Source of the DNA: an uncultured Mycoplasma sp.
GTDB taxonomy: Bacteria; Bacillota_I; Bacilli_A; RF39; UBA660
Assembly: GCA_902493595.1 (NCBI GenBank)
Contig: CABUPU010000004.1
Span: 9,958-73,957, forward strand
DNA: 64,000 nucleotides
Direction of reading: 5' to 3'
In this document: one piece after another, positions 1 to 64,000 of the stretch
Layout of the letters: the number at the start of each line of letters is the position of its first letter
Position numbering within the stretch: position 1 is the stretch's first letter
Program-made: the position numbers and the translations under genes
Notes under the pieces: generated by a model
Seen by the model: only the letters and a program-made list of their open reading frames with translations
Database searches by the model: none
Told to the model about the DNA's origin: nothing

Positions 1-1509
1 CATAGTAAGTTCATACTTAATATTAGATATATCTTGATATTCATCAATAATTATATAATCAAATAATAAATGAGTTTCACTTGTTAATTTTTCAATATAC
101 TTAACTGCATAGTATAATAAATCATCAAAATCAAAGTAATAATATTCTCCACCATAAAGTTTATTTGAATAATAATTATAAAAGTCTAAGAAGTATTTTG
201 CCTCAATCATAACATTTTGTTTTTCTTCACCTTTTAAAGTCATAATATATTTTTTTATAACTGTTTTATCCTCTCTATAAGCAGATGATTTTAAATATTT
301 AATACTTGAGTACATAAAATATTCAAATGGATATACTTGTGAAAGTGGATTTAGACGAAGAATATGTTCATATATTTCTTCATTAGTTCTTTCATTATAT
401 TCAACATTTAACTCTCTTAATTTGTTATCTAAAATTCTAACAATATTTGAAAGTGATGTTCTTTCAATTTCAATAAATTTATTATTATGCTCTTTATGGT
501 ATTTTTCTTTTTCTAATTTTATTTTATTATAGTTTTCATCCTCTAAGCCAAAGTATTCAATATATATTTTTTCACCAGCATAATCAATTGTAAAATCAGG
601 TTTATATATTAAATTATTTTCCATTAGTTCTGGATAAGCTTCTTCATAAGAATATGAAAGACCTCTTTTATAAAGAAAGTTTGCCATTACTGCTTCACCG
701 GCTGATTTAACATAGTCTCCATTTATAGATATAATATTTTCATCTTTCTGAAGTTGCCTTTCAATCCAAGATTTAATTAAATTTATAGTTCCTACAGTTT
801 TGGCTTCATTAAGTTTAACACTTACATAGTATTCTATAAGCTCATCATAAGTATTAAATTTTTGATAGTTATCAATAAAGAATTTGCTAAATACAAAGTT
901 TTTCATTTGTTTAACAGTATCAAAATTATTAATTATTTCAGTAATTTTATTTTTATCTAAATATAAGTTTTTAAAGTACTCTAAAAAGATTTCTCTTTTT
1001 TTATTTCTATCAAGTATAACGCATTTTCGATTATTAAATATTTCTCTAATGTATTCATAACCAAGTGAATGAAATGTTGTTACGTGTGCTGGGATATTAA
1101 AATCTAAGCAAATTCGTTTATCTAGTTCTTCAGTAGCTTTTCTTGTATAACTTAGTACTAATATTTTTTCTGGTAAAATATTTTTCTTTTCCACTAAATA
1201 TTTGACTTTTGATGCCATAGTGGTAGTTTTACCTGTACCTGCCCCAGCAATGATAAGACTATATTTTTCATCACTTAATATGGCTTTACACTGCTCTTTA
1301 TCAAGTTTTATATTAGGATCAATATCTTTATAGAAATTATCAAAGTAATCTTTATTTAACAAATATAACTTTTCTAATACAATGTCATTATAAGTATCAA
1401 TATTAAAGTTAGAGGGCACAGCACCACTATAATTTGCTAACACATTTAAATATAAATCATTTGAAATATATTCATGATTATTATATTTTTTTATAAACTC
1501 CTCTTTCAC
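1..1509 (-). CDS. UvrD/Rep/PcrA-family DNA helicase, 5' part only (C-terminus runs off the window start); putative GTG start
   Basis: My reverse-strand translation gives Walker A 'AGAGTGKTTTMASK' (around 1201-1260) and a helicase motif II-like 'IIIDEYQD'. RBS AGGTGG lies 4 nt upstream of a GTG. This ORF is absent from the supplied track because it runs off the window edge. Confidence 0.6.
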   Translation of the reverse strand, partial: MKEEFIKKYNNHEYISNDLYLNVLANYSGAVPSNFNIDTYNDIVLEKLYLLNKDYFDNFYKDIDPNIKLDKEQCKAILSDEKYSLIIAGAGTGKTTTMASKVKYLVEKKNILPEKILVLSYTRKATEELDKRICLDFNIPAHVTTFHSLGYEYIREIFNNRKCVILDRNKKREIFLEYFKNLYLDKNKITEIINNFDTVKQMKNFVFSKFFIDNYQKFNTYDELIEYYVSVKLNEAKTVGTINLIKSWIERQLQKDENIISINGDYVKSAGEAVMANFLYKRGLSYSYEEAYPELMENNLIYKPDFTIDYAGEKIYIEYFGLEDENYNKIKLEKEKYHKEHNNKFIEIERTSLSNIVRILDNKLRELNVEYNERTNEEIYEHILRLNPLSQVYPFEYFMYSSIKYLKSSAYREDKTVIKKYIMTLKGEEKQNVMIEAKYFLDFYNYYSNKLYGGEYYYFDFDDLLYYAVKYIEKLTSETHLLFDYIIIDEYQDISNIKYELTM

Positions 1510-1642
1510 ACTGCCACCTACTATAATAGTATTATAACAAAAATTAATTATTTTTTATAGTGAGTTTTATTTAGTTTAAATTTTTTGTAAATATTTTATA
1601 GTATTATATTAAAAAAATAGGATATTACTCCTATCTAATAAA

Positions 1643-2098
1643 TTATATAGCAAATACCATCCAAGGAATTATTAACATTAAACTTATTAATAAACACACT
1701 TTATAATCTTTTTTAAATAAGTTAATTATATCTAATGAAGAAAGTATTGAAATAATAACTAATATCATTTGAACAACAGTTATTATAGCGGATATTATAT
1801 GTGAATCATTAAAACCCTCGATGCAAAATATTCCATATATAAAGAATAAAATAATACTAATAATTCTTACTACTTTCTTACTTTTTTCTTCTTTTCTTAT
1901 TAATGATTTACCATTATTTTCAAAATATTTCTCTTCCATTTTGTTTTTATGTTTTAACTCTATTATTTCTTTTTTGTTTTTAGTTTTAGATTCTAATTTT
2001 TCTTTCCAATCATTTTCACGTGCATTTATGCCTTTTTCAATAAGGCTTTCTGCATCAGCCTCAACTTCAACTCCAATTTTTTTAAAATTAACTTTCAT
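1643..2098 (-). CDS. hypothetical membrane protein (charged N-terminal region, two C-terminal TM helices)
   Basis: 151-aa ORF with a hydrophobic C-terminal half; no family recognised. Confidence 0.35.
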   Translation of the reverse strand: MKVNFKKIGVEVEADAESLIEKGINARENDWKEKLESKTKNKKEIIELKHKNKMEEKYFENNGKSLIRKEEKSKKVVRIISIILFFIYGIFCIEGFNDSHIISAIITVVQMILVIISILSSLDIINLFKKDYKVCLLISLMLIIPWMVFAI

Positions 2099-2479
2099 AA
2101 ACTATTTCACCTCATTAAATACAATGTTTTTCTCGTAAACTTACATCATATTAATTATATCACGTATAATGTTAAACATAAAGATTTTATAACTATGCTA
2201 AAGGTGTATCAAAAATTGCTTAATAGTTCTAAAGCCCTTTAATATAAACAAAAATGAAAGTTTTAGTTCTCTTCAGGGGGCATGCTCTCTTCAGTTAGAA
2301 GAGGCCAAATTGTGTTAAACCCTTTAAATACGGGCCTTTTTATATTGGCATAAACCGTCATTTACCGTGGTTTTTAGTATTTTTTGTACCTAAATTGTAC
2401 CTAAAAAAGACAGTAGTTTTATTTCCACTGCCTTCTCGGATAATTTGATTATACCATTTTTATTGATTAATATCAATCG

Positions 2480-2836
2480 TTAAAAAGATCTGCTTCTATT
2501 AAAGATATATCCTACCAATATGCATGAGGCTACATATAAAACTATAAACATAATTATAAATACTGTTATGTTAGATATTAGATATCCTAATATTGTAATT
2601 AGTGCTGTAACATAACAATAACTTATTAAATAGCCAAAGCTTCCAAATGCAGGTTCATCTACTCCTTTGGTGTATCCACATCCAGTTAGTATATATGCAC
2701 AGGAATGCAAGATAGTACCACCAATAAATATGTTAAATAAGTCAGCATATACTTCACTACCTATTATATTTATATAAGGATTTGGTAGAACAAACTGTCT
2801 TATTAATGCACTAATCAAATGAATAAACTTATACAT
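2480..2836 (-). CDS. small polytopic membrane protein (3-4 TM), unknown function; translationally coupled to the upstream 886-aa gene
   Basis: 118 aa, strongly hydrophobic. There is a 2-nt gap to the stop of 2839..5499. A terminator hairpin plus U-run follows at ~2408-2440 on the minus strand. Confidence 0.5.
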   Translation of the reverse strand: MYKFIHLISALIRQFVLPNPYINIIGSEVYADLFNIFIGGTILHSCAYILTGCGYTKGVDEPAFGSFGYLISYCYVTALITILGYLISNITVFIIMFIVLYVASCILVGYIFNRSRSF

Positions 2837-2838
2837 TA

Positions 2839-5499
2839 TTATTCATCTCCTTCTTTTATAACAAACTTGTAGCATTTTGAATTTGGGATTTTTCTTATTG
2901 AAGGAGATATAAATAATTTAAAAACACAATTTCCTTTTAGATATTCTATTTGATCTTCAACACTTCCTTTTTCCTCTAACCATTTAGTGTTCTTTTGTAT
3001 TTCATTTCTTGCACTTGTATTTGTTGAACAGTCTATAAGGTCATAATATACTCCATTTAAATAAGTACCTGACTCTTTTATATCTGGTTCATACATATCA
3101 ACCCTTGGTAAATCTTTTTTCTTAATTAAATAGATATCTCTTGCTTTAGGTATTTTTATTAAATCAATCTTTCTATTATTTATATCGATAGTTTTATCGT
3201 CAAAATTATTTAAGTTTAAAATTCGCCAATTGGATGGGCTTGTAATAATTACATATTTTTCCTTTTCGTTCAAGCCATCTATATATTTTACAAAGTCTTC
3301 CTTAATAACCTCTGCTATACTATCTAATTTTTTTAAATAATCTTTTGAAATTCCAGTAAGTATAGCACGTCCATAATCCTTGGAAATATTATCTAATCCA
3401 TAAACCTCATCAAAAAATAATTCTCTTCCCATTATTTGATTAATTCCAAATAATCTTTTATTTCTTTTATTAATAATTGAATACTTATTATTATCTTTTA
3501 AATATGATGTCAATTCATTTCCATTTTCTATCTCCTTAAAAATAATTTTTTTGAAACTCTCAGTTTTTTCTGAACTTATTTTGTTATTCTTAATATATTC
3601 TGCTTCAGCTTTTTTACATTCTTCCACTATTTTTTCTAAAACACTTATTAAAGATGAATTGTTGAAATTAACATCTAATACTGCCTCTAGCTTACTTTTC
3701 TCATCTGACTTCACTATATCTAATAATCTTTCATAAAAATATTTATTATCCTTTGAAATCAATTCAGAATTTATATCATCTGAATTTGAATATCCTATAC
3801 CAAACACATAAATGAATTCTTTCAAAATAAATATGTCGTCAACATGAATTCCGGACCATGAATTCCTATATTCTTTATTCTCAAATCTAAAATCAAAATG
3901 ATAATATACATCATGGACATTAGAAATAAAATTGTAATATTTTTTAAAATATTCTATAGCTTCATTTTGACTATAAAAATCTACAAAATTACTCTTAACA
4001 TAATTTATTAGCTTCTTTAATTCATCTTTATCTTCTTCATTAAATACATCCTTATTTGATAGAATAATTAACCCATATATAAACCCAAACGAAAATTGAA
4101 TCTTAATAATATCGTATGAATCAGGTTCACCATCAATAAATCCATTATAATCAAAAATAACATTATTAAATAAATCATTAATAGACTTGAATTCTTTTTT
4201 TATTATTAAATCAAACAAGAAATTCATTAAATTTGATAGTAAAACATCATAATATATAGAATCACTATTCTCTTTTATAGAATAGTAATCATACCTAAAT
4301 AATGAATTAGTAAAATCATATGATGTCTTTCTAACATCATCAGTAATTTCTAACTGTTCAGTATAACAATAATAAATATAGTTACTTAAAAACCTGTATC
4401 TTTCATAATCCTCATTAGAATAAGCTAAACTAGCTAACGTGCTTAAAAAATTTGCTAACTCTTTATTTTTATGTATATCTTTATAATATTTAATATATAT
4501 TTTTCTTATATATTCATATGAAATATCTAATAAAGATCTCATATTATTTTTATATAAAAAATTATAAAAATTAAATAATCTACTATCAGAATCAAAATTA
4601 TCATCTATATTAGTTTCTGCTAAAGAAAATAAATCATTAATTATCAAGTTAATTTCATTATCAAGATATGGAATACTATCATTTAATAAACATGAATTTC
4701 TTATACTGTCTTCATAATTTATGATTTCGTTTTTGCAATAAGCAACTGTCACACCTCTATTTATTTTTTCTCCACCTTTTAGTTTAAGAATTATTAAAGG
4801 ATCTATATATACTATAAGTTCTTTTCTTCTTCTGTTTTCTTCTTCTATCTTATCTATTATCGCTTGTAATGATCTACAACTATATGATTTAAAGATTCCA
4901 CTTTTATTTGCTTTTATTGGAATATAATCATCAATATTTTCTACATCAAAAGAAAAATATTTTTTATTGTCTTTCACAAATTTATCTATAGATTCATTTT
5001 TCAATTTCTTTTTTGAATTTTTAATGTTTCTATTATGAATTTCTATAAGTCTTTTTTCAATATATTTATCATATTCAGCAGAAAAATAGTCACTATCAGT
5101 ATTAAGTTTGATAGCTATTCCAAAAAGTTTAATTGTCAACCAAATAGAACGACAAATAAAAATATTTAATAACAATTCTACTACAAAAAATAAAATTTTG
5201 AATAAATCTGCACATTCTTTATTATATGGTATTATCTCTTTTATGATGCATAGTGATAATATAAGGATTGAAAAAGTCATGATACCTTTCATTCTTGTTT
5301 TTTCTAAAACAAATCTTTTGTGTGTTTCAACCTTCTTATCATTCATCGTCTCTGCAATAAATATTATAATTGCTACTAATACTCCGACTATCCCAACAAA
5401 CGCATCTATTCTCACACTTCCATTTAAAGGTTCAAAAATATTTACGTTCATCCAAATAATAAAATTATAAACATTTTTCATAAATTCTTCTATATTCAT
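2839..5499 (-). CDS. large membrane-anchored protein of unknown function (N-terminal ~4 TM helices, ~750-aa soluble region with no recognisable catalytic motif)
   Basis: 886-aa ORF with its own -10 TATAAT and a strong RBS GGAGGTAAAAG-ATG. No Walker A and no classical nuclease motif. A possible Rx4H (RLIEIH) sits after the TM block. Confidence 0.5.
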   Translation of the reverse strand: MNIEEFMKNVYNFIIWMNVNIFEPLNGSVRIDAFVGIVGVLVAIIIFIAETMNDKKVETHKRFVLEKTRMKGIMTFSILILSLCIIKEIIPYNKECADLFKILFFVVELLLNIFICRSIWLTIKLFGIAIKLNTDSDYFSAEYDKYIEKRLIEIHNRNIKNSKKKLKNESIDKFVKDNKKYFSFDVENIDDYIPIKANKSGIFKSYSCRSLQAIIDKIEEENRRRKELIVYIDPLIILKLKGGEKINRGVTVAYCKNEIINYEDSIRNSCLLNDSIPYLDNEINLIINDLFSLAETNIDDNFDSDSRLFNFYNFLYKNNMRSLLDISYEYIRKIYIKYYKDIHKNKELANFLSTLASLAYSNEDYERYRFLSNYIYYCYTEQLEITDDVRKTSYDFTNSLFRYDYYSIKENSDSIYYDVLLSNLMNFLFDLIIKKEFKSINDLFNNVIFDYNGFIDGEPDSYDIIKIQFSFGFIYGLIILSNKDVFNEEDKDELKKLINYVKSNFVDFYSQNEAIEYFKKYYNFISNVHDVYYHFDFRFENKEYRNSWSGIHVDDIFILKEFIYVFGIGYSNSDDINSELISKDNKYFYERLLDIVKSDEKSKLEAVLDVNFNNSSLISVLEKIVEECKKAEAEYIKNNKISSEKTESFKKIIFKEIENGNELTSYLKDNNKYSIINKRNKRLFGINQIMGRELFFDEVYGLDNISKDYGRAILTGISKDYLKKLDSIAEVIKEDFVKYIDGLNEKEKYVIITSPSNWRILNLNNFDDKTIDINNRKIDLIKIPKARDIYLIKKKDLPRVDMYEPDIKESGTYLNGVYYDLIDCSTNTSARNEIQKNTKWLEEKGSVEDQIEYLKGNCVFKLFISPSIRKIPNSKCYKFVIKEGDE

Positions 5500-5636
5500 C
5501 TTTTACCTCCAATCAAAAAAAGAGCATATTCCATCTTAAAAATGAAACACACTCTATTATTTAATATATATTATAGCATTTTTTTATAATGTTTTAAATA
5601 ATTTTATATATTATTATGTAGTATATAGTTTTTTTA

Positions 5637-7082
5637 TTAAACTTGATTTATAAGATTAATTAGGCTATTAACTCTATTTAATATTTTTTCTTGTTCTTCA
5701 AATGGAGGCAAAGGAATATACATATTTTTTAAAATATCAAATGGTGGAATATTCTTTATAGCTGTTCCCTTACCTTTTTCATTTGCCTCTTTTTTTAATA
5801 CATAATCAAAATATAATAAGAAGAAGTCTCTATAATTATTATCAAATAAAGTGATTTTCATAAGTGCTTGATTAATAATACCTACTCTAGCTTCTTTTGG
5901 CATTACATATGTTTCGCCAATTGTTCCAGCACATGATACTATTATATCATTTGGTTCTACAGAAAAAGATTTCATAGATTCATATTTTTTTCTAGAAATA
6001 TAATAATCTCCCAATGTGTAATCTTTTTTTATTGCATTTTGCTGCTCATAAACTTTAATTGCATCTTCACTATATGGAATAAACATAGATTTAGTTAAAG
6101 AACTTCCAAAAGGGCCTTTTTTATATATACCTATATTACCCAATCTAACCCATATCCAATTTTGAGGAATAGAATATGGAACATTATTTGAATTTATTTC
6201 CATTACTTTTTTATCTTTCTTTAAATTATGTCCATTTCTAAATTCACTTTCTATTTTAAAAACATCAATTTGTTTATCTAATGGATTATTCTTTATTAAT
6301 TCACCGTGAATAGCTTTATCAAATATAAGTATTTTCAGTTTTTCTTTTAATTTTTGAACTCTACCAATACTCTTTTCCAATTCATTTATTAATTCAAATG
6401 TTTTATCAATCTTTTCACATAATTCTTTTTGATATTCAATATCAGGAATGCAAATTGGAGTATTAATAATTATTTCTCGAGATATATTAGGTTGTGCTCC
6501 TCCAATGCCCGCATTAATAAAATAATCCCTTAATGATAATAAATAATAAAATAAATATTTTGATTCTATACCATAATATATATTACAAGAACAACATGCT
6601 TGATTAGTAGTTAATTCAATTTCTGATATTCCTAGTTTTCCAATTGTTGCACCATACATAGCAATCATAACATCACCGGGATGAACAAATTTTAAAGAAC
6701 ACTCTTTTAATGCTTTTTCAGTAATTTTTTCTTCAGTATTATTTATATATCCATCATTGAGTTCACCAGTTTTAAGCCATGCTATAGTACCATTATTATA
6801 ATATTCTTCATTACTTCTCAATGGAGTTGCACCTGCACCCCAACTTCCAATATTTCCTAGTCTATCCCATACCCAATTTGTTGGAGATTTATATATTTTT
6901 TCATCATCAGTTATATCTTCATCTAATTTATCTTTCTTTATTTTTTTCTGATTAATGAGATCATTTCTTATTCCATCATATTTTTCTTTAATATCTGAAG
7001 ATAGCTGTTTTCCATCATTTGGTAATAATTGACCACTAAAGGCCATCTGAAGAATCTTTTTTCTTAGCTTACTTACATTCAT
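5637..7082 (-). CDS. hsdS: type I restriction-modification specificity subunit HsdS (two target-recognition domains)
   Basis: 481 aa with two repeated halves and conserved central and C-terminal coiled-coil spacer regions. It sits immediately downstream of hsdM. Confidence 0.8.
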   Translation of the reverse strand: MNVSKLRKKILQMAFSGQLLPNDGKQLSSDIKEKYDGIRNDLINQKKIKKDKLDEDITDDEKIYKSPTNWVWDRLGNIGSWGAGATPLRSNEEYYNNGTIAWLKTGELNDGYINNTEEKITEKALKECSLKFVHPGDVMIAMYGATIGKLGISEIELTTNQACCSCNIYYGIESKYLFYYLLSLRDYFINAGIGGAQPNISREIIINTPICIPDIEYQKELCEKIDKTFELINELEKSIGRVQKLKEKLKILIFDKAIHGELIKNNPLDKQIDVFKIESEFRNGHNLKKDKKVMEINSNNVPYSIPQNWIWVRLGNIGIYKKGPFGSSLTKSMFIPYSEDAIKVYEQQNAIKKDYTLGDYYISRKKYESMKSFSVEPNDIIVSCAGTIGETYVMPKEARVGIINQALMKITLFDNNYRDFFLLYFDYVLKKEANEKGKGTAIKNIPPFDILKNMYIPLPPFEEQEKILNRVNSLINLINQV

Positions 7083-7084
7083 AT

Positions 7085-8560
7085 TTATTCTCCATTAATC
7101 AACAAATCTAACTTTGATACAATATTTGTAATATTATTTGTTTCTTTTTGTATTTCACTAAATAATTCTTCAATTGTAATATCATCTAAATCATCATCAT
7201 CAGTTATCCATTTTATATCTAAATTAAACTTATTATTCTTAATGTCATCATATGAAAATTTTCTCCATCTTCCATTTGGATTTTCTTCTGACCAAGTTTC
7301 AGTTCTATCATGAATATTGTCTGGATTAAAACACTTAACAAAATCGTCTAAATCTTTATTTTTTATTGGCTTTTTCTTTAAAGTAAAATGCATCCCAGCT
7401 CTTAAATCATATATCCAAACTTCTTTTGTTTGTATTTCTTTAGACGCAGGTTTATTATCAAAAAATACGACATTTGCTTTCACTCCAGGTTTATAAAATA
7501 TGCCTGTTGGCAATCTTAAAATTGTGTGTAAATTGGTTGTTTCCATTAGTTTTTTTCTAATAATCAATCCTCCTGATCCTTCTTCAAATAATACATTATC
7601 AGGTAATACAACAGCTGCTTTTCCATTAATCTTTAACAAAGTATGAATATGTTGAACAAAATTAAATTGTTTATTAGAACTTGTAGTCCAAAAATCTTGT
7701 CTATTATAAACTAAATCCTCATCTTCTTGTTCTCCATCTTCATTTGTTATTGTTAAGGATGCTTTCTTACCAAATGGAGGATTAGTTAAAACATAGTCAA
7801 ATCTTTCACCTGGATCGGATAATAACGCATCATTTCTTGTTATTGGTGATTTACCATCAATGTCACTTATATTATGCATAAATAAATTCATTAAACATAA
7901 TCTATACGTACTTTGAACTATTTCCCATCCTCTAAAGGTACTATATTTTAAGAAATTTTTATCCTTTTCATTTAAATCATAATTATCCTCAATAAACTCT
8001 TTTGATAATAATAGAAAACCACCAGAACCACAACATGGATCTACTATGGTTTTATTTGGTTCAGGTCTTATGCATCTTACCATTGCATCAATAACTGGAC
8101 GAGGTGTGAAGTATTGACCTGCTCCACTTTTTGTATCTTCTGCAATTTTTTGAAGTAATCCTTCATAAATATCACCTTTAACATCTGAAGATAATGCAGT
8201 CCATGTTTCGCCGTCGATCATAGTAATTATTTTAGATAGCATTGCAGGAGTAGATATCTTATTTATTGCTCCTGAATATATTTCCCTTAACATACCATCT
8301 TGTTCTGATAATGACTCTAAAATGCCATTATAATATTTAAATAATTCTGCACCTTTTTTTGATTTTAATTCATCCCAACTGCAATTATCAGGTAACTTAA
8401 TTCCTTTTTCAAATGGTGGTTTATTATATTCATCTATCATTTTTAAAAATAATAAATATGTTAGTTGTTCAAGATAATCTTGATTGGAAACACCATCATT
8501 CATTAGGACAGTTGCCATGCTCCATACTTTTTTATTAATTGTTGAAGTTCCCTCACTCAT
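7085..8560 (-). CDS. hsdM: type I RM N6-adenine DNA methyltransferase HsdM
   Basis: N-terminal HsdM_N-like region, SAM motif 'DPCCGSGGFL' and catalytic 'NPPFG'. Confidence 0.9.
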   Translation of the reverse strand: MSEGTSTINKKVWSMATVLMNDGVSNQDYLEQLTYLLFLKMIDEYNKPPFEKGIKLPDNCSWDELKSKKGAELFKYYNGILESLSEQDGMLREIYSGAINKISTPAMLSKIITMIDGETWTALSSDVKGDIYEGLLQKIAEDTKSGAGQYFTPRPVIDAMVRCIRPEPNKTIVDPCCGSGGFLLLSKEFIEDNYDLNEKDKNFLKYSTFRGWEIVQSTYRLCLMNLFMHNISDIDGKSPITRNDALLSDPGERFDYVLTNPPFGKKASLTITNEDGEQEDEDLVYNRQDFWTTSSNKQFNFVQHIHTLLKINGKAAVVLPDNVLFEEGSGGLIIRKKLMETTNLHTILRLPTGIFYKPGVKANVVFFDNKPASKEIQTKEVWIYDLRAGMHFTLKKKPIKNKDLDDFVKCFNPDNIHDRTETWSEENPNGRWRKFSYDDIKNNKFNLDIKWITDDDDLDDITIEELFSEIQKETNNITNIVSKLDLLINGE

Positions 8561-8573
8561 TTTTTAAAACCTC

Positions 8574-17938: not shown

Positions 17939-17947
17939 TTGGCCTCC

Positions 17948-18778
17948 TTAATAATTTGTAATAATAACTTCCTCTACTTTACCTCTTTTATTTCCATTTG
18001 CGTTAATACTTCTTTTAGCATCGATTACATGTATATTAAAACCTATATATAATTCATTTATTAAAGAAGTATTATGATTTGATAACATTACTTTTACACC
18101 TTTATTATCTAACTTTTTAAATACACTTGCAAGTCTTTTTTGTTCCTCTTTATCAAAACCAGTATCTGTATAACTATTAAATGTATGTGTATCTGAATCA
18201 TATGGAGGATCAATATATACAAAATCTCCTTCTTTAGCACTTTCTAAAGAAGTTTCAAAATCCTCACATAAAACTTTAATATCATTCATACTAAGATAAT
18301 TACTTACAGTTATTAAATTATTTCCATCATAAGTATTAACTTTATCTTTTTTTCCAAAAGGAACATTAAATTCATTTTTGCTATTAACTCTATAAAGTCC
18401 ATTAAAACACGCTTTATTTAAATAAATAGTTCTTGCAGCTCTAGTATAGTCAGATAATCTATTAAATGTTTTTTTATTTCTATCTTTATTTCTCATTTCA
18501 TAATAAAATTCTTCATTATGTTTAGCTTCAAAACTATTTAATGAGGCACATAACTTTTTAAACTTATCTTCATCTTTCAAACAACTATAAACATTCATAA
18601 GTTCTTTATTAGAATCATTTATAACAGCTTTTTTTGGTGATAATTCAAAAAGAAGTGCTCCTCCCCCTACAAAAGGTTCATAATATGTATCAAAACTTTC
18701 TGGAACATATTTTTTTAGTTCATTAATTATTTGTCTTTTTCCACCAGCCCATTTTACAAATGGTTTTCCTTTAATCAT
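17948..18778 (-). CDS. dpnM: Dam-family N6-adenine DNA methyltransferase DpnM-like (GATC)
   Basis: 'FVKWAGGKRQII', 'FVGGGALLFEL' and 'YIDPPYDSD' (D12 class). Confidence 0.85.
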   Translation of the reverse strand: MIKGKPFVKWAGGKRQIINELKKYVPESFDTYYEPFVGGGALLFELSPKKAVINDSNKELMNVYSCLKDEDKFKKLCASLNSFEAKHNEEFYYEMRNKDRNKKTFNRLSDYTRAARTIYLNKACFNGLYRVNSKNEFNVPFGKKDKVNTYDGNNLITVSNYLSMNDIKVLCEDFETSLESAKEGDFVYIDPPYDSDTHTFNSYTDTGFDKEEQKRLASVFKKLDNKGVKVMLSNHNTSLINELYIGFNIHVIDAKRSINANGNKRGKVEEVIITNY

Positions 18779-18851
18779 AATTTCATCCTTTTCCTACTTA
18801 TTTAGTATAACATGAATAAGAAATTTCTTAAATAAAAAATAGAAAAATTTG

Positions 18852-18958
18852 CAAAGTACGCATTTTTTGAAATATAATTTTTGCCTAACTTATGCTGAAA
18901 AAACACTATTTTTTAGTGCAAACTGTCAAACAAAAAAATCTCTTTCGAGATTTTAATT
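18852..18958. repeat. ~106-bp direct repeat copy 2; begins at the stop codon of the Cys/His-rich gene
   Basis: See 16221-16326; it contains the same terminator hairpin. Confidence 0.7.
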
Positions 18959-19208
18959 AGCATCTTCTATCGTAAATATTTTCTACAACATTTTCTTCAC
19001 AACACGTATTACATGGAGTAAAAGTATGTTTATAAATATGATGATTAATTATTCTAGTATTACAAGGTTTAATATGAGGTACTTCATAGCAAATATATCT
19101 ATGACACACCCTTTCCTCTGGACACTCATAAACTGGTTCACATGTACATCCCATCATATTTTCTACTTTACCCATATCTTCCATAGCAGGTCTTTTATCA
19201 CAATTCAT
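18957..19208 (-). CDS. Cys/His-rich small protein, possibly CotD-like spore coat protein
   Basis: 'HHIYKHTFTPCNTCC' resembles B. subtilis CotD His/Cys-rich repeats (HVHYFPHTFS...CC). cotD neighbours gpsB/rnpB in B. subtilis. Confidence 0.3.
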   Translation of the reverse strand: MNCDKRPAMEDMGKVENMMGCTCEPVYECPEERVCHRYICYEVPHIKPCNTRIINHHIYKHTFTPCNTCCEENVVENIYDRRC

Positions 19209-19308
19209 AATAGGTAATTCCTCCTTTTACATTATACTATTCGAAAAAATTATACATGTATGGGCTTTTTATATATATCAAAGCATAAAAAAATGATGCC
19301 TTGCACCA

Positions 19309-19917
19309 TTATTTTAATTTTTTATCATTTTTAGGAATAACAAATTCTCTAGTATTATAATAATATTGACATCCACTTATAACACTAAATATTGTTGCTA
19401 TAATTAAGCATATTTTTGCAAGTGGGAAGTGGAAAAATTCACAAGGAAAATTACTAAAGAAAGTTAGTGTTAATCCAACCATCATAAAGGCAGTTTTAAT
19501 TTTTCCCATTGAGGAAGCCGCTACTACTTTACCTTTATTTCCAGAAATCATTTTACAAGTATCAGTAATAATATCACGAGTAATAATAACAACTGGTACA
19601 ACCAAAGGAATCACTCTATCATATGCAAGAATAATAAGTACACCATTAACTAAGATTTTATCAGCAATAGCATCAGCCATTTTACCGAAGTCAGTAACCA
19701 TATTATATTTTCTTGCTATATGTCCATCAAGTTTATCTGTAAGTGAGGCAATTAGAAATAAAGTTCCTGCAATAATATATTTTAAATTAAATGTAACTCC
19801 ATGATATAAATATACTGGCCATGAAAAGCCTAAAGCATGCCATGGTATACATAACATAATAAGTATAATAAATGCTAAAACAATTCTTGAAATTGTAAGT
19901 TTATTTGGTAAATTCAT
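19309..19917 (-). CDS. pgsA: CDP-diacylglycerol--glycerol-3-phosphate 3-phosphatidyltransferase
   Basis: CDP-alcohol phosphatidyltransferase motif 'DKLDGHIARKYNMVTDFGKMADAIADK'. Confidence 0.85.
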   Translation of the reverse strand: MNLPNKLTISRIVLAFIILIMLCIPWHALGFSWPVYLYHGVTFNLKYIIAGTLFLIASLTDKLDGHIARKYNMVTDFGKMADAIADKILVNGVLIILAYDRVIPLVVPVVIITRDIITDTCKMISGNKGKVVAASSMGKIKTAFMMVGLTLTFFSNFPCEFFHFPLAKICLIIATIFSVISGCQYYYNTREFVIPKNDKKLK

Positions 19918-19920
19918 TTC

Positions 19921-20400
19921 CTACTCCTTATAACTTATCTCACTAGCAACTCTAGTGTTAACAGTAATTTGTTTTACAGCCCAGAAAACTGCAAAAACTG
20001 CTAAAATAACAATTAATACATATACAAGTACATATAAAACATTATTTGGTTTCTTTTCATGTCTTGTATATGGTGAAAATACTTTTTCTTCATTACCTTT
20101 AGTATTTTCCTCGATTTCTTTTTCAATATCTTTTACAGGTATTTTTGATGTTGTTTCAAAAACATATTCATTAAACTCATCTACTATTTTATCAGCATCA
20201 AGTCCTAAATATTTAGCATAATTACTAATATATTTTTTTAATGCAAATATGTCTTGAAATGCACCAGTTTTACCATCTTCGATATTTTCAAGAATTACTT
20301 TTTCAAGATTAAGATCACTACTTACTTCCTCAAGGGAAAGACCAGCAGCCTCTCTAGTATCTAGAAAAAGACTTCCAATATCTTTCAAACTAAATCTCTC
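19921..20400 (-). CDS. RodZ/YmfM-like HTH-XRE membrane protein; start re-assigned to TTG (RBS AAGGAGAGA)
   Basis: The HTH is followed by one TM helix. Upstream-of-pgsA synteny matches B. subtilis ymfM-pgsA. The track ORF extends to 20466 only because it reads through the 3' end of rnpB. Confidence 0.55.
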   Translation of the reverse strand, partial: ERFSLKDIGSLFLDTREAAGLSLEEVSSDLNLEKVILENIEDGKTGAFQDIFALKKYISNYAKYLGLDADKIVDEFNEYVFETTSKIPVKDIEKEIEENTKGNEEKVFSPYTRHEKKPNNVLYVLVYVLIVILAVFAVFWAVKQITVNTRVASEISYKE

Positions 20401-20427
20401 CTTAATTAAAAAATAAAAATAATATCT

Positions 20428-20769
20428 TAATAAGCCATGTTCTGTACCATTACTGGTGACAAACATTTATCTATGTACAAAGTACATCTAGTCTTAGGTT
20501 CGTTTTCCCTTGACCAGCTCCCCTACCAAAATTTGGGTTTCTCACTCGCGGGGTTTACCACGTTCCACTTCTTTTATTTCTAAAAGACTCGTCTCTTTGG
20601 CACTTTTATACCTAATCATTTCATTTTCAGAAATTTTCGGAGCCGTTAGCATATGCTACCTTAAGTTATTTATTCCTTAAGCACGAACATATTATCCATC
20701 ACAGGATAAGTGAGCATGGACTTTCCTCAATAAAACTAAAAGTCTTACAGCGTTTGTCTAAAGATATTA
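20428..20769 (-). ncRNA. rnpB: RNase P RNA, type B (rnpB)
   Basis: The reverse strand contains GAGGAAAGUCCAUGCUCAC (P4 5' strand), GUGGAACGUGGUAAACCCCGCGAGUGAGAAACCCAAAUUUUGGUAGGGG (matches the B. subtilis rnpB P15-P18 block) and ACAGAACAUGGCUUA (P4 3' strand). The 5' UAAUAUCUU pairs with the 3' AAGAUAUUA to form P1. The 5' end abuts or overlaps the gpsB stop. Confidence 0.85.
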
Positions 20770-21111
20770 TTCATTTCTTCCATAAACAATTTTTTCTAAG
20801 TTACTTATTCTTTTTAGTAAATCAATGTTAGTAACTTGTTTGTTAGAACTATCTTCTTGCGTTTCAAGTTTTTCTTTTAACGCACGAATTTCTTGTTTAA
20901 GTGTATAATTATCAGATGTTAAATCATTAATTTGACCTTTAAGATTCTTAATAATATTATTATACTCAGTATAATCTCTTATGATCATATCAAGATATTT
21001 ATCAACCTCTTGAGGCCTATATCCTCTTGCATCAATTTTGAAATCATGCTCTAGTATCTCCCCTGGTGTTAAATAAATCTTTTCATTATACATTTTTACA
21101 CCTTCCAACAT
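20767..21111 (-). CDS. gpsB: cell-cycle protein GpsB (DivIVA-domain)
   Basis: 'LTPGEILEHDFKIDARGYRPQEVDKYLDMIIRDY' is a DivIVA N-domain, followed by a coiled coil. It is adjacent to rnpB as in B. subtilis. Confidence 0.7.
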   Translation of the reverse strand: MLEGVKMYNEKIYLTPGEILEHDFKIDARGYRPQEVDKYLDMIIRDYTEYNNIIKNLKGQINDLTSDNYTLKQEIRALKEKLETQEDSSNKQVTNIDLLKRISNLEKIVYGRNE

Positions 21112-21342
21112 AAAAATTATAGCAAATTTCTTACTTATTTGTCAATATCCGTAAGGTTTTCATATTTTATTAAAAGTTTAGCATAATTAGTATCATCAAT
21201 TAATTTACTTATAATAAAATCTATATCCATTAGTATCACCACTATTATAATATGATAAAAGAAAAATGTTATCAACAACTTCGACAAAACATGTCATTTA
21301 TTTTATAAAAAAAGTATGCTATAATTAAAATGGTGAATATAA

Positions 21343-21894
21343 ATGAATTATCCAACTGCAATTAAAAAGACCTATAAAAAACAAATTAATTATGGCAACC
21401 GTGGTATGGATTTAGAAAATTTTATTAACCAAACCAACGAGTACTACTTAGAAAAGGATATTGCTGTAATCTATAAAAAACCTACACCTATTCAAGTAGT
21501 AAAATATAATTATGATAACAAAAGAATAACTGATGCCTTTTATTTAACTCAATCTACCTTAGATTATAATGGAGTTTATAAAGGCTACTACATAGAATTT
21601 GATGCAAAAAATACAAATAAAAATTTTTTACCGCTTAATAACATAGCAGAGCATCAGATTAAACATATGAAAAATATTGTAAAACACAAAGGAATATGCT
21701 TTTTACTTATTGCAATTAATGGTGAATATTATGCTTTACCAGCAAAAATGTTATTTAATTTTATTGATAAAAAAGAAAGAAAAAGTATTCCCTATGATTT
21801 TATAAAAGAAAATGGTTATAAACTTGATTATAATTATTTAAAAGGAATAGATTATATAAAAGCTGTTGATTTAATGATAAAGGAGAATGTATGA
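21343..21894 (+). CDS. recU: Holliday junction resolvase RecU
   Basis: 'GNRGMDLE...IAVIYKKPTPIQVV...STLDYNGVYKGYYIEFDAKNT...NIAEHQIKHM'. It overlaps ponA by 4 nt (recU-ponA operon). Confidence 0.85.
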   Translation: MNYPTAIKKTYKKQINYGNRGMDLENFINQTNEYYLEKDIAVIYKKPTPIQVVKYNYDNKRITDAFYLTQSTLDYNGVYKGYYIEFDAKNTNKNFLPLNNIAEHQIKHMKNIVKHKGICFLLIAINGEYYALPAKMLFNFIDKKERKSIPYDFIKENGYKLDYNYLKGIDYIKAVDLMIKENV

Positions 21895-24467
21895 AAAAAT
21901 TAAAAATTCAAAGAAAATTAAAGAATTTTAATAGTAATGTAAAAACAAAAATTAATAATGAAATAAAAAGAAAAGGAAAAAAAGGATTTATTTGGGAAAT
22001 AATATTTAGCTTTTTAATATTTTGTGCAAGTGCTGTTTTAATATTTGTACTTTATATTATAATTAGTGCTCCAAACTTTGAAAAAGATAAACTATATAAA
22101 AAGGAAGCCACAGTTATTTATGATAAAAATGGAATTGAATTTGCAAGGGTTGGACAAGAAGACCGTGAACTTATTGAATATAAAGATCTTCCTCAGGTAT
22201 ATATTGATGCTTTAATAGCTACTGAAGACTCAAGATTTTTTCAACATAATGGACTTGATATTGCCAGATTTTTAAAAGCCTCAGTGGGACAGCTTGTTTC
22301 CTCAAAAGCAGGTGGTGCTTCAACTATTACAATGCAACTTGTTAAAAAGACTTATACAAATGGAGCTTCCGAAGGTATAGCGGGTATTATTCGTAAATTT
22401 ACCGATATATATATGGCTGTATTTAAAATAGAAAGTTCATATACTAAAGAAGAAATACTAGAATTTTATTCAAACTCATTATGGTATGCTAACGGAAGAA
22501 GTATTAATACTACAGGTATCTATGGAATAGAGCAAGCAAGTCAACATTTTTTTGGTAAAAGTGTTAGAGATTTAAACCTTGCTGAGGCATCATTAATTGT
22601 TGGAATGTATCAAAATCCAAGATTATATAATCCATACAATAACCCTGTTGGTTGTCGAAATAGACAAAAAATAGTTTTAAAATTAATGGTTAATCATGGA
22701 TACATAACTGAAGAAGAAATGAATGCTGTACTTGAAATACCAATTGAAAGTATGGTAGCGGATGATAGTGATGCAGTATCTACTAACGATTATCAAGCAA
22801 TAATTGACCATGTAATTGATGAAGTATATGAAAAAACTAAAAAAGATGCTAGACAAGTACCAATGAAAATTTATACTACATTTGATTTAAAAGTACAAGA
22901 TGTTCTTGTTAAACTTGAAAAAGGTGAATTATTTAAATACTATAATGATTATGACCAAGAAGGAACTGCAATTACATCAATCGAGAATGGTTCGATAATT
23001 GCTCTTTCTGGAGGTAGAAAATATGGTGCAAGAGGATTAAATCGTGCAACTGATATTAATCGTCAACCAGGTTCTACTGCAAAACCATTATTTGATTATG
23101 CACCTTATATTGAATATCTAAATGGTTCTCCAGGAGATTATTTCTTCGATGAACCTTATGCATATTCAACAGGTCAATCAATTAATGATGCCGATAGAAG
23201 ATATCAAGGTATGATTACATTAAGAAAAGGTCTTATTGGTTCAAGAAACGTAACTGCCTTACAAGCATTTCAAAAGGTAGCTGCTAAAGATCAAAGTTTA
23301 ATTGAAAATTTTGTCCATAGCGTAGGAATTAATTATGGTTCTACATTATATGAATCTGCCTCAATTGGTGGTTTCAATGGTACTAACCCACTTGAAATGA
23401 GTGCTGCTTATGCTGTATTTGGCAGAGGTGGATATTACATTAAACCTTATTCATTTACAAAAGTTATTTTCGAAGATGGAACAACATATGAAAATAAATA
23501 TACAAAAGAAAAAGTTATTAGTGAAGAAACATCATATATGATTACCAATGTTTTAGTAGACACAGTTAGAGATAGTTGGTCTGGTTCAATAAAAATAAGT
23601 GGTACTGAAGTTGCTGGTAAAACTGGTACAACAAACCTTGATACAGCAACACAAAAAGCACAAAATTTACCTGCAGATTTAATTCCAGACTCTTGGAACA
23701 TTACATATAATCCAGAATATTCAATTGCTTTATGGTATGGATATGATAGACATAGAACTGATTATTATATGAATACTAATACTGGATGGACTGCAAGAAG
23801 TAGAATAATGGAAGCTCTTGCAAGAAATATTTATAGCACGAATAAAACATTTAAAAGACCTTCAGGTGTAATAAGTGTTGAAGTTGAAAAAGAAACAGTA
23901 CCTTTAATGTTAGCAAGTGAATATACTCCTGAAGATATGAGAATGACTGAACTATTTAAGGAAGGAACAGAACCAACTGAAACATCAATAAGATATCAAA
24001 AACTTGAGGCTCCTACAGGAGGAAAAGCAAGTTATAATGGTAATGAAGTAACACTTTCTTGGACAGGTATTAAAACACCAGATGCAATAAATAGTACTTA
24101 TTTACAAAATTATTTTAATGATAATTATGCAGCATTTGCTACAAAATATTATGAAAAAAGAATTGAATATAATAATAGTTATATTGGTAAACAAGGTTAT
24201 GAAGTTTATATGCAAAATGAAGATGGTTCATTAAAGGAATTAACTTTTACTGAAAATGCAAGTTATAAGCAAACTATCGAAGGTGGAAAATCATATAAAT
24301 TTATTATTAAATCAAGTTATTCAATCTTTAAGGCAAATCAATCAGATGGCTTAATTATTAATGTTAATACAAAAACTGATACAACAATCGATGATATAAT
24401 TAATCAAGATAAAGATAAAGATAAGGATAAGGATAAGGACAAGGACAAAGATACTGGATTAAACTAA
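21891..24467 (+). CDS. ponA: bifunctional class A penicillin-binding protein PBP1A (glycosyltransferase + transpeptidase)
   Basis: Signal-anchor TM, GT51 motif 'EDSRFFQHNGLD', and a transpeptidase region. The C-terminus has a (DK)n low-complexity tail. Confidence 0.9.
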   Translation: MKKLKIQRKLKNFNSNVKTKINNEIKRKGKKGFIWEIIFSFLIFCASAVLIFVLYIIISAPNFEKDKLYKKEATVIYDKNGIEFARVGQEDRELIEYKDLPQVYIDALIATEDSRFFQHNGLDIARFLKASVGQLVSSKAGGASTITMQLVKKTYTNGASEGIAGIIRKFTDIYMAVFKIESSYTKEEILEFYSNSLWYANGRSINTTGIYGIEQASQHFFGKSVRDLNLAEASLIVGMYQNPRLYNPYNNPVGCRNRQKIVLKLMVNHGYITEEEMNAVLEIPIESMVADDSDAVSTNDYQAIIDHVIDEVYEKTKKDARQVPMKIYTTFDLKVQDVLVKLEKGELFKYYNDYDQEGTAITSIENGSIIALSGGRKYGARGLNRATDINRQPGSTAKPLFDYAPYIEYLNGSPGDYFFDEPYAYSTGQSINDADRRYQGMITLRKGLIGSRNVTALQAFQKVAAKDQSLIENFVHSVGINYGSTLYESASIGGFNGTNPLEMSAAYAVFGRGGYYIKPYSFTKVIFEDGTTYENKYTKEKVISEETSYMITNVLVDTVRDSWSGSIKISGTEVAGKTGTTNLDTATQKAQNLPADLIPDSWNITYNPEYSIALWYGYDRHRTDYYMNTNTGWTARSRIMEALARNIYSTNKTFKRPSGVISVEVEKETVPLMLASEYTPEDMRMTELFKEGTEPTETSIRYQKLEAPTGGKASYNGNEVTLSWTGIKTPDAINSTYLQNYFNDNYAAFATKYYEKRIEYNNSYIGKQGYEVYMQNEDGSLKELTFTENASYKQTIEGGKSYKFIIKSSYSIFKANQSDGLIINVNTKTDTTIDDIINQDKDKDKDKDKDKDKDTGLN
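24409..24462 (+). repeat. in-frame hexanucleotide tandem repeat (GATAAR)x9 encoding (DK)9 at the PBP1A C-terminus
   Basis: Read directly from the sequence: gataaagataaagataaggataaggataaggacaaggacaaagat. Confidence 0.8.
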
Positions 24468-24476
24468 AAACAAGGA

Positions 24477-25094
24477 TTAAATTTTCCTTGTTTTTTTATA
24501 TTTGCATTCCATTTTACAGTTTTGACATAATGGATTTTTTGCTTTACAATAATATCTACCAAATAAAAGTAATTGATGATTAATTTTATTATATTCACTT
24601 TTATCAAATATTTTGGATAACTTTTTTTCTATTTTTAAAACATCATCATTTTTATTAGCTAGTCCTAGTCTTTTTGAAACTCTTTCTACGTGTGTATCTA
24701 CCGCCATTGTAGGAATATCAAATAGTTCTGATAAAACCACATTCGTAGTCTTTCTACCTACACCAGGCATTAGTTCTAACTCTTTTCTATTACTTGGAAC
24801 TATTCCATTATATTTTGTTAATAAAATGTTACTAATTTCTTTAATATATAATGCTTTCTTATGATAAGAACCTAAAGGTTTAATAATATCTTCGATTATT
24901 TTAACATCTAAAGAAGCTATTTCATTTAAATTATATTTATATAACTCTTTAGTTACTTCATTAACTCTTTTATCTGTTGTTTGAGCAGAAAGCATCACAG
25001 ATATTAAAAGTTCATAATCTTTATTATAATCTAGTTCACACTTAGGATTAGGTATATAATAATCTAAATTATCTCTTAAATTAGTTATCATCAT
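24477..25094 (-). CDS. nth: endonuclease III (DNA glycosylase/AP lyase)
   Basis: HhH-GPD 'LPGVGRKTTNVV' and a 4Fe-4S cluster C-x6-C-x2-C-x5-C at the C-terminus. Confidence 0.9.
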   Translation of the reverse strand: MMITNLRDNLDYYIPNPKCELDYNKDYELLISVMLSAQTTDKRVNEVTKELYKYNLNEIASLDVKIIEDIIKPLGSYHKKALYIKEISNILLTKYNGIVPSNRKELELMPGVGRKTTNVVLSELFDIPTMAVDTHVERVSKRLGLANKNDDVLKIEKKLSKIFDKSEYNKINHQLLLFGRYYCKAKNPLCQNCKMECKYKKTRKI

Positions 25095-25716
25095 CTAACC
25101 AATTATATTCAAAAACACTTGTTTCAAAGTTTTTTGTTTCCTTATTTATTTTATTTTCATTAATTTCTTTTTCTAACTCTTCCTTACCCTTATATCCTTT
25201 TTTATTCCATTCAAATAATATTTTATCTATATATCTAAGTGAAGGTGCATCATTTTTAATTGCTTCATCTAAGGCTTCGAGAATAAGCGATTCACTAAAC
25301 CCTTTTGAAAGCCAAGCATTAATTATTTCATAATCCATACCTGATAAACCTTTACCAAACTTTTCTTGAAATTTAAAGAAAATACTATTTTCATTCTTTT
25401 CCTCTTTTTCTAAATCAATAGTTTCTTTTAAGTTATTATAAAAATTTTCTAATGATACTTTATCAATAACTTTTCCACCTTCATTTTTAATTTGATTTAA
25501 TTTAATTAATTTTTTTGTAAGTAAACTATTAAAGGCTATTAAAGTATCATTTTCAGATAAACAAGTTGCTTTAGATATTTTTTTTATATCAAAAGTTAAA
25601 TCATAATCATTATCAAAGTACATTAAAACTATAAACTCTTTTAAAGTTAAACTATATTTTAATGCCTCCTTTAGAAAAAGGGTTTCTATTATAAATTTTT
25701 TGTTGTCTTTATTCAT
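25081..25716 (-). CDS. dnaD: DnaD-domain replication initiation/membrane attachment protein
   Basis: C-terminal DnaD/DnaB-type domain ('LSGMDYEIINAWLSKGFSESLILEALDEAI...YIDKILFEWNKKG'). dnaD-nth synteny matches B. subtilis. Confidence 0.7.
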   Translation of the reverse strand: MNKDNKKFIIETLFLKEALKYSLTLKEFIVLMYFDNDYDLTFDIKKISKATCLSENDTLIAFNSLLTKKLIKLNQIKNEGGKVIDKVSLENFYNNLKETIDLEKEEKNENSIFFKFQEKFGKGLSGMDYEIINAWLSKGFSESLILEALDEAIKNDAPSLRYIDKILFEWNKKGYKGKEELEKEINENKINKETKNFETSVFEYNWLDDDN

Positions 25717-26797
25717 TTTTGTACCTACCTATTATATATTTTTTAATTTCATTTTTTTTATTCTTCAAATTTCCCTTTAAAATTTCAATTTTAACATTAT
25801 TTATTATTTCACTAACCTTTTTTGAGGGTTCAAGATTTAAAAGTGTCATTACTTCTTTACCAGTTATATCAATATCTTTCATACTTTTTATAGGAAGATT
25901 TTTATATATTTTGTTGATAGTTTGTTTGTTTACATGTAAAACATCCCCGGCTACATAAGAAAGATATAATCCATAATTAAATAATGTAAAGTTATTAATT
26001 CTATTTTGATTTATTATTTCCTTTATCTTAGCAATATTATCTTTTTCCTCTTTAGTATATTCAATTTGTTTTACCTCTATTTGAGAAAGCATACCTAAAA
26101 TATCCACAGTAAAAGTTATATCTTCATTATATTTAAGTCCTAAAACTTCACTTATTTTTGTTTCATCTAAAAGCTTTAAACCTTTTTTAAAATTTTTATT
26201 TGATAATATTTTAATTAATTCATCTTTAACTCTTTTAGGGCTTAAAGTACTAACCTTTTCATAATTATTTTTAATTGCATTATAAGTATTTTCTTCGATA
26301 TCAAAATCTAATATACTTGCAAATCTTATTGCCCTAAGCATTCTAAGTGGATCTTCAGTAAATTTATCATTGGCATTACCAAGCGATCTTATAATACCTT
26401 TCTTAAGGTCTTCCTTACCATTTAATAAATCTAATATTTTATCATTTTTATCTAAACATATTGAATTTATAGTAAAATCTCTTCGATTAATATCCTCGAG
26501 TAAATTACTAACATATTCTATTTCAATAGGCTTTCTATTACCATATTTTTTTTCTTTTCTATATGTTGTTATATCAATGTTGTATTTTTTAATTTTCATA
26601 TTAAGTCCACCATAATTATTAAGATTTTGTTTCACATTAAATAAATGAATTAAATCTTTAGGTTTAGCATTTGTACATATATCAACATCATAAGAGTTTT
26701 TTTTAAGTAGATAATCACGAACAAAACCACCTACTATATAGGCTTCATATCCTTCACTTTCAATTTTTTTTAGAATATTTTTTATAATTTTATCCAT
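25709..26797 (-). CDS. cca: CCA-adding tRNA nucleotidyltransferase
   Basis: PolyA-polymerase head motifs 'GGFVRDYLL' and 'DVDICT'. Confidence 0.8.
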   Translation of the reverse strand: MDKIIKNILKKIESEGYEAYIVGGFVRDYLLKKNSYDVDICTNAKPKDLIHLFNVKQNLNNYGGLNMKIKKYNIDITTYRKEKKYGNRKPIEIEYVSNLLEDINRRDFTINSICLDKNDKILDLLNGKEDLKKGIIRSLGNANDKFTEDPLRMLRAIRFASILDFDIEENTYNAIKNNYEKVSTLSPKRVKDELIKILSNKNFKKGLKLLDETKISEVLGLKYNEDITFTVDILGMLSQIEVKQIEYTKEEKDNIAKIKEIINQNRINNFTLFNYGLYLSYVAGDVLHVNKQTINKIYKNLPIKSMKDIDITGKEVMTLLNLEPSKKVSEIINNVKIEILKGNLKNKKNEIKKYIIGRYKNE

Positions 26798-26873
26798 AAT
26801 CTCTCCGTAAATATTTTAACATAATTTTATATTAAAAAAAAGGACATATAGTCCTAGATTGTTTTAAAATAAA

Positions 26874-27611
26874 TTATTTCTTAATATCTTCATTATTTAT
26901 ACTATCTTTAATAGATTCTGCTATTTTACCAACACTTTTAGCTATTGTTGGAGTAGCTTTATCTATCATTTCGTCTGCAATAGGCATAACCTGTTGTGCA
27001 TGAAATGCTGTTATTTTTCTTTTATTTGCTATATAGAATAAATTAATAGATATTCCTAAAGTAATCAATAAAATCATAACTGCAGGCATAAATTCAAATG
27101 TATTAAATATTAAATTTGAAGTTTTATCATTATCTTTTTGCTCTTCAACATTTTTTAATTCTTCTTTTAAAGTACAGTATTTAGAGGTTATTGCATTTGT
27201 TTTATATTCATCAAAATCACAATGAGGAAAACTTGGATCAAGTGCATTAATAATTATATATAAATCATATGCTTCACCACTTTGGTAATCTGGACTATCT
27301 TTAAGTCCTTTTGCTTTCAATTCTTCTTTTTTAGTTTCAAGAATAGTTTTTTCTTCATCGATTTGAGAATTTAAACTATTTATTCTTTCTTGTTTTTTTT
27401 GCTCTGTAAATTCAGTATTATTTGTATTAGATTTTGTTTTCATAAATGCTTTAGCAAATAAATACCCACTACCTAAAATACCCGCAACTAAAATAATTGT
27501 AGCAATAATTGTAATATTTCTTTTTACCTTTTTATACTTCTCTTCGCTTAAATATTCACTATTTCTCATAATCAAACTCCTTTCAATATCATTATAACAT
27601 TTAAAATACAA
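26874..27611 (-). CDS. hypothetical protein with coiled coil and two TM segments
   Basis: Hydrophobicity only. Confidence 0.35.
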   Translation of the reverse strand: MYFKCYNDIERSLIMRNSEYLSEEKYKKVKRNITIIATIILVAGILGSGYLFAKAFMKTKSNTNNTEFTEQKKQERINSLNSQIDEEKTILETKKEELKAKGLKDSPDYQSGEAYDLYIIINALDPSFPHCDFDEYKTNAITSKYCTLKEELKNVEEQKDNDKTSNLIFNTFEFMPAVMILLITLGISINLFYIANKRKITAFHAQQVMPIADEMIDKATPTIAKSVGKIAESIKDSINNEDIKK

Positions 27612-27681
27612 ATTTCAAACATAAAATTACCACTTTAAGTAAAAGTTATGTTAAATTTTTTGTTCCATAATATAACTAAAG

Positions 27682-27984
27682 GTGGTATTTATGATAAATG
27701 ATGAAAAACTAGATTTTAAAAGTATGCAAGTTTTAAGAGAAAGTAAAAAGATAACACAAGTTAAATTAAGTTTAATGGTAGGAGTTTCTCAACAAAGTAT
27801 AACATACTATGAAAGCAATACTCGTATTCCCTCATTGCCTGTAGCATTTAGAATCGCAAAAGCACTTGGAACAAGTGTTGAAGGATTGGTTAATAGCAAT
27901 GACATAATTGCTAAATATTATTCGTTATGTGAAGCAGATAAAGAAACTGTTAATAAAATAATTGAAACATTATATAATAAATAA
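27682..27984 (+). CDS. XRE-family HTH transcriptional regulator
   Basis: 'VKLSLMVGVSQQSITYYESNTRIPSL'. Confidence 0.6.
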   Translation: MVFMINDEKLDFKSMQVLRESKKITQVKLSLMVGVSQQSITYYESNTRIPSLPVAFRIAKALGTSVEGLVNSNDIIAKYYSLCEADKETVNKIIETLYNK

Positions 27985-28068
27985 ATTTTAAAGCAACTTT
28001 AATCATATTTATTTTGACTTAATTAGAAAGGAAAATTAATTGCAAGTTTATAATTACTTATACAAAAT

Positions 28069-28102
28069 AAAACTACTTTCAGTTTAATTTGAAAGTAGTT
28101 TT
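28069..28102. terminator. bidirectional rho-independent terminator
   Basis: AAAACTACTTTCA-gtttaatt-TGAAAGTAGTTTT, a perfect 13-bp stem flanked by A/T runs on both sides. Confidence 0.6.
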
Positions 28103-28314
28103 ATTTATGATATATAATAATTGAAACAACATAGTAATAGAAAAAATAACCCTTACGGATTACTTTTCTGCCTAAGGGATCCCGTACTTAACATACGGTT
28201 AGAACATTCGCACATATAATGCTTGGTTCGATACATCTTAAAGGTCTTCTAAAGATATTAGATCATTTCTTTTAGAATTTACAACTAATTCTTCAAAATT
28301 TTTTCTTTTTCCAA

Positions 28315-29253
28315 TTATTTAATACTTTTTGTTAATGAAAGTTTTTGTACATTATTTTTATTATTTTCTAACTGAATACTTGGATTATAGATAAGCTTAT
28401 CATCCTCAAACCAAGAACCACACACAATTCCGCTTCTATGTATTATTGCAACATTAAGATATGTTGGTCTACGATTTTGAATATGAGTTGCTAGTTTATC
28501 ACCTACACAAATACGAACTGGTATGCCTTGATAATTAGCATTTAAGTATACATTTCGTCTTCTTATATCAGTTTCATTTGATATATTTAGTTTTTTTAGT
28601 GTGTAATTAAAAACATCATCTGTTTCTTTATTGCCAGGTAAAAGACGATTTAAATATAGTGGAATTCCTAATCTAGAATATTCATCGATATCAAATGATT
28701 CATCAATTGTAACTCTTAAGCAAAGTTTTTCTCCAAAAAGAATTTTAGCCTGTTCAATAGTCAAAATTGGTTTTGTGGCTTTGAATATTTTTTTGTTTAT
28801 TTCTTCGTTAACAGAATTGCGATGTAAATTTATATGATTAATTTTAGTTATACCACTAAAATAATCTTCGTTAAGTGCTGCACCATTAGTATTCCAGTTT
28901 ATATATGAATCGGGAAAGTAAGCTTTTATTAAATCTATTAAACTATTAAAATCTTTAGAATTAAGTGTCCCACCAGTAATAGCAACATTTTTTATATTAG
29001 GAAACTCCCTTAATACTTTTTCGCATATTTTCAGAAAATTTGCATTATCTATTGAATTTTTTCTAAGATATGTATCAATACAATATTCACAATTTGCATA
29101 ACAAGGTTCTGGTAAATTTATTACTATTGAATTAACAAAATCTAAACAAGGAATGCCAAAAACTTCACGAAAATGTGCATTAAAAGTTTCTATTCCTAGT
29201 TCTTTTTGAGCCGCTAATAATTCTTCATTTGCCTGATAATCTGAATCAATCAT
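28315..29253 (-). CDS. radical SAM domain protein (CxxxCxxC after a ~50-aa N-terminal extension); no SPASM domain
   Basis: 'CYANCEYC' plus the 'ITGGTLN' glycine-rich SAM motif. It is an isolated gene between tRNA-Leu and a convergent HTH gene. Confidence 0.65.
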   Translation of the reverse strand: MIDSDYQANEELLAAQKELGIETFNAHFREVFGIPCLDFVNSIVINLPEPCYANCEYCIDTYLRKNSIDNANFLKICEKVLREFPNIKNVAITGGTLNSKDFNSLIDLIKAYFPDSYINWNTNGAALNEDYFSGITKINHINLHRNSVNEEINKKIFKATKPILTIEQAKILFGEKLCLRVTIDESFDIDEYSRLGIPLYLNRLLPGNKETDDVFNYTLKKLNISNETDIRRRNVYLNANYQGIPVRICVGDKLATHIQNRRPTYLNVAIIHRSGIVCGSWFEDDKLIYNPSIQLENNKNNVQKLSLTKSIK

Positions 29254-29321
29254 AAAAATGCCTACTTTTTATGAGATATTATATCATAATTTTTTATAAA
29301 ATAAATAAATAAATATTTAAT

Positions 29322-29353
29322 CAAAATAAAACTCGAACTAAAAAGTTCGAGTT
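29322..29353 (-). terminator. terminator downstream of tRNA-Leu
   Basis: AACTCGAAC-taaaaa-GTTCGAGTT with a U-run on the minus strand. Confidence 0.55.
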
Positions 29354-29364
29354 AGGTATTTTAT

Positions 29365-29452
29365 TGGTGCTTGTAATCGGGGTCGAACCGATACTTTCTT
29401 TTGGAAAAATAGATTTTGAGTCTATCGCGTCTACCAATTCCGCCATACAAGC
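29365..29452 (-). tRNA. tRNA-Leu (anticodon CAA), type II with a long variable arm, encoded CCA
   Basis: On the reverse strand: GCTTGTA-TG-GCGGAATTGGTAGACGCG-ATAGA-CTCAAAA-TCTAT-(variable arm)-ATCGG-TTCGACC-CCGAT-TACAAGC-A-CCA. Confidence 0.85.
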
Positions 29453-29479
29453 AACAAACAAATACATTATATCATTTAA

Positions 29480-30838
29480 TTATTGTTTTTTCAAATAATC
29501 TAAAACAATTTCTTTATCATCTAGGTGATGTTTTTCATGTCCTATAATTTGATAATCTTCATGCCCTTTACCAAGAATTAATAAAGTATCATTTTTATTA
29601 AGCATTTCTAACCCTTTATTAATAGCTTCTTTTCTATCAAAGATTATTTCATAATTTGTTTTATGAACACCACTTATTATATTATCCATAATTATTTTAG
29701 GGTCTTCAGTACGAGGATTATCATTAGTAAATATTACATAATCACTTTTTTGGGTAGCAACATTTCCCATAATAGGTCTTTTTTTAGGATCTCTATCTCC
29801 ACCACAACCTACAATAGTAATTATTTTACCTTTTTTATTTTCTAAAAAAGAATTAATTATTTTTTCAACAGCATCTGGTGTATGAGCATAGTCAATAACT
29901 GCCTCAGCATCACGTACTTTAATTTGTTCACATCTTCCCTTCGGAGGAAAAACATCTTTAGTTATATCAAATATTTTTTGAATATCTATTCCATAAGTAT
30001 TAATTATGGCTAGTGCCGTCATATAGTTATAAACATTAAATTTACCCCTTAAATTAGTTGTAACACTTAAATTTTTTTCATGATATTTAAAATTAATTAT
30101 TGTACCACTATCAGTACTTTCATAACTTTTTACTTCATAATCAGATTTAGTAAATCCAATTGTTTTATAATTTTTCTTTTCAAAATACTTACCATATTCA
30201 TCATCATTATTAACAATAATTGTACCAGTGTCCTTTAGGTAATCTAAAATTAAAAGTTTTGCTTTTAAATAATTTTCCATAGTTTTATGATAATCTAAAT
30301 GATCCTCGGTAAGATTTGTAAATGCCTCAATAGTAAAAGATAAACCTTCGACTCTTTTAAAAGATAAAGCATGTGATGAAACCTCCATTACAACAGCTTT
30401 GCAGCCCTTTTCAAGAGCAGTAGTTAGCATTGAATAAATCTCAGTTATCTCAGGAGTTGTATTAGGTAATTCATAAACTTCATTCTCTATATAAAAACCA
30501 ATTGTACCAATATAAGCAGTTTTAATTCCAAGTTTATTAAGCATTTGATAAGTTAAAAAACAAGTAGTTGTTTTACCATTTGTACCAGTTACACCAATAA
30601 TATCAAGTTTATTAACAATATCCTTATAATTATCAACAATATATTTTTGTAAATACTCTTTTGTATCAGGAACAACAATTGTTTCAACGTTATAACTTCC
30701 ATGTTCACATACTATTTTTGATGCACCATTTTCAATTGCTTTTTCAATATAATCGTGTCCATCAACAGTATTTCCCTTTATAGCAATAAAAGTATCACCT
30801 TTTTTAACTTTTCTTGAATCAGTTTTAATATTTATCAT
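29480..30838 (-). CDS. murE: UDP-N-acetylmuramoyl-L-alanyl-D-glutamate--2,6-diaminopimelate ligase (meso-DAP type; DNPR motif)
   Basis: Mur ligase domains; 'DNPRTEDP' is the DAP-specifying motif. Confidence 0.9.
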   Translation of the reverse strand: MINIKTDSRKVKKGDTFIAIKGNTVDGHDYIEKAIENGASKIVCEHGSYNVETIVVPDTKEYLQKYIVDNYKDIVNKLDIIGVTGTNGKTTTCFLTYQMLNKLGIKTAYIGTIGFYIENEVYELPNTTPEITEIYSMLTTALEKGCKAVVMEVSSHALSFKRVEGLSFTIEAFTNLTEDHLDYHKTMENYLKAKLLILDYLKDTGTIIVNNDDEYGKYFEKKNYKTIGFTKSDYEVKSYESTDSGTIINFKYHEKNLSVTTNLRGKFNVYNYMTALAIINTYGIDIQKIFDITKDVFPPKGRCEQIKVRDAEAVIDYAHTPDAVEKIINSFLENKKGKIITIVGCGGDRDPKKRPIMGNVATQKSDYVIFTNDNPRTEDPKIIMDNIISGVHKTNYEIIFDRKEAINKGLEMLNKNDTLLILGKGHEDYQIIGHEKHHLDDKEIVLDYLKKQ

Positions 30839-30850
30839 AATTAATCCTTT

Positions 30851-32671
30851 CTATATTTCATTAAAATATATGTCGTACCACACTAAAAATGTGTATATTG
30901 TCCAAACCTTTTTATATGAATCTCTTTTACCATTTTTATGTTCTTCGAGAAGTTTATTAATTTTTTTTGTATCAAAAAATAATTTTGCACTTTCTCCATT
31001 AAATTTTTCTTTAATTATATTATATAACTTATCAGTTTTAATCCACTCTCTCAAAGGAACAGGAAACCCAAGCTTTTTCTTTTTATATGCTTCATTAGGT
31101 ATTACCTTCGAAGCGGCTTTTCTAAGAGCAACCTTTGTAGTTTCTTTATTTATTTTTGCATAAGTAGGTAAAGATTTTGCAACTTCATAAACTTTATTAT
31201 CTAGAAATGGAGTTCTTGCCTCAAGGCCAAACATCATTGTATTTCTATCTACTGCATGTAAAAAATCATTTACTAACCAATAATAATAATCAATCATTTG
31301 TCTTTGAATTAATGTAGAATTATCTTTATATCTATCATAAATATTCTTTACAATATCTTTTGTATTTATTTGATTTGGAATTTTAACAATACTTTGTGCT
31401 TCTTTATCACGAAATACTCTTCCTAAACCAATGTTATAATTTTCTAACTTTTGTCCTCTTCGATAAAGAAAATTAAAACCTCTTATATCTGGAAAAATAC
31501 TCACAATATTTGAGACAATATGTCTTAAAAAATAAGGTAATTTCATATATCCTTGCATAGTAAGTTCCTCTTGGTAAGAGTTATAACCTGCAAAAAATTC
31601 ATCTGCTCCTTCACCAGAAAGAACAACTTTTACCTCTTTCGAAGCTATTTCTGACACAAAATATAAAGCAATTGCTGATGGGTCCGCTAAAGGTTCATCC
31701 ATATAATACATAATTTTAGGAAAAGATTCTATATATTCATCCATAGTAATTTTCTTTGAATAATTTTCAATACCTAACTTATCAGATAAATCTTTTGCAT
31801 AACTAATTTCATCAAATTTTGGATTATCATATCCAACGGTAAACGTTTTATCTGGTTTTGCAAGTGAAACTATATACGAAGAATCTATTCCACTTGATAA
31901 AAATGAACCTACTTCAACATCACTTATTTGATGATATTCAACTGAATTTTTCATTGCTTTATCAATATTATCAACAATTTTATCCATATCATCATTTTTT
32001 TCTTTAAATTCTAGTGTAAAGAAACTTTTTGTTTTAATCTTACCATCTTTATAAATTAAATAGGTTCCTGGGTCAAGTCTATATACCCCTTTGAAAAAGG
32101 TTTCTGATGTTGGAACAGAGTTAAAACATAAATATGCAGATAATATATCAGTATTTAGTTTTTTTTCAAAATCTGGATTTGCTAAAAATGCTTTTGGTTC
32201 TGAGGCAAACATAAATGTATCATTAAATTTTGCATAATAAAGTGGTTTAATACCAAAACCATCTCTTGCCATAAATAATTCATTTTTATTTTTATCCCAT
32301 ATTGCAAAAGAAAACATACCTCTTAAATGATTTGGAAGTTTTTCACCCCACTGTTCATAACCATGAAGTATTACTTCAGTATCAGTTTTTGTTTTAAAAA
32401 CATGTTTCTTTTTTAATAAAGCGTCTTTTAATTCCTTAAAATTATAAACTTCTCCATTATAAATAATAACCTTACTTTTATCTTCATTATATATTGGTTG
32501 TGCACCAGTATTTAAATCAATTATTGCAAGTCTACGATGAGCAAGTGCACAATTATCATCAATATAAAAACCTTCACCATCTGGACCACGATGCTCAATT
32601 TTTTTTGACATATCTTTAATTATTTTCTCTTTGTTTTCTTTATTATTTACAAATCCTACGATTCCACACAT
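30851..32671 (-). CDS. asnB: asparagine synthase (glutamine-hydrolysing)
   Basis: N-terminal 'MCGIVGF' Ntn glutaminase and a 'SGGIDSS' PP-loop. Confidence 0.9.
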   Translation of the reverse strand: MCGIVGFVNNKENKEKIIKDMSKKIEHRGPDGEGFYIDDNCALAHRRLAIIDLNTGAQPIYNEDKSKVIIYNGEVYNFKELKDALLKKKHVFKTKTDTEVILHGYEQWGEKLPNHLRGMFSFAIWDKNKNELFMARDGFGIKPLYYAKFNDTFMFASEPKAFLANPDFEKKLNTDILSAYLCFNSVPTSETFFKGVYRLDPGTYLIYKDGKIKTKSFFTLEFKEKNDDMDKIVDNIDKAMKNSVEYHQISDVEVGSFLSSGIDSSYIVSLAKPDKTFTVGYDNPKFDEISYAKDLSDKLGIENYSKKITMDEYIESFPKIMYYMDEPLADPSAIALYFVSEIASKEVKVVLSGEGADEFFAGYNSYQEELTMQGYMKLPYFLRHIVSNIVSIFPDIRGFNFLYRRGQKLENYNIGLGRVFRDKEAQSIVKIPNQINTKDIVKNIYDRYKDNSTLIQRQMIDYYYWLVNDFLHAVDRNTMMFGLEARTPFLDNKVYEVAKSLPTYAKINKETTKVALRKAASKVIPNEAYKKKKLGFPVPLREWIKTDKLYNIIKEKFNGESAKLFFDTKKINKLLEEHKNGKRDSYKKVWTIYTFLVWYDIYFNEI

Positions 32672-32686
32672 ACTATCACCTTCTTG

Positions 32687-33265
32687 TTAGTTTTCTTTAT
32701 ATGTACTTTTATATAAATCTACTTCTTCATTTGAATTTTCTTTATTAAATTTAATTTCTGGTAAATCACTTAATGATGCAAGTCCAAAATAATCTAAAAA
32801 TTCTCTTGTTGTTTTATATAAATTTGGATGTCCTGGTAAATCAGACTTTCCACATACTTTAATTAAGTCTTTTGCCATTAATTTTTTTATCATAAAAGAT
32901 GAAGAAATTCCTCTTAAATTGTCTACACCAGTTCTAGTAATTGGTTCATTATATGCAATAATTGCAAGTGTTTCAAGTGCTGCTTGAGATAATGTTTCAG
33001 TTCCTGAAGTATCCTTAATTAGTTTTTGATAATACTCAATATGCTCTTTTTTAGTCGTTAATTTAAAAGAGTTAGATAAATAACTTATTCGAATACCTCT
33101 TTCAGCTTTTTCATATTCTTTCTGTAAATCATTTAAAAGTTTTCTAGCTTCTTTTTCATCAATTTCCAAAACTTCACAAATTTTTTCTAAAGTAATACCT
33201 TCATCTCCGACCACAAATAGTATTCCCTCTAAAACTGCTAATTTATTCATTATATACCTCAACAT
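32687..33265 (-). CDS. scpB: segregation and condensation protein B
   Basis: ScpB fold; 'VLEGILFVVGDEGITL'. Confidence 0.85.
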   Translation of the reverse strand: MLRYIMNKLAVLEGILFVVGDEGITLEKICEVLEIDEKEARKLLNDLQKEYEKAERGIRISYLSNSFKLTTKKEHIEYYQKLIKDTSGTETLSQAALETLAIIAYNEPITRTGVDNLRGISSSFMIKKLMAKDLIKVCGKSDLPGHPNLYKTTREFLDYFGLASLSDLPEIKFNKENSNEEVDLYKSTYKEN

Positions 33266-33959
33266 ATATTTTACTAAAATTTTTGTTTTGTGACAAGGTT
33301 ATCAAATTATCTTTACTCATTTCTAAAATACTTAAAAAAGTAACAACAATTTCCTCTTTTGTACATTCATTAAAAAGCCTAGTAAACTCAACCTTTTTTT
33401 CTCTACTCAAAATATCTTTTATATAATTAATTTTATCTTTAACACTAATTTCTTTTCTAGCAATTTTTGTATTTCTTGGTTTTTTATACTCTAATCTTTC
33501 GGATATTTCAAGCATTGCATTAACAAGATCCTCTAAAGAAACATCATCACTTAAATAAGTTTCATTATTAGCATATTCCTTTAAACTTTCTGGTACTTTT
33601 GTAAAATAATCTTGTCTATTTTTTTCAAGTTCACGAAAATCATTAGTAATAGTTTGATATTTTTCATATTCAATTAATCTATTACGTAAATCTTCTTCAC
33701 TATTAATTTCATAATTATCATCGTCTTCTTCTTCATCAAAACCTAATATAATTTTACTTTTTAAATGTATTAGTTCTGATGCCATAACTAAATACTCACT
33801 TTTATTATCTAAATCATTTTTATCAAGTGAGTTTATAAAGTTGATGTATTCATCTATTATTATCTTTAAATCTATTTCATATATGTCAAGTTCATGTTTT
33901 TTAACCATATGAAGCATTAAATCTAAAGGTCCTGTAAAATCTTTAATATTAAAATTCAT
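33243..33959 (-). CDS. scpA: segregation and condensation protein A
   Basis: ScpA 'FTGPLDLMLHMVKKHELDIYEIDL'. Confidence 0.85.
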   Translation of the reverse strand: MNFNIKDFTGPLDLMLHMVKKHELDIYEIDLKIIIDEYINFINSLDKNDLDNKSEYLVMASELIHLKSKIILGFDEEEDDDNYEINSEEDLRNRLIEYEKYQTITNDFRELEKNRQDYFTKVPESLKEYANNETYLSDDVSLEDLVNAMLEISERLEYKKPRNTKIARKEISVKDKINYIKDILSREKKVEFTRLFNECTKEEIVVTFLSILEMSKDNLITLSQNKNFSKIYVEVYNE

Positions 33960-33970
33960 TTTTCTCCTTA

Positions 33971-34906
33971 CTAACTACAAGTAAAGAATTCAGCGGTCAT
34001 TTCATAATTAATTTTAATTGGACTTACTCCTTTACTATAGTAATAAATATTATCAATTTTTGTATCACCGGCATTATAATCCATAGTTAATCTATATCTA
34101 AATCCATTAGTTATTTCAGTTACTGTTGCAGTAACACCTGACTTACCTTCAAAAGATGCTGCTAAAGTAGTGTATTCATTAAATAAGTTTGCATAATTTA
34201 CATTATCATTAGTAACTATTATAGTATCTTCATATTTAAATAACTTATCATTTTCAAAAAAATATATAATTGATTCGCCATTATTATTTTTACAAGTCAT
34301 CGCAGATTTATTTTCACTATCAACATCAAGGCTAATTAAATCATAATCACTTTCCTCGAGTTTAGCAATATTATACTTTGTTGGAGTAACACTTAACTGA
34401 TATGAAAAGTTTTTATTAGATTTATTAGTAATAATACCATTAATTTTAATTACAGAAATTTGAGAATTACTGTCATCATATAGTCTAATAAAATATGAAT
34501 CATTTGTTAAATTAAGTTCTTTATCTGCATTATTGTTAACTAAAAAACTTAGTGTTCCAGCATCAAAACTAATATTAGTAAATGTAGTTTCATTTAACTT
34601 TACTTCATTATTTGTAAATGCATAAATAGTATTTTTACTATTTTCGGTAACATTTGTTGTGGTGTTAGTCCCATTTTCAGTACCATTTGTAGTGTTATTA
34701 TTTACTACATAATTATTCGTAAAGGCTTTATTATATAAATAATCACGATATGCTTTTTGAATATCAGGTAAGAAATAAATTACCACAATAAAAATAATAA
34801 ATAAAAAAAGTGTTCCAATCCAACCATATTTTTTTGTATCAGTTCTTCCTATTGTAACTGATTGTAAAGGATTTGTATCTATATTAACTTTTCTTCTTCT
34901 AGCCAA
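33971..34906 (-). CDS. membrane-anchored Asn/Thr-rich extracellular protein, unknown function
   Basis: N-terminal TM followed by a low-complexity NT-rich region. Confidence 0.4.
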   Translation of the reverse strand: MARRRKVNIDTNPLQSVTIGRTDTKKYGWIGTLFLFIIFIVVIYFLPDIQKAYRDYLYNKAFTNNYVVNNNTTNGTENGTNTTTNVTENSKNTIYAFTNNEVKLNETTFTNISFDAGTLSFLVNNNADKELNLTNDSYFIRLYDDSNSQISVIKINGIITNKSNKNFSYQLSVTPTKYNIAKLEESDYDLISLDVDSENKSAMTCKNNNGESIIYFFENDKLFKYEDTIIVTNDNVNYANLFNEYTTLAASFEGKSGVTATVTEITNGFRYRLTMDYNAGDTKIDNIYYYSKGVSPIKINYEMTAEFFTCS

Positions 34907-35027
34907 GTTATTCCCTCCTACTCTTCATAATAATTATACTATATTTGCAAATATAAAACAAGAAAAGTATTGCACTTTAATTTAATTATTGTTATAATAT
35001 ATCTAGTTTTGTTGAAGCAAAACGTTT

Positions 35028-35104
35028 TGGCGGGGTATATCAACTGGCTAGATAGTTCGGTTCATACCCGAAATGTTGGGGGTTCGAGTCCCTCCCCCGC
35101 TACC
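35028..35104 (+). tRNA. tRNA-Met (anticodon CAT), elongator type
   Basis: GGCGGGG-TA-TATC-AACTGGCTA-GATA-G-TTCGG-TTCATAC-CCGAA-ATGTT-GGGGG-TTCGAGT-CCCTC-CCCCGCT-A-CCA. It is close to B. subtilis elongator tRNA-Met (G1-U72). Confidence 0.85.
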
Positions 35105-35115
35105 AAATAAATTTA

Positions 35116-35139
35116 TGTCAAACATTAATGTTTGACTTT
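35116..35139 (+). terminator. terminator after tRNA-Met
   Basis: Perfect palindrome GTCAAACATTAATGTTTGAC followed by TTT. Confidence 0.55.
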
Positions 35140-35275
35140 AATAAATAACTAATTCTAGTAAGGGTTAGTTTTTTTATACTATTAAAACTGTTTAAAAATC
35201 AATTAAGAAAAATAAATTTTTATTTAAAAAGTATTGCATATTGTCAATAAATAGTGTATATTACTTATTGAGATG

Positions 35276-35316
35276 TGCCTAGGAAACTTTAGAAGCCCTA
35301 GGTCTTTTTCATTTTA
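35276..35316. repeat. 40-bp direct repeat copy 1 with a CCTAGG-palindrome hairpin (terminator-like), 12 nt upstream of the abi RBS
   Basis: GTGCCTAGGAAACTTTAGAAGCCCTAGGTCTTTTTCATTT; compare 36250-36289. Confidence 0.65.
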
Positions 35317-35328
35317 TAGGAGGTAAAA

Positions 35329-36216
35329 ATGGCTAAAGAATTTAAATCAACAAATGAATTATTAGAAATAATTAATTCAAAAGGTTTATTAGTAAAAGAT
35401 AATAATAATTTCAGATATCTAATTGGAAAGTACTCATATTATTCAATAGTAAATACTTATAAGCTGATATTTAAAATTGGAAATAACTATAAAAATAACG
35501 CTTCGTTCGAAGAAATATTTGCAATGTATAAGTTTGATAAGAACTTAAAAATAATAATGCTTAAATATATTCTTGAAATTGAAGCTGTTATTAAAACAAA
35601 AATTGCTAATCTATTTGCTGAAAAGTATGGATTAGAAGATTATTTAAATATTAACAATTTTGATTTAAAAGATGATAATTCTAATTTAGAACATATAGAA
35701 AAATTAATTGAAGAAATAAAAAATGAAATTGATAAAGGAAATGGTAAACATGATGCAATAACTCATTATATGAATAAGTATGGATTTGTTCCACCTTGGG
35801 TTGTTACTAAAATATTATCTCTTGGAACTATTAGTAAATTTTATGGTTTAATGAAACAACAAGATAGACAAGAAATAAGTAAGCAATTTCATATAAATGA
35901 TAGAATATTAAAAAATATTCTTGGTAATTTAACATCAGTTCGTAATATAGCAGCTCACGATGATAGATTATATACCTATAGAAGTACTTTCTATATTAGA
36001 TTAGACAAAACTAAAAAATCACCAGATAAAGTATTACATACAAATATGTATATAATAATTAAATCGTTGGAATTATTATTAGAAAACGATCAAGCAATTG
36101 AAATGAAAAACTTAATTATAAAGGAATTAGATATATTAAAAAATAGTTTAACTTCAATAAAAATTGATGAAGTATTAAAGGTAATGGGATTCGATAAGAA
36201 CTATTACACTGCATAA
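35329..36216 (+). CDS. abortive infection protein, Abi_2 family (AbiD/AbiD1/AbiF-like)
   Basis: 295 aa with the conserved 'SVRNIAAHDDRLYTYR' motif of Abi_2. It is a tRNA-adjacent, single-gene islet. Confidence 0.6.
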   Translation: MAKEFKSTNELLEIINSKGLLVKDNNNFRYLIGKYSYYSIVNTYKLIFKIGNNYKNNASFEEIFAMYKFDKNLKIIMLKYILEIEAVIKTKIANLFAEKYGLEDYLNINNFDLKDDNSNLEHIEKLIEEIKNEIDKGNGKHDAITHYMNKYGFVPPWVVTKILSLGTISKFYGLMKQQDRQEISKQFHINDRILKNILGNLTSVRNIAAHDDRLYTYRSTFYIRLDKTKKSPDKVLHTNMYIIIKSLELLLENDQAIEMKNLIIKELDILKNSLTSIKIDEVLKVMGFDKNYYTA

Positions 36217-36249
36217 ATATTGATTCACAGCATATAATAATAATGAAAA

Positions 36250-36289
36250 GTGCCTAGGAAACTTTAGAAGCCCTAGGCCTTTTTCATTT
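36250..36289. repeat. 40-bp direct repeat copy 2 (GCCTAGG-N13-CCTAGGC hairpin + T-run), terminator of abi
   Basis: GTGCCTAGGAAACTTTAGAAGCCCTAGGCCTTTTTCATTT. Confidence 0.65.
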
Positions 36290-36435
36290 ATCTCATTATA
36301 AAAGTAATGATAAACATGATGAAAAATGAATACTAATATAAGATTAATTGTTTATGAAATATTTTTGAAGTTTCAAACATACAACGTATTTGTACGGAAT
36401 AAATATTTAATAGATAGAAATATCTATTTTTTTTT

Positions 36436-36461
36436 AAACAAAATAAAGTGTTCAGTCAAGA
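36436..36461 (+). terminator. rho-independent terminator
   Basis: AAGTGTTC-agtcaa-GAACACTT followed by TTTTT. Confidence 0.5.
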
Positions 36462-36590
36462 ACACTTTTTTAGAGGTGATTATTTATAATAAATAATCCA
36501 ATATAATTTTAGCATGTTTTTCTATAAACCTCAACGAACAAGTGAGTATAATTTTACTTAATTAATGAGAAAATAATATTAGAAAGACTG

Positions 36591-36848
36591 GTGAGCATAT
36601 TGCATAATAAAAATGATGAAAATTATATTTATTATTTAGTTGCTCACAACCTAAAATCTATTAGAAAGAAAAAAGGATTTACTCAAGCTAAATTTGCAGA
36701 ACTTTGTAATTATAGTGAAGGATTTATAATGAATATTGAAAGTAATAAATATTTACAAACATTTAGTTTAGGAACACTTTGGAAGTTTGCCCAAGTTTTA
36801 GAAATTGATATACGAGAGTTATTTATACCAATTGATGATAATAAATAA
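36591..36848 (+). CDS. XRE-family HTH protein (GTG start)
   Basis: 'LKSIRKKKGFTQAKFAELCNYSEGFIMNIESNK'. Confidence 0.5.
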   Translation: MSILHNKNDENYIYYLVAHNLKSIRKKKGFTQAKFAELCNYSEGFIMNIESNKYLQTFSLGTLWKFAQVLEIDIRELFIPIDDNK

Positions 36849-36938
36849 CTTTTTTTCATTTGTAGACAAAACATAAAATATATGATATAATCTATTTGTT
36901 TTTGAAAAACTTTTAAAAATAAGAAAGAAGGATTTTAT

Positions 36939-38612
36939 ATGAAAAATGAAATAGAGGAAACATCTATAGTTGCTTTAGGTGGCCTTGGAGAAGTTGGAAA
37001 AAACATGTATGTCATTACTCATAAAGATGAAATAATTATAATAGATTGTGGAGTTCTTTTCCCTGAGGATGACTTACTTGGAATAGATTATGTTATACAA
37101 GATTATACATATCTTAAACAAAATGAAAGCAAAATTAAAGCATTAATAATAACACATGGTCATGAAGATCATATTGGAGGAATTCCATTTTTACTTCAAA
37201 GTGTAAATATTCCTGTTATTTATGCTCCGAAAATTGCTACAGATTTAATTAATAAAAAACTTGAGGAAAGAAATATTAATTACAAAAATATTGAACTAAT
37301 AAATAAAGACTTAGTTTTAGAGTATAAATATTTTAAAATTGAATTTGTTAATACTACTCACTCAATACCAGATAGTTTTGCAATATGTATTCATACACCA
37401 AATGGAACGATTTTTGAAACTGGAGATTTTAAATTTGATTTAACCCCAATTGGACCAATGGCAGATATTCATAAAATGGCTAAAATTGGTGCTGAAGGTG
37501 TAACACTACTTTTAAGTGATTCAACCAATGCTCTATCCGAAGGTTATTCAAAAAGTGAATCATCAGTTGATGGAACTTTAAATGATATTATATCAAGACA
37601 TCACGGAAGAGTTATAATTGCAACATTTGCCTCAAATATATTTAGAATTAAACATATAGTTGAAACTTGTAAGCAATACGGAAGAAAAATAATTGTCTTT
37701 GGAAGAAGTATGGAAAATGCAATCGAACTTGCTAGTAATAATGGTCTTATCGAAGATAAAAGTATATTTATAGATGCATATCAAGCAAAAAGTTTAAAAA
37801 GAAATGAAGTATGTATATTATGTACTGGTACTCAAGGAGAACCTCTTGCGGCTTTATCAAGAATAGCTAATGGTGTTCATAAACAAATATCATTATTAAA
37901 TGATGATTTAGTAATATTTTCATCAAGTGCTATACCAGGTAATGCAAATAGTATAAATAAAATTATTAATAAACTTTATTTAAAAGGTGTAAGAGTATTT
38001 ACTAATACTGAATTTAGTGATATACATACATCTGGTCATGCTAAAGAAGAAGAACTTAAATGGATGCTTAGAATTATTAAACCAGCTTATTTTATGCCAA
38101 TGCATGGTGAATACAGAATGCTTAAAAAACATGCTGAAATTGCTAAAATGTGTGATGTTGAAAATTCTTTAATTTGTGAAAATGGTAATGTTGTAAAAAT
38201 GCTTAATGGAAAAGTGTATAAAGATGGTAATGTTATATCTGGCGATGTTTATGTTGATGGATCAAGAGTTGGTGATGTAGGCTCTGTAGTTATAAAGGAT
38301 AGAAAACTTATGAGTCATGACGGTATTTTAATCACTATTTTAAATATTAATACTTTAACAAGAAAATTATTAATAAAACCAAATGTTACTGCGCGTGGAT
38401 TTGTTACAATAAATGAAAATATTGAATTAATTAATAAAATAGAAAATAAAATTTCTGATATTACAAATAATTACCTAGCAAAATCAATTTATAGTTATAC
38501 TGATTTAAAAAATCAAATCATTTTAGAGGTTCTTCCATATATTAATGAACTTACAGGAAGAAGACCAATTATATTACCTGTAATTATGGAAGTTAATCAA
38601 TCTATATATTAA
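36939..38612 (+). CDS. rnj: ribonuclease J (metallo-beta-lactamase / beta-CASP)
   Basis: 'HGHEDHIGG', 557 aa with a beta-CASP and C-terminal domain. Confidence 0.9.
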   Translation: MKNEIEETSIVALGGLGEVGKNMYVITHKDEIIIIDCGVLFPEDDLLGIDYVIQDYTYLKQNESKIKALIITHGHEDHIGGIPFLLQSVNIPVIYAPKIATDLINKKLEERNINYKNIELINKDLVLEYKYFKIEFVNTTHSIPDSFAICIHTPNGTIFETGDFKFDLTPIGPMADIHKMAKIGAEGVTLLLSDSTNALSEGYSKSESSVDGTLNDIISRHHGRVIIATFASNIFRIKHIVETCKQYGRKIIVFGRSMENAIELASNNGLIEDKSIFIDAYQAKSLKRNEVCILCTGTQGEPLAALSRIANGVHKQISLLNDDLVIFSSSAIPGNANSINKIINKLYLKGVRVFTNTEFSDIHTSGHAKEEELKWMLRIIKPAYFMPMHGEYRMLKKHAEIAKMCDVENSLICENGNVVKMLNGKVYKDGNVISGDVYVDGSRVGDVGSVVIKDRKLMSHDGILITILNINTLTRKLLIKPNVTARGFVTINENIELINKIENKISDITNNYLAKSIYSYTDLKNQIILEVLPYINELTGRRPIILPVIMEVNQSIY

Positions 38613-38642
38613 AAAAACTGCAATAATCATATTGCAATTTTT

Positions 38643-39152
38643 TTATAGGTATTTTTCTAATTGTTCATTTTGACTATAGAATCTATCAAAGGTTAAATAC
38701 TTTGCTCCATCTTTTATTAATACCTGTGGTTTTTGAACCTCTCTACTTTTAAAAACAGTTTCACAATTTAAAGTAAAATATTTTGGACTAAATATCATAC
38801 AAATTTTATCACTTGCCCAATGTTTTTCTAATACATTTCTATCAGTTTCAGAAAATACACTAGTATATTGTCCATGTGAATGATAACAGCCAATAACTTC
38901 GAGGTTTTTAGATTTAGCAAAATTTAATGCTCTTGACTCATAAAAAAGTGGAAACATAAATTCATTTGCAGAACCAACTAAATCTTTTTCATAATACATT
39001 TGTGTAACATAAAAATATTTAAGCCCATCCTTTTCTATCATACTACCTAAAAGATAACCTCCACATTCGTGAAATTCATCCATAAATGCGTGATTTATAA
39101 TAGCATCAGACACATTTAAATTCATAATAACAATTGATTTTTGTGTTTCCAT
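38643..39152 (-). CDS. standalone JAB/MPN (JAMM) metalloprotease-domain protein
   Basis: Complete JAMM motif: E ('FHECGGY') ... 'HSHGQYTSVFSETD' (HxHx7Sx2D). RBS AAGGA lies 26 nt after the rny stop, so it is co-transcribed with rny. Confidence 0.6.
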   Translation of the reverse strand: METQKSIVIMNLNVSDAIINHAFMDEFHECGGYLLGSMIEKDGLKYFYVTQMYYEKDLVGSANEFMFPLFYESRALNFAKSKNLEVIGCYHSHGQYTSVFSETDRNVLEKHWASDKICMIFSPKYFTLNCETVFKSREVQKPQVLIKDGAKYLTFDRFYSQNEQLEKYL

Positions 39153-39178
39153 AATATCCTTTCAAAAAGAAGAAGTCA

Positions 39179-40744
39179 TTATTTTGCTTCTTCTTGTGCT
39201 CTTGTTTCCCTAATAACAGTAATTTTAATTGTACCAGGATATTGCATTTCTTTTTCAATTTTATCTTTCATATCTCTAGCAATTTTAAAACTTGTTAAAT
39301 CATCAACTTCATTAGGTTTAACCATAACTCTAACTTCTCTTCCTGCTTGCATTGCATATGTTTTTTCAACACCTTCGAAAGAGTTTCCAATACTTTCTAA
39401 TTGTTCAAGTCTTTTTATATAATTTTCAACTGAATCATTTCTTGCACCAGGTCTTGCAGCACTTAAAGTGTCCGCTACTGCGACAAGGTTGGCAATTACA
39501 GTTTTTGCTTCTTTTGCACCATGATGAGAAACTATTGCATCAAGTACTGTTTCATTTTCATGATATTTTTTAGCAATATCATATCCAATATCAACATGAG
39601 AACCCTCAACTTCAAAATCTATTGCTTTACCAATATCATGTAAAAGTCCCGCTCTTTTAGCAAGTGAAATATTTTCACCAAGTTCTGATGCCATAAGTCC
39701 ACATAGATTAGCAACCTCGATTGAATGCTTTAATGCATTTTGTCCATAACTAGTACGATAATTTAATTTACCAATTAAATGTAATAGTTCTGGATCCATC
39801 TTAGTAAGACCAAGTTCATTCATTGTCTTATTACCAAGTTCAGTTATTTTACTATCAATATCCCTTACAGTTTTATCATATACTTCCTCGATTCTTGCAG
39901 GATGTATACGGCCATCTTTAATAAGTGTCTCAATAGTAATTTTAGCTATTTCTCTACGAAGTGGATCAAATGATGATATAACAATAGCTTCAGGAGTATC
40001 ATCAATTATTAAATCAACTCCAGTAATAGATTCAATTGTACGAATATTTCTTCCTTCACGGCCAATTAAACGACCTTTCATTTCATCATTAGGAAGTTCA
40101 ATTGTACTAACTGTCTGAAGACCTACAACATCATCAGCATATCTTTCCATTGAACCAACAATTAATTGTTTTGCTTTTTCATTTGCCTCAAGTTTTGCTT
40201 TTGCAGTTTCTTCGGAAATATACTCTGCTATTTCCTTACTCATATCAGCCTCAACTCTAGACATAATTTGTTTTCTAGCATTGTCTTTACTTAAGCCAGA
40301 TATTTTTTCTAATTTTTCAATTTCCTCTTTTAAAAGAGTATCCATTTTATCCTCTTTTTCTTGGATAGTTTGATTTCTTAAATTTAGAGAGTTTTCTTTT
40401 GCATCTAAAGACGAATCTCTTTTCTGAAGCATTTCTTCTCTCTTATCAAGATTATTTTCTCTACTAATTAAACGATTTTCAGTTTCTTTAAGTTCTGCTT
40501 TTTTTTCTTTTATTTCAGCATCCGTTTGTTGTTTTAATTTAAAACTTTCTTCTTTAAGTTCCAAAAGAGCATCTCTTTTTTGTTTGTCTGCTTCTTTTTT
40601 AGCTTCATCAATTAGTTTAATAGCTTTATTAGTGCGTTTTTTATTTATAATATAATAAATTACAAATACTATTGCACCACCAATTATTAATCCAATAACT
40701 AGAGTTAAAATGGAAGTTGTAGTTAATTCCATTTTAATCCTCAC
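39179..40744 (-). CDS. rny: ribonuclease Y
   Basis: N-terminal TM, coiled coil, KH domain and HD domain ('LLHDIGKA'). Confidence 0.9.
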   Translation of the reverse strand: MRIKMELTTTSILTLVIGLIIGGAIVFVIYYIINKKRTNKAIKLIDEAKKEADKQKRDALLELKEESFKLKQQTDAEIKEKKAELKETENRLISRENNLDKREEMLQKRDSSLDAKENSLNLRNQTIQEKEDKMDTLLKEEIEKLEKISGLSKDNARKQIMSRVEADMSKEIAEYISEETAKAKLEANEKAKQLIVGSMERYADDVVGLQTVSTIELPNDEMKGRLIGREGRNIRTIESITGVDLIIDDTPEAIVISSFDPLRREIAKITIETLIKDGRIHPARIEEVYDKTVRDIDSKITELGNKTMNELGLTKMDPELLHLIGKLNYRTSYGQNALKHSIEVANLCGLMASELGENISLAKRAGLLHDIGKAIDFEVEGSHVDIGYDIAKKYHENETVLDAIVSHHGAKEAKTVIANLVAVADTLSAARPGARNDSVENYIKRLEQLESIGNSFEGVEKTYAMQAGREVRVMVKPNEVDDLTSFKIARDMKDKIEKEMQYPGTIKITVIRETRAQEEAK

Positions 40745-40842
40745 TTTCCTTTTACATAGAATTTTTTTAATTCCTACAATTTAATTATATATTTTTTTTC
40801 AAACTTAATCAATAGAAAAATAATATAGGTTTACAAAATTAC

Positions 40843-41499
40843 CTATATTACATATAAAAATATTGAAAAAAAGAATAATATACTTGCGGCTAAAACAAAG
40901 AAATGAAATATTGAATGCATATATTTTTTCTTTTTACCTACTGCATAAAATATTGCACCAATAGTATAAATAATTCCTCCACTGAGCATCAAATAAATAC
41001 CTGCTATATCAATGCTATTTAATAGTGTTTTAAAAGTAAATATAATCATCCATCCCATTACTAAATAAAGAAACATTGAAAATTTTTTATACTTATTTAA
41101 ATTAATTGAATTTAAAGTTATACCAAGTATTGCACATCCCCATATAACCCCAAAAACTGTCCATCCTAAAGCCTTGGGAAGTGATACCAATGCATATGGT
41201 GTATAAGTTCCCGCAATAAGTAAAAAAATCGAATCATGATCTAATATTCTAAAAACTCTTTTAGCATTATTAGGTTTAAATGAATGATATAATGTAGACA
41301 TTGTATATAAAATAATTGAGCAACTTCCATAAATAACTGAACTTATTACAGCATAAACATTATGATGAATTGCACTAAAAACAGTACATAAAACAAGAGC
41401 TGCAATTGAAAGAAGACCTCCAACACCATGACTTATCGCAGATAATAATTCCTCACATAAATTATATTTTGGTATTTCAATCTTATCTTTTAATTTCAT
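40843..41499 (-). CDS. hemolysin III / PAQR-family 7-TM membrane protein (YqfA-like)
   Basis: 7 TM with conserved His residues ('ISHGVGG', 'HDS', 'HSIFH'). Confidence 0.6.
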   Translation of the reverse strand: MKLKDKIEIPKYNLCEELLSAISHGVGGLLSIAALVLCTVFSAIHHNVYAVISSVIYGSCSIILYTMSTLYHSFKPNNAKRVFRILDHDSIFLLIAGTYTPYALVSLPKALGWTVFGVIWGCAILGITLNSINLNKYKKFSMFLYLVMGWMIIFTFKTLLNSIDIAGIYLMLSGGIIYTIGAIFYAVGKKKKYMHSIFHFFVLAASILFFFSIFLYVI

Positions 41500-41587
41500 A
41501 TATAAATCATATCATAAACATAACAATATTTAAAGAGCAAATATTTTAAAATATGTGTTATAATAGTCTTCATAAAGGAGAAAGAAT

Positions 41588-41738
41588 ATGCAAGATAATT
41601 TTATGAAATATATAGAATATTTATATGTAACAGGGCAACTTGATGAAATGGATAATGAACAGATTTCAGAAATTGCCAATGAACTTTTTAATGATGATGA
41701 ATCATTAGATAATGATGATAATAGTTTAAAAAGATAAA
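41588..41738 (+). CDS. small acidic protein (49 aa), hypothetical
   Basis: RBS AAAGGAGA + 7 nt + ATG, encoding MQDNFMKYIEYLYVTGQLDEMDNEQISEIANELFNDDESLDNDDNSLKR. A terminator hairpin AACAATGC-N7-GCATTGTT follows. This ORF is not in the supplied track. Confidence 0.35.
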
Positions 41739-41751
41739 AAAACAATGCCAC

Positions 41752-42555
41752 TTATGCATTGTTTTCATTTGATGTTAAAGTAATATTTCCAACTCCACCT
41801 TCAATAGTTAAACTAACAAGTCCTTTACCATTTTCATAATTTGAATTTATTTCTTCGCCATTAACTTTAATATTACCTATCCCTTTATTAATCTTAACTT
41901 TATAATCATTTAAACTATTAAATAAGTTAATATTAAATTCTCCTACACCAGTAGTAATTTTATTACTACCTTTGAATAAAGCAGAAATATTTGTTTTACC
42001 AGCTCCCATAGTTAAACTTAAATTATAGATATTTCCATATTCAATATCAAGACTACCTGCTCCACCTAAAACTTTAGTTTCATCTAAAACAGTAAGTCTT
42101 TTAAAATCAATTTTACCTGCTCCTTGTTTTAAATTAAGTTTTTTAGTTACAAGATTTTCAGCTTCAATTTTACCAGCACCTGTAGTAAATTCTATTTCAC
42201 TAAATTCTTTATCTCTAGGAAGATAAAGAATTAAATTACTATCTTTTGTTTCAAAAGAAACATTAATTTTTTCTTCATTGATTTTAATTACACCATTTTT
42301 ATTTTCTAACTTTACATTTTTATTATTTGTTTCTATTTTAAAGTTTTCAGCATCTTTAATAATTAAATTTGTATAAGATAAAGTTACGCTTAACTTAGAA
42401 ATATTATCATTTCCATCATAAATAACTTTATTTTCCTTTAAAAGAGCACCAGTACTAAAAAACTTTTTAAATACATTATATTTGCCTGTATAAAGTCCAT
42501 ATATAACAAATATTATTAATGCAAGAATAATTAATCTAAATAATCTTTTTATCAT
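41752..42555 (-). CDS. DUF4097-like putative adhesin / beta-helix repeat protein (YvlB/LiaG-like)
   Basis: N-terminal TM and repeated 'GAGK/GVG' beta-strand units. Confidence 0.45.
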   Translation of the reverse strand: MIKRLFRLIILALIIFVIYGLYTGKYNVFKKFFSTGALLKENKVIYDGNDNISKLSVTLSYTNLIIKDAENFKIETNNKNVKLENKNGVIKINEEKINVSFETKDSNLILYLPRDKEFSEIEFTTGAGKIEAENLVTKKLNLKQGAGKIDFKRLTVLDETKVLGGAGSLDIEYGNIYNLSLTMGAGKTNISALFKGSNKITTGVGEFNINLFNSLNDYKVKINKGIGNIKVNGEEINSNYENGKGLVSLTIEGGVGNITLTSNENNA

Positions 42556-43232
42556 TTAACATCTACTCCACCAAAGATGCATACAGAATTTAAATATATA
42601 GTAATTTCTTTTTTACTAGATTGTTTTCCTCTTTTTACTTCAACACCTCCGAAAAATGGAGTCGAAGATACTTTAACTTTTACATCATCAGGCACATATA
42701 TATCTATTCCACCAAAAACTGATAAAGTATTTATAACAATATCTTTTTCAATTTTGGCATCTCTTAAATCAAGTTTTATTCCTCCGAAAAGTGATTTTAA
42801 ATCTAAATTCTCTACTTTTTCATCCTCAAATTTTAAATCTTGAGAACCAAATACTGCAATATAATTATTGCTTTCTTTATTATTTGCATTAATTTTTTTA
42901 ATTTCTTTGCCATTAATACTTAATACATCCTTAAATACTAATAAAAGTCCAATTGAAATTAATATAACTGGCAATAATAATTTAATTAAAAGCTCATATT
43001 CAATTAAATCTCTTTCCGCTAAAAAAAGCCAAACACCAATAATTAAAAATATTAAACTTGAGGTTTTTTCTTTATCATTTATAAGTCCTACTAAAGAAGG
43101 AATTATTATAAATAAAGTCCACCAACCAGAGAAAAATAAATTAATATTAGTAATTCCAAAAGCATTTAAACCAAGTATTAAACCAATAAAAATTAATAAA
43201 AATCCAATAATATATTTTGTATAATCTTTCAT
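42552..43232 (-). CDS. LiaF-like membrane protein (cell-wall stress response; DUF2154 C-terminal domain)
   Basis: 4 N-terminal TM helices and C-terminal 'FGGVEVKR'-type beta repeats. It overlaps the downstream gene by 4 nt. Confidence 0.45.
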   Translation of the reverse strand: MKDYTKYIIGFLLIFIGLILGLNAFGITNINLFFSGWWTLFIIIPSLVGLINDKEKTSSLIFLIIGVWLFLAERDLIEYELLIKLLLPVILISIGLLLVFKDVLSINGKEIKKINANNKESNNYIAVFGSQDLKFEDEKVENLDLKSLFGGIKLDLRDAKIEKDIVINTLSVFGGIDIYVPDDVKVKVSSTPFFGGVEVKRGKQSSKKEITIYLNSVCIFGGVDVK

Positions 43233-43345
43233 ATCTAACCTACTTTCTATAAAAATTATAACACTTAATAAAGTCTATGTAAAACTATTTTAAATAATAA
43301 TGTCTAATTGTATTTAAGTTTTCAACATTATTTGCCAGCTACATT

Positions 43346-44224
43346 TTAAAGACTCTTTATAAAATCATAGATATATGGGTATATAATTTTATATCCTTCA
43401 TAATTCAAATGAAGATTATCTGGCAAATATGTTTTTGTATTAACTTTTAAGATATTTGAATATTCTTCATTAAATAAATCTAAATATTTTATATTCCATT
43501 TATCAAGAATTTTCTTTGTCATCATAATATATTTATTATAATCATCATAACTCCATTTATGACCTCTTTCTGTATAATTTGGAGTATAATAAGTTATAAT
43601 ATATCCAATTTTTGCATCTTTAAAATATTTTTTTGCGTTATATATATATGATTCAAATCCTCCGGCAAAAGTATTTACATCAAAATCATCTTCACTCTTA
43701 CTATTTGATATTTCTCCTAAAGGTGTGTTATATAAAACATCATTAATACCACCTTGCATAATTACATAATCATATTTTTCATTTGCATGAGAAATAATTG
43801 TATCTGTAAGCCACTTATTTTTATCATCATAGGTTGATACTCTATAATCACTTATTCCAGCATTCATAACGATGTTAAAATCATAATTATCCTTTATAAA
43901 TTCTGCCCAAGAATAACCTTTAGTTAGAAAACCATAAGTTATAGAATCACCGAAAAATATAATATTTTTATTTTTAGTAACCATAGTATAAATAATTTTA
44001 TAAGATACTTCTTTATTATCGAGTTTGCAATTTATAGTATCATTATTTTTTTGACAAACGACTTTTTCATTATTCGAAGATACAATGTTATCTAAATAAT
44101 TATAATTTTCATTTTCTAAGATATGTACTTCTTTAGATTTAACATTTATAAAAGTTTCTTTTTCTTTTACATTATTACAACCACATACAACTACACATAA
44201 CATTATTAAAATAAATTTTTTCAT
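43346..44224 (-). CDS. SGNH/GDSL hydrolase lipoprotein
   Basis: Lipobox 'VVCGC' and GDSL block 'IIFFGDSITYG'. Confidence 0.6.
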   Translation of the reverse strand: MKKFILIMLCVVVCGCNNVKEKETFINVKSKEVHILENENYNYLDNIVSSNNEKVVCQKNNDTINCKLDNKEVSYKIIYTMVTKNKNIIFFGDSITYGFLTKGYSWAEFIKDNYDFNIVMNAGISDYRVSTYDDKNKWLTDTIISHANEKYDYVIMQGGINDVLYNTPLGEISNSKSEDDFDVNTFAGGFESYIYNAKKYFKDAKIGYIITYYTPNYTERGHKWSYDDYNKYIMMTKKILDKWNIKYLDLFNEEYSNILKVNTKTYLPDNLHLNYEGYKIIYPYIYDFIKSL

Positions 44225-44231
44225 AAATTAC

Positions 44232-45290
44232 CTACCTTAACTTTAATATTGACATATCATCATATAAATTGTTTAAATTATATAATATTAATACATTATC
44301 AATATTTTTACTCTTTACAAAATCACTTACACTTTTATTATAATACCTTAAATCAATTACATAAATATTTTTATAATGTGATGTTAAAAAAGGAATAAAT
44401 GAATTTGCATAACTATTTTTTATAACAAGAATTGAGTTTTCATTTTCAAAATTTTCAATTTCTATTAAAGCATGATTATTATCTAAAAATATTGAATACT
44501 TATCTTTTTTATCTAAATAATCATAATTATATAAACTATTAGTTATTTTATTTTCATTAACATAATTTATAGTTAAATTTTCATTTTTTAAAAATAAATA
44601 TATATCATCACTTTTATCATAACTAAGCACTTTTGTTTGACTTGTTCCTTTAAAAGAGTTACTTACTTTAACAATATTATAATAGCTTTCGTCATTTGGA
44701 ATAACGTTTTTACTTTCCATATATTTTTTATATGCATAATATGCACCGAAACTAGTCCAGTGATGATCAGTTTTATAATACATATTTGTTTTTTTATTAT
44801 GATTTTTTAAAGTATCTATTACATTTATATTATTTGAATATTTTAAACTACTATATAAATAATTTATATCAATTTCTTCATTTGTGTTAATACTTCTTTT
44901 TAGTTTATCACTATTAATATAAATAGAATCAGGTACTATCATAACATCTGTTTGAATATTTTTAGCAAAATCATTTATTGTTTCTATTATTAAACTACTT
45001 TTTTTGATTTCAACTTTTTCTGGCAATAAATAATAATCATTTGCAACATAAACTCCATTTACAAGGGTTTTACCACATAATAATTCAATTTTATTTTTTA
45101 GTTTTAAAAGTTTATTTCTAAATGGTGCATTATCAAGTAAATAACTCTCTACATTGTTTAAACTAAATTTTGTTAAATATCTATTTTCAAATTCTGAATA
45201 GCTTTCCTTTTTTTTAAATATAAACATAACTGAATAAATAAAAATCATAATACTTATTATTAAAAATATAATTTTATTTCTTTTTTTCAT
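44232..45290 (-). CDS. DHHW-family protein (AlgX/AlgJ/DltD-like O-acyl transfer partner)
   Basis: N-terminal TM and 'YYKTDHHWTSFGAYYAY'. Confidence 0.6.
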   Translation of the reverse strand: MKKRNKIIFLIISIMIFIYSVMFIFKKKESYSEFENRYLTKFSLNNVESYLLDNAPFRNKLLKLKNKIELLCGKTLVNGVYVANDYYLLPEKVEIKKSSLIIETINDFAKNIQTDVMIVPDSIYINSDKLKRSINTNEEIDINYLYSSLKYSNNINVIDTLKNHNKKTNMYYKTDHHWTSFGAYYAYKKYMESKNVIPNDESYYNIVKVSNSFKGTSQTKVLSYDKSDDIYLFLKNENLTINYVNENKITNSLYNYDYLDKKDKYSIFLDNNHALIEIENFENENSILVIKNSYANSFIPFLTSHYKNIYVIDLRYYNKSVSDFVKSKNIDNVLILYNLNNLYDDMSILKLR

Positions 45291-45300
45291 AAACTACCCC

Positions 45301-46614
45301 TTAAAAACTATTATATAAAAATGGTTTAAATGAACCAGATAAAATAAATGAAACTGTAATTATAAATAAACAAACATAAATAATTATTATTACTATATTT
45401 ATAAATTTGTTATTAGAAATTTTATTTTTTATACTTTCTGGAAGTTTTAAAATCATAAGTAAACTTAATATGATTAAAAATAAATTATCCCTTAAATAAA
45501 AGATTACTTCATTATTATAAAGGTTACCTTTAAACATGTTTGATATAAATAAACTTATATCATTTAAACTATTTTGAGTAAATAATATATAACCAAATAA
45601 AACAATAATTATTACATACAAATGCTTAAATATTTTAGGGAGTTTTTCTAAAAAATTATTTAAAACAAACTTTTCTAAAACTATTATTATTCCATAGTAT
45701 AATCCCCATAATAAAAAATTAATTGTATTTCCGTGCCAAATGCCCGTTAAAAGCCAAACTACCATAAGATTTCTTATTGTTATGAGTTTATTTTTCTTAC
45801 TTCCTCCTAAAGGGAAATAAACATACTCTTTAAAAAAATTTGAAAGTGATATATGCCATTTACGCCAAAAAGAAGATATACTATTTGCTAAATATGGATT
45901 ATCAAAATTTTCCTCTAAAGAAATACCACACATTTTACCAAGTCCTAGTGCCATATTTGTATAACCTAAAAAATCAAAATATAAATATAATGCATAAATA
46001 ATTAAAACAAACAAACATGATAAAAATGTTTTATTAGTTATACTATTAAAAGTGTTATATAAAATACTTAAATTATTTGCAAGTAATACCTTTTGAAATA
46101 AACCCGTTAAAAATCTATAAAAGCCTTTTGCTCCTATTTCAAAAGAAATATCTAAATTCCTTATATTTTTTGTTACTTCATTAAACCTTGTAATTGGTCC
46201 CATTAAAACATTACAAAATAATGTAATATAACATAAATAATCTAAAAAACTTTCATTTTTAATTTTATTATGTTTTCTATCAAGTATGTAACTAATATTA
46301 TTAAAAGTATAAAAACTTATCCCTAAAGGAAATATAAAATAGTTTGTATATTTAAAAAAACTTAAAAATAATATATTAATTATTACCAAAACATTATATG
46401 ATCTTTGATATTTTTTCCCTAATAGCTTAATATAAAAATAATTAAATAAAATGGTAAAAATTAATAAACAAAAATTAAATATTCCACTGTAAAGATAAAA
46501 TATTAAATTAAATATTATAAGAACAATATATCTTTTTGACTTTGGAAGTAAAATAAATAATAAATAAAAAATTGGTAAAAAAAAGAAAATAAATAATAAA
46601 CTACTAAAATTCAT
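45301..46614 (-). CDS. MBOAT-family membrane-bound O-acyltransferase (AlgI/DltB-like)
   Basis: Polytopic, with a conserved His block 'WRKWHISLSNFFKEYVYFPLGG'. Confidence 0.8.
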   Translation of the reverse strand: MNFSSLLFIFFFLPIFYLLFILLPKSKRYIVLIIFNLIFYLYSGIFNFCLLIFTILFNYFYIKLLGKKYQRSYNVLVIINILFLSFFKYTNYFIFPLGISFYTFNNISYILDRKHNKIKNESFLDYLCYITLFCNVLMGPITRFNEVTKNIRNLDISFEIGAKGFYRFLTGLFQKVLLANNLSILYNTFNSITNKTFLSCLFVLIIYALYLYFDFLGYTNMALGLGKMCGISLEENFDNPYLANSISSFWRKWHISLSNFFKEYVYFPLGGSKKNKLITIRNLMVVWLLTGIWHGNTINFLLWGLYYGIIIVLEKFVLNNFLEKLPKIFKHLYVIIIVLFGYILFTQNSLNDISLFISNMFKGNLYNNEVIFYLRDNLFLIILSLLMILKLPESIKNKISNNKFINIVIIIIYVCLFIITVSFILSGSFKPFLYNSF

Positions 46615-47060
46615 TAATTTATATATTCCTTTACTACATTATACATTTCTTCATTATTTTCAGATACTATATATATTAAATAATCACCTACTGATGTTGC
46701 AAGTTTATTTTTAATTAAATTAACAGCCTCTGGTGAATATAAACTACTTTGATTTTCTAATATAGAAAACATTTCATCCATATTATTTTTAACTTTTTCT
46801 TTGTTTTCAGATTTTACTTTAATTAAAGCATAAAAATTACCATCTTGATTTTCACTTGACTTAATAATATATTCTTCCATTAAAGTTATATCTTGATTAT
46901 AAATACCCTCAAGTTCTTTTTCACTCATAAGAGCCATATTTTGATATTTTTCATCAAGGGAGGTTGATGCTCCTTTCATATCAAGTGTTGATGCACTTTT
47001 GTTACAACCAGCTAAAATAATTGCAAGCCCTATAACCATTATAATTTTTTTTAATTTCAT
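46614..47060 (-). CDS. lipoprotein, unknown function
   Basis: Lipobox 'ILAGCNKS'. Confidence 0.4.
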   Translation of the reverse strand: MKLKKIIMVIGLAIILAGCNKSASTLDMKGASTSLDEKYQNMALMSEKELEGIYNQDITLMEEYIIKSSENQDGNFYALIKVKSENKEKVKNNMDEMFSILENQSSLYSPEAVNLIKNKLATSVGDYLIYIVSENNEEMYNVVKEYIN

Positions 47061-47061
47061 A

Positions 47062-48315
47062 TTAATTTACCACCTTTCCTAAATCTAAATGTTTTATGTA
47101 GTCTATATATTTATTTCTTCCTTCTTCATTTAAATGAAAATTGCAATTAAGTTCATCAGTACATTCAAATAAACTTACATCAGCATAACCTTCATTATCC
47201 TTTATTTCATTTGTAAAATCAATAAAATTTATATTATTTTCATAACAAAATCTTGCTAAATAATAATTTAAAATATTAATATTTTTTTGACTTGCTTTAT
47301 TTAGTGTACCATCATTTATTGGAAATATTGCTGAAAATATAATTTTTGTATCTTTATAATTTAACTTAATATTATCATAAAATTTTTGAAGTTCTCTTAC
47401 AAATACATCTTTTTGCATATAAAGTCCAGCATTAATTCCAGGACATACAATTAAATATTTTGGTTTATATTTTGTAAGAGCATCATTTAAAACTGTATTT
47501 TGTCTATTTTCATAAGTTTCAAAAGTCGAAGAATTCATTTGAGCAATGTTTAAGTTATTTCTTGCCCAAGTTTGATAAGCCGAAATATGTTTTCCTTTTT
47601 GATACAAAAATGATGTATTTGAGTCTCCTAAAAAGATAGTATCATTAAAATAATTATATTCATTTTCTTCATAAGTTAAAGTCGTTTTAGTAAATAGTCC
47701 TTTTAAAGTAAAATCTTTTATCGAACTTGTTAATGCACTATCATCAAGAACTTCAACAGTTCTTACAACTTTTGCTTTATTTTTAGAACTATCTATGGCC
47801 TCATACACAACCTCATACTTGCCTGCTTTGGTTTCATCAATATTATTTGTTACTTTAATTTTGCTATTAATATCTTTATCATAGTTATCAGTTATTTCAT
47901 AACCAGGTTCTTCATATTTACTATCTTTATTAAGATATATTATATTATCACCATTTAATGTTATTACAGGTTTTTCAATATCAACTACATGAATATTTCT
48001 AATAACACTTTTTTTAAAATTTAATAAGTTTGCTGTATATGTAACTTTATAATCTCCTAAAGAGGTATTATCAATATTATTTTTTACATCAACTTTTAAC
48101 TTTTTACCAAAAAATGTTGCTTTATAACCATTTTCAAAATAAGGACTATTTACATTTAAATAAATGTCTTTATCTCCGATTAAAATAATATTAAAAAGAA
48201 AATTCATACTAAAAAAAGTAACTAAAAATATAGCTATAATTATAAGTAAAAATTTATATTTTGTTTTTAATTTTAACTTCTTTTTCTTCATAACTACCCT
48301 ATAAAATAATACCAT
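47062..48315 (-). CDS. membrane-anchored protein with two Ig-like (DUF5011-type) repeats and a C-terminal SGNH-hydrolase-like domain
   Basis: Repeats 'GDYKVTYTA' and 'GKYEVVYEAIDSSKNKA', followed by 'IFLGDSNTSF'. Confidence 0.45.
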   Translation of the reverse strand: MVLFYRVVMKKKKLKLKTKYKFLLIIIAIFLVTFFSMNFLFNIILIGDKDIYLNVNSPYFENGYKATFFGKKLKVDVKNNIDNTSLGDYKVTYTANLLNFKKSVIRNIHVVDIEKPVITLNGDNIIYLNKDSKYEEPGYEITDNYDKDINSKIKVTNNIDETKAGKYEVVYEAIDSSKNKAKVVRTVEVLDDSALTSSIKDFTLKGLFTKTTLTYEENEYNYFNDTIFLGDSNTSFLYQKGKHISAYQTWARNNLNIAQMNSSTFETYENRQNTVLNDALTKYKPKYLIVCPGINAGLYMQKDVFVRELQKFYDNIKLNYKDTKIIFSAIFPINDGTLNKASQKNINILNYYLARFCYENNINFIDFTNEIKDNEGYADVSLFECTDELNCNFHLNEEGRNKYIDYIKHLDLGKVVN

Positions 48316-48334
48316 TTAAATTAATTAATTTCAA

Positions 48335-49189
48335 TTATTTTGAGTTTAAATATTCATTTAATTTATCTTTTATATTATTATAATCTTTTATTCCAATATC
48401 ATATATTCTATCTATTTCTTTTTTATTTACTTTATTAAGACTTATATCAATATTTTCTGAGGGATATATAGCAAATATTTTATTTTCACTACTTAATTTA
48501 TCAATTATTTCTAATGATTCATTATACTGTTTATATCTATTAAGCATTGCTTTAATAAATTTAGGATATTTCTTATACTTAGTTTTTATTCCTATAATTT
48601 CTCCTTTATTAAATGGTTTTTTAATAAAACCTTTTTCCCTTGTTAAAATAACAATAATTCTATCATATTCTAAAGATAAAGCTTTTTTAATTGGAATGCT
48701 ATCACATATTGCTCCATCTAAATAATAATTATTATTAATTTCTACAATATTTGTTAAAAAAGGCATTGCACTACTTGCTCTTAATACTTCAATCTGATTA
48801 TAAACATTATTTACTTCAATATATTCAGGTAGACCAGTTTCAACATTCGATACTGTTGCTAAAAGAAGTTTGTAATTTTTTTCATATTCTTTTTCATCAA
48901 ATACTTCAATATTTTTAGTAACATTATAATAAGCAAAATCTTTATTAACAAAATTACCAGTTTCAATTAATGATTTTTTACCCATATATCTTGAATCTTT
49001 ACAATATTTTCTATTAATATTTAAACATCTTCCTATTTGCCTAGAATAATAATTTGGAGCTATTAAAGCACCTGCAGAAACACCAATTATTGCATCTATA
49101 TTAATATTATCTTCGATAAATTTATCTATTATTGCAGCAGTATATGTACCCCTAAAAGCACCACCCTCTAAAACTAAAAGTGTTTTCAT
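48335..49189 (-). CDS. patatin-like phospholipase
   Basis: 'LVLEGGAFRGTYTAAI' oxyanion hole, 'GVSAGA' GxSxG and a 'DGA' catalytic Asp. Confidence 0.75.
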   Translation of the reverse strand: MKTLLVLEGGAFRGTYTAAIIDKFIEDNINIDAIIGVSAGALIAPNYYSRQIGRCLNINRKYCKDSRYMGKKSLIETGNFVNKDFAYYNVTKNIEVFDEKEYEKNYKLLLATVSNVETGLPEYIEVNNVYNQIEVLRASSAMPFLTNIVEINNNYYLDGAICDSIPIKKALSLEYDRIIVILTREKGFIKKPFNKGEIIGIKTKYKKYPKFIKAMLNRYKQYNESLEIIDKLSSENKIFAIYPSENIDISLNKVNKKEIDRIYDIGIKDYNNIKDKLNEYLNSK

Positions 49190-49334
49190 GTATCCTCCTT
49201 TTCAAAATAATTATATCTTCTTTTTTATTAAAAGTATATATACTTTAGATTAATAATTAATATATCAATAATCTTTTTTACCATTTTTGTGTATTTACAC
49301 ACTTTTGGTAAATTGGTATTCATAATAATTTTAT

Positions 49335-49365
49335 TCTAAAAAAATGCGGCCTGTAAAAAGGCCGC
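49335..49365 (-). terminator. rho-independent terminator of recG
   Basis: GCGGCC-N8-GGCCGC with a U-run on the minus strand. Confidence 0.55.
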
Positions 49366-49518
49366 TCAGGGGGTTTTGGTTTGACTATTCCTCACATTAT
49401 AATTCGTAAGGTTTTAGTCAGGCATAGGTTTTTATTTGTCCTATGCTAATTAAATGATAATATGATTTTTTAAAAAAGTCAATTATTTTCTTTACACTTT
49501 ACTAATGCTTTACACTTT

Positions 49519-51492
49519 TTAATCTGTGATGTTTAAATTTTGAGCTAAGTCTTTATAATATTCATTATTTAAATATTCTTTACTATCAATAAATTTTTTT
49601 GCATCTTCATTAGCAAATAGTAAAATATTATAATCATTTTTTAAATTAGCAAGTTTAAATGACATATCTCCATGTTGTTTAACACCAAATAAATCTCCAT
49701 GACCACGCATTTCAAAATCTTTTTGAGATATATAGAAACCATCATTACTTTCCTCCATTACTTTAAGACGATCATTATCACTATCACTAATTAAATAGCA
49801 ATAACTTTGTAAATCACTTCTTCCTACTCTTCCTCTTAACTGATGAAGTGTTGCAAGTCCAAATCTTTCAGCATTAAATATTACCATCATGGTAGCATTA
49901 GAAACATCTATACCTACTTCAATAACGGTGGTTGCTATTAATATTTTAATCTGATTATTTTTAAAATCATTCATGATACTTTCTTTTTCACTAGTTTTCA
50001 TTTTTCCATGAATTATTTCAATTCTAAATAAATTTTTAAATGCAAGTGATAGTTTTTCCTTTAACAAATTTATACTTGTTAAATTTAATGATTCATCCTC
50101 TTCGACTAAAGGAGACACTACATATATTTGATGGCCTAATTTTATTTGTTCAAGCATAAGTCCAAGCACCTCTTTAATATCACTATTTTTCTTAACCTTT
50201 GTAATAATATCTTTTCTACCAGTTGGTTTAGTTTTAATATATGAAATATCTAAATCACCATAAATAGTCATTGCATAAGTTCTAGGAATAGGTGTTGCTG
50301 ATAAATATAAAATATCAGGGCATTTTGATTTATCTTCCAAAGTAAATCTTTGATGTACTCCAAAACGGTGTTGTTCATCTGTTATAACAAGTCCTAAATT
50401 ATTAAATATAATATTTTCATTTAATAATGAATGTGTTCCAATTAATAAATCTATTTCTTTATTTTGTACCCTTTTATAAATTGCTTCTTTTTCTTTTTTA
50501 GACATTGAACCAGTTATTAACTCAACAGCTACATTAAATTTATCAAGTATTTTTTTAATACTAAAATAGTGTTGAGTAGCAAGTACTTCAGTTGGAGCCA
50601 TTAAAGTAGATTCAAATCCAGCAATAAAATTAGCATAGATTGCTCCCACGGCTACAACAGTTTTACCACTTCCAACATCTCCTAAAAGAAGTCTATTCAT
50701 TTTTTTATTTGAACTCATATCTTGAACAATTTCACTATAAGCATTATCTTGATCAGTAGTTAAAGAAAATGGTAATAATTTTTTAAATTCATTTATTTTA
50801 TTTATATCAATATTTTTAGGTTCTTTATCTTTTCTAATATTTTGATTTTTAAAATAATTCATTTTAAATGAAAAATCAAATAATTCTTCATAAATTAATC
50901 TATTTTTAGCATAATGAACCATTTTTAAATCATTTGCAAAATGAATATTATATAATGCATCTTTTTTAGATAATAAATTATATTTTGAAATAATATTACT
51001 TGGTAAAGAATCTTTAATATATATATTATTAAAATTATCTTTTATTAATTTAGAAACTGTATTATTAGTTATTCCTTTTGTTAAATGATATACTGGTTCT
51101 ATTTGACCATTAGTTACATTAAATTTTATATCCGAAGATGTAAATATATTTTTCTTAAAATCATATTTACCAATAATAGTTATATTTTTTCCAATAGTTA
51201 AATTTGTTTTTAAATAAGCTCTATTAAATATTACTACATTAAAAATTCTTTCATTATACCTTGCTCTAAATGATAATCTATTAAAATTTTTTTTAATATA
51301 TGAAACAATTGGATTAGATTCAATAATTACATTTATTATTAAGGTAGAATTATCTATTAATTTATTTGAAAAATTATAAACATTATATCTATATGGATAA
51401 TAATTTATTAAATCATCATCTGTAAATATTCCTAGTTTATTTAATATTTTTGAAGTTTTTTCACCCACCTGGTGTAAATTTTTTATGTCCAT
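49519..51492 (-). CDS. recG: ATP-dependent DNA helicase RecG
   Basis: 'GDVGSGKT', 'DEQHRFG' and a wedge domain. RBS GGAGGTAAA. Confidence 0.9.
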   Translation of the reverse strand: MDIKNLHQVGEKTSKILNKLGIFTDDDLINYYPYRYNVYNFSNKLIDNSTLIINVIIESNPIVSYIKKNFNRLSFRARYNERIFNVVIFNRAYLKTNLTIGKNITIIGKYDFKKNIFTSSDIKFNVTNGQIEPVYHLTKGITNNTVSKLIKDNFNNIYIKDSLPSNIISKYNLLSKKDALYNIHFANDLKMVHYAKNRLIYEELFDFSFKMNYFKNQNIRKDKEPKNIDINKINEFKKLLPFSLTTDQDNAYSEIVQDMSSNKKMNRLLLGDVGSGKTVVAVGAIYANFIAGFESTLMAPTEVLATQHYFSIKKILDKFNVAVELITGSMSKKEKEAIYKRVQNKEIDLLIGTHSLLNENIIFNNLGLVITDEQHRFGVHQRFTLEDKSKCPDILYLSATPIPRTYAMTIYGDLDISYIKTKPTGRKDIITKVKKNSDIKEVLGLMLEQIKLGHQIYVVSPLVEEDESLNLTSINLLKEKLSLAFKNLFRIEIIHGKMKTSEKESIMNDFKNNQIKILIATTVIEVGIDVSNATMMVIFNAERFGLATLHQLRGRVGRSDLQSYCYLISDSDNDRLKVMEESNDGFYISQKDFEMRGHGDLFGVKQHGDMSFKLANLKNDYNILLFANEDAKKFIDSKEYLNNEYYKDLAQNLNITD

Positions 51493-51720
51493 TTTACCTC
51501 CAACCTAATTGTATCAAACTTTATAAAAAAAGCAAATATAAAGTTTTTTAAAAAAATATGTAAAATGAGTGTAAAGTTAATTGACTTTTTATCATATATG
51601 CTTTAGTATATTAATTACCAAATCACTTAAGAAGGCGATTTGGTGCTAGTATCACACTAGTCAACCCCTTTTTATTCTTTGAGGCCCTAAAGGCCTCGTT
51701 TTTTTATGAAAAAAAGAATA

Positions 51721-54700
51721 CTAATCAGTACTCTTTATTTTATTATAATAATTATATCTTTCTTTAGCATTATTAATTTGTATATTAAGAAGTTTATTTG
51801 CTAAAGAATTATCTTTTATTTTTAAAGCATTATATCTTACTTCATTATTTAAAAATTCTTCATACTTATCAAAATTAGGTTCTTTTGAATCAAGATATAG
51901 TTTATTATCTTTATATCTCATTAAAAGTGTATAACCACACTCTACTGCAAGTTTTTCTTCGTTAATTGAGTTACACATTCCACCCTTGATACCATGTTCT
52001 ATACAAGGACAATAACATATTACAATTGAGGGACCATTATGATTTTCTGCTTCAGTTAATGTTTTAATTGCTTGAACATTATTGGCTCCCAAACAAATTG
52101 ATCCAACATATACATTAGGGGCGCACATAGCAATTTTGAATAAATCTTTTTTACTAGTTTTCTTACCAAAATCTGCAAATTCAGCAACAGCACCAACTTT
52201 AGTTGATTTACTTGCTTGTCCTCCAGTATTTGAATAAACCTCTGTATCAAGAACTAAAATATTAATATTTTCATTTGAATGAAGAATATGATCTATTCCA
52301 TTATATCCTATATCATAAGCCCAACCATCACCACCAATAGCCCAAACACTTTTTTTAGGTATATATTCTTTTAAATCATATAATTCTTTTGGTAAAGTTA
52401 AATCATCCATATTTTTTACAAAATTATTTGTAATTTCATAATTATCAAAATTTAAAAGTAAATTTAAACAAGCATCTTTTTCTTTTTCAGAATAAGAATT
52501 AATAGAGTTAGAAATAATATTTTTTATTCTATTTCTTTTTTGCTTATATGATGTATAAATACCATAAGCAAATTCTGCATTATCTTCGAAAAGTGAATTT
52601 GCCCAAGGAACTAAATATGGTGTTGATGGAAAACTACCTCCGTAAATACTTGAACATCCTGTAGCATTAGCAATAACTAATTTTTCTCCAACAATTTGAG
52701 TTAATAATTTAATATATGGAGTTTCCCCACAACCAGCACAAGCGCCAGAAAATTCAAATAAAGGTTTTGTTAATGATATTCCTTTTATAGTGTTTTTTGG
52801 ATATAATGATGGATTTTCATATGTATTAAATAATTCATCCGTTGGAATAACATTTGTTTCTAAAGTAAGAGCTTTAGTAGGACAAACTCCTACGCATAAA
52901 CCACATCCAGTACAATCTTTATTACTAATACCTACAAAATAATTATATTCATCATTTCCTAAAAGAGGTTTACCAAGTGATTTATCTTTAGTAATAAATG
53001 GTCTTATTACACTATGAGGACAAACTATATTACATGCTCCACATTCAATACATTTATCTATATTCCATTTTGGAGTAAGCATAGAAACATCTCTTTTTTC
53101 ATATTTAGATAGTCCACATTTAACTCCACCATTACTAAACATTTTAACTTCACTTGTAGAAAGGTTTTCTCCTTTTCTATTATTTATTAAAGTATAAATA
53201 TCTTTTTCTTCATTTTCCTCTTTTGCAAAACTATCTATTATTTTTACATCTTTTATTTCATTTAATGATGCATTTATAGCATTAATATTATTATTAACAA
53301 CATCTTCACCTTTAGTCATAAAGGCCTTTTTAACGGAATTAACAACCATTTCTTTAGCATTTGGTACATTTAATAGATTAAGTATATTTACTTCCATAAT
53401 TTTGCTTATTTTGCCATTTAAATGATTTTCATAAGCAATCCTTTGTGCATTAATTATTTTTACATTTATATTTTTAGATATAATTTCTTTTTTTATAGAA
53501 CTACTTAAATAATCATTTAATTCTTTTTCATTTTTAATAGTATTTATTAAAAGGATTCCATTATCTTTTATACCAGAAAGCATATCATATCTTTCAAAGT
53601 AAACATCCTTTGTTACAACCACTAAAGTAGGACTAGTTACATAAAAAGGTGCATTAATACTATTATCTCCCATTCTTAAATGAGATATAGTTACTCCACC
53701 ACTTTTTTTAGAATCATATTCAAAATAACCTTCAACATATTTTCCTAAACTTTCATGTAATAATGTAAGCATATTTTTCGAGGCACTTACCATTCCATCT
53801 GAACCAAAACCATATATTTTAAATTCTTCATAATTATTAGATAATTTATAATCAGTTTTTGGTAAACTTAAATGAGTTAAATCATCATTTATACCAATTG
53901 TAAAACTATTTTGAGGTTTACTTTCTAAACTATCATAAACACTTTTTATATCACTAGGACTAGTATTTTTACTAGATAGTCCATATCTTCCTCCGACAAT
54001 CTCAATATTTTTATCTTTTAACGAAGATAATACATCTAAATAAAGTGGTTCACCAATACTTCCAGCTTCTTTAGTCCTATCTAATACAGCAATTTTTTGT
54101 ACGCTTTTAGGAAGTACTTGCTCTAAATATTTTTTACTAAATGGTCTATATAAATGAACCTCAATTAAGCCATAATCATTATTACCATTTTTTATTTCAT
54201 TATCAATTACAAGTTTAATAGTGTCATTTACACTACCCATTGCAATAATTATATATTTAGCATTATCACTTCCATAGTAATTAAATGGTTTATAACTAGT
54301 TCCCATTATTTCATTAATGTTAGTCATATATTCATTAACAATATCTGGCATTTTATCATATAATTCATTTCTACTTTCAGTTATTTGAAAATATACATCC
54401 TCAGTTTGACTTGTTCCATAATTTAAATCTGAAAGTAATGCTCTTTTCTTAAAACTTTCTAAAGCATTTTTATCTACTAAAGGAAGTAGTTTTTCTTCGG
54501 GTAATTCTTTTATTGTATTAAGTTCATGACTTGTTCTAAAACCATCAAAAAAGTGTATAAAAGGAAGACTTCCCTTTATCGCAGACAAATGTGCTACTGC
54601 CGCAAGGTTTTGAGCATCATAAACATTACTACTTGCAAGCATGCAGCATCCTGTCATTCTCGCAGAATATATATCACTATGATCACCAAATATTGAAAGA

Positions 54701-55047
54701 GCATGTGTTGCAATACTTCTAGCAGCAACATGAATTACTCCAGGAAGACATTCACCCGCTATTTTATATAAATTTGGAATCATTAATAGTAATCCTTGAC
54801 TTGCTGTATAAGTAGATGCTAAACTTCCAGATAATAATGCTCCATGAAGTGCACCAGCCGCTCCAAGTTCTGATTCCATTTCTACCACAGTAGGTTTATC
54901 ATTAAATATATTTTTTTTATCAGTATGCGTTAAATAATCAATATTTTCAGCCATCGGTGAGGATGGTGTAATTGGATATATTGAACATATCTCACTAAAC
55001 AAATATGCTACACTACTACACGCTTTATTTCCATCAACTATTTTCAT
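51721..55047 (-). CDS. nifJ: pyruvate:ferredoxin (flavodoxin) oxidoreductase, single-chain PFOR
   Basis: N-terminal 'IYPITPSSPM', ferredoxin 'CIECGACNIVCPH' / 'CTGCGLCVGVCP' and TPP motif 'GGDGWAYDIGYNG'. Confidence 0.9.
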   Translation of the reverse strand: MKIVDGNKACSSVAYLFSEICSIYPITPSSPMAENIDYLTHTDKKNIFNDKPTVVEMESELGAAGALHGALLSGSLASTYTASQGLLLMIPNLYKIAGECLPGVIHVAARSIATHALSIFGDHSDIYSARMTGCCMLASSNVYDAQNLAAVAHLSAIKGSLPFIHFFDGFRTSHELNTIKELPEEKLLPLVDKNALESFKKRALLSDLNYGTSQTEDVYFQITESRNELYDKMPDIVNEYMTNINEIMGTSYKPFNYYGSDNAKYIIIAMGSVNDTIKLVIDNEIKNGNNDYGLIEVHLYRPFSKKYLEQVLPKSVQKIAVLDRTKEAGSIGEPLYLDVLSSLKDKNIEIVGGRYGLSSKNTSPSDIKSVYDSLESKPQNSFTIGINDDLTHLSLPKTDYKLSNNYEEFKIYGFGSDGMVSASKNMLTLLHESLGKYVEGYFEYDSKKSGGVTISHLRMGDNSINAPFYVTSPTLVVVTKDVYFERYDMLSGIKDNGILLINTIKNEKELNDYLSSSIKKEIISKNINVKIINAQRIAYENHLNGKISKIMEVNILNLLNVPNAKEMVVNSVKKAFMTKGEDVVNNNINAINASLNEIKDVKIIDSFAKEENEEKDIYTLINNRKGENLSTSEVKMFSNGGVKCGLSKYEKRDVSMLTPKWNIDKCIECGACNIVCPHSVIRPFITKDKSLGKPLLGNDEYNYFVGISNKDCTGCGLCVGVCPTKALTLETNVIPTDELFNTYENPSLYPKNTIKGISLTKPLFEFSGACAGCGETPYIKLLTQIVGEKLVIANATGCSSIYGGSFPSTPYLVPWANSLFEDNAEFAYGIYTSYKQKRNRIKNIISNSINSYSEKEKDACLNLLLNFDNYEITNNFVKNMDDLTLPKELYDLKEYIPKKSVWAIGGDGWAYDIGYNGIDHILHSNENINILVLDTEVYSNTGGQASKSTKVGAVAEFADFGKKTSKKDLFKIAMCAPNVYVGSICLGANNVQAIKTLTEAENHNGPSIVICYCPCIEHGIKGGMCNSINEEKLAVECGYTLLMRYKDNKLYLDSKEPNFDKYEEFLNNEVRYNALKIKDNSLANKLLNIQINNAKERYNYYNKIKSTD

Positions 55048-55059
55048 TTTCTATCACCA

Positions 55060-55087
55060 CTTTAATTATATAAAAAAAACTAGCATT
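55060..55087 (-). terminator. terminator of eno
   Basis: AAACTAG-catttta-CTAGTTT with a U-run on the minus strand. Confidence 0.5.
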
Positions 55088-55090
55088 TTA

Positions 55091-56308
55091 CTAGTTTAAT
55101 TTATCTTCGATTTCCATAAGTCGATTATATTTACAAATCCTTTCTCCTCTTGAAACAGAACCTGTTTTAATAAAATCAAGATTTAGTCCTACACCTAAGT
55201 CCGCAATAAAGGTATCCATTGTTTCACCACTTCGATGAGAAATAATTGTTTTATACCCATTTTTCTTTGCGGTATAAATAGTATCTAAAAATTCAGTTAC
55301 ACTACCAACTTGATTAGCTTTAAGAAGTATTGCATTTCCAGCACCAAGTTCTATACCTTTTTCTAAATATTTTTTTTGAGATACAAATAAATCATCACCA
55401 ACAATCATTATTTTACCATTAAAATATTTAGTTAATTTACTAAAACTTTCATAATCATTTTCTTCGAAAGGATCTTCAATACTTATAATTGGATATTTTT
55501 TTATTAAATCTACATAATAATCAAATAATTCATCCTTTGATAACTTTTTACCATCGACTAAATAGCTATTTCCATCGTATAGTTCTGATGCTGCAACATC
55601 AAGGGCAAAAAATACATCAGTTCCTGGAGTATAACCACTTTCTGTAATAGCCTTTACTAAAATCATTAAGGCTTCTTCATTATTTTTTAAATCTGGTGCA
55701 AATCCACCTTCATCACCAACACCTGTTGATAAATGATAACCCTTTAAAATAGATTTTAAAGTATTAAATATTTCACTTGCACATCTAATTCTTTCTTTTT
55801 CCTCTTTTTGAACAGGAACAAGCATAAACTCTTGAATATCTAAATTATTATCAGCGTGTTTTCCACCGTTAATAACATTAATCATTGGTACAGGCATATT
55901 AAATTTACCAGTACTAACAAACTCAAATAATTCTTTACCTTCGAGTTTTGCTAAACATTTTAAAGCACATAGTGATACCCCTAAAATGGCATTAGCTCCA
56001 AGTTTAGATTTATTTTCAGTTCCATCAAGTTCAAGCATCTTTTTATCAACATTTTTAATATTTAAATCCATATTATAAAGTGCTGGGAATATTATTTCAT
56101 TAACATTTCTTACAGCCTTTAAAACACCTTTACCATGATATCTTTCATCATTATCACGAAGTTCTAACGCTTCCTTACTTCCTGTTGAGGCTCCAGATGG
56201 AATAGATGATACAGCCTCAACTCCATTTTCTAAGGCCAAAGTTACCTCTAAAGTGGGATTTGATCTACTATCAAGAATTTCTCTTGCTTTTATTTCTTTT
56301 ATCTTCAT
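55091..56308 (-). CDS. eno: enolase (phosphopyruvate hydratase)
   Basis: 'ILDSRSNPTLEV' and 'SHRSGETED'-like 'SHRSGETMDTFIADL'. Confidence 0.9.
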   Translation of the reverse strand: MKIKEIKAREILDSRSNPTLEVTLALENGVEAVSSIPSGASTGSKEALELRDNDERYHGKGVLKAVRNVNEIIFPALYNMDLNIKNVDKKMLELDGTENKSKLGANAILGVSLCALKCLAKLEGKELFEFVSTGKFNMPVPMINVINGGKHADNNLDIQEFMLVPVQKEEKERIRCASEIFNTLKSILKGYHLSTGVGDEGGFAPDLKNNEEALMILVKAITESGYTPGTDVFFALDVAASELYDGNSYLVDGKKLSKDELFDYYVDLIKKYPIISIEDPFEENDYESFSKLTKYFNGKIMIVGDDLFVSQKKYLEKGIELGAGNAILLKANQVGSVTEFLDTIYTAKKNGYKTIISHRSGETMDTFIADLGVGLNLDFIKTGSVSRGERICKYNRLMEIEDKLN

Positions 56309-56314
56309 AATTAC

Positions 56315-56947
56315 CTACCAAAATATCTTTGTTATTTCATTTGCTCTTTTCTTAAGAAGTATTAAATCTGTTATATCAAGAATACTTGAAAGCACTAAAA
56401 ATGTTCCAATTACTTGAGTAACCGTAAGTGCGGAAAATGGATTTGATAATACTAATATTCCAAATACCATAAGCATTACTCCAATTACAAAAGTAATTAA
56501 CCAAGATGAATCATCACCTATTTTAAACCATACACCATAAGTTACTTTATTTGCTCCGAATACAATTAAATATAATCCTAAACAAATTGTTAAAAATGAT
56601 GTAACTGAAAATGGAACTAATATAATAATTGCTCCGATTAAAACAAGTATTATTCCAAAAAGCAAATTAAGTGAATAAAGTTTTGCACCATTTCTTGATA
56701 TAAACTTATAAATTGTATTAATACCTGAAAGTGCAAATAAAGCTCCAGTTATAACACCAATTAACTTATTAGACATTTCTGGCATAAATATAAGTACTGC
56801 TCCAATTAAAGCAATAACAATTGAAGTTACTATAGACATCATAATAAATTTATTAAATCTATCACTTATTGTCTCTCTAACTATTCTTCCCATATTTTTT
56901 TCACATCCTAACATATATATTATAATAATTTTTTTTACTAATTGCAA
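56315..56947 (-). CDS. DUF308 / HdeD-like repeat membrane protein
   Basis: Repeated TM pairs with GxxxG-type motifs. Confidence 0.45.
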   Translation of the reverse strand: MQLVKKIIIIYMLGCEKNMGRIVRETISDRFNKFIMMSIVTSIVIALIGAVLIFMPEMSNKLIGVITGALFALSGINTIYKFISRNGAKLYSLNLLFGIILVLIGAIIILVPFSVTSFLTICLGLYLIVFGANKVTYGVWFKIGDDSSWLITFVIGVMLMVFGILVLSNPFSALTVTQVIGTFLVLSSILDITDLILLKKRANEITKIFW

Positions 56948-56996
56948 TTATTTATTTTTAATGATATAATATTCTCTTTAAAAAAGGAGGATAAAT

Positions 56997-58235
56997 ATGC
57001 AAATAAGAACAATTACTTTAAAAGAATTTCAAGATTTTTCTGAAAACTGGGAACATCAAAATTTTCATCAAAGTATTAGTTATGCTCTTTTAAAAAGTGA
57101 AGAGGGCTATGAATATGAAATGATTGGCTATTTTGATGGTGATTCAATAGTTGCTAGTGCTCTTGTACTTGTTCAAATGATTAATAGTTATCTATATGCA
57201 TATGTTCCCGAAGGCTTTTTAATTGATTATAAAAATGAAAACTTACTAAATAATTTTACTAAAGATTTAATAAACTTCTATAAAAAAGAGGGTATTGCTT
57301 TTATAAGAATAAATCCTACAATACCTATTGCTAAAATAGATAATAAAACAAAAAATCCTATATATAATGATAACTACCGTATAATAGAAATATTAAATAG
57401 ATGCGGTTATATAAAAATAGATACCTCTAAAGTATTTACTTCAATACTACCTACTTATGAAGCAATTGTAAATTTAGATAGTTTTAATATAAATAATTTA
57501 AATAAAAATGTTAGAAATAAAATTAGAAAATGTGAAAGAAAAGGTTTAATTATAGAAAAATCTGATGCACTAAGTATGGATAAATTATATAAATTTATTA
57601 AAAATAAAATACATAAAGATATGTTTCATTATAGTGATTATTATAATATTTTTAATAAAGAAAATGCTATTGATTACTTTTTAGTTAAAATAGATAATGA
57701 AAGTTTAGCAATAAATAGTCAAAAAGCTTATGAAGAAGAAAAAGAAAAAAATGAACTTTTAAGTAAAAAACTTCTTAAAGTACCAAGTGAAAAAAATATT
57801 AATAAAAAGATGAATTCTGATAAAGCACTTCTTTGTTTAAAAGAGGATATACTTCTTTCAAATAAATATCTTGCTAATAATGAAGATAATTATATAGCGG
57901 GAGCTCTTGTTATAAAATGCAAAGATAAAATATCTATTTTAGTAAGTGGTTATGATAAAAAATATCAATCATTTTCACCAAATTATTTCTTATTTTATAA
58001 AATATTAATGAACTATAAAAATAATTATAAATTTGCCTCTTTAGGGGGTGTCTCTGGTAACTTTTCAAAAGATAGTAAATATTATGGTCTTGACAATTTT
58101 AAAATGGGATTTAAACCAGATATATATGAATATATTGGAGAATTTGATTTAATATTAAATAAAATAAATTATTATTTCTTAAATAAAAAGAATTTAGTAG
58201 AAAAAGAATTTCAAAAAAATAAGTATCTAAAATAA
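56997..58235 (+). CDS. FemAB-family aminoacyl-tRNA-dependent peptidyltransferase (putative peptidoglycan branch-peptide synthesis)
   Basis: ~410 aa GNAT-tandem architecture with a central coiled-coil insertion ('EEEKEKNELLSKKLLK'), as in FemA/FemB/MurM. Confidence 0.5.
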   Translation: MQIRTITLKEFQDFSENWEHQNFHQSISYALLKSEEGYEYEMIGYFDGDSIVASALVLVQMINSYLYAYVPEGFLIDYKNENLLNNFTKDLINFYKKEGIAFIRINPTIPIAKIDNKTKNPIYNDNYRIIEILNRCGYIKIDTSKVFTSILPTYEAIVNLDSFNINNLNKNVRNKIRKCERKGLIIEKSDALSMDKLYKFIKNKIHKDMFHYSDYYNIFNKENAIDYFLVKIDNESLAINSQKAYEEEKEKNELLSKKLLKVPSEKNINKKMNSDKALLCLKEDILLSNKYLANNEDNYIAGALVIKCKDKISILVSGYDKKYQSFSPNYFLFYKILMNYKNNYKFASLGGVSGNFSKDSKYYGLDNFKMGFKPDIYEYIGEFDLILNKINYYFLNKKNLVEKEFQKNKYLK

Positions 58236-58242
58236 CAGATAC

Positions 58243-58446
58243 TTATTTTTGTAATAATAAATAAAGTTTTAAATATATAGAAATATCTTCATTATTATTT
58301 AATAAAATATTATATAAATCTATAGTCCTAATTCCCATTTTATATGCAATATCTACCATATTTATTTTATTACTAGCAATTAGTTTTAAACATCTATTAG
58401 ATATATTAGTTATAAAATCATTTTTTTCTTTCATTAGTTTCTCCAT
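58243..58446 (-). CDS. small protein with a possible HTH
   Basis: 67 aa; 'MVDIAYKMGIRTIDLYNILL' is HTH-like. Confidence 0.25.
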   Translation of the reverse strand: MEKLMKEKNDFITNISNRCLKLIASNKINMVDIAYKMGIRTIDLYNILLNNNEDISIYLKLYLLLQK

Positions 58447-58527
58447 AAATTACTTCATTTATTAATTTTTTATTTTTATTTATAAAATTAAAAGTTAAAT
58501 CAATTATATTATTTTTATTACCAAAGG

Positions 58528-59556
58528 CTAATATATAAATATTATTATTATATTCAATGTTAGTGCTTGCTCACCCAAAGTATTAACTCTTATTATATAA
58601 TTACTATCTATATTAACCTTTACTGGTTCAATACCTTTTTTATAGTCTAAATTACCCATCTGGAGTTTATTTAATAGTTCTATTGGTATATTTATATCTG
58701 TTAAGTTAATAACTTCATTAGGCATCTCAAATACGTTTTCTTTAGGGATAATTTTTTTACATTCTTCATAAATATCATACATACTATCAAGTAATTTAGT
58801 TATTTCTTCATCCGAGGATATATTAGAGTTAATCATTATATCTAACTTTCTTTCGAGTGTTTGTAAAACAGTTAATAAAGTAATAAAATTAACTTCAGGG
58901 TACATAGCATTATCAAAATCTAAATATGGTTTTGCAAGTGATAATATACTTACTACTGCTTCATTATTTAAATAATCTTTATATAATAATTCATTACTTT
59001 TAAGAAATGCTATTATAGAAATATATTTTTCATTATGAAAAAAGTTCTCTTTTACTTTGTTATCTCTTTTTGGAAGTTCAACTTTAGAAAGAGATGCATC
59101 AAAATTATTCTCAACAGGTTTTCTTTTATTAGGTTTATAATTAGATAAAACTATATTTATTTCACTAATAGAAAATTTATGTTTCATCATAAATTTAGTT
59201 ATAAATGAATAATCAAGTGATCCATTATCAAAATCCTCTTTTAGATCAGATAGTTCATAATATCTTTTATCAACATTTTCAAAAATAGAATTATTTAATA
59301 TTGTTGATATAATAGAATCATATAGTGAAAATTCATAATAATCTTTTTCTGTTAAATTTTTACCCTCTATAATTAAATTTCTAAAATCATTTTTAAAGTA
59401 TTTATTATTTTCAGGGTAGTCTAAAAGAGGATATAATTTTTTTATATCCATCGAAGAAGTAAACTTTTTTAATATACCTAAAAAATTTAATTCGGATAAA
59501 ATCTCTTTATAATACTCTAATAAATAATTATTAAATTTGTCCATTGTATTTGTCAT
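58528..59556 (-). CDS. hypothetical protein (342 aa), no recognisable domain
   Basis: ORF only; accessory context next to the tuf-adjacent insertion. Confidence 0.35.
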   Translation of the reverse strand: MTNTMDKFNNYLLEYYKEILSELNFLGILKKFTSSMDIKKLYPLLDYPENNKYFKNDFRNLIIEGKNLTEKDYYEFSLYDSIISTILNNSIFENVDKRYYELSDLKEDFDNGSLDYSFITKFMMKHKFSISEINIVLSNYKPNKRKPVENNFDASLSKVELPKRDNKVKENFFHNEKYISIIAFLKSNELLYKDYLNNEAVVSILSLAKPYLDFDNAMYPEVNFITLLTVLQTLERKLDIMINSNISSDEEITKLLDSMYDIYEECKKIIPKENVFEMPNEVINLTDINIPIELLNKLQMGNLDYKKGIEPVKVNIDSNYIIRVNTLGEQALTLNIIIIFIY

Positions 59557-59575
59557 ATACTACTCTACCCTAGAT

Positions 59576-59625
59576 AATTTTAACATAATATAATTAAAGT
59601 TGCAAATAAAAAAACCACGAAATTA
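59576..59625. repeat. ~50-bp direct repeat copy A (a degenerate copy of the tuf 3' terminator region)
   Basis: ATTTTAACATA..ATATAAT..GTTGCAAATAAAAAAACCACGAAATTA; compare 60268-60317. Confidence 0.6.
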
Positions 59626-59674
59626 CTTCAGTGATTTTTAAAATTTATTATACTTTTATATTTTTTAAATATGT

Positions 59675-60244
59675 TTAGTACCATTTTTGTAATTCGGGGT
59701 TTTCCCTATTTAATACTAATTTTTTTCCTTCCATTTTTGATGATTCATAGTACACATCACAAATACAGTCAAACTTTAACTCGTTATTACTACGACTTAT
59801 TTTAACACCTCTTTTTTGAAACTCATTATATATTTTTCTTAAATTAAAACCAACAAATTTGTTTAAAACTTCTTCCCATATATTATTTTTATATAAAATA
59901 CTTCCTCTTACATCATGTTCTAAAGAATATTCCTTGTTAAGAATAGAAAAAAATCTTGTTTTATCATTTTGTAAATTTGTAATTTTTAAAACATTATCAA
60001 TCCCTTTAAAAGTTGATAAATATTTAATTCTATATACCTTTGGAATAGGATTTCCAGCATTTTTATAAAACCATTTTTGTAATTGCTTTATGTTATCAAA
60101 AAATAATGGGCTTTTTTTATAAGTACTTGTATGTGCTGGAATATAAACATCACTATTTATTTCATCACTATAATAATACTCACCACCATCGTAAGATATT
60201 TCATAAGGAACAATATATAATAGTTCTATATCATTTTCATTCAT
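59675..60244 (-). CDS. hypothetical protein (189 aa), no recognisable domain; inserted between tuf and copy A of its terminator
   Basis: ORF flanked by duplicated terminator-region repeats. Confidence 0.35.
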   Translation of the reverse strand: MNENDIELLYIVPYEISYDGGEYYYSDEINSDVYIPAHTSTYKKSPLFFDNIKQLQKWFYKNAGNPIPKVYRIKYLSTFKGIDNVLKITNLQNDKTRFFSILNKEYSLEHDVRGSILYKNNIWEEVLNKFVGFNLRKIYNEFQKRGVKISRSNNELKFDCICDVYYESSKMEGKKLVLNRENPELQKWY

Positions 60245-60267
60245 ACCAAAACCTTCTTTCTTGCACT

Positions 60268-60317
60268 ATATTTTAACATATAATGGGTTGAGTTGCAAAT
60301 AAAAAAACCACGAAATT
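60268..60317. repeat. ~50-bp direct repeat copy B, including the tuf rho-independent terminator
   Basis: Minus transcript: CACGA-uuaauu-UCGUG followed by GUUUUUUUAUUUG. Confidence 0.6.
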
Positions 60318-60339
60318 AATCGTGATTTTTAGTTATTCC

Positions 60340-61506
60340 TTATTTTAAAATTTCAGAAATAACACCAGCACCAACAGTTCTTCCACCTTCACGGATAGAG
60401 AATTTAGTACCTTTTTCAAGAGCTACTGGAGCAATTAGTTCAACAGTCATGTCAACTTTATCGCCAGGCATAACCATTTCAACACCAGCAGGTAGTTCAA
60501 TAACACCTGTTACGTCAGTAGTTCTGAAATAGAATTGTGGTCTATAATTTGAGAAGAATGGAGTATGTCTTCCGCCTTCTTCTTTAGATAGAACATAAAC
60601 ACTTGCAGTGAATTTTGTATGAGGTGTAACGCTTCCTGGTTTAGCTAAAACTTGTCCACGTTCAACATCATCTCTAGAAATACCACGAAGTAAAACTCCA
60701 GCGTTATCTCCAGCTTCAGCAAAGTCTAATGTTTTTCTAAACATTTCAATACCAGTTACAACTGATTTTTGAGTAGGTCTTAAACCAACGATTTCAACTT
60801 CGTCATTAAGTTTAAGAATACCTCTTTCAACACGACCAGTAACAACTGTACCACGTCCTGAAATAGTAAATACATCTTCAATACTCATTAAGAATGGTTT
60901 ATCAGTATCTCTTACTGGTGATGGAATATATTCATCAACAGCAGCCATAAGGTCACGGATACTCTTTTCAGCTTCAGGATCTCCTTCAAGAGCCTTAAGA
61001 GCTGAACCTCTTATGATAGGACATTCAGTGTCATAACCATATTCTCCTAATAATTCTCTGATTTCCATTTCTACTAAATCAAGTAATTCTGGATCATCAA
61101 CTTGATCACATTTGTTCATGAAAACAACAATTTTAGGTACTCCAACTTGTCTAGCAAGTAAGATATGCTCTCTTGTTTGAGGCATAGGACCATCTGCAGC
61201 TGATACTACTAGAATAGCACCATCCATTTGAGCTGCACCAGTAATCATGTTTTTTACGTAGTCAGCATGTCCTGGACAGTCAACGTGAGCATAGTGACGT
61301 TTTGCAGTCTCATACTCAACGTGTGCAGTATTAATAGTAATACCTCTTTCTCTTTCTTCTGGAGCTTTATCGATATCTGCATAATCAACAAATTTTCCAA
61401 AGTATTTAGTGATCGCAGCAGTTAATGTAGTTTTACCATGGTCTACGTGTCCAATAGTACCAATATTAACGTGTTCTTTTGAACGATCAAATTTTTCTCT
61501 TGCCAT
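60340..61506 (-). CDS. tuf: elongation factor Tu
   Basis: '[15 protein letters not shown]' and 'DCPGHADY'. Confidence 0.95.
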
Positions 61507-61573
61507 ATAATATTTTCCTCCTTTTCTACTATTATATTTTATCTAATGCTTGAAAAAATTTCAAGTATTATTC

Positions 61574-63646
61574 TTAATTAACGCTGTTTTTCTTAATAAT
61601 ATCTTCAGCGATTGATTTTGGAACCTCTTCATAGTGGTCCATAAACATTGTAAATGTTCCTCTACCTTGAGTATTACTTCTTAAAGAAGTTGCATAACCA
61701 AACATTTCAGCAAGTGGAACCATTGCAACTATTGAAAGTGCATTTCCTCTTGATTCATTACCCATTGGTTTACCTCTTCTTGAAGTTAAGTCACCCATAA
61801 CATTTCCTAAATATTCTTCAGGAACTACTACTTCAACCTTCATTATAGGTTCAAGAAGTACAGGTTTACATTTATTTTTTGCTTCTTTTAAAGCTAGTGA
61901 TGCAGCAACTTTGAAAGCCATTTCTGATGAGTCTACATCATGGTATGAACCATCAAATAATGTTGCCTTAACATCTACCATTGGATAACCAGCAAGGATA
62001 CCACCAGCCATGGCCTCTTGTAATCCTTTATCTGTAACTGGAATATATTCTCTTGGAACTACTCCACCAACGATAGCATCAACAAATTCATAACCTTTAC
62101 CAGGATTTGGTTCAAATCTAACCCAAACATGTCCATATTGTCCACGTCCACCTGATTGTTTAATGTATTTACCTTCACATTCACCCATTTGAGTAAGTGT
62201 TTCACGATAAGCAACTTGTGGTTTGCCAACATTACAATCAACGTTAAATTCTCTTCTCATTCTTTCAACAAGAACGTCTAAGTGAAGTTCACCCATTCCT
62301 GAAATAACTGTTTGACCAGTTTCATGATCAGTATGATATTTAAATGATGGATCTTCACCAGCAAGTTTAGATAGCGCAGTTGCCATCTTATCTTGATCTG
62401 CTTTACTCTTAGGTTCAATAGCAAGGTCAATAACTGGTTCTGGAATTTCCATACCTTTTAAAATAACTGGATTTTTTTCATCACATAGAGTGTCTGCAGT
62501 AGTAGTATCTTTTAAACCTACAGCAGCGGCAATTTCACCTGCATAAACACAATCAATTTCTTTTCTTGTATTTGCATGCATTTGTAAAATACGACCAACT
62601 CTTTCTTTTTCACCTTTTGTTGAATTTAGTACATAACTACCACTTGAAAGTTTACCAGAATAAACTCTAAAGAAAGTTAGTGTTCCAACAAATGGATCTG
62701 TCATAACTTTAAATGCTAAAGCAGTAAATGGTTCATTATCATCTGCTTTTCTTAATACATCGTTACCATTTTTATCTACACATTCAGCTGCACCAATATC
62801 AAGTGGGCTTGGTAAATAATCAATAACAGCATCAAGAGCAAATTTAATACCCATATTAGCTTTTGCACTACCTACAGTAACAGGGAAGAATTTAACTGCT
62901 AAAGTTCCTTTTCTTATTGCTCTTTTTACAAGATCAACAGATACTTCTTCACCCTCTAGGTATTTTTCCATTAATTCATCGTCAAATTCAGCAACTGCTT
63001 CAATAAGGTCAGTTCTTTTTTCTTCGATGAAATCTTTCATATCTTCAGGAACATCTGTTTCAGTATAATTTTCATCTGCTGAACCATCATACATTAATGC
63101 CTTACGATTTAAAATATCAATAATACCTTTAAAATTAGATTCTGCTCCAATTGGCCATGCAATAGGTTTTGCATTAACACCAAGTCTTTTCTTAATTGTT
63201 TCAAGACTATATTCATAGTCAGCACCTAATTTATCCATCTTGTTAGCAAAAACAAGACGAGGTACATTAAATTCAGTAGCTTGTCTCCAAACTGTTTCAG
63301 TTTGAGGTTCTACACCATTTTGAGCATCAAGTACAGTAACTGCACCATCAAGTACTCTTAAACTTCTTTCAACTTCAATTGTGAAGTCTACGTGACCTGG
63401 AGTATCAATAATATTAAGTCTATAACCTTTCCAATGTGCTGTTGTTGCAGCGGAAGTAATTGTTATACCTCTTTCTTTTTCTTGATCCATCCAGTCCATT
63501 TGGCTCTCACCATCGTGAGTTTCACCAATTTTATGAATTTTACCAGTATGATATAAAACTCTTTCTGTAAATGTTGTTTTACCAGCATCTATGTGAGCCA
63601 TTATACCAATATTTCTAGTTTTATCTAATGAAACATCTCTTGCCAT
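61574..63646 (-). CDS. fusA: elongation factor G
   Basis: 'AHIDAGKTT' and 'DTPGHVDF'. Confidence 0.95.
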
Positions 63647-63650
63647 AAAT

Positions 63651-64000
63651 GCCTACCATCTATAGTGAGCAAATGCTTTATTAGCCTCTGCCATCTTATG
63701 AGTATCTTCTCTTTTTTTAACGGCTCCACCAACACCTTTTGCAGCGTCCATGATTTCATTAGCTAAATTTACAGCCATGCCCTTTCCGTTTCTAAGTTTT
63801 GCATAATTAACAAGCCAACGAAGTGCTAACGCTTGACTTCTATCGTCAGAAATTTCGATTGGAACTTGGTAATTACTTCCACCAACTCTTCTTGATTTAA
63901 CTTCAAGAGCTGGTCTAATATTTTCTAATGCTTTGTTATATACTTCAATTGGTTCTTCTTTAGTAGTTTTCTTAATTATATCAAATGCATCATATACAAT
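63651..64000 (-). CDS. rpsG: 30S ribosomal protein S7, C-terminal part (N-terminus beyond the window end)
   Basis: The reverse translation ends '...[13 protein letters not shown]', the canonical S7 C-terminus, and sits immediately upstream of fusA (str operon). Confidence 0.85.

Follow-up and report, generated by a model that had tools for sequence, protein, structure and literature searches.

Strain-variable gene cassettes between duplicated terminator and promoter modules, and a separate defence-island hotspot, in a low-GC gut Bacilli lineage

Four accessory gene segments in the genome of an uncultured human-gut bacterium, of a low-GC Bacilli lineage, are each bounded by direct repeats, raising the question of whether they reflect a single mode of gene acquisition. 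The initial annotation of the 64,000-nt stretch of DNA analysed here (the window) had placed each insertion just after a terminator whose region was repeated at the distal end. As a comparison set we used 41 conspecific contigs, 97-100% identical to the window; the four listed loci are denoted L1-L4, added cases C5-C7, and other strains carry three-digit labels (L001, L011 and so on). Alignment confirmed all four repeat pairs: L1 at 2380-2406 and 14362-14388 (27/27 nt identical), L2 at 16218-16326 and 18849-18958 (110 nt, 95.5% identity, one gap), L3 at 35266-35314 and 36241-36289 (45/49 nt, 92%; 39/40 in a 40-nt hairpin core) and L4 at 59577-59639 and 60270-60330 (~62 nt). Gene content was also as annotated, namely hsdRMS with HigB/HigA-like genes, a DpnII cassette, an Abi_2 gene and a 189-aa neighbour of tuf. 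All four segments varied between strains in this comparison.

Such repeats might arise by chance in AT-rich DNA or be artefacts of assembly, and the L1 27-mer (equalled in 1 of 40 Markov-1 shuffles of the window, and borderline by itself) and a 26-nt repeat at C5 were indeed near the shuffle maximum. The top direct self-matches of the window, however, scored 173, 71.6, 64.4, 64.4 and 50.0 bits, compared to shuffle maxima of 36.5-50.0 bits (mean 41), placing the repeats of L2, L3 and L4 (64-173 bits) far above chance. The L2-L4 structures also recurred across many independent assemblies and every repeat fell at an indel junction; together with the bit scores this refuted chance or artefact for L2-L4 and left it with a negligible overall probability.

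Judged from its sequence features, L1 is apparently different in kind from L2-L4, in that it is a hotspot lying within a truncated gene and showing att features of the integrase type. The 12-kb defence island between the 27-mers (2407..14361, minus strand) encoded, all on the minus strand, a DUF7695 protein (13928-14131), a HigB-like protein (13485-13850), an HTH/M78 antitoxin-like protein (12431-13516), a MazF fragment (11810-12028), hsdR (8574-11357), hsdM (7085-8560), hsdS (5637-7082), an 886-aa protein without assigned role (2839-5499) and a 118-aa membrane protein (2480-2836). Unrelated defence cargo occupied this position in other strains. Next to the island was the truncated 5' part (37 codons; 14466..14579, minus strand) of a gene for a secreted Cys-rich protein that is 149-196 aa long in L042, L043 and L044. 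Homology to the intact gene ended at 14473, followed by CCCCT-GAAGAGAGC (14459-14472), which already belongs to the island; the island interrupts this gene. CCCCT at the near junction was common to the window and L011, with divergence thereafter. L011 encoded a truncated tyrosine integrase C-terminus (RIHDFRHS...LGH...Y.H) beside a putative 9-5-9 palindromic core (GCTCTCTTC-CCCCT-GAAGAGAGC), a terminator and two copies of TAGGTACC. Att-like remnants past the far 27-mer (2266..2306, minus strand) comprised GGCCTCTTC-TAACT-GAAGAGAGC (2284-2306) and CCCCCTGAAGAGAAC (2266-2280), the latter also found upstream of a UvrD-like gene in L043.

The 27-mer, TTTTAGGTACAATTTAGGTACAAAAAA on the minus strand (TAGGTAC N4 TAGGTAC), contained no terminator, and its copies followed two different ones. 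The far copy (2380..2406, minus strand) started within the T-run of the last island gene's terminator (2403-2435), and the near copy (14362..14388, minus strand) was ~55 nt downstream of a hairpin (14443-14464) that was carried by the island and not by the core genome. Variants of the doubled TAGGTAC occurred in L016, L019 and L011, close to the boundaries of variable regions. Lying 70-120 nt from the putative cores, the 27-mer was not the crossover site; it is probably a motif conserved at island ends, perhaps an arm-type site for protein binding, and not a duplicated host terminator. The rule of insertion after a terminator that is repeated distally thus held for L2, L3 and L4, in whose repeats terminator hairpins with U-tracts folded, and failed for L1, where the island interrupts a gene, the supposed terminator is island DNA and att features are present. 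Signs of a site-specific recombinase, which the annotation had named as evidence against its proposal, were found at L1 only. We postulate that L1 is a multi-layered defence-island hotspot that would have arisen by tyrosine-recombinase-type site-specific integration into the 149-196-aa gene. It resembles integrase-mediated islands that accrete in tandem at a single att site in its position inside a gene, the common 5-nt overlap CCCCT between inverted half-sites (a putative core), the truncated integrase of L011, the older distal att-like remnants and its strain-specific cargo. Unlike those islands, its 27-nt repeat is off the putative cores and no integrase was detected in or beside the window's island in a domain scan (ORFs of 1-19208); none of the 41 contigs lacked only 2407-14361.

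The abi islet and the tuf-adjacent gene revealed how repeat-bounded segments are lost. At L3 the proximal copy (35266..35314, plus strand), an extended hairpin GCCTAGG..CCTAGG[T/C] with a T-run, was placed between a promoter (35234-35262) and the ribosome-binding site of the Abi_2 (AbiD/F-like) gene (35329..36216, plus strand), and the distal copy (36241..36289, plus strand) was the abi terminator (fold -18.9 kcal/mol, z = -4.7). Allele E1 (L021, L028, L030) had no Abi_2 gene, retaining the promoter and one hybrid copy of the hairpin repeat. A larger 1286-nt islet (35111..36398, plus strand), which adjoined tRNA-Met (35029-35105) and comprised the promoter, both repeats and abi, was missing in allele E2 (L024, L026), with junction microhomology of only ~6 nt. 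At L4 the proximal copy (60270..60330, minus strand) consisted of the tuf terminator (AAAAATCACGA..TCGTGGTTTTTTT) and a promoter (TTGCAA-17-TGnTAAAAT), ending exactly at the -10 element, and the distal copy (59577..59639, minus strand) of the 189-aa gene's terminator and the promoter that serves the following gene. Stem arms, T-run, -35 and -10 were identical between copies (blocks of 24/24 nt, spanning right stem arm, T-run and -35, 9/9 and 10/10), and the hairpin loop and promoter spacer had diverged far more than strains have from one another. This pattern indicates a probably old duplication with both copies apparently under selection; the copies may also have differed from the outset, a situation closer to homeologous import than to target duplication. 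The 189-aa gene (ORF189; 59675..60244, minus strand) belonged to no family, was represented by a single 90% cluster in the protein database and was missing from L001, L004 and L005. Empty alleles of L001 and L004 joined the proximal hairpin to the distal promoter spacer and that of L005 kept a proximal-type spacer, so two different crossover points were used.

Empty alleles for abi and the tuf-adjacent gene carried exactly one hybrid repeat copy, and these hybrids, the differing crossover points at L4 and the geneless promoter at L3 establish precise cassette deletion mediated by the repeats. Such deletion is directly shown; insertion was not seen directly. Of the preferred acquisition mechanism that had been suggested, the recurrent cassettes stand, but what the data directly show is deletion rather than insertion. 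Since every polymorphism could be a loss from an older filled state, we can only infer how the duplications originated, and repeat-flanked segments, being deletion-prone, are over-represented among polymorphisms (an ascertainment bias).

At L2, the proximal copy (18849..18958, minus strand) was an intergenic module straight after the stop codon of the adjoining CotD-like gene (18957-19208), formed by a terminator (AAAATCTC-GAAA-GAGATTTT and a T-run) and a second hairpin (CACTA..TAGTG), and ending at TTGCAA, a -35-like hexamer. The distal copy (16218..16326, minus strand) began straight after the dpnB stop codon and ran on into the promoter of a downstream 132-aa gene (15739..16137, minus strand), which had an in-frame TGA in the window strain and was intact in others. 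Between them was a strain-variable DpnII-type RM cassette (16321..18778, minus strand) of dpnM (D12 methylase, 17948-18778), dpnA (N6_N4 methylase, 17165-17938) and dpnB (DpnII endonuclease, 16321-17190), all on the minus strand. In most relatives the slot held a paralogue of the 132-aa gene instead (66% identical to it) or the whole module was missing. Because most relatives have a tandem paralogue here, ordinary tandem duplication can also create such repeats, and in those strains the repeat would have come from duplication of the intergenic region together with the gene. A clean single-copy allele was not found among the 41 contigs. In DpnII strains the left edge of the distal copy, TTAAAATCTCG, matched the proximal copy and not the paralogue-type copy, and copies within one strain were more alike than orthologous copies between strains, which would fit local duplication or gene conversion.

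The same likeness within strains counts against homology-guided entry, in which a cassette brought a similar terminator or 3'-UTR and entered by Campbell-type single crossover or cassette exchange, with repeats that were never identical. In its favour, either DpnII or the 132-aa gene can occupy the space flanked by one and the same pair of repeat copies at L2; at L4 the insert-proximal parts of both copies are unlike the empty allele, and a common block of 24 nt is exact. L2 also resembles the pneumococcal DpnI/DpnII cassette locus (PMC3812788), sharing the dpnM-dpnA-dpnB order and a single slot with alternative content between strains, and exchange via flanking homology is plausible. At L2, in contrast to that locus, the cassette alternates with the 132-aa paralogue or with no gene at all rather than with a DpnI cassette, and both ends of the slot are marked by a 110-nt direct repeat formed from the upstream terminator region. 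However, there is no reason why a foreign gene should carry the intergenic sequence of its recipient, and the model shifts the origin of the duplication, unexplained, to an earlier genome. ORF189 has no homologue outside the species, so its donor context is untraceable. We regard this route as unlikely.

Recurrence of the architecture was borne out at three unlisted loci, by tRNA-Leu (C5), between recG and patatin genes (C6) and between enolase and PFOR genes (C7), with junction overlaps of 26, 49 and 35-44 nt, respectively. At C5 a 26-32-nt promoter repeat, AAAATTATGTTAAAATAT, preceded the CCA-adding enzyme gene (distal copy, 26811..26837, minus strand) and recurred downstream of tRNA-Leu and its terminator (29323-29353) as the proximal copy (29276..29302, minus strand); the intervening 2.4 kb, with 312-aa, HTH and 245-aa genes, was missing in L011, L012, L015, L016, L017 and L020, each of which had one hybrid copy. 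C6, empty in the window (49292..49373, minus strand), corresponded to the terminator region of a short unit that consists of a promoter and a terminator, and in L039 a 334-aa AbiD-like gene was inserted between two diverged copies of this segment. C7, also empty in the window (55070..55105, minus strand), comprised the last five enolase codons and the enolase terminator, followed in most other strains by a hypervariable 494-576-aa gene and a second copy of the segment. Junction duplications of 26-110 nt accounted for 6 of ~11 indel events in roughly 50 kb of one species, and promoter hexamers fell inside the repeats at L4 and C5. Each repeat amounts to a complete regulatory module, made up of a terminator hairpin that may be joined by the downstream gene's promoter or, at C5, of a promoter without a hairpin.

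Five of the six duplications included a terminator, and at L2, L3, L4 and C7 the 5' edge of the repeat was 0-3 nt from the base of an extended A-tract/stem/T-tract hairpin, as would be expected if terminator hairpins were a preferred physical target (e.g. through fork stalling or palindrome cleavage) and break repair with foreign DNA duplicated the extended hairpin. In intergenic regions of just 43-330 nt, however, any duplication of 26-110 nt would overlap a terminator or promoter even without targeting, and the hairpin-free repeat at C5, the C6 repeat (beginning 7-8 nt before the stem and extending ~40 nt beyond the T-run) and two indels at the same loci with only 4-6 nt of microhomology all argue against targeting, for which six events carry no statistical power. 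The proposal that hairpins are the recombination target is thus improbable. A single site-specific recombinase acting in trans on hairpin palindromes as cores, in the manner of Xer/dif or integron attC, would accommodate the integrase-type features of L1 and the superficial likeness of terminator palindromes to core sites. Yet the six repeats shared no sequence motif, measured 26-110 nt, had imperfect copies and strain-dependent crossover points, and included one promoter without a palindrome. No recombinase or transposase domain was found in any inserted segment by domain scan, and no integrase or IntI domain in ORFs of 1-19208, in any insert or among precomputed Pfam matches in the rest of the window, making this very unlikely. 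Integron cassettes (ORF plus attC) are alike only in a possible working, an ORF then an imperfect hairpin beside a like hairpin; here no IntI was detected, the hairpins are ordinary terminators with T-runs, and the repeats are locus-specific and reach into promoters. The view that no one IS or MITE family is involved held up, and the inserts lacked mobility genes.

Two phenomena were in our judgement lumped together (probability about 0.6): recombinase-free cassettes at L2-L4 and the three further loci, and an integrase-type hotspot at L1. The architecture is real, recurrent and mostly of an already-known kind. For RM systems a matching architecture has been described as insertion with long target duplication (Nobusato et al. 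2000; Furuta, Abe and Kobayashi 2010, PMC2853133), where units of <20 kb without mobility genes are bounded by unique, locus-specific direct repeats of ~30 to >400 bp whose counterpart, where a related genome has an empty site, is a single copy; in H. influenzae, 46-bp repeats overlap the 3' end of the upstream gene, and the word 'terminator' is absent from that paper (PMC2853133). The DpnII cassette agrees with this description save for a clean empty site. Unlike the published cases, the window and its relatives also have Abi genes, an orphan gene, the hypervariable gene and a three-gene segment in this arrangement, at 6 of ~11 indels within one species of an uncultured gut lineage, with repeats recognizable as terminator and/or promoter modules. 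Minimal mobile elements of Neisseria and core defence hotspots (e.g. PMC3787668) are likewise variable cassettes between core genes, without mobility genes and gained or lost via homologous recombination, but are set by conserved flanking genes and not by duplicated intergenic modules. For the recombinase-free cassettes, the duplication may have arisen as DNA became joined into a short stretch between genes, and only events leaving the upstream gene a terminator and the downstream gene a promoter would have survived selection. Filled and empty alleles would then spread through the population as the core genes on either side undergo ordinary homologous recombination.

Comparison of the window with itself recovered direct-repeat pairs at all four loci where the initial annotation had proposed insertions 3′ of terminators, and the gene content of these loci was as it had described. 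The pairs lay at 2380-2406 and 14362-14388 around a 12-kb RM/TA island (L1; 27/27 identical), at 16218-16326 and 18849-18958 around a DpnII cassette (L2; 110 nt, 95.5% identical), at 35266-35314 and 36241-36289 around an abi islet (L3; 45/49 identical), and at 59577-59639 and 60270-60330 around a 189-aa gene adjacent to tuf (L4; ~62 nt). They constituted four of the window's five top direct self-matches (173, 71.6, 64.4 and 50 bits), the fifth, at 14231-14343, being a hairpin repeated locally in tandem. As the maxima from 40 Markov-1 shuffles ranged from 36.5 to 50 bits, the L2, L3 and L4 repeats were clearly non-random, with only the L1 27-mer borderline. Read in the transcribed direction, the L2, L3 and L4 repeats were predicted to form hairpins, each with a U-run after it.

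The window had a GC content of ~25% and used the standard genetic code. Genetic code 4, suggested by the 25% GC and the 'Mycoplasma sp.' title, was rejected because the two tables gave nearly identical ORF sets and the window had cell-wall genes (Mur ligase, penicillin-binding protein). An Rfam scan of the window identified an RNase P RNA, of class B, and two tRNAs, and nothing else. Same-species contigs sharing 97-100% identity were abundant among public metagenome assemblies, and the relatives' sample names pointed to human-gut metagenomes. A small pan-genome of 41 fetched same-species loci (numbered between L001 and L044), spanning window positions 14.4-64 kb, was aligned and chained to the window; indels of at least 120 nt were listed, and duplications were read from overlapping junctions.

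At L4, the repeat comprised the tuf terminator and a complete promoter (TTGCAA, 17 nt, TGnTAAAAT), ending exactly at the -10 element. The 189-aa gene was found between two repeat copies in seven of ten strain contexts, and the other three had a single copy and no gene. These empty alleles were of two kinds, with L001 and L004 combining the hairpin of the proximal copy (at the end of tuf) with the promoter spacer of the distal copy (beyond the cassette), and L005 carrying a proximal-type spacer; the copies have thus recombined with at least two distinct crossover points. Identity between the copies was complete in the stem arms, T-run, -35 and -10 elements (9/9, 24/24, 10/10), and the hairpin loop and promoter spacer were strongly diverged, a pattern that is that of an old duplication with two functional copies. 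Tandem gene duplication cannot account for L4, since no paralogy exists between the 189-aa gene and the next gene. The 189-aa gene itself (59675-60244; local GC ~20%) was an orphan, represented by a single 90% cluster of 22 sequences among the 5.8 billion clusters searched, so that no donor context could be traced. The gene following the distal repeat (58528-59556) encoded 342 aa in the window and L002, and 380 aa in the remaining strains compared.

Three alleles were found at L3: one filled and two empty. In the first empty allele (L021, L028, L030), abi was precisely absent and one hybrid hairpin was kept, together with the upstream promoter (35234-35262); a promoter left behind in this way reads as a putative deletion scar. 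In the second, the entire 1286 nt after tRNA-Met were missing, with junction microhomology of only ~6 nt. The proximal hairpin of the filled allele was placed between the promoter and the abi ribosome-binding site, and abi would therefore be expected to be expressed by read-through of this hairpin.

The L2 repeat began 0-2 nt past the stop codons of a CotD-like gene and dpnB, and ended at a -35-like TTGCAA. The DpnII allele with both copies was also present in L016 and in L044, the latter locus belonging to a separate representative genome. The slot was occupied by a 132-aa gene, 66% identical to the next gene, in seven loci (L013, L014, L017, L019, L020, L042, L043), where intergenic region and gene are duplicated in tandem and the repeat belongs to that duplication. 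The whole module was absent from L011, L012 and L018 and replaced by other genes in L015. No clean single-copy allele was found among the fetched loci, the slot either holding the paralogue or missing with the whole module. The two copies were more alike within a strain than orthologous copies were across strains, and at its left edge the distal copy in the DpnII allele matched the proximal and not the paralogue-type copy; this similarity would fit either local duplication of the upstream terminator region at DpnII entry or gene conversion. The 132-aa gene downstream of the cassette (15739-16137) was intact in L013, L016 and L019 and carried an in-frame TGA (W to stop) in the window strain, where it is probably a recent pseudogene. 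In L015, whose CotD slot lacked DpnII, a diverged DpnII-type cassette (77-79% nucleotide identity) that included an HTH gene and an additional 183-aa gene was located at another variable position (13337-16252 of that locus), placing the same RM type at two loci within the species.

Repeat-bracketed insertion extended beyond the four loci first noted. Beside tRNA-Leu (C5), a segment at 26838-29275 encoding 312-aa, HTH and 245-aa proteins was bracketed by a 26-32-nt repeat corresponding to the -10 region in the promoter of the displaced gene for the CCA-adding enzyme, with empty alleles in L011 and five other loci. Between recG and a patatin gene (C6), L039 carried an AbiD-like gene after the terminator of a small transcription unit and a diverged second copy of the terminator region beyond the insert, the window representing the empty allele (49292-49373). 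After enolase (C7), most strains carried a gene of 494-576 aa that ended with a second copy of the last five enolase codons and terminator, at a site empty in the window (55070-55105). Across the 41 loci, junction duplications of 26-110 nt accompanied six of ~11 indel events relative to the window; two of the remaining events had only 4-6 nt of microhomology, and the others were substitutions. These three out-of-sample cases and the indel census indicate that the central observation of the initial annotation generalises. No recombinase or transposase gene was found in any insert, and neither Pfam nor PADLOC detected mobility domains in the L2-L4 and C5-C7 inserts (0.6-2.6 kb). PADLOC returned no match for the 886-aa, 118-aa, 151-aa, 189-aa, 342-aa, 245-aa and 550-aa proteins.

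Some of these sites had further features of their own. The small unit in the recG-patatin gap (minus strand, 49338-49482) consisted of a promoter (TTGACT-17-TATCAT) and a strong terminator ~110 nt later, and was the landing site of both the Abi (L039) and AbiE (L038) insertions. It resembles a unit for a small RNA or a small peptide, and no Rfam family matched it (best E-value 0.59). The enolase-PFOR gene (for example L034 2432-4084), at 494-576 aa across strains, had no Pfam or PADLOC match and may encode a hypervariable protein. Beside tRNA-Leu, L013 (100-424; window ~26840) carried a third allele in which a promoter and a terminator accompanied a GC-richer segment of ~110 nt; this looks like a structured RNA, and it had no Rfam match.

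The L1 island, which the initial annotation had grouped with the other three, was better explained by site-specific integration into a gene. Homology to other strains ended at 14462-14600 and not at the 27-mer, and the hairpin at 14443-14464 was island DNA. A 37-codon ORF following the NUDIX gene was the truncated 5′ end of a gene for a secreted Cys-rich protein, which is 149-196 aa long in L042, L043 and L044. The breakpoint in the intact host gene fell on an imperfect palindrome, TTGCTCTTC-AGATG-GAAGAAAG in L042 and L043 and a variant of it in L044. At the near junction of the window, host sequence (...GGTTGTTCTTC) passed into CCCCT GAAGAGAGC... (CTTC/CCCCT/GAAGAGAGC). L011 carried different cargo from the same position, ending at its far side in a truncated tyrosine-integrase C-terminus adjoined by a perfect 9-5-9 palindrome (GCTCTCTTC-CCCCT-GAAGAGAGC), a terminator and TTAGGTACCAATTAGGTACC. 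The near junctions of L011 and the window had CCCCT in common and diverged after it. Beyond the far 27-mer, the window contained GGCCTCTTC-TAACT-GAAGAGAGC and CCCCCTGAAGAGAAC, the latter also present in L043. Unrelated defence cargo occupied the position in different strains, including type I RM, GmrSD, AIPR/Z1, AbiE-like, RloB/AAA and reverse transcriptase genes. The CCCCT junctions are consistent with a candidate core site with inverted half-sites. Variant forms of the 27-mer motif (TAGGTAC N4-5 TAGGTAC) occurred near variable-region boundaries in L016, L019 and L011, and we read it as a conserved island-end motif. Given its distance of ~70-120 nt from the putative cores, the 27-mer would not itself be the crossover core; with its tandem heptamer structure, it appears more like an arm-type site and is possibly bound by protein. 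No integrase gene was found within or next to the island in window positions 1-15000, and the L011 integrase fragment, used as a tblastn query, had no copy in the window or the other loci. A matching attR carrying the 3′ part of the host gene was not found, nor was an allele missing the 12-kb island alone, look-ups of the island's DUF7695 protein and of the 151-aa flank gene returning only the same strain or a 0.9-kb contig. As the window island has no integrase, our reading of L1, a hotspot of site-specific integration with islands in layers, is inferred from relatives.

CoiA-domain genes near the hotspot were dropped as a sign of competence, the two alleles being 70% identical and located inside variable DNA. 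The repeat at 14231-14343, in the stretch from the near 27-mer to the DUF7695 gene, consisted of a 50-nt unit present twice in tandem with a 63-nt period (88% identity between the units). Each unit is an inverted repeat, TCATTGAGAA...TTCTCAATGA, around two GTGGCAAAA, and the pair could represent either an operator array or a small RNA. An 886-aa protein without Pfam or PADLOC match and a 118-aa membrane protein formed a two-gene module (2480-5499) that recurred, with its upstream intergenic region (5491-5578), in another island context (L044 12019-14321), and is a candidate for a defence pair not yet characterised. On its far side (1-2098; L031 3447-6306), the hotspot was flanked by genes for a rare 151-aa protein and a 756-aa UvrD-like helicase; the helicase flank was common to L042 and L043, the 151-aa gene was found in L042 and not in L043, and both genes may be older island cargo.

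Insertions of this general kind are already known from RM systems, where they involve every type, lack mobility genes and lie between unique direct repeats of ~30 to >400 bp; most were in naturally competent species, the H. influenzae repeats overlap with the upstream gene at its 3′ end, and terminators go unmentioned (Furuta, Abe and Kobayashi 2010; PMC2853133). Like those long target duplications, the L2-L4 and C5-C7 inserts were <20 kb and had no transposase, integrase or phage genes. Repeats exceeded 30 bp at L2 (110 nt), L3 (49), L4 (~62), C6 (49-85) and C7 (35-44), and fell below this threshold at C5 (26-32 nt) and L1 (27 nt). Relatives supplied a single-copy empty site for L3, L4 and C5, and the window itself was empty for C6 and C7. 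Both R and M genes, a screening rather than a mechanistic requirement in that study, were present only in the L2 insert, with Abi genes at L3 and C6 and no assigned function at L4, C5 and C7. The cases here therefore fit the published description, except that most inserts were non-RM and a clean empty site was lacking for L2. There is also a resemblance between the DpnII slot and the DpnI/DpnII cassette locus of pneumococcus (PMC3812788), and in their overall behaviour the cassettes are reminiscent of the minimal mobile elements of Neisseria (PMC3787668). L1, by comparison with a tyrosine-recombinase integrative island, lacked an integrase of its own, a truncated one being present in L011 at the same hotspot.

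Other element types did not account for the repeats. The view that they do not belong to one IS or MITE family held, as the repeats were direct, 26-110 nt long, different at each locus and confined to their own locus in the window and fetched loci, which also ruled out a transposon. Integron cassettes were rejected because no integrase domain was found in scanned window ORFs or precomputed Pfam matches of called genes, and the hairpins were T-run terminators. Group IIC introns insert after terminators; no reverse transcriptase or intron RNA was present in the inserts, and these introns were also rejected.

The cassettes were strain-variable, their repeats were regulatory modules, and recombination between copies, with more than one crossover point, gave rise to precise single-copy alleles. 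We postulate that duplications arise on insertion into short intergenic regions, that selection retains only events leaving each neighbour its terminator or promoter, and that filled and empty alleles may spread via homologous recombination in flanking core genes. The initial annotation had proposed recombination at terminator hairpins. This was not demonstrated: the intergenic regions concerned were 43-330 nt long, and a 26-110-nt duplication in such a gap must overlap a terminator or promoter, so that the pattern can be explained with no targeting of hairpins. In addition, genes flanked by repeats are prone to deletion and thus enriched among polymorphisms. The 5′ edges of four repeats coincided with the base of an extended hairpin, a weak hint of targeting, and we found nothing specific in the literature on terminator-linked target duplication. 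It is rather improbable that most accessory-gene turnover in this reduced-genome lineage is recombinase-independent and hairpin-directed, with a bidirectional terminator (A-tract, stem, T-tract) and adjacent promoter duplicated at each insertion and terminators acting as landing pads and excision sites of single-gene defence cassettes. If this were true, terminators would be functionally analogous to attC sites, made of ordinary regulatory DNA.

The repeat-bracketed cassettes are of a known kind, more general than the initial annotation had recognised, and establish no new recombination mechanism. With them, the known range of long target duplication widens beyond RM systems to include Abi and orphan genes; it now takes in an uncultured lineage of gut Bacilli and, in the region analysed, covers most of the small indels. 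As the duplicated DNA is a terminator and/or promoter module, gain or loss of a cassette leaves its neighbours undisturbed, which explains the presence/absence toggling among strains and provides a reading rule for metagenome-assembled genomes: duplicated terminators mark strain-variable defence genes.

Follow-up and report, generated by a model that had tools for sequence, protein, structure and literature searches.

An AbiD/AbiF-type gene bracketed by two copies of a covarying RNA hairpin in uncultured gut Bacilli: a probable toxin and RNA antitoxin module

AbiF systems were recently recognised as RNA-antitoxin modules and have been proposed as ancestors of Cas13. To our knowledge, few of their RNA partners have been characterised.

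PbAbiF (PDB ID: 8VZ6) is a HEPN RNase that forms a homodimer with two bound RNAs and is neutralised by a cis-encoded RNA, according to the summary in PMC12737573 of the PbAbiF-AbiFr RNA complex of Zilberzwige-Tal et al., Cell 2025. Arg210 and His215 of PbAbiF, which belong to its RNSCCH motif, are needed for activity, and in Clostridioides difficile RCd22, a single RNA with two motifs, neutralises AbiF in cis as well as in trans (PMC12373285). The lactococcal AbiD1 locus has a 76-nt leader, and its 50-nt RNA ends at a terminator that immediately precedes the gene (PMC2661086). AbiF and AbiD-like systems depend for their activity on the promoter-terminator sequence upstream (PMC11381338), which in the lactococcal AbiD/F family is required for both function and cloning (PMC2661086, PMC11381338, PMC13064643).

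Here we analysed a locus of this kind found in the window, i.e. the whole 64-kb stretch of DNA under study; its features are collected in Table 1. We consider it probable that the locus is a self-contained abortive-infection module of the AbiD/AbiF type, composed of a HEPN RNase toxin and a structured small RNA present in two copies.

Table 1 Features of the locus (positions in the window; R1, covariance model)
Feature	Position	Strand	Basis or details
tRNA-Met (CAT)	35029-35105	+	ARAGORN and Rfam tRNA (58 bits); host gene, not part of the cassette
Insertion, 1,293 bp	35107-36399	+	Alignment with the empty sites L020 and L021
Sigma-A-type promoter	35234-35262	+	-35 TTGCAT (35234-35239), 17-nt spacer, -10 TATATT (35257-35262)
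Hairpin copy 1, 5' leader, then U-run	35270-35315	+	R1, 73.1 bits; covariation
Copy 1 helices			P1 35270-35273/35305-35308; P2 35277-35283/35297-35303; P3 35287-35289/35293-35295
Copy 1 unpaired parts			Internal loop AAA 35284-35286; loop UAG 35290-35292; bulged C 35296
Ribosome-binding site AGGAGG	35318-35323	+	Read from the sequence
Abi_2 (AbiD/F-family) gene, 295 aa	35329-36216	+	Pfam, PADLOC, PDB alignment; predicted HEPN RNase toxin
-10 box TATAAT, putative own promoter of the second RNA	36233-36238	+	6 nt upstream of copy 2
Hairpin copy 2, past the stop codon	36245-36290	+	R1, 68.3 bits; covariation
Copy 2 helices			P1 36245-36248/36280-36283; P2 36252-36258/36272-36278; P3 36262-36264/36268-36270

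The abi gene and its insertion next to tRNA-Met

A reading of this DNA made from the sequence only had assigned the gene to the Abi_2 family and had named a profile search beforehand as a possible refutation. The search supports the assignment: the 295-aa ORF matched Pfam Abi_2 (PF07751) with an E-value of 2.5e-45 and 155.5 bits (cut-off 25.6), the match spanning residues 33-215 and positions 4-183 of the 184 positions of the profile, and the PADLOC AbiD profile with an E-value of 5.3e-55. NCBIfam held no family matching the protein. The alignment with PbAbiF (8VZ6) was full-length (E-value 6.4e-18) and placed the Rx4H signature of the protein, R205-N-I-A-A-H210, on the RNSCCH of PbAbiF; Arg205, Asn206 and His210 were invariant in alignment A1, which comprises 11 homologues down to 49% identity. 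The gene is predicted from its sequence to encode a HEPN RNase toxin serving phage defence, and since the match to PbAbiF is full-length, the locus fits the AbiD/F design of a toxin with an RNA antitoxin (type III-like).

The single-gene islet beside tRNA-Met that had been described in the sequence-only reading is indeed there, the start codon being 223 nt after the tRNA (~220 bp had been given). The insertion starts directly 3' of tRNA-Met and is polymorphic among strains of one species, with 21 of the 24 contigs occupied and 3 empty. In the empty sites L020 and L021 the flanks are 99% identical to the occupied window, and the tRNA-Met sequence is identical. The ends of the insertion, uncertain by ~6 nt and with AATAAA(n3)TTAAT-like microhomology at both junctions, lie outside both copies, ~165 nt upstream of the first and ~110 nt downstream of the second. 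Because they fall well outside the repeats, which begin at 35275 and 36250, the repeats are not the duplicated insertion scar that had been suggested. The same idea is contradicted by the dozens of unrelated contexts into which the repeats accompany the gene, and by the comparison of related genomes downstream of tRNA-Met, where the gene-less sites L020 and L021 keep no repeat copy (zero matches to R1). The HTH gene at 36591-36848 was considered as a regulator or antitoxin and was rejected, as the identical sequence is also present in the empty-site genomes.

Structure, conservation and transcription signals of the hairpin

The 40-nt repeat occupies 35275-35314 and 36250-36289 and is exact apart from one T/C difference; the similarity extends to 49 nt (35266-35314 and 36241-36289) with 92% identity. 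Both flanking copies had been noticed before, the first with a coordinate off by 1-2 nt, and each had been taken for a hairpin, as which they do fold: for the 46-nt RNAs we obtained -12.6 kcal/mol (z -2.1) for copy 1 and -16.5 kcal/mol (z -3.7) for copy 2. Within the 64-kb window the repeat has two matches even with three mismatches allowed (none in 100 shuffles), and R1 finds these two copies only.

For the comparison across genomes, 76 related loci with both flanks present were taken from species-representative genomes of gut Bacilli, uncultured organisms represented by metagenome-assembled genomes only. All but one of them (75/76) have one hairpin ~45 nt before the ATG and another ~45 nt after the stop codon, both on the strand of the gene, and this layout holds over 46-94% protein identity and ~57 flank clusters. 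The homologue L105 has a different leader with no hairpin motif.

The helix P2, a stem of 7 bp, is paired in 99.8% of the cells of the alignment (116 distinct instances) and shows double compensatory changes at five of its seven pairs (138 cells). Such covariation was reached by 0 of 500 shuffles and collapsed in slid controls, and RNAalifold independently predicted the same P2 and P3. Given that the stem covaries, the palindromic CCTAGG, on which the hairpin had been thought to be built, is incidental. P1 is supported as well, pair 8-40 being UA in 48 instances, AU in 42, UG in 24 and unpaired in 2; a register with columns 5-10 pairing with 39-44 fitted part of the alignment only and was abandoned for the better fitting 5-8 with 40-43. 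G-U pairs are frequent (57 at pair 12-38 for example), therefore the transcribed sense strand is indicated. A reverse-strand reading, which has the same topology as the Rfam abiF motif RF03085, was rejected, as neither strand matched that family and the G-U pairs are sense-specific. The invariance of the loop AAACUUUNGAAGC and of P3 is partly an effect of how the instances were collected, since the search pattern AAACTT..GAAG required both. The stem arms of the two copies differ in 71 of 79 locus types, and each still pairs; in more distant clades, no U-run follows copy 2 but a separate terminator hairpin does. Because of these two properties, the data suggest that the hairpin is more than a terminator.

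The promoter that had been read before the upstream copy is present exactly as TTGCAT-17-TATATT, and transcription is predicted to start at about G35270. Across 75 distinct upstream regions, the -10 box matches in at least 5 of 6 positions in 71 (background 15%) and the -35 box in at least 4 of 6 in 49 (background 16%). The -10 box preceding copy 2 is a perfect TATAAT in 61 of 81 distinct downstream regions and a 5/6 match in the other 20, invariably 6 nt before a conserved GA, with 6/6 matches occurring at 1.5% of background positions. The best -35 match in the same 81 regions never exceeds 3/6, and for lack of a convincing -35 box the independent transcription of copy 2 is uncertain. A consensus promoter scan returned 13 promoter-like sites where 19 were expected, being uninformative in AT-rich DNA, and missed the cassette promoter, whose -35 box matches in only 3 of 6 positions; a consensus terminator scan called neither copy, their loops being longer than 8 nt. 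The distance from the stem of copy 1 to the ribosome-binding site is 14 nt, and from the end of the repeat 3 nt; related loci retain a GGAGG-like element in the same place. A conserved structured RNA in cis beside the toxin gene, as expected of AbiF-type systems, is thus found here (75 of 76 loci, with covariation), and at the level of sequence the promoter, the RNA, the terminator and the toxin ORF appear to follow one another in one unit.

The hairpin as a candidate RNA antitoxin, and other explanations

Judged by analogy, the hairpin is most likely an RNA antitoxin rather than an insertion scar. As the RNA does not match RF03085, this role is proposed from position and analogy and not from RNA homology: no match was found at E ≤ 10 with either 1.8 kb or 71 nt searched on both strands. 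The positive control, phiC2, matched RF03085 at 37.6 bits (gathering score 37), and R1 had no match in phiC2; an Rfam search of the repeat region matched tRNA only. The sequence-only reading had found the terminator before the gene oddly placed. A terminator there is a hallmark of AbiD/F systems, whose antitoxin is the leader RNA, and the proposal that the upstream hairpin may control an abortive-infection toxin is consistent with what is described for AbiD1 (PMC2661086) and RCd22 (PMC12373285).

The following mechanism may be inferred. Copy 1 would be transcribed from the conserved sigma-A promoter, and its hairpin with the U-run would stop most transcripts after ~45 nt, giving an abundant small RNA and slight read-through into the toxin ORF. 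Copy 2, behind the conserved TATAAT just past the stop codon, would provide an extra supply of the same RNA and would end the toxin transcript. Thus copy 1 is predicted to act as antitoxin RNA and attenuator, and copy 2 is predicted to provide a second antitoxin RNA and to terminate the abi transcript. If the system works like PbAbiF and C. difficile AbiF-RCd22, the Abi dimer would be bound by the hairpins, its HEPN active site blocked and the toxin so neutralised; phage infection would upset the balance of RNA and toxin, upon which the RNase would be released and the cell would be arrested.

The hairpin is also found apart from the gene. Approximately 50 IMG/VR phage contigs contain a single copy and no Abi_2 match in the contig sequence examined. 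Mostly, these copies are embedded in phage tRNA arrays on the same strand, e.g. 7 nt ahead of tRNA-Thr, 10-12 nt ahead of tRNA-Gln or tRNA-Glu, or directly adjoining the 3' end of tRNA-Thr, and an Rfam search of the phage copies returned tRNAs only. A protein search of viral contigs gave one distant relative only, therefore phages seldom carry this clade of the abi gene. Escape from ToxIN is known for phages that carry antitoxin-like RNA repeats (pseudo-ToxI decoy, PMC3475682), and with this precedent the orphan copies can be read as decoys. It is accordingly possible, rather than probable, that the hairpin represents a new class of AbiF-associated RNA, different from RF03085, that gut phages captured as an anti-AbiF decoy. 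A copy within a tRNA array would share the transcript of the tRNAs and be freed when these are processed. As the conserved loop C-U-U-U-N-G-A is shaped like an anticodon loop (C32, U33, UUN, R37, A38; G never occurs at N), the RNA may act as a pseudo-substrate, and the toxin may be a tRNA anticodon nuclease; if so, the phage tRNA arrays would make up one half of a single counter-defence and the decoy the other.

Other explanations of the hairpins have to be weighed against an antitoxin. Both could act in cis as transcription signals only, attenuating ahead of the gene and terminating behind it, which we regard as unlikely. At least 5 U within 8 nt after the stem are indeed found in all 79 distinct upstream copies (and in 34 of 79 downstream copies), in the window's clade copy 2, too, is followed by a U-run and has A-rich sequence on its 5' side, as a bidirectional terminator would, and the leader terminator of AbiD1 limits read-through (PMC2661086). 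However, it is unusual for a terminator to preserve 13 nt of loop region unchanged when its stem covaries over a protein identity as low as 46%, an argument weakened by the loop having belonged to the search pattern; the separate terminator behind copy 2 in distant clades, where the hairpin has no U-run, and the presence of the same hairpin within phage tRNA arrays, where termination would be harmful, are also at odds with signals alone, and related AbiF systems use the leader RNA as antitoxin (PMC12373285). It is highly improbable that the repeats are features of the DNA of a mobile cassette, such as target-site duplications, att/attC-like sites or a tRNA-insertion scar, even though they are direct repeats bracketing a single gene beside a tRNA, and the gene is found in many genomic contexts, one of them with a serine recombinase and a Mob_Pre relaxase. 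The positions of the insertion ends and the motif-free empty sites argue against it, and so do the location of copy 1 between a conserved promoter and the ribosome-binding site, the strand-specific G-U pairs, which suit RNA and not duplex DNA, and the divergence of the copies in most locus types, unlike a fresh duplication.

The phage copies allow yet another explanation, decidedly unlikely in our opinion, by which the hairpin is primarily a phage RNA element of tRNA arrays that Abi evolved to recognise, the host copies being a sensor, mimic or priming ligand. R1 gave 59 matches in 64 viral loci, none with an Abi_2 match in the sequence examined; 42 of 55 instances are within 50 nt of a tRNA gene on the same strand, the stems of the phage copies covary, their neighbours are true phage genes, and a phage hairpin, the sk1 cos site, has been reported to affect AbiF (PMC13064643). 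Against this, a constitutive activator beside its own toxin would harm the host, the cis RNA is inhibitory in the solved and tested AbiF systems (PMC12737573, PMC12373285), and some phage copies are near-identical to host copies, flanks included (L116 and L073), which fits capture from the host.

The clade adds a second, well-supported AbiF-associated RNA motif, different from RF03085, that covaries clearly over more than 100 distinct instances. It also adds a new layout, in which a repeat preceded by a -10 box stands on either side of the effector gene; this bears on how single antitoxin RNAs could have given rise to arrays of repeats. In a Bacilli lineage common in the human gut, strains differ in whether they have the cassette, which has spread into many genomic contexts and is therefore an active part of the conflict between gut phages and their hosts. 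If the phage copies in tRNA arrays are decoys, they would constitute a naturally occurring, widespread form of RNA-based anti-defence directed at a HEPN toxin, and part of the non-tRNA spacers within phage tRNA clusters would have a new explanation.

Comparison with known systems

RF03085 is likewise short (~35 nt), folds into a hairpin of two helices around an asymmetric internal loop and is associated with Abi_2 genes, but the asymmetry is on the opposite side: here 5' AAA and 3' C, in RF03085 5' A and 3' CAAAUC. No flanking repeat of the present kind was found at the Abi_2 loci of phiC2, Enterococcus phage IME197 and the IMG/VR contig L111. Compared with lactococcal AbiD1, AbiD and AbiF, the protein is named AbiD by PADLOC and the predicted copy 1 RNA measures ~45 nt in a 59-nt leader; a second, downstream copy is unmentioned for those systems in PMC2661086, PMC11381338 and PMC13064643, and, unlike these plasmid-borne systems, the present module is chromosomal and belongs to an uncultured lineage of gut Bacilli.

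The locus shares with PbAbiF/AbiFr and C. difficile AbiF/RCd22 an Abi_2/HEPN protein of ~300 aa with the Rx4H motif, as well as the order of a sigma-A promoter, a structured RNA, a U-run and a ribosome-binding site directly before the toxin gene. Its two hairpins per locus match the two RNA sites of the PbAbiF dimer, and it is a single-gene mobile module like other AbiF-ncRNA systems. Unlike the tandem leader of AbiF-RCd22, the hairpins are split between the 5' and 3' sides of the gene, with a -10 box before each. The type III systems ToxIN, AbiQ, CptIN and TenpIN resemble it in having a repeated RNA unit of ~35-50 nt and a terminator that sets the ratio of RNA to toxin; the predicted toxin has the HEPN and not the ToxN/AbiQ fold, and in place of the type III tandem array upstream of the gene, the repeats flank it.

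The abi gene and its insertion beside tRNA-Met

The 295-aa protein encoded downstream of tRNA-Met matched Abi_2 with an E-value of 2.5e-45 and AbiD with 5.3e-55, bearing out the Abi_2 assignment of the sequence-only reading. It could be aligned over its full length with PbAbiF 8VZ6 (E 6.4e-18), to our knowledge the only family member with a solved structure, with RNIAAH placed against the catalytic RNSCCH of PbAbiF; R205, N206 and H210 were invariant in homologues down to 49% identity.

Same-species contigs, found by the exact sequence of the adjoining HTH protein, had flanks 99% identical to those of the window. The abi gene was present in 21 of the 24 and absent from three (L020 and L021 among them), and alignment of occupied with empty sites revealed a 1,293-bp insertion beginning directly 3' of the tRNA gene. 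Its left end lies ~165 nt upstream of the hairpin repeat in the abi leader (copy 1), and its right end ~110 nt downstream of the repeat after the stop codon (copy 2). The empty sites hold no copy of the motif; the islet is therefore genuine and recent, and the repeats are internal to it. The idea that they are an insertion scar is thereby refuted: comparison of the tRNA-Met downstream region between strains did show gene presence and absence, but with no repeat in the empty sites. No integrase was found within the 1,293 bp, AATAAA(n3)TTAAT-like microhomology occurs at both junctions, and the empty site reads AATAAAACATTAAT. The two hairpin copies flank the gene, all on a 1.3-kb insertion beside tRNA-Met.

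Between the tRNA gene and the abi promoter, the inserted DNA contains two terminator-like hairpins with T-runs, and the original terminator of the tRNA now lies to the right of the insertion. The small HTH_3 (Cro/C1-type) gene adjoining the islet was rejected as a part of the cassette, because an identical copy is present in empty-site genomes.

Coordinates of features in the window and in retrieved loci
Feature	Position	Strand	Detail
tRNA-Met (CAT)	35029-35105		ARAGORN
Left junction microhomology	35100-35112
Insertion	~35107 to ~36399
Terminator-like hairpin	35117-35139		GTCAAAC..GTTTGAC TTT
Terminator-like hairpin	35147-35175		AACTAA..TTAGTT TTTTT
Repeat, copy 1	35275-35314
abi ORF, 295 aa	35329-36216		Pfam Abi_2, PADLOC AbiD
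Last codon and stop	36208-36216		TG(T/C/A)ATAA
Repeat, copy 2	36250-36289
Right junction microhomology	36398-36411
Original tRNA terminator	~36412-36437
HTH_3 gene	36591-36848
Tandem abi locus	L072:1044-3448
Locus lacking the motif	L105:1760-2920
Third promoter-plus-motif unit	L108:3001-3052
tRNA gene, phage IME197	L112:179-252
Viral hairpin	L113:2438-2489	-
Viral hairpin	L114:13165-13212	-
Viral hairpin	L116:2645-2696	-
Viral hairpin	L135:2595-2619	-
Viral hairpin	L136:6517-6541	-
Viral hairpin	L149:3420-3471	+

The paired hairpins of the cassette

The 64 kb contain exactly two copies of the 40-nt repeat (no match in shuffled sequence), and the likeness between the copies reaches 49 nt; it had been described correctly, with coordinates off by no more than 1-2 nt. 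Close homologues of the gene (78-88% identity) stand in quite different genomic places, namely between znuA and sufC, inside an element with a serine recombinase and a Mob_Pre relaxase, and between an ABC transporter and a serpin gene, with the order promoter, hairpin, RBS, gene, TATAAT, hairpin kept in all three. Scanning a single genome per species gave 80 loci from gut metagenome-assembled genomes (46-94% identity; labelled Bacilli, Tenericutes, Clostridium sp. CAG:417 and Candidatus Onthousia), whose flanks formed ~57 clusters; the separate contexts number at most that many. In 75 of the 76 loci with both flanks covered, one hairpin precedes the ATG by ~45 nt and one follows the stop by ~45 nt, both on the gene's strand. 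In the exception, L105 (46% identity), the motif is missing from both sides of the gene, and the leader is a different one with a terminator-like hairpin of its own. In L072 a second, truncated abi gene (residues 1-205) lies in tandem, the order being motif, fragment, motif, gene, motif, and in L108 a third promoter-plus-motif unit is followed by a short ORF only; the cassettes can therefore form arrays and also degenerate. A tRNA or tmRNA gene lay on the same strand within 2.5 kb upstream at ~10 of the first 60 genome loci scanned, and in Enterococcus phage vB_EfaS_IME197 a tRNA gene likewise lies ~150 nt upstream of a distant Abi_2 gene (31% identity).

Motif instances were gathered by the pattern AAACTT..GAAG with the stems left unconstrained, and 116 distinct 52-nt instances were aligned (A2). 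The 7-bp stem P2 plus P3 was paired in 99.8% of cells, with both-sided changes at five of seven P2 pairs (138 cells); the observed pairing values were reached by none of 500 shuffles, pairing fell to 53-58% when the partner column was slid by one, and RNAalifold independently predicted the same helices. The outer 4-bp helix P1 (columns 5-8 with 40-43) was also supported, pair 8-40 being UA in 48 instances, AU in 42, UG in 24 and unpaired in only two. The consensus runs from P1 through an internal loop (5' N-G-U, 3' C) to P2, then through another (5' AAA, 3' C) to P3 (CUU/AAG) and the loop U-N-G; P3 and the loop were part of the search pattern, which accounts for some of their invariance. This covariation argues firmly for an RNA structure under selection, and the frequent G-U pairs fit an RNA of the sense strand. 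The palindrome CCTAGG, previously taken as the basis of the hairpin, is merely the stem version of the window's clade. The loop base N of C-U-U-U-N-G-A was A, C or U, never G, in the 116 host-linked instances (A2 column 26) and also in 29 phage instances (alignment A3, column 27); this 7-nt stretch resembles an anticodon loop (C32, U33, UUN, R37, A38).

A run of at least five U within 8 nt follows all 79 distinct upstream copies, which is compatible with an attenuator, and the preceding promoter matches the -10 consensus at five or more of six positions in 71 of 75 regions and the -35 at four or more of six in 49 of 75. The attenuator half of the sequence-only reading is supported. The U-run follows only 34 of 79 downstream copies, and in more distant clades a separate terminator hairpin follows copy 2; the hairpin would seem to be more than a terminator. 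Stem arms differ between the two copies of one locus in 71 of 79 locus types, with pairing kept in each, which argues that the duplication is old and that selection maintains both copies. TATAAT stands exactly 6 nt before the downstream copies, without mismatch in 61 of 81 regions versus 1.5% of background positions, but no good -35 match was found in the regions examined, which makes an independent promoter for copy 2 plausible only. The last codon and stop read TG(T/C/A)ATAA in most loci even though the residue encoded varies (V, A or E), which points to a constraint at the nucleotide level ~17-18 nt before the TATAAT of copy 2, possibly a weak -35.

Orphan hairpins in phages

IMG/VR was scanned with exact patterns (the core together with a portion of the stem), and 64 viral loci were retrieved (L113-L176). 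The covariance model R1 of the motif had 59 hits among these loci at E <= 0.01, ~23 of them with full-length scores of 42-65 bits. The hairpin is present as a single copy in about 50 phage contigs; many of the hairpin-bearing contigs may derive from few phage lineages. No Abi_2 match was found in the 64 loci, which cover part of each viral contig, and an abi gene may lie elsewhere on a contig. Its neighbours (major head protein, large terminase, amidase, exonuclease) are true phage genes. A same-strand tRNA gene lay within 50 nt in 42 of 55 viral instances, inside phage tRNA arrays; the hairpin stands 7 nt before tRNA-Thr in ~20 contigs, elsewhere 10-12 nt before tRNA-Gln or tRNA-Glu, abutting the 3' end of tRNA-Thr, or 49 nt downstream of tRNA-Met, where it occupies the leader of a phage exonuclease gene. 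These copies in tRNA arrays are our most surprising result and merit follow-up. The L114 copy is preceded by a perfect TTGACA-16-TATAAT promoter, the L116 copy lies downstream of a holin-endolysin module, and some phage copies match host copies including the flanks (e.g. L116 and L073). Viral stems vary between groups and covary: the 29 distinct sequences were paired in 99.3% of cells, with compensatory change at seven of eight pairs, though fitting this alignment to the model biases it towards pairing. In several phage tRNA arrays (L173, L134, L136, L153 and L135), the 45 nt upstream of the hairpin hold another conserved stretch (..AAAGCCUUAUNUAAGUCC..), so the phage element may be larger than the hairpin alone.

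Relation to known AbiD/AbiF systems

AbiD1 gives rise to a 50-nt RNA that stops at a terminator immediately before the gene (PMC2661086); AbiF and AbiD-like systems require the upstream promoter-terminator sequence (PMC11381338), and C. difficile AbiF is bound and neutralised in cis and in trans by RCd22, a leader RNA with two abiF motifs (PMC12373285). PbAbiF is described as a dimer with two bound RNAs that block the HEPN site (PMC12737573). By analogy, the window's module most likely follows the same logic: the small hairpin RNA would be produced in excess, the toxin would arise by read-through, and two hairpins would serve one toxin dimer. The Rfam abiF model RF03085 did not match the window's RNA, whereas it matched the phiC2 control, and R1 gave no match in phiC2. 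The split 5'/3' layout characterises the window's clade, in contrast to the two motifs in one leader of RCd22, and was not found in phiC2, Enterococcus phage IME197 or one IMG/VR Abi_2 locus. The locus is therefore best described as an AbiD/F HEPN toxin gene with a predicted cognate structured RNA of a class not represented in Rfam. For the phage copies of the hairpin, phage phiTE, which captures an antitoxin RNA as a decoy, pseudo-ToxI (PMC3475682), provides a model, and the simplest hypothesis would be that phages captured the antitoxin RNA as a decoy against this AbiF clade.

Follow-up and report, generated by a model that had tools for sequence, protein, structure and literature searches.

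Gene order at the tuf locus

The window, i.e., the whole analysed stretch of 64,000 nucleotides, belongs to the lineage of the "Mycoplasma sp. CAG:472" group of uncultured Bacilli (~25% GC) and matches a contig from the human gut (L001) over 10 kb with 100% identity. The locus considered here has ribosomal-protein genes, fusA, tuf, FemAB, and eno as its neighbours. The fusA and tuf genes and the three ORFs encoding 189, 342, and 67 amino acids (aa) all lie on the minus strand, whereas the FemAB-family gene lies on the plus strand. The features, in the order of transcription from fusA, are as follows (the evidence for each is given in parentheses).

61574–63646, minus strand: fusA (ORF list)
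60340–61506, minus strand: tuf, encoding EF-Tu (388 aa), the last gene of the rpsL-rpsG-fusA-tuf operon (ORF; Pfam GTP_EFTU, D2, and D3 on the identical gene of L001)
60303–60330, minus strand: T1, predicted intrinsic terminator hairpin of tuf, left part of module copy 1 (terminator scan and folding)
60270–60298, minus strand: P1, predicted promoter copy now preceding ORF189 (promoter scan)
60245–60269, minus strand: ORF189 leader, cassette-specific, 25 nt (sequence reading; missing in empty alleles)
59675–60244, minus strand: ORF189, accessory gene of 189 aa (570 nt) from an uncharacterised family of ~200-aa proteins (ORF list)
59640–59674, minus strand: ORF189 3' trailer, cassette-specific, 35 nt (missing in empty alleles)
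59610–59639, minus strand: T2, weakened second copy of the terminator hairpin (folding and alignment of the copies)
59577–59605, minus strand: P2, predicted resident promoter of the 380-aa gene (promoter scan; TTGCAA, 17 nt with TG, TAAAAT)
58528–59556, minus strand: ORF342, resident 380-aa gene shortened by a frameshift (comparison with relatives)
58243–58446, minus strand: ORF67 (63 aa as called in relatives), resident small gene (ORF list and relatives)
56997–58235, plus strand: FemAB-family gene, convergent, the right-hand boundary of the block (Pfam FemAB, E 8e-51)

The ORF189 leader carries a Shine–Dalgarno-like GAAGG 7 nt ahead of the ATG. Elsewhere in the window there are a class B RNase P RNA (262 bits; 20426–20765, minus strand) and two tRNA genes (29368–29452, minus strand, and 35029–35102, plus strand), while tuf and fusA have no in-frame TGA. 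The RNase P RNA and the tRNA genes are ordinary and fit a Bacilli-type genome on the standard code.

A duplicated putative terminator–promoter module

The repeat finder reports a direct repeat of 49 nt in two copies, 59577–59625 and 60270–60318, which are 86% identical and start 693 nt apart. Its exact core of 27 nt, GTTGCAAATAAAAAAACCACGAAATTA, occurs exactly twice in the 64-kb window, even if three mismatches are allowed, and had no match in 100 dinucleotide-preserving shuffles. On the minus strand, the similarity continues through the 5' arm of the hairpin (AAAAATCAC), hence, the repeated modules span 60270–60330 and 59577–59639 (61–63 nt). Each module on the coding strand is composed of a hairpin, a T-run, TTGCAA, a 17-nt spacer ending in TG, and TAAAAT, that is, the tuf terminator combined with a predicted sigma-70-type promoter of the next gene, the 380-aa gene. 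The two copies bracket the 189-aa ORF (59675–60244, minus strand).

An earlier note on this DNA, made from the letters alone, had described a ~50-bp tuf terminator segment present twice, with an intact hairpin in the copy at 60268 and a degenerate one in the copy at 59576, bracketing a 189-aa ORF with no recognisable domain. All of this holds: the coordinates are off by 1–2 nt only, the predicted folding energies of the hairpins are -11.4 and -7.5 kcal/mol, respectively, and the ORF has no match in Pfam, NCBIfam, PHROG, or PADLOC. The duplicated segment is indeed a terminator region, as the note had it, but it also comprises a complete predicted promoter of the downstream gene. The TATAAT mentioned there does exist on the plus strand; however, this is the wrong strand for genes encoded on the minus strand, and the -10 element is TAAAAT following TG.

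T1 has an 11-bp stem, a 6-nt loop, and a T-run (z -5.5 for its folding energy), and is the sole minus-strand terminator-like site flagged by the scan within 58000–61700. It is identical in the inspected cassette-free alleles, except for a few positions in the most distant lineage (66–69% identity of the 380-aa protein). In T2 (z -2.4), the GAT of the T1 loop is replaced by TGAAG, i.e., 3 nt by 5 nt. In P1, the -35 element TTGCAA (60293–60298) is separated by the 17-nt spacer ending in TG from the -10 element TAAAAT (60270–60275); in P2, the -10 element TAAAAT lies at 59577–59582, again preceded by TG. P1 and P2 are the only promoter-like sites with the TG extension in 58000–61700. In DNA as AT-rich as this, hexamer pairs resembling promoters show no enrichment (36 found vs. 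28 expected), so the scan by itself proves little, and the comparison of lineages carries more weight. Among relatives from three lineages, variation affects the spacer and the hairpin loop, but neither the two hexamers, nor the TG (TGnTAAAAT together with the -10 element), nor most positions of the stem; the P2 hexamers are invariant in every inspected allele, and the P2 spacer differs between lineages. From these sequence features, we infer promoter and terminator activity of the modules. For P1, the activity is uncertain, as 9 of the 10 loci with the commonest ORF189 variant (L048–L057) have it altered, with TTGCAG in six and TG changed to TC in three. The downstream copy, P2, never varies. 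The changes in P1 suggest either relaxed constraint on ORF189 expression or selection lowering it.

Resident genes downstream of the module

Relatives of ORF342 are 380 aa long and are found at 96–99%, 87%, and 66% identity. Compared with one filled (L003) and one empty (L005) allele, the window has a 4-bp deletion (ATTT) between 58559 and 58558 that cuts the 380-aa gene to 342 aa. Either the gene is a pseudogene specific to this strain, or the window and L001 share a consensus error. The next gene (ORF67, or 63 aa in relatives) has 17 nt in common with the end of the 380-aa gene where the latter is intact. Its 67-aa product has a partial match to the PADLOC model PDC-S60 (E 1.2e-4, residues 22–55) and no Pfam match, hence, its previous label "HTH-like" was not confirmed.

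All relatives have the same gene order: tuf, the 380-aa gene, the 63-aa gene, FemAB (on the opposite strand), DUF308, and enolase. Thus, of the block of three unknown genes between tuf and FemAB proposed in the earlier note, the order stands, but the 342/380-aa and 67/63-aa genes are resident. ORF189 and these two genes are adjacent, co-directional, and of no known function, and the 63-aa protein has the above weak partial match to a PADLOC candidate model, as might be expected of a single three-gene system, e.g., a defence or toxin–antitoxin-like island. We consider this improbable: the pair of 380-aa and 63-aa genes lacks ORF189 in all outgroups and in most of the genomes found, relatives of ORF189 elsewhere are never seen beside relatives of the 380-aa gene, ORF189 has its own predicted promoter and terminator copies, and in the window ORF189 is intact whereas the 380-aa gene is frameshifted.

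A further difference between strains is seen beyond FemAB. In the window, enolase (55091–56308) is directly followed by the pyruvate:ferredoxin oxidoreductase gene (51721–55047). In four relatives (L005, 10561–12258; L006, 10561–12998; L008, 7180–9622; L011, 10560–12164), enolase is followed by an ORF of 535–565 aa without a Pfam match, and in L006 and L008 the next ORF after it is bAvd-like (114 aa), perhaps belonging to a diversity-generating retroelement as an accessory gene. The difference seems to be another strain-variable insertion, close to the first.

Filled and empty alleles

Comparison of the region downstream of tuf in relatives, proposed in the earlier note, revealed a repeat-free allele in more than 25 related contigs, including GTDB species representatives. 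In this empty allele, 90 bp separate tuf from the 380-aa gene; ORF189 is missing, and the one module present combines the T1 loop with the P2 spacer (L005–L019, L021, L022, L036–L038, L040–L047). The filled allele was found in the window, L001–L004, L020, L039, and L048–L057, every time at the tuf locus, which is also the only location of the commonest ORF189 variant; one of the five GTDB species representatives carries it (L020). Compared with the empty site, the filled allele contains in addition the 25-nt leader, the 570-nt ORF, and the 35-nt trailer (630 nt of cassette-specific DNA), and the second module.

Given that repeats can confuse assemblers, and that the tuf end appears twice, around an N-gap, in one filled scaffold (L054), one might take the repeat for an assembly artefact, or the ORF for a chance open frame. 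This explanation is hardly worth entertaining: the same filled structure recurs in many independent assemblies from different studies and assemblers, a 190-codon open frame is very unlikely to arise by chance in DNA with 23% GC, and ORF189 has a dN/dS of 0.25 (window vs. L020), remote homologues, and a confident fold prediction (see below). The L054 scaffold itself (1827–2079) has the tuf 3' end and the terminator on either side of its N-gap; this is an assembly problem, for which the repeat is probably responsible, rather than a third copy of the module.

Two outgroup lineages, with 380-aa proteins at 87% (L011–L014 and L021) and 66–69% (L015–L017 and L022) identity, are empty, which polarises the event as an insertion. 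This, together with the empty relatives, agrees with the initial reading of a gene inserted downstream of tuf. The opposite polarity would have ORF189 ancestral at the locus, with all empty alleles, those of the outgroups included, being deletions between the repeats. Such deletions are easy and restore the empty sequence exactly, and ORF189 of the window has diverged from that of L020 as much as the neighbouring gene has, although closer relatives are empty. However, both outgroup lineages have one module and no trace of ORF189, no ORF189 was recovered at the locus from them (the sole cluster at 90% identity is that of the window), and the origin of the duplicated module would still have to be explained; hence, we regard ancestral presence as unlikely, though less so than the other alternatives considered here. 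The extra gene after tuf is an ordinary gain/loss polymorphism among strains.

We also note two sites near the 3' end of tuf (60360 and 60367) where the window differs from the compared empty alleles and from the filled L020; one of the changes (GVISEILK vs. GVVSEILK) is shared by the filled L039.

Probable recombination between module copies

Neighbor-joining trees based on the flanks, including one for the 380-aa plus 63-aa genes, mix filled and empty alleles, and pairs of filled and empty alleles have flanks that are 98.6–99.9% identical. Recombination of the flanking genes, rather than repeated excision, could be the source of this interspersion.

The modules themselves are mosaic. Of 10 adjacent positions in the P1 spacer of the window (CTCAACCCATTATA), seven differ from P2, and six of these match the 87% lineage, while tuf beside this patch is not of the 87%-lineage type. 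The common filled allele has reciprocal hybrid modules: the loop is of the chromosome type and the spacer of the foreign type in the left one, and in the right one the loop is foreign-type (variant) and the spacer chromosome-type. In other alleles, the copies have become alike in part: the P1 spacer of L020 is identical to its P2 spacer, and the T2 loop of L050 to its T1 loop. Between the window and L020, dS is 0.174 for ORF189 and 0.150 for the 380-aa gene; given this similarity, the cassette is older than the split of the two, yet closer relatives lack it. Taken together, the interspersion, the mosaic modules, and the dS values speak for homologous recombination as the cause of repeated loss, exchange, and gene conversion.

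The empty-site sequence is exactly the one that a crossover within the 27-nt core of the filled allele would leave. Such a crossover, in and around the core, would delete the cassette precisely, regenerating the empty site with the predicted junction of the T1 loop GAT, the core, the P2 spacer TTTAATTATATTA, and TATCTAGGG. The predicted junction of the corresponding circle would consist of the ORF189 trailer, the T2 loop TGAAG, the core, the P1 spacer TCAACCCATTATA, and ATAGTGCAAG. The reciprocal hybrid modules are what one would expect from a core crossover involving a diverged (homeologous) module, supplied by a small circle or, as linear DNA, by a filled relative. The same process could carry the cassette between strains, convert parts of one module to the other, and maintain ORF189 as a presence/absence polymorphism in the population. 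An identical core of 27 nt is short for RecA-dependent exchange, which counts against this mechanism.

As a module is present on both sides, tuf keeps its terminator, ORF189 receives P1 and the weaker T2, and the 380-aa gene keeps P2, these signals being predicted ones. The insertion would thus form a self-contained transcription unit that leaves its neighbours undisturbed. Overall, we favour the reading of ORF189 as a single-gene accessory cassette, with a module on both sides, that is gained, lost, and exchanged by homologous recombination, the latter judged from allele patterns only; we hold this to be probable, if with some reserve.

Another reading of the same repeats is a site-specific mobile unit, of the integron type or a decayed or trans-mobilised integrative element, with the modules as attL and attR and the hairpin as the recombination site. 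The direct repeats with a short identical core and diverged arms, the imperfect palindrome at the 3' end of a lone ORF, and the reciprocal hybrid copies would all suit such a unit. However, in the identical contig L001, no Pfam domain of a recombinase, integrase, or transposase is found within 10 kb on either side; the cassette codes for ORF189 only; and terminal inverted repeats are missing, the repeat finder having detected no inverted repeat that pairs the cassette ends. The core motif is confined to this locus: the metagenome collection has it on 12 contigs, always at tuf, one of which (L039) is filled, and none of the 12 has another cassette at the site. Moreover, homologues of ORF189 found elsewhere are in unrelated contexts without the module. 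A site-specific unit is therefore very unlikely, slightly more so than the three-gene system discussed above.

The ORF189 protein family

ORF189 is a real gene, as follows from its dN/dS, intact variants, remote family, and the confidence of its fold prediction. Its GC content (23%) is like that of its neighbours. The cluster at 90% identity comprises 22 variants, 15 of which were read; all of these are intact, 188–189 aa long, and are found together on ~100 contigs. A word-indexed search retrieved this cluster only, as if ORF189 were a true orphan, but an exhaustive HMMER search yielded 14 remote relatives with 26–46% identity and lengths of ~110–250 aa, most of them ~200 aa. ORF189 was also considered as a paralogue of the 380-aa gene, with an origin by tandem duplication; this was rejected (best BLASTP E 2.4).

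Residues conserved in the family are W58, I67-P68, V85, T100, Y110, and W123, and the family motifs are WF..N.G.PIP.(V/I)Y and G(V/L).DVIKIT (P0037–P0051). Among the 15 variants of ORF189, the variable residues are at positions 19, 29–31, 41–43, 53, 65, 69, and 110–114, mostly in predicted loops, and the rest are invariant. The window and L020 differ at four of the five residues 110–114, and the codons there show no synonymous change. The AlphaFold2 model based on the 15-sequence alignment has pLDDT 89 and pTM 0.80, while the single-sequence model (pLDDT 34) was unusable. The predicted fold has no match in PDB or in viral models. Searches of ORF189 and its family against Pfam, NCBIfam, PHROGs, PADLOC, and PDB sequences gave scattered single-member noise only; searches of phage, plasmid, and IMG/VR collections with the protein and two sub-family alignments gave no match; and no similarity to transposases was detected.

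All examined loci of the family are in genomes with 23–30% GC. The contexts include an island with Peptidase_M78, DUF3419, and HD-domain genes; another island, in which a serine recombinase gene is accompanied by several HTH_3 genes; a position after an HTH gene and a sigma-70 gene; and positions between core genes. In one locus (L029), tandem paralogues of 208 aa each (3909–4535 and 4575–5201) directly follow a gene for a UvrD-type helicase of 1035 aa. In two loci, the family gene is followed by a DUF3419-like gene encoding 311–319 aa (L023, 4107–5042; L026, 2853–3812); the two products are 43% identical to each other and contain the motif LLTVGSSGDQVINA. The DUF3419-like gene is the only neighbour common to any family loci, and it is missing beside ORF189 of the window. 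None of the relatives found elsewhere is downstream of tuf, has the repeat, or is beside a relative of the 380-aa gene, and the non-coding ends of the cassette match neither the loci of family members nor the rest of the window, which holds no second copy.

ORF189 encodes a soluble protein of ~22 kDa that belongs to a small and uncharacterised family. There are no invariant residues of the catalytic type, and the conserved ones are hydrophobic or aromatic, which weakly favours a binding role over an enzymatic one. That this is a non-enzymatic binding function of a strain-level accessory or conflict factor is a guess, to which we assign a low probability.

Comparison with known systems

A literature search for the duplicated-terminator phenomenon yielded a single analogy, the wzy locus of Salmonella Typhimurium DT8/DT30, where one gene lies between two perfect direct repeats (PMC12074656). 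For wzy, excision, the circular product, and dependence on attL were shown experimentally, deletion and wild-type genotypes occur sporadically within one clade, and reacquisition from neighbouring strains was proposed (PMC12074656). As in wzy, ORF189 lies between direct repeats, has a precise empty allele with one copy of the repeat, and is present or absent in an interspersed manner among close relatives, for which recombination of the flanks is an alternative cause. Unlike those of wzy, the repeats at ORF189 are only 86% identical, with a 27-nt exact core, and coincide with a terminator–promoter module; moreover, the case presented here is known from sequences alone.

Integron cassettes similarly have a single ORF followed by an imperfect hairpin, and show presence/absence polymorphism. 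However, at the tuf locus there is no integrase or attI and no array, the ORF189 cassette carries a predicted promoter, and the repeat is a local sequence, with its core at the tuf locus only, rather than a member of an attC family. Unlike insertion sequences, transposons, and miniature inverted-repeat elements (MITEs), the cassette has neither terminal inverted repeats nor a transposase, and the flanking repeat is 49–63 nt long and imperfect; unlike integrative elements with attL and attR, it has no recombinase in the cassette or within 10 kb. Hence, lacking a recombinase within 10 kb, terminal inverted repeats, a shared att or attC family, and alternative cassettes, it fits none of these classes (integron, IS/MITE, or integrative element).

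Morons of phages are autonomous units, each composed of a promoter, an ORF, and a terminator, inserted between two genes. In layout, ORF189 resembles them: it is an added ORF for which a separate promoter and terminator are predicted, and it leaves the adjacent genes undisrupted. It differs in its location in the chromosomal str operon/tuf region, not a prophage, and in having no relatives in phage collections; furthermore, the regulatory signals of ORF189 are copies of resident ones, not imported.

Discussion

The kind of polymorphism described here is ordinary; its neat feature is the duplicated terminator–promoter module, and the protein family is undescribed. The locus is a clean and well-polarised example of a reduced, AT-rich gut bacterium acquiring a gene at a core locus of high expression, which stays undamaged. 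Duplication of the resident module gives each of the three genes a full set of predicted signals, and the same duplication would ease loss or exchange of ORF189.

One may speculate further that the module acts as a built-in recombination handle, making ORF189 rapidly switchable, with a circle excised and then re-integrated or exchanged between co-resident strains, and that ORF189 is a founder of new-fold small binding proteins in an arms race, possibly an immunity or anti-phage factor in reduced-genome gut Bacilli. As a whole, this scenario is a long shot, somewhat less likely still than the binding role taken separately.

The ORF189 family is not annotated anywhere; its structure is predicted with confidence, and no structural neighbour was detected in PDB or among viral models. 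Neither this nor the duplicated module overturns current understanding; the main value of the locus is that it documents an accessory-gene polymorphism and offers a candidate whose structure and function can be followed up.
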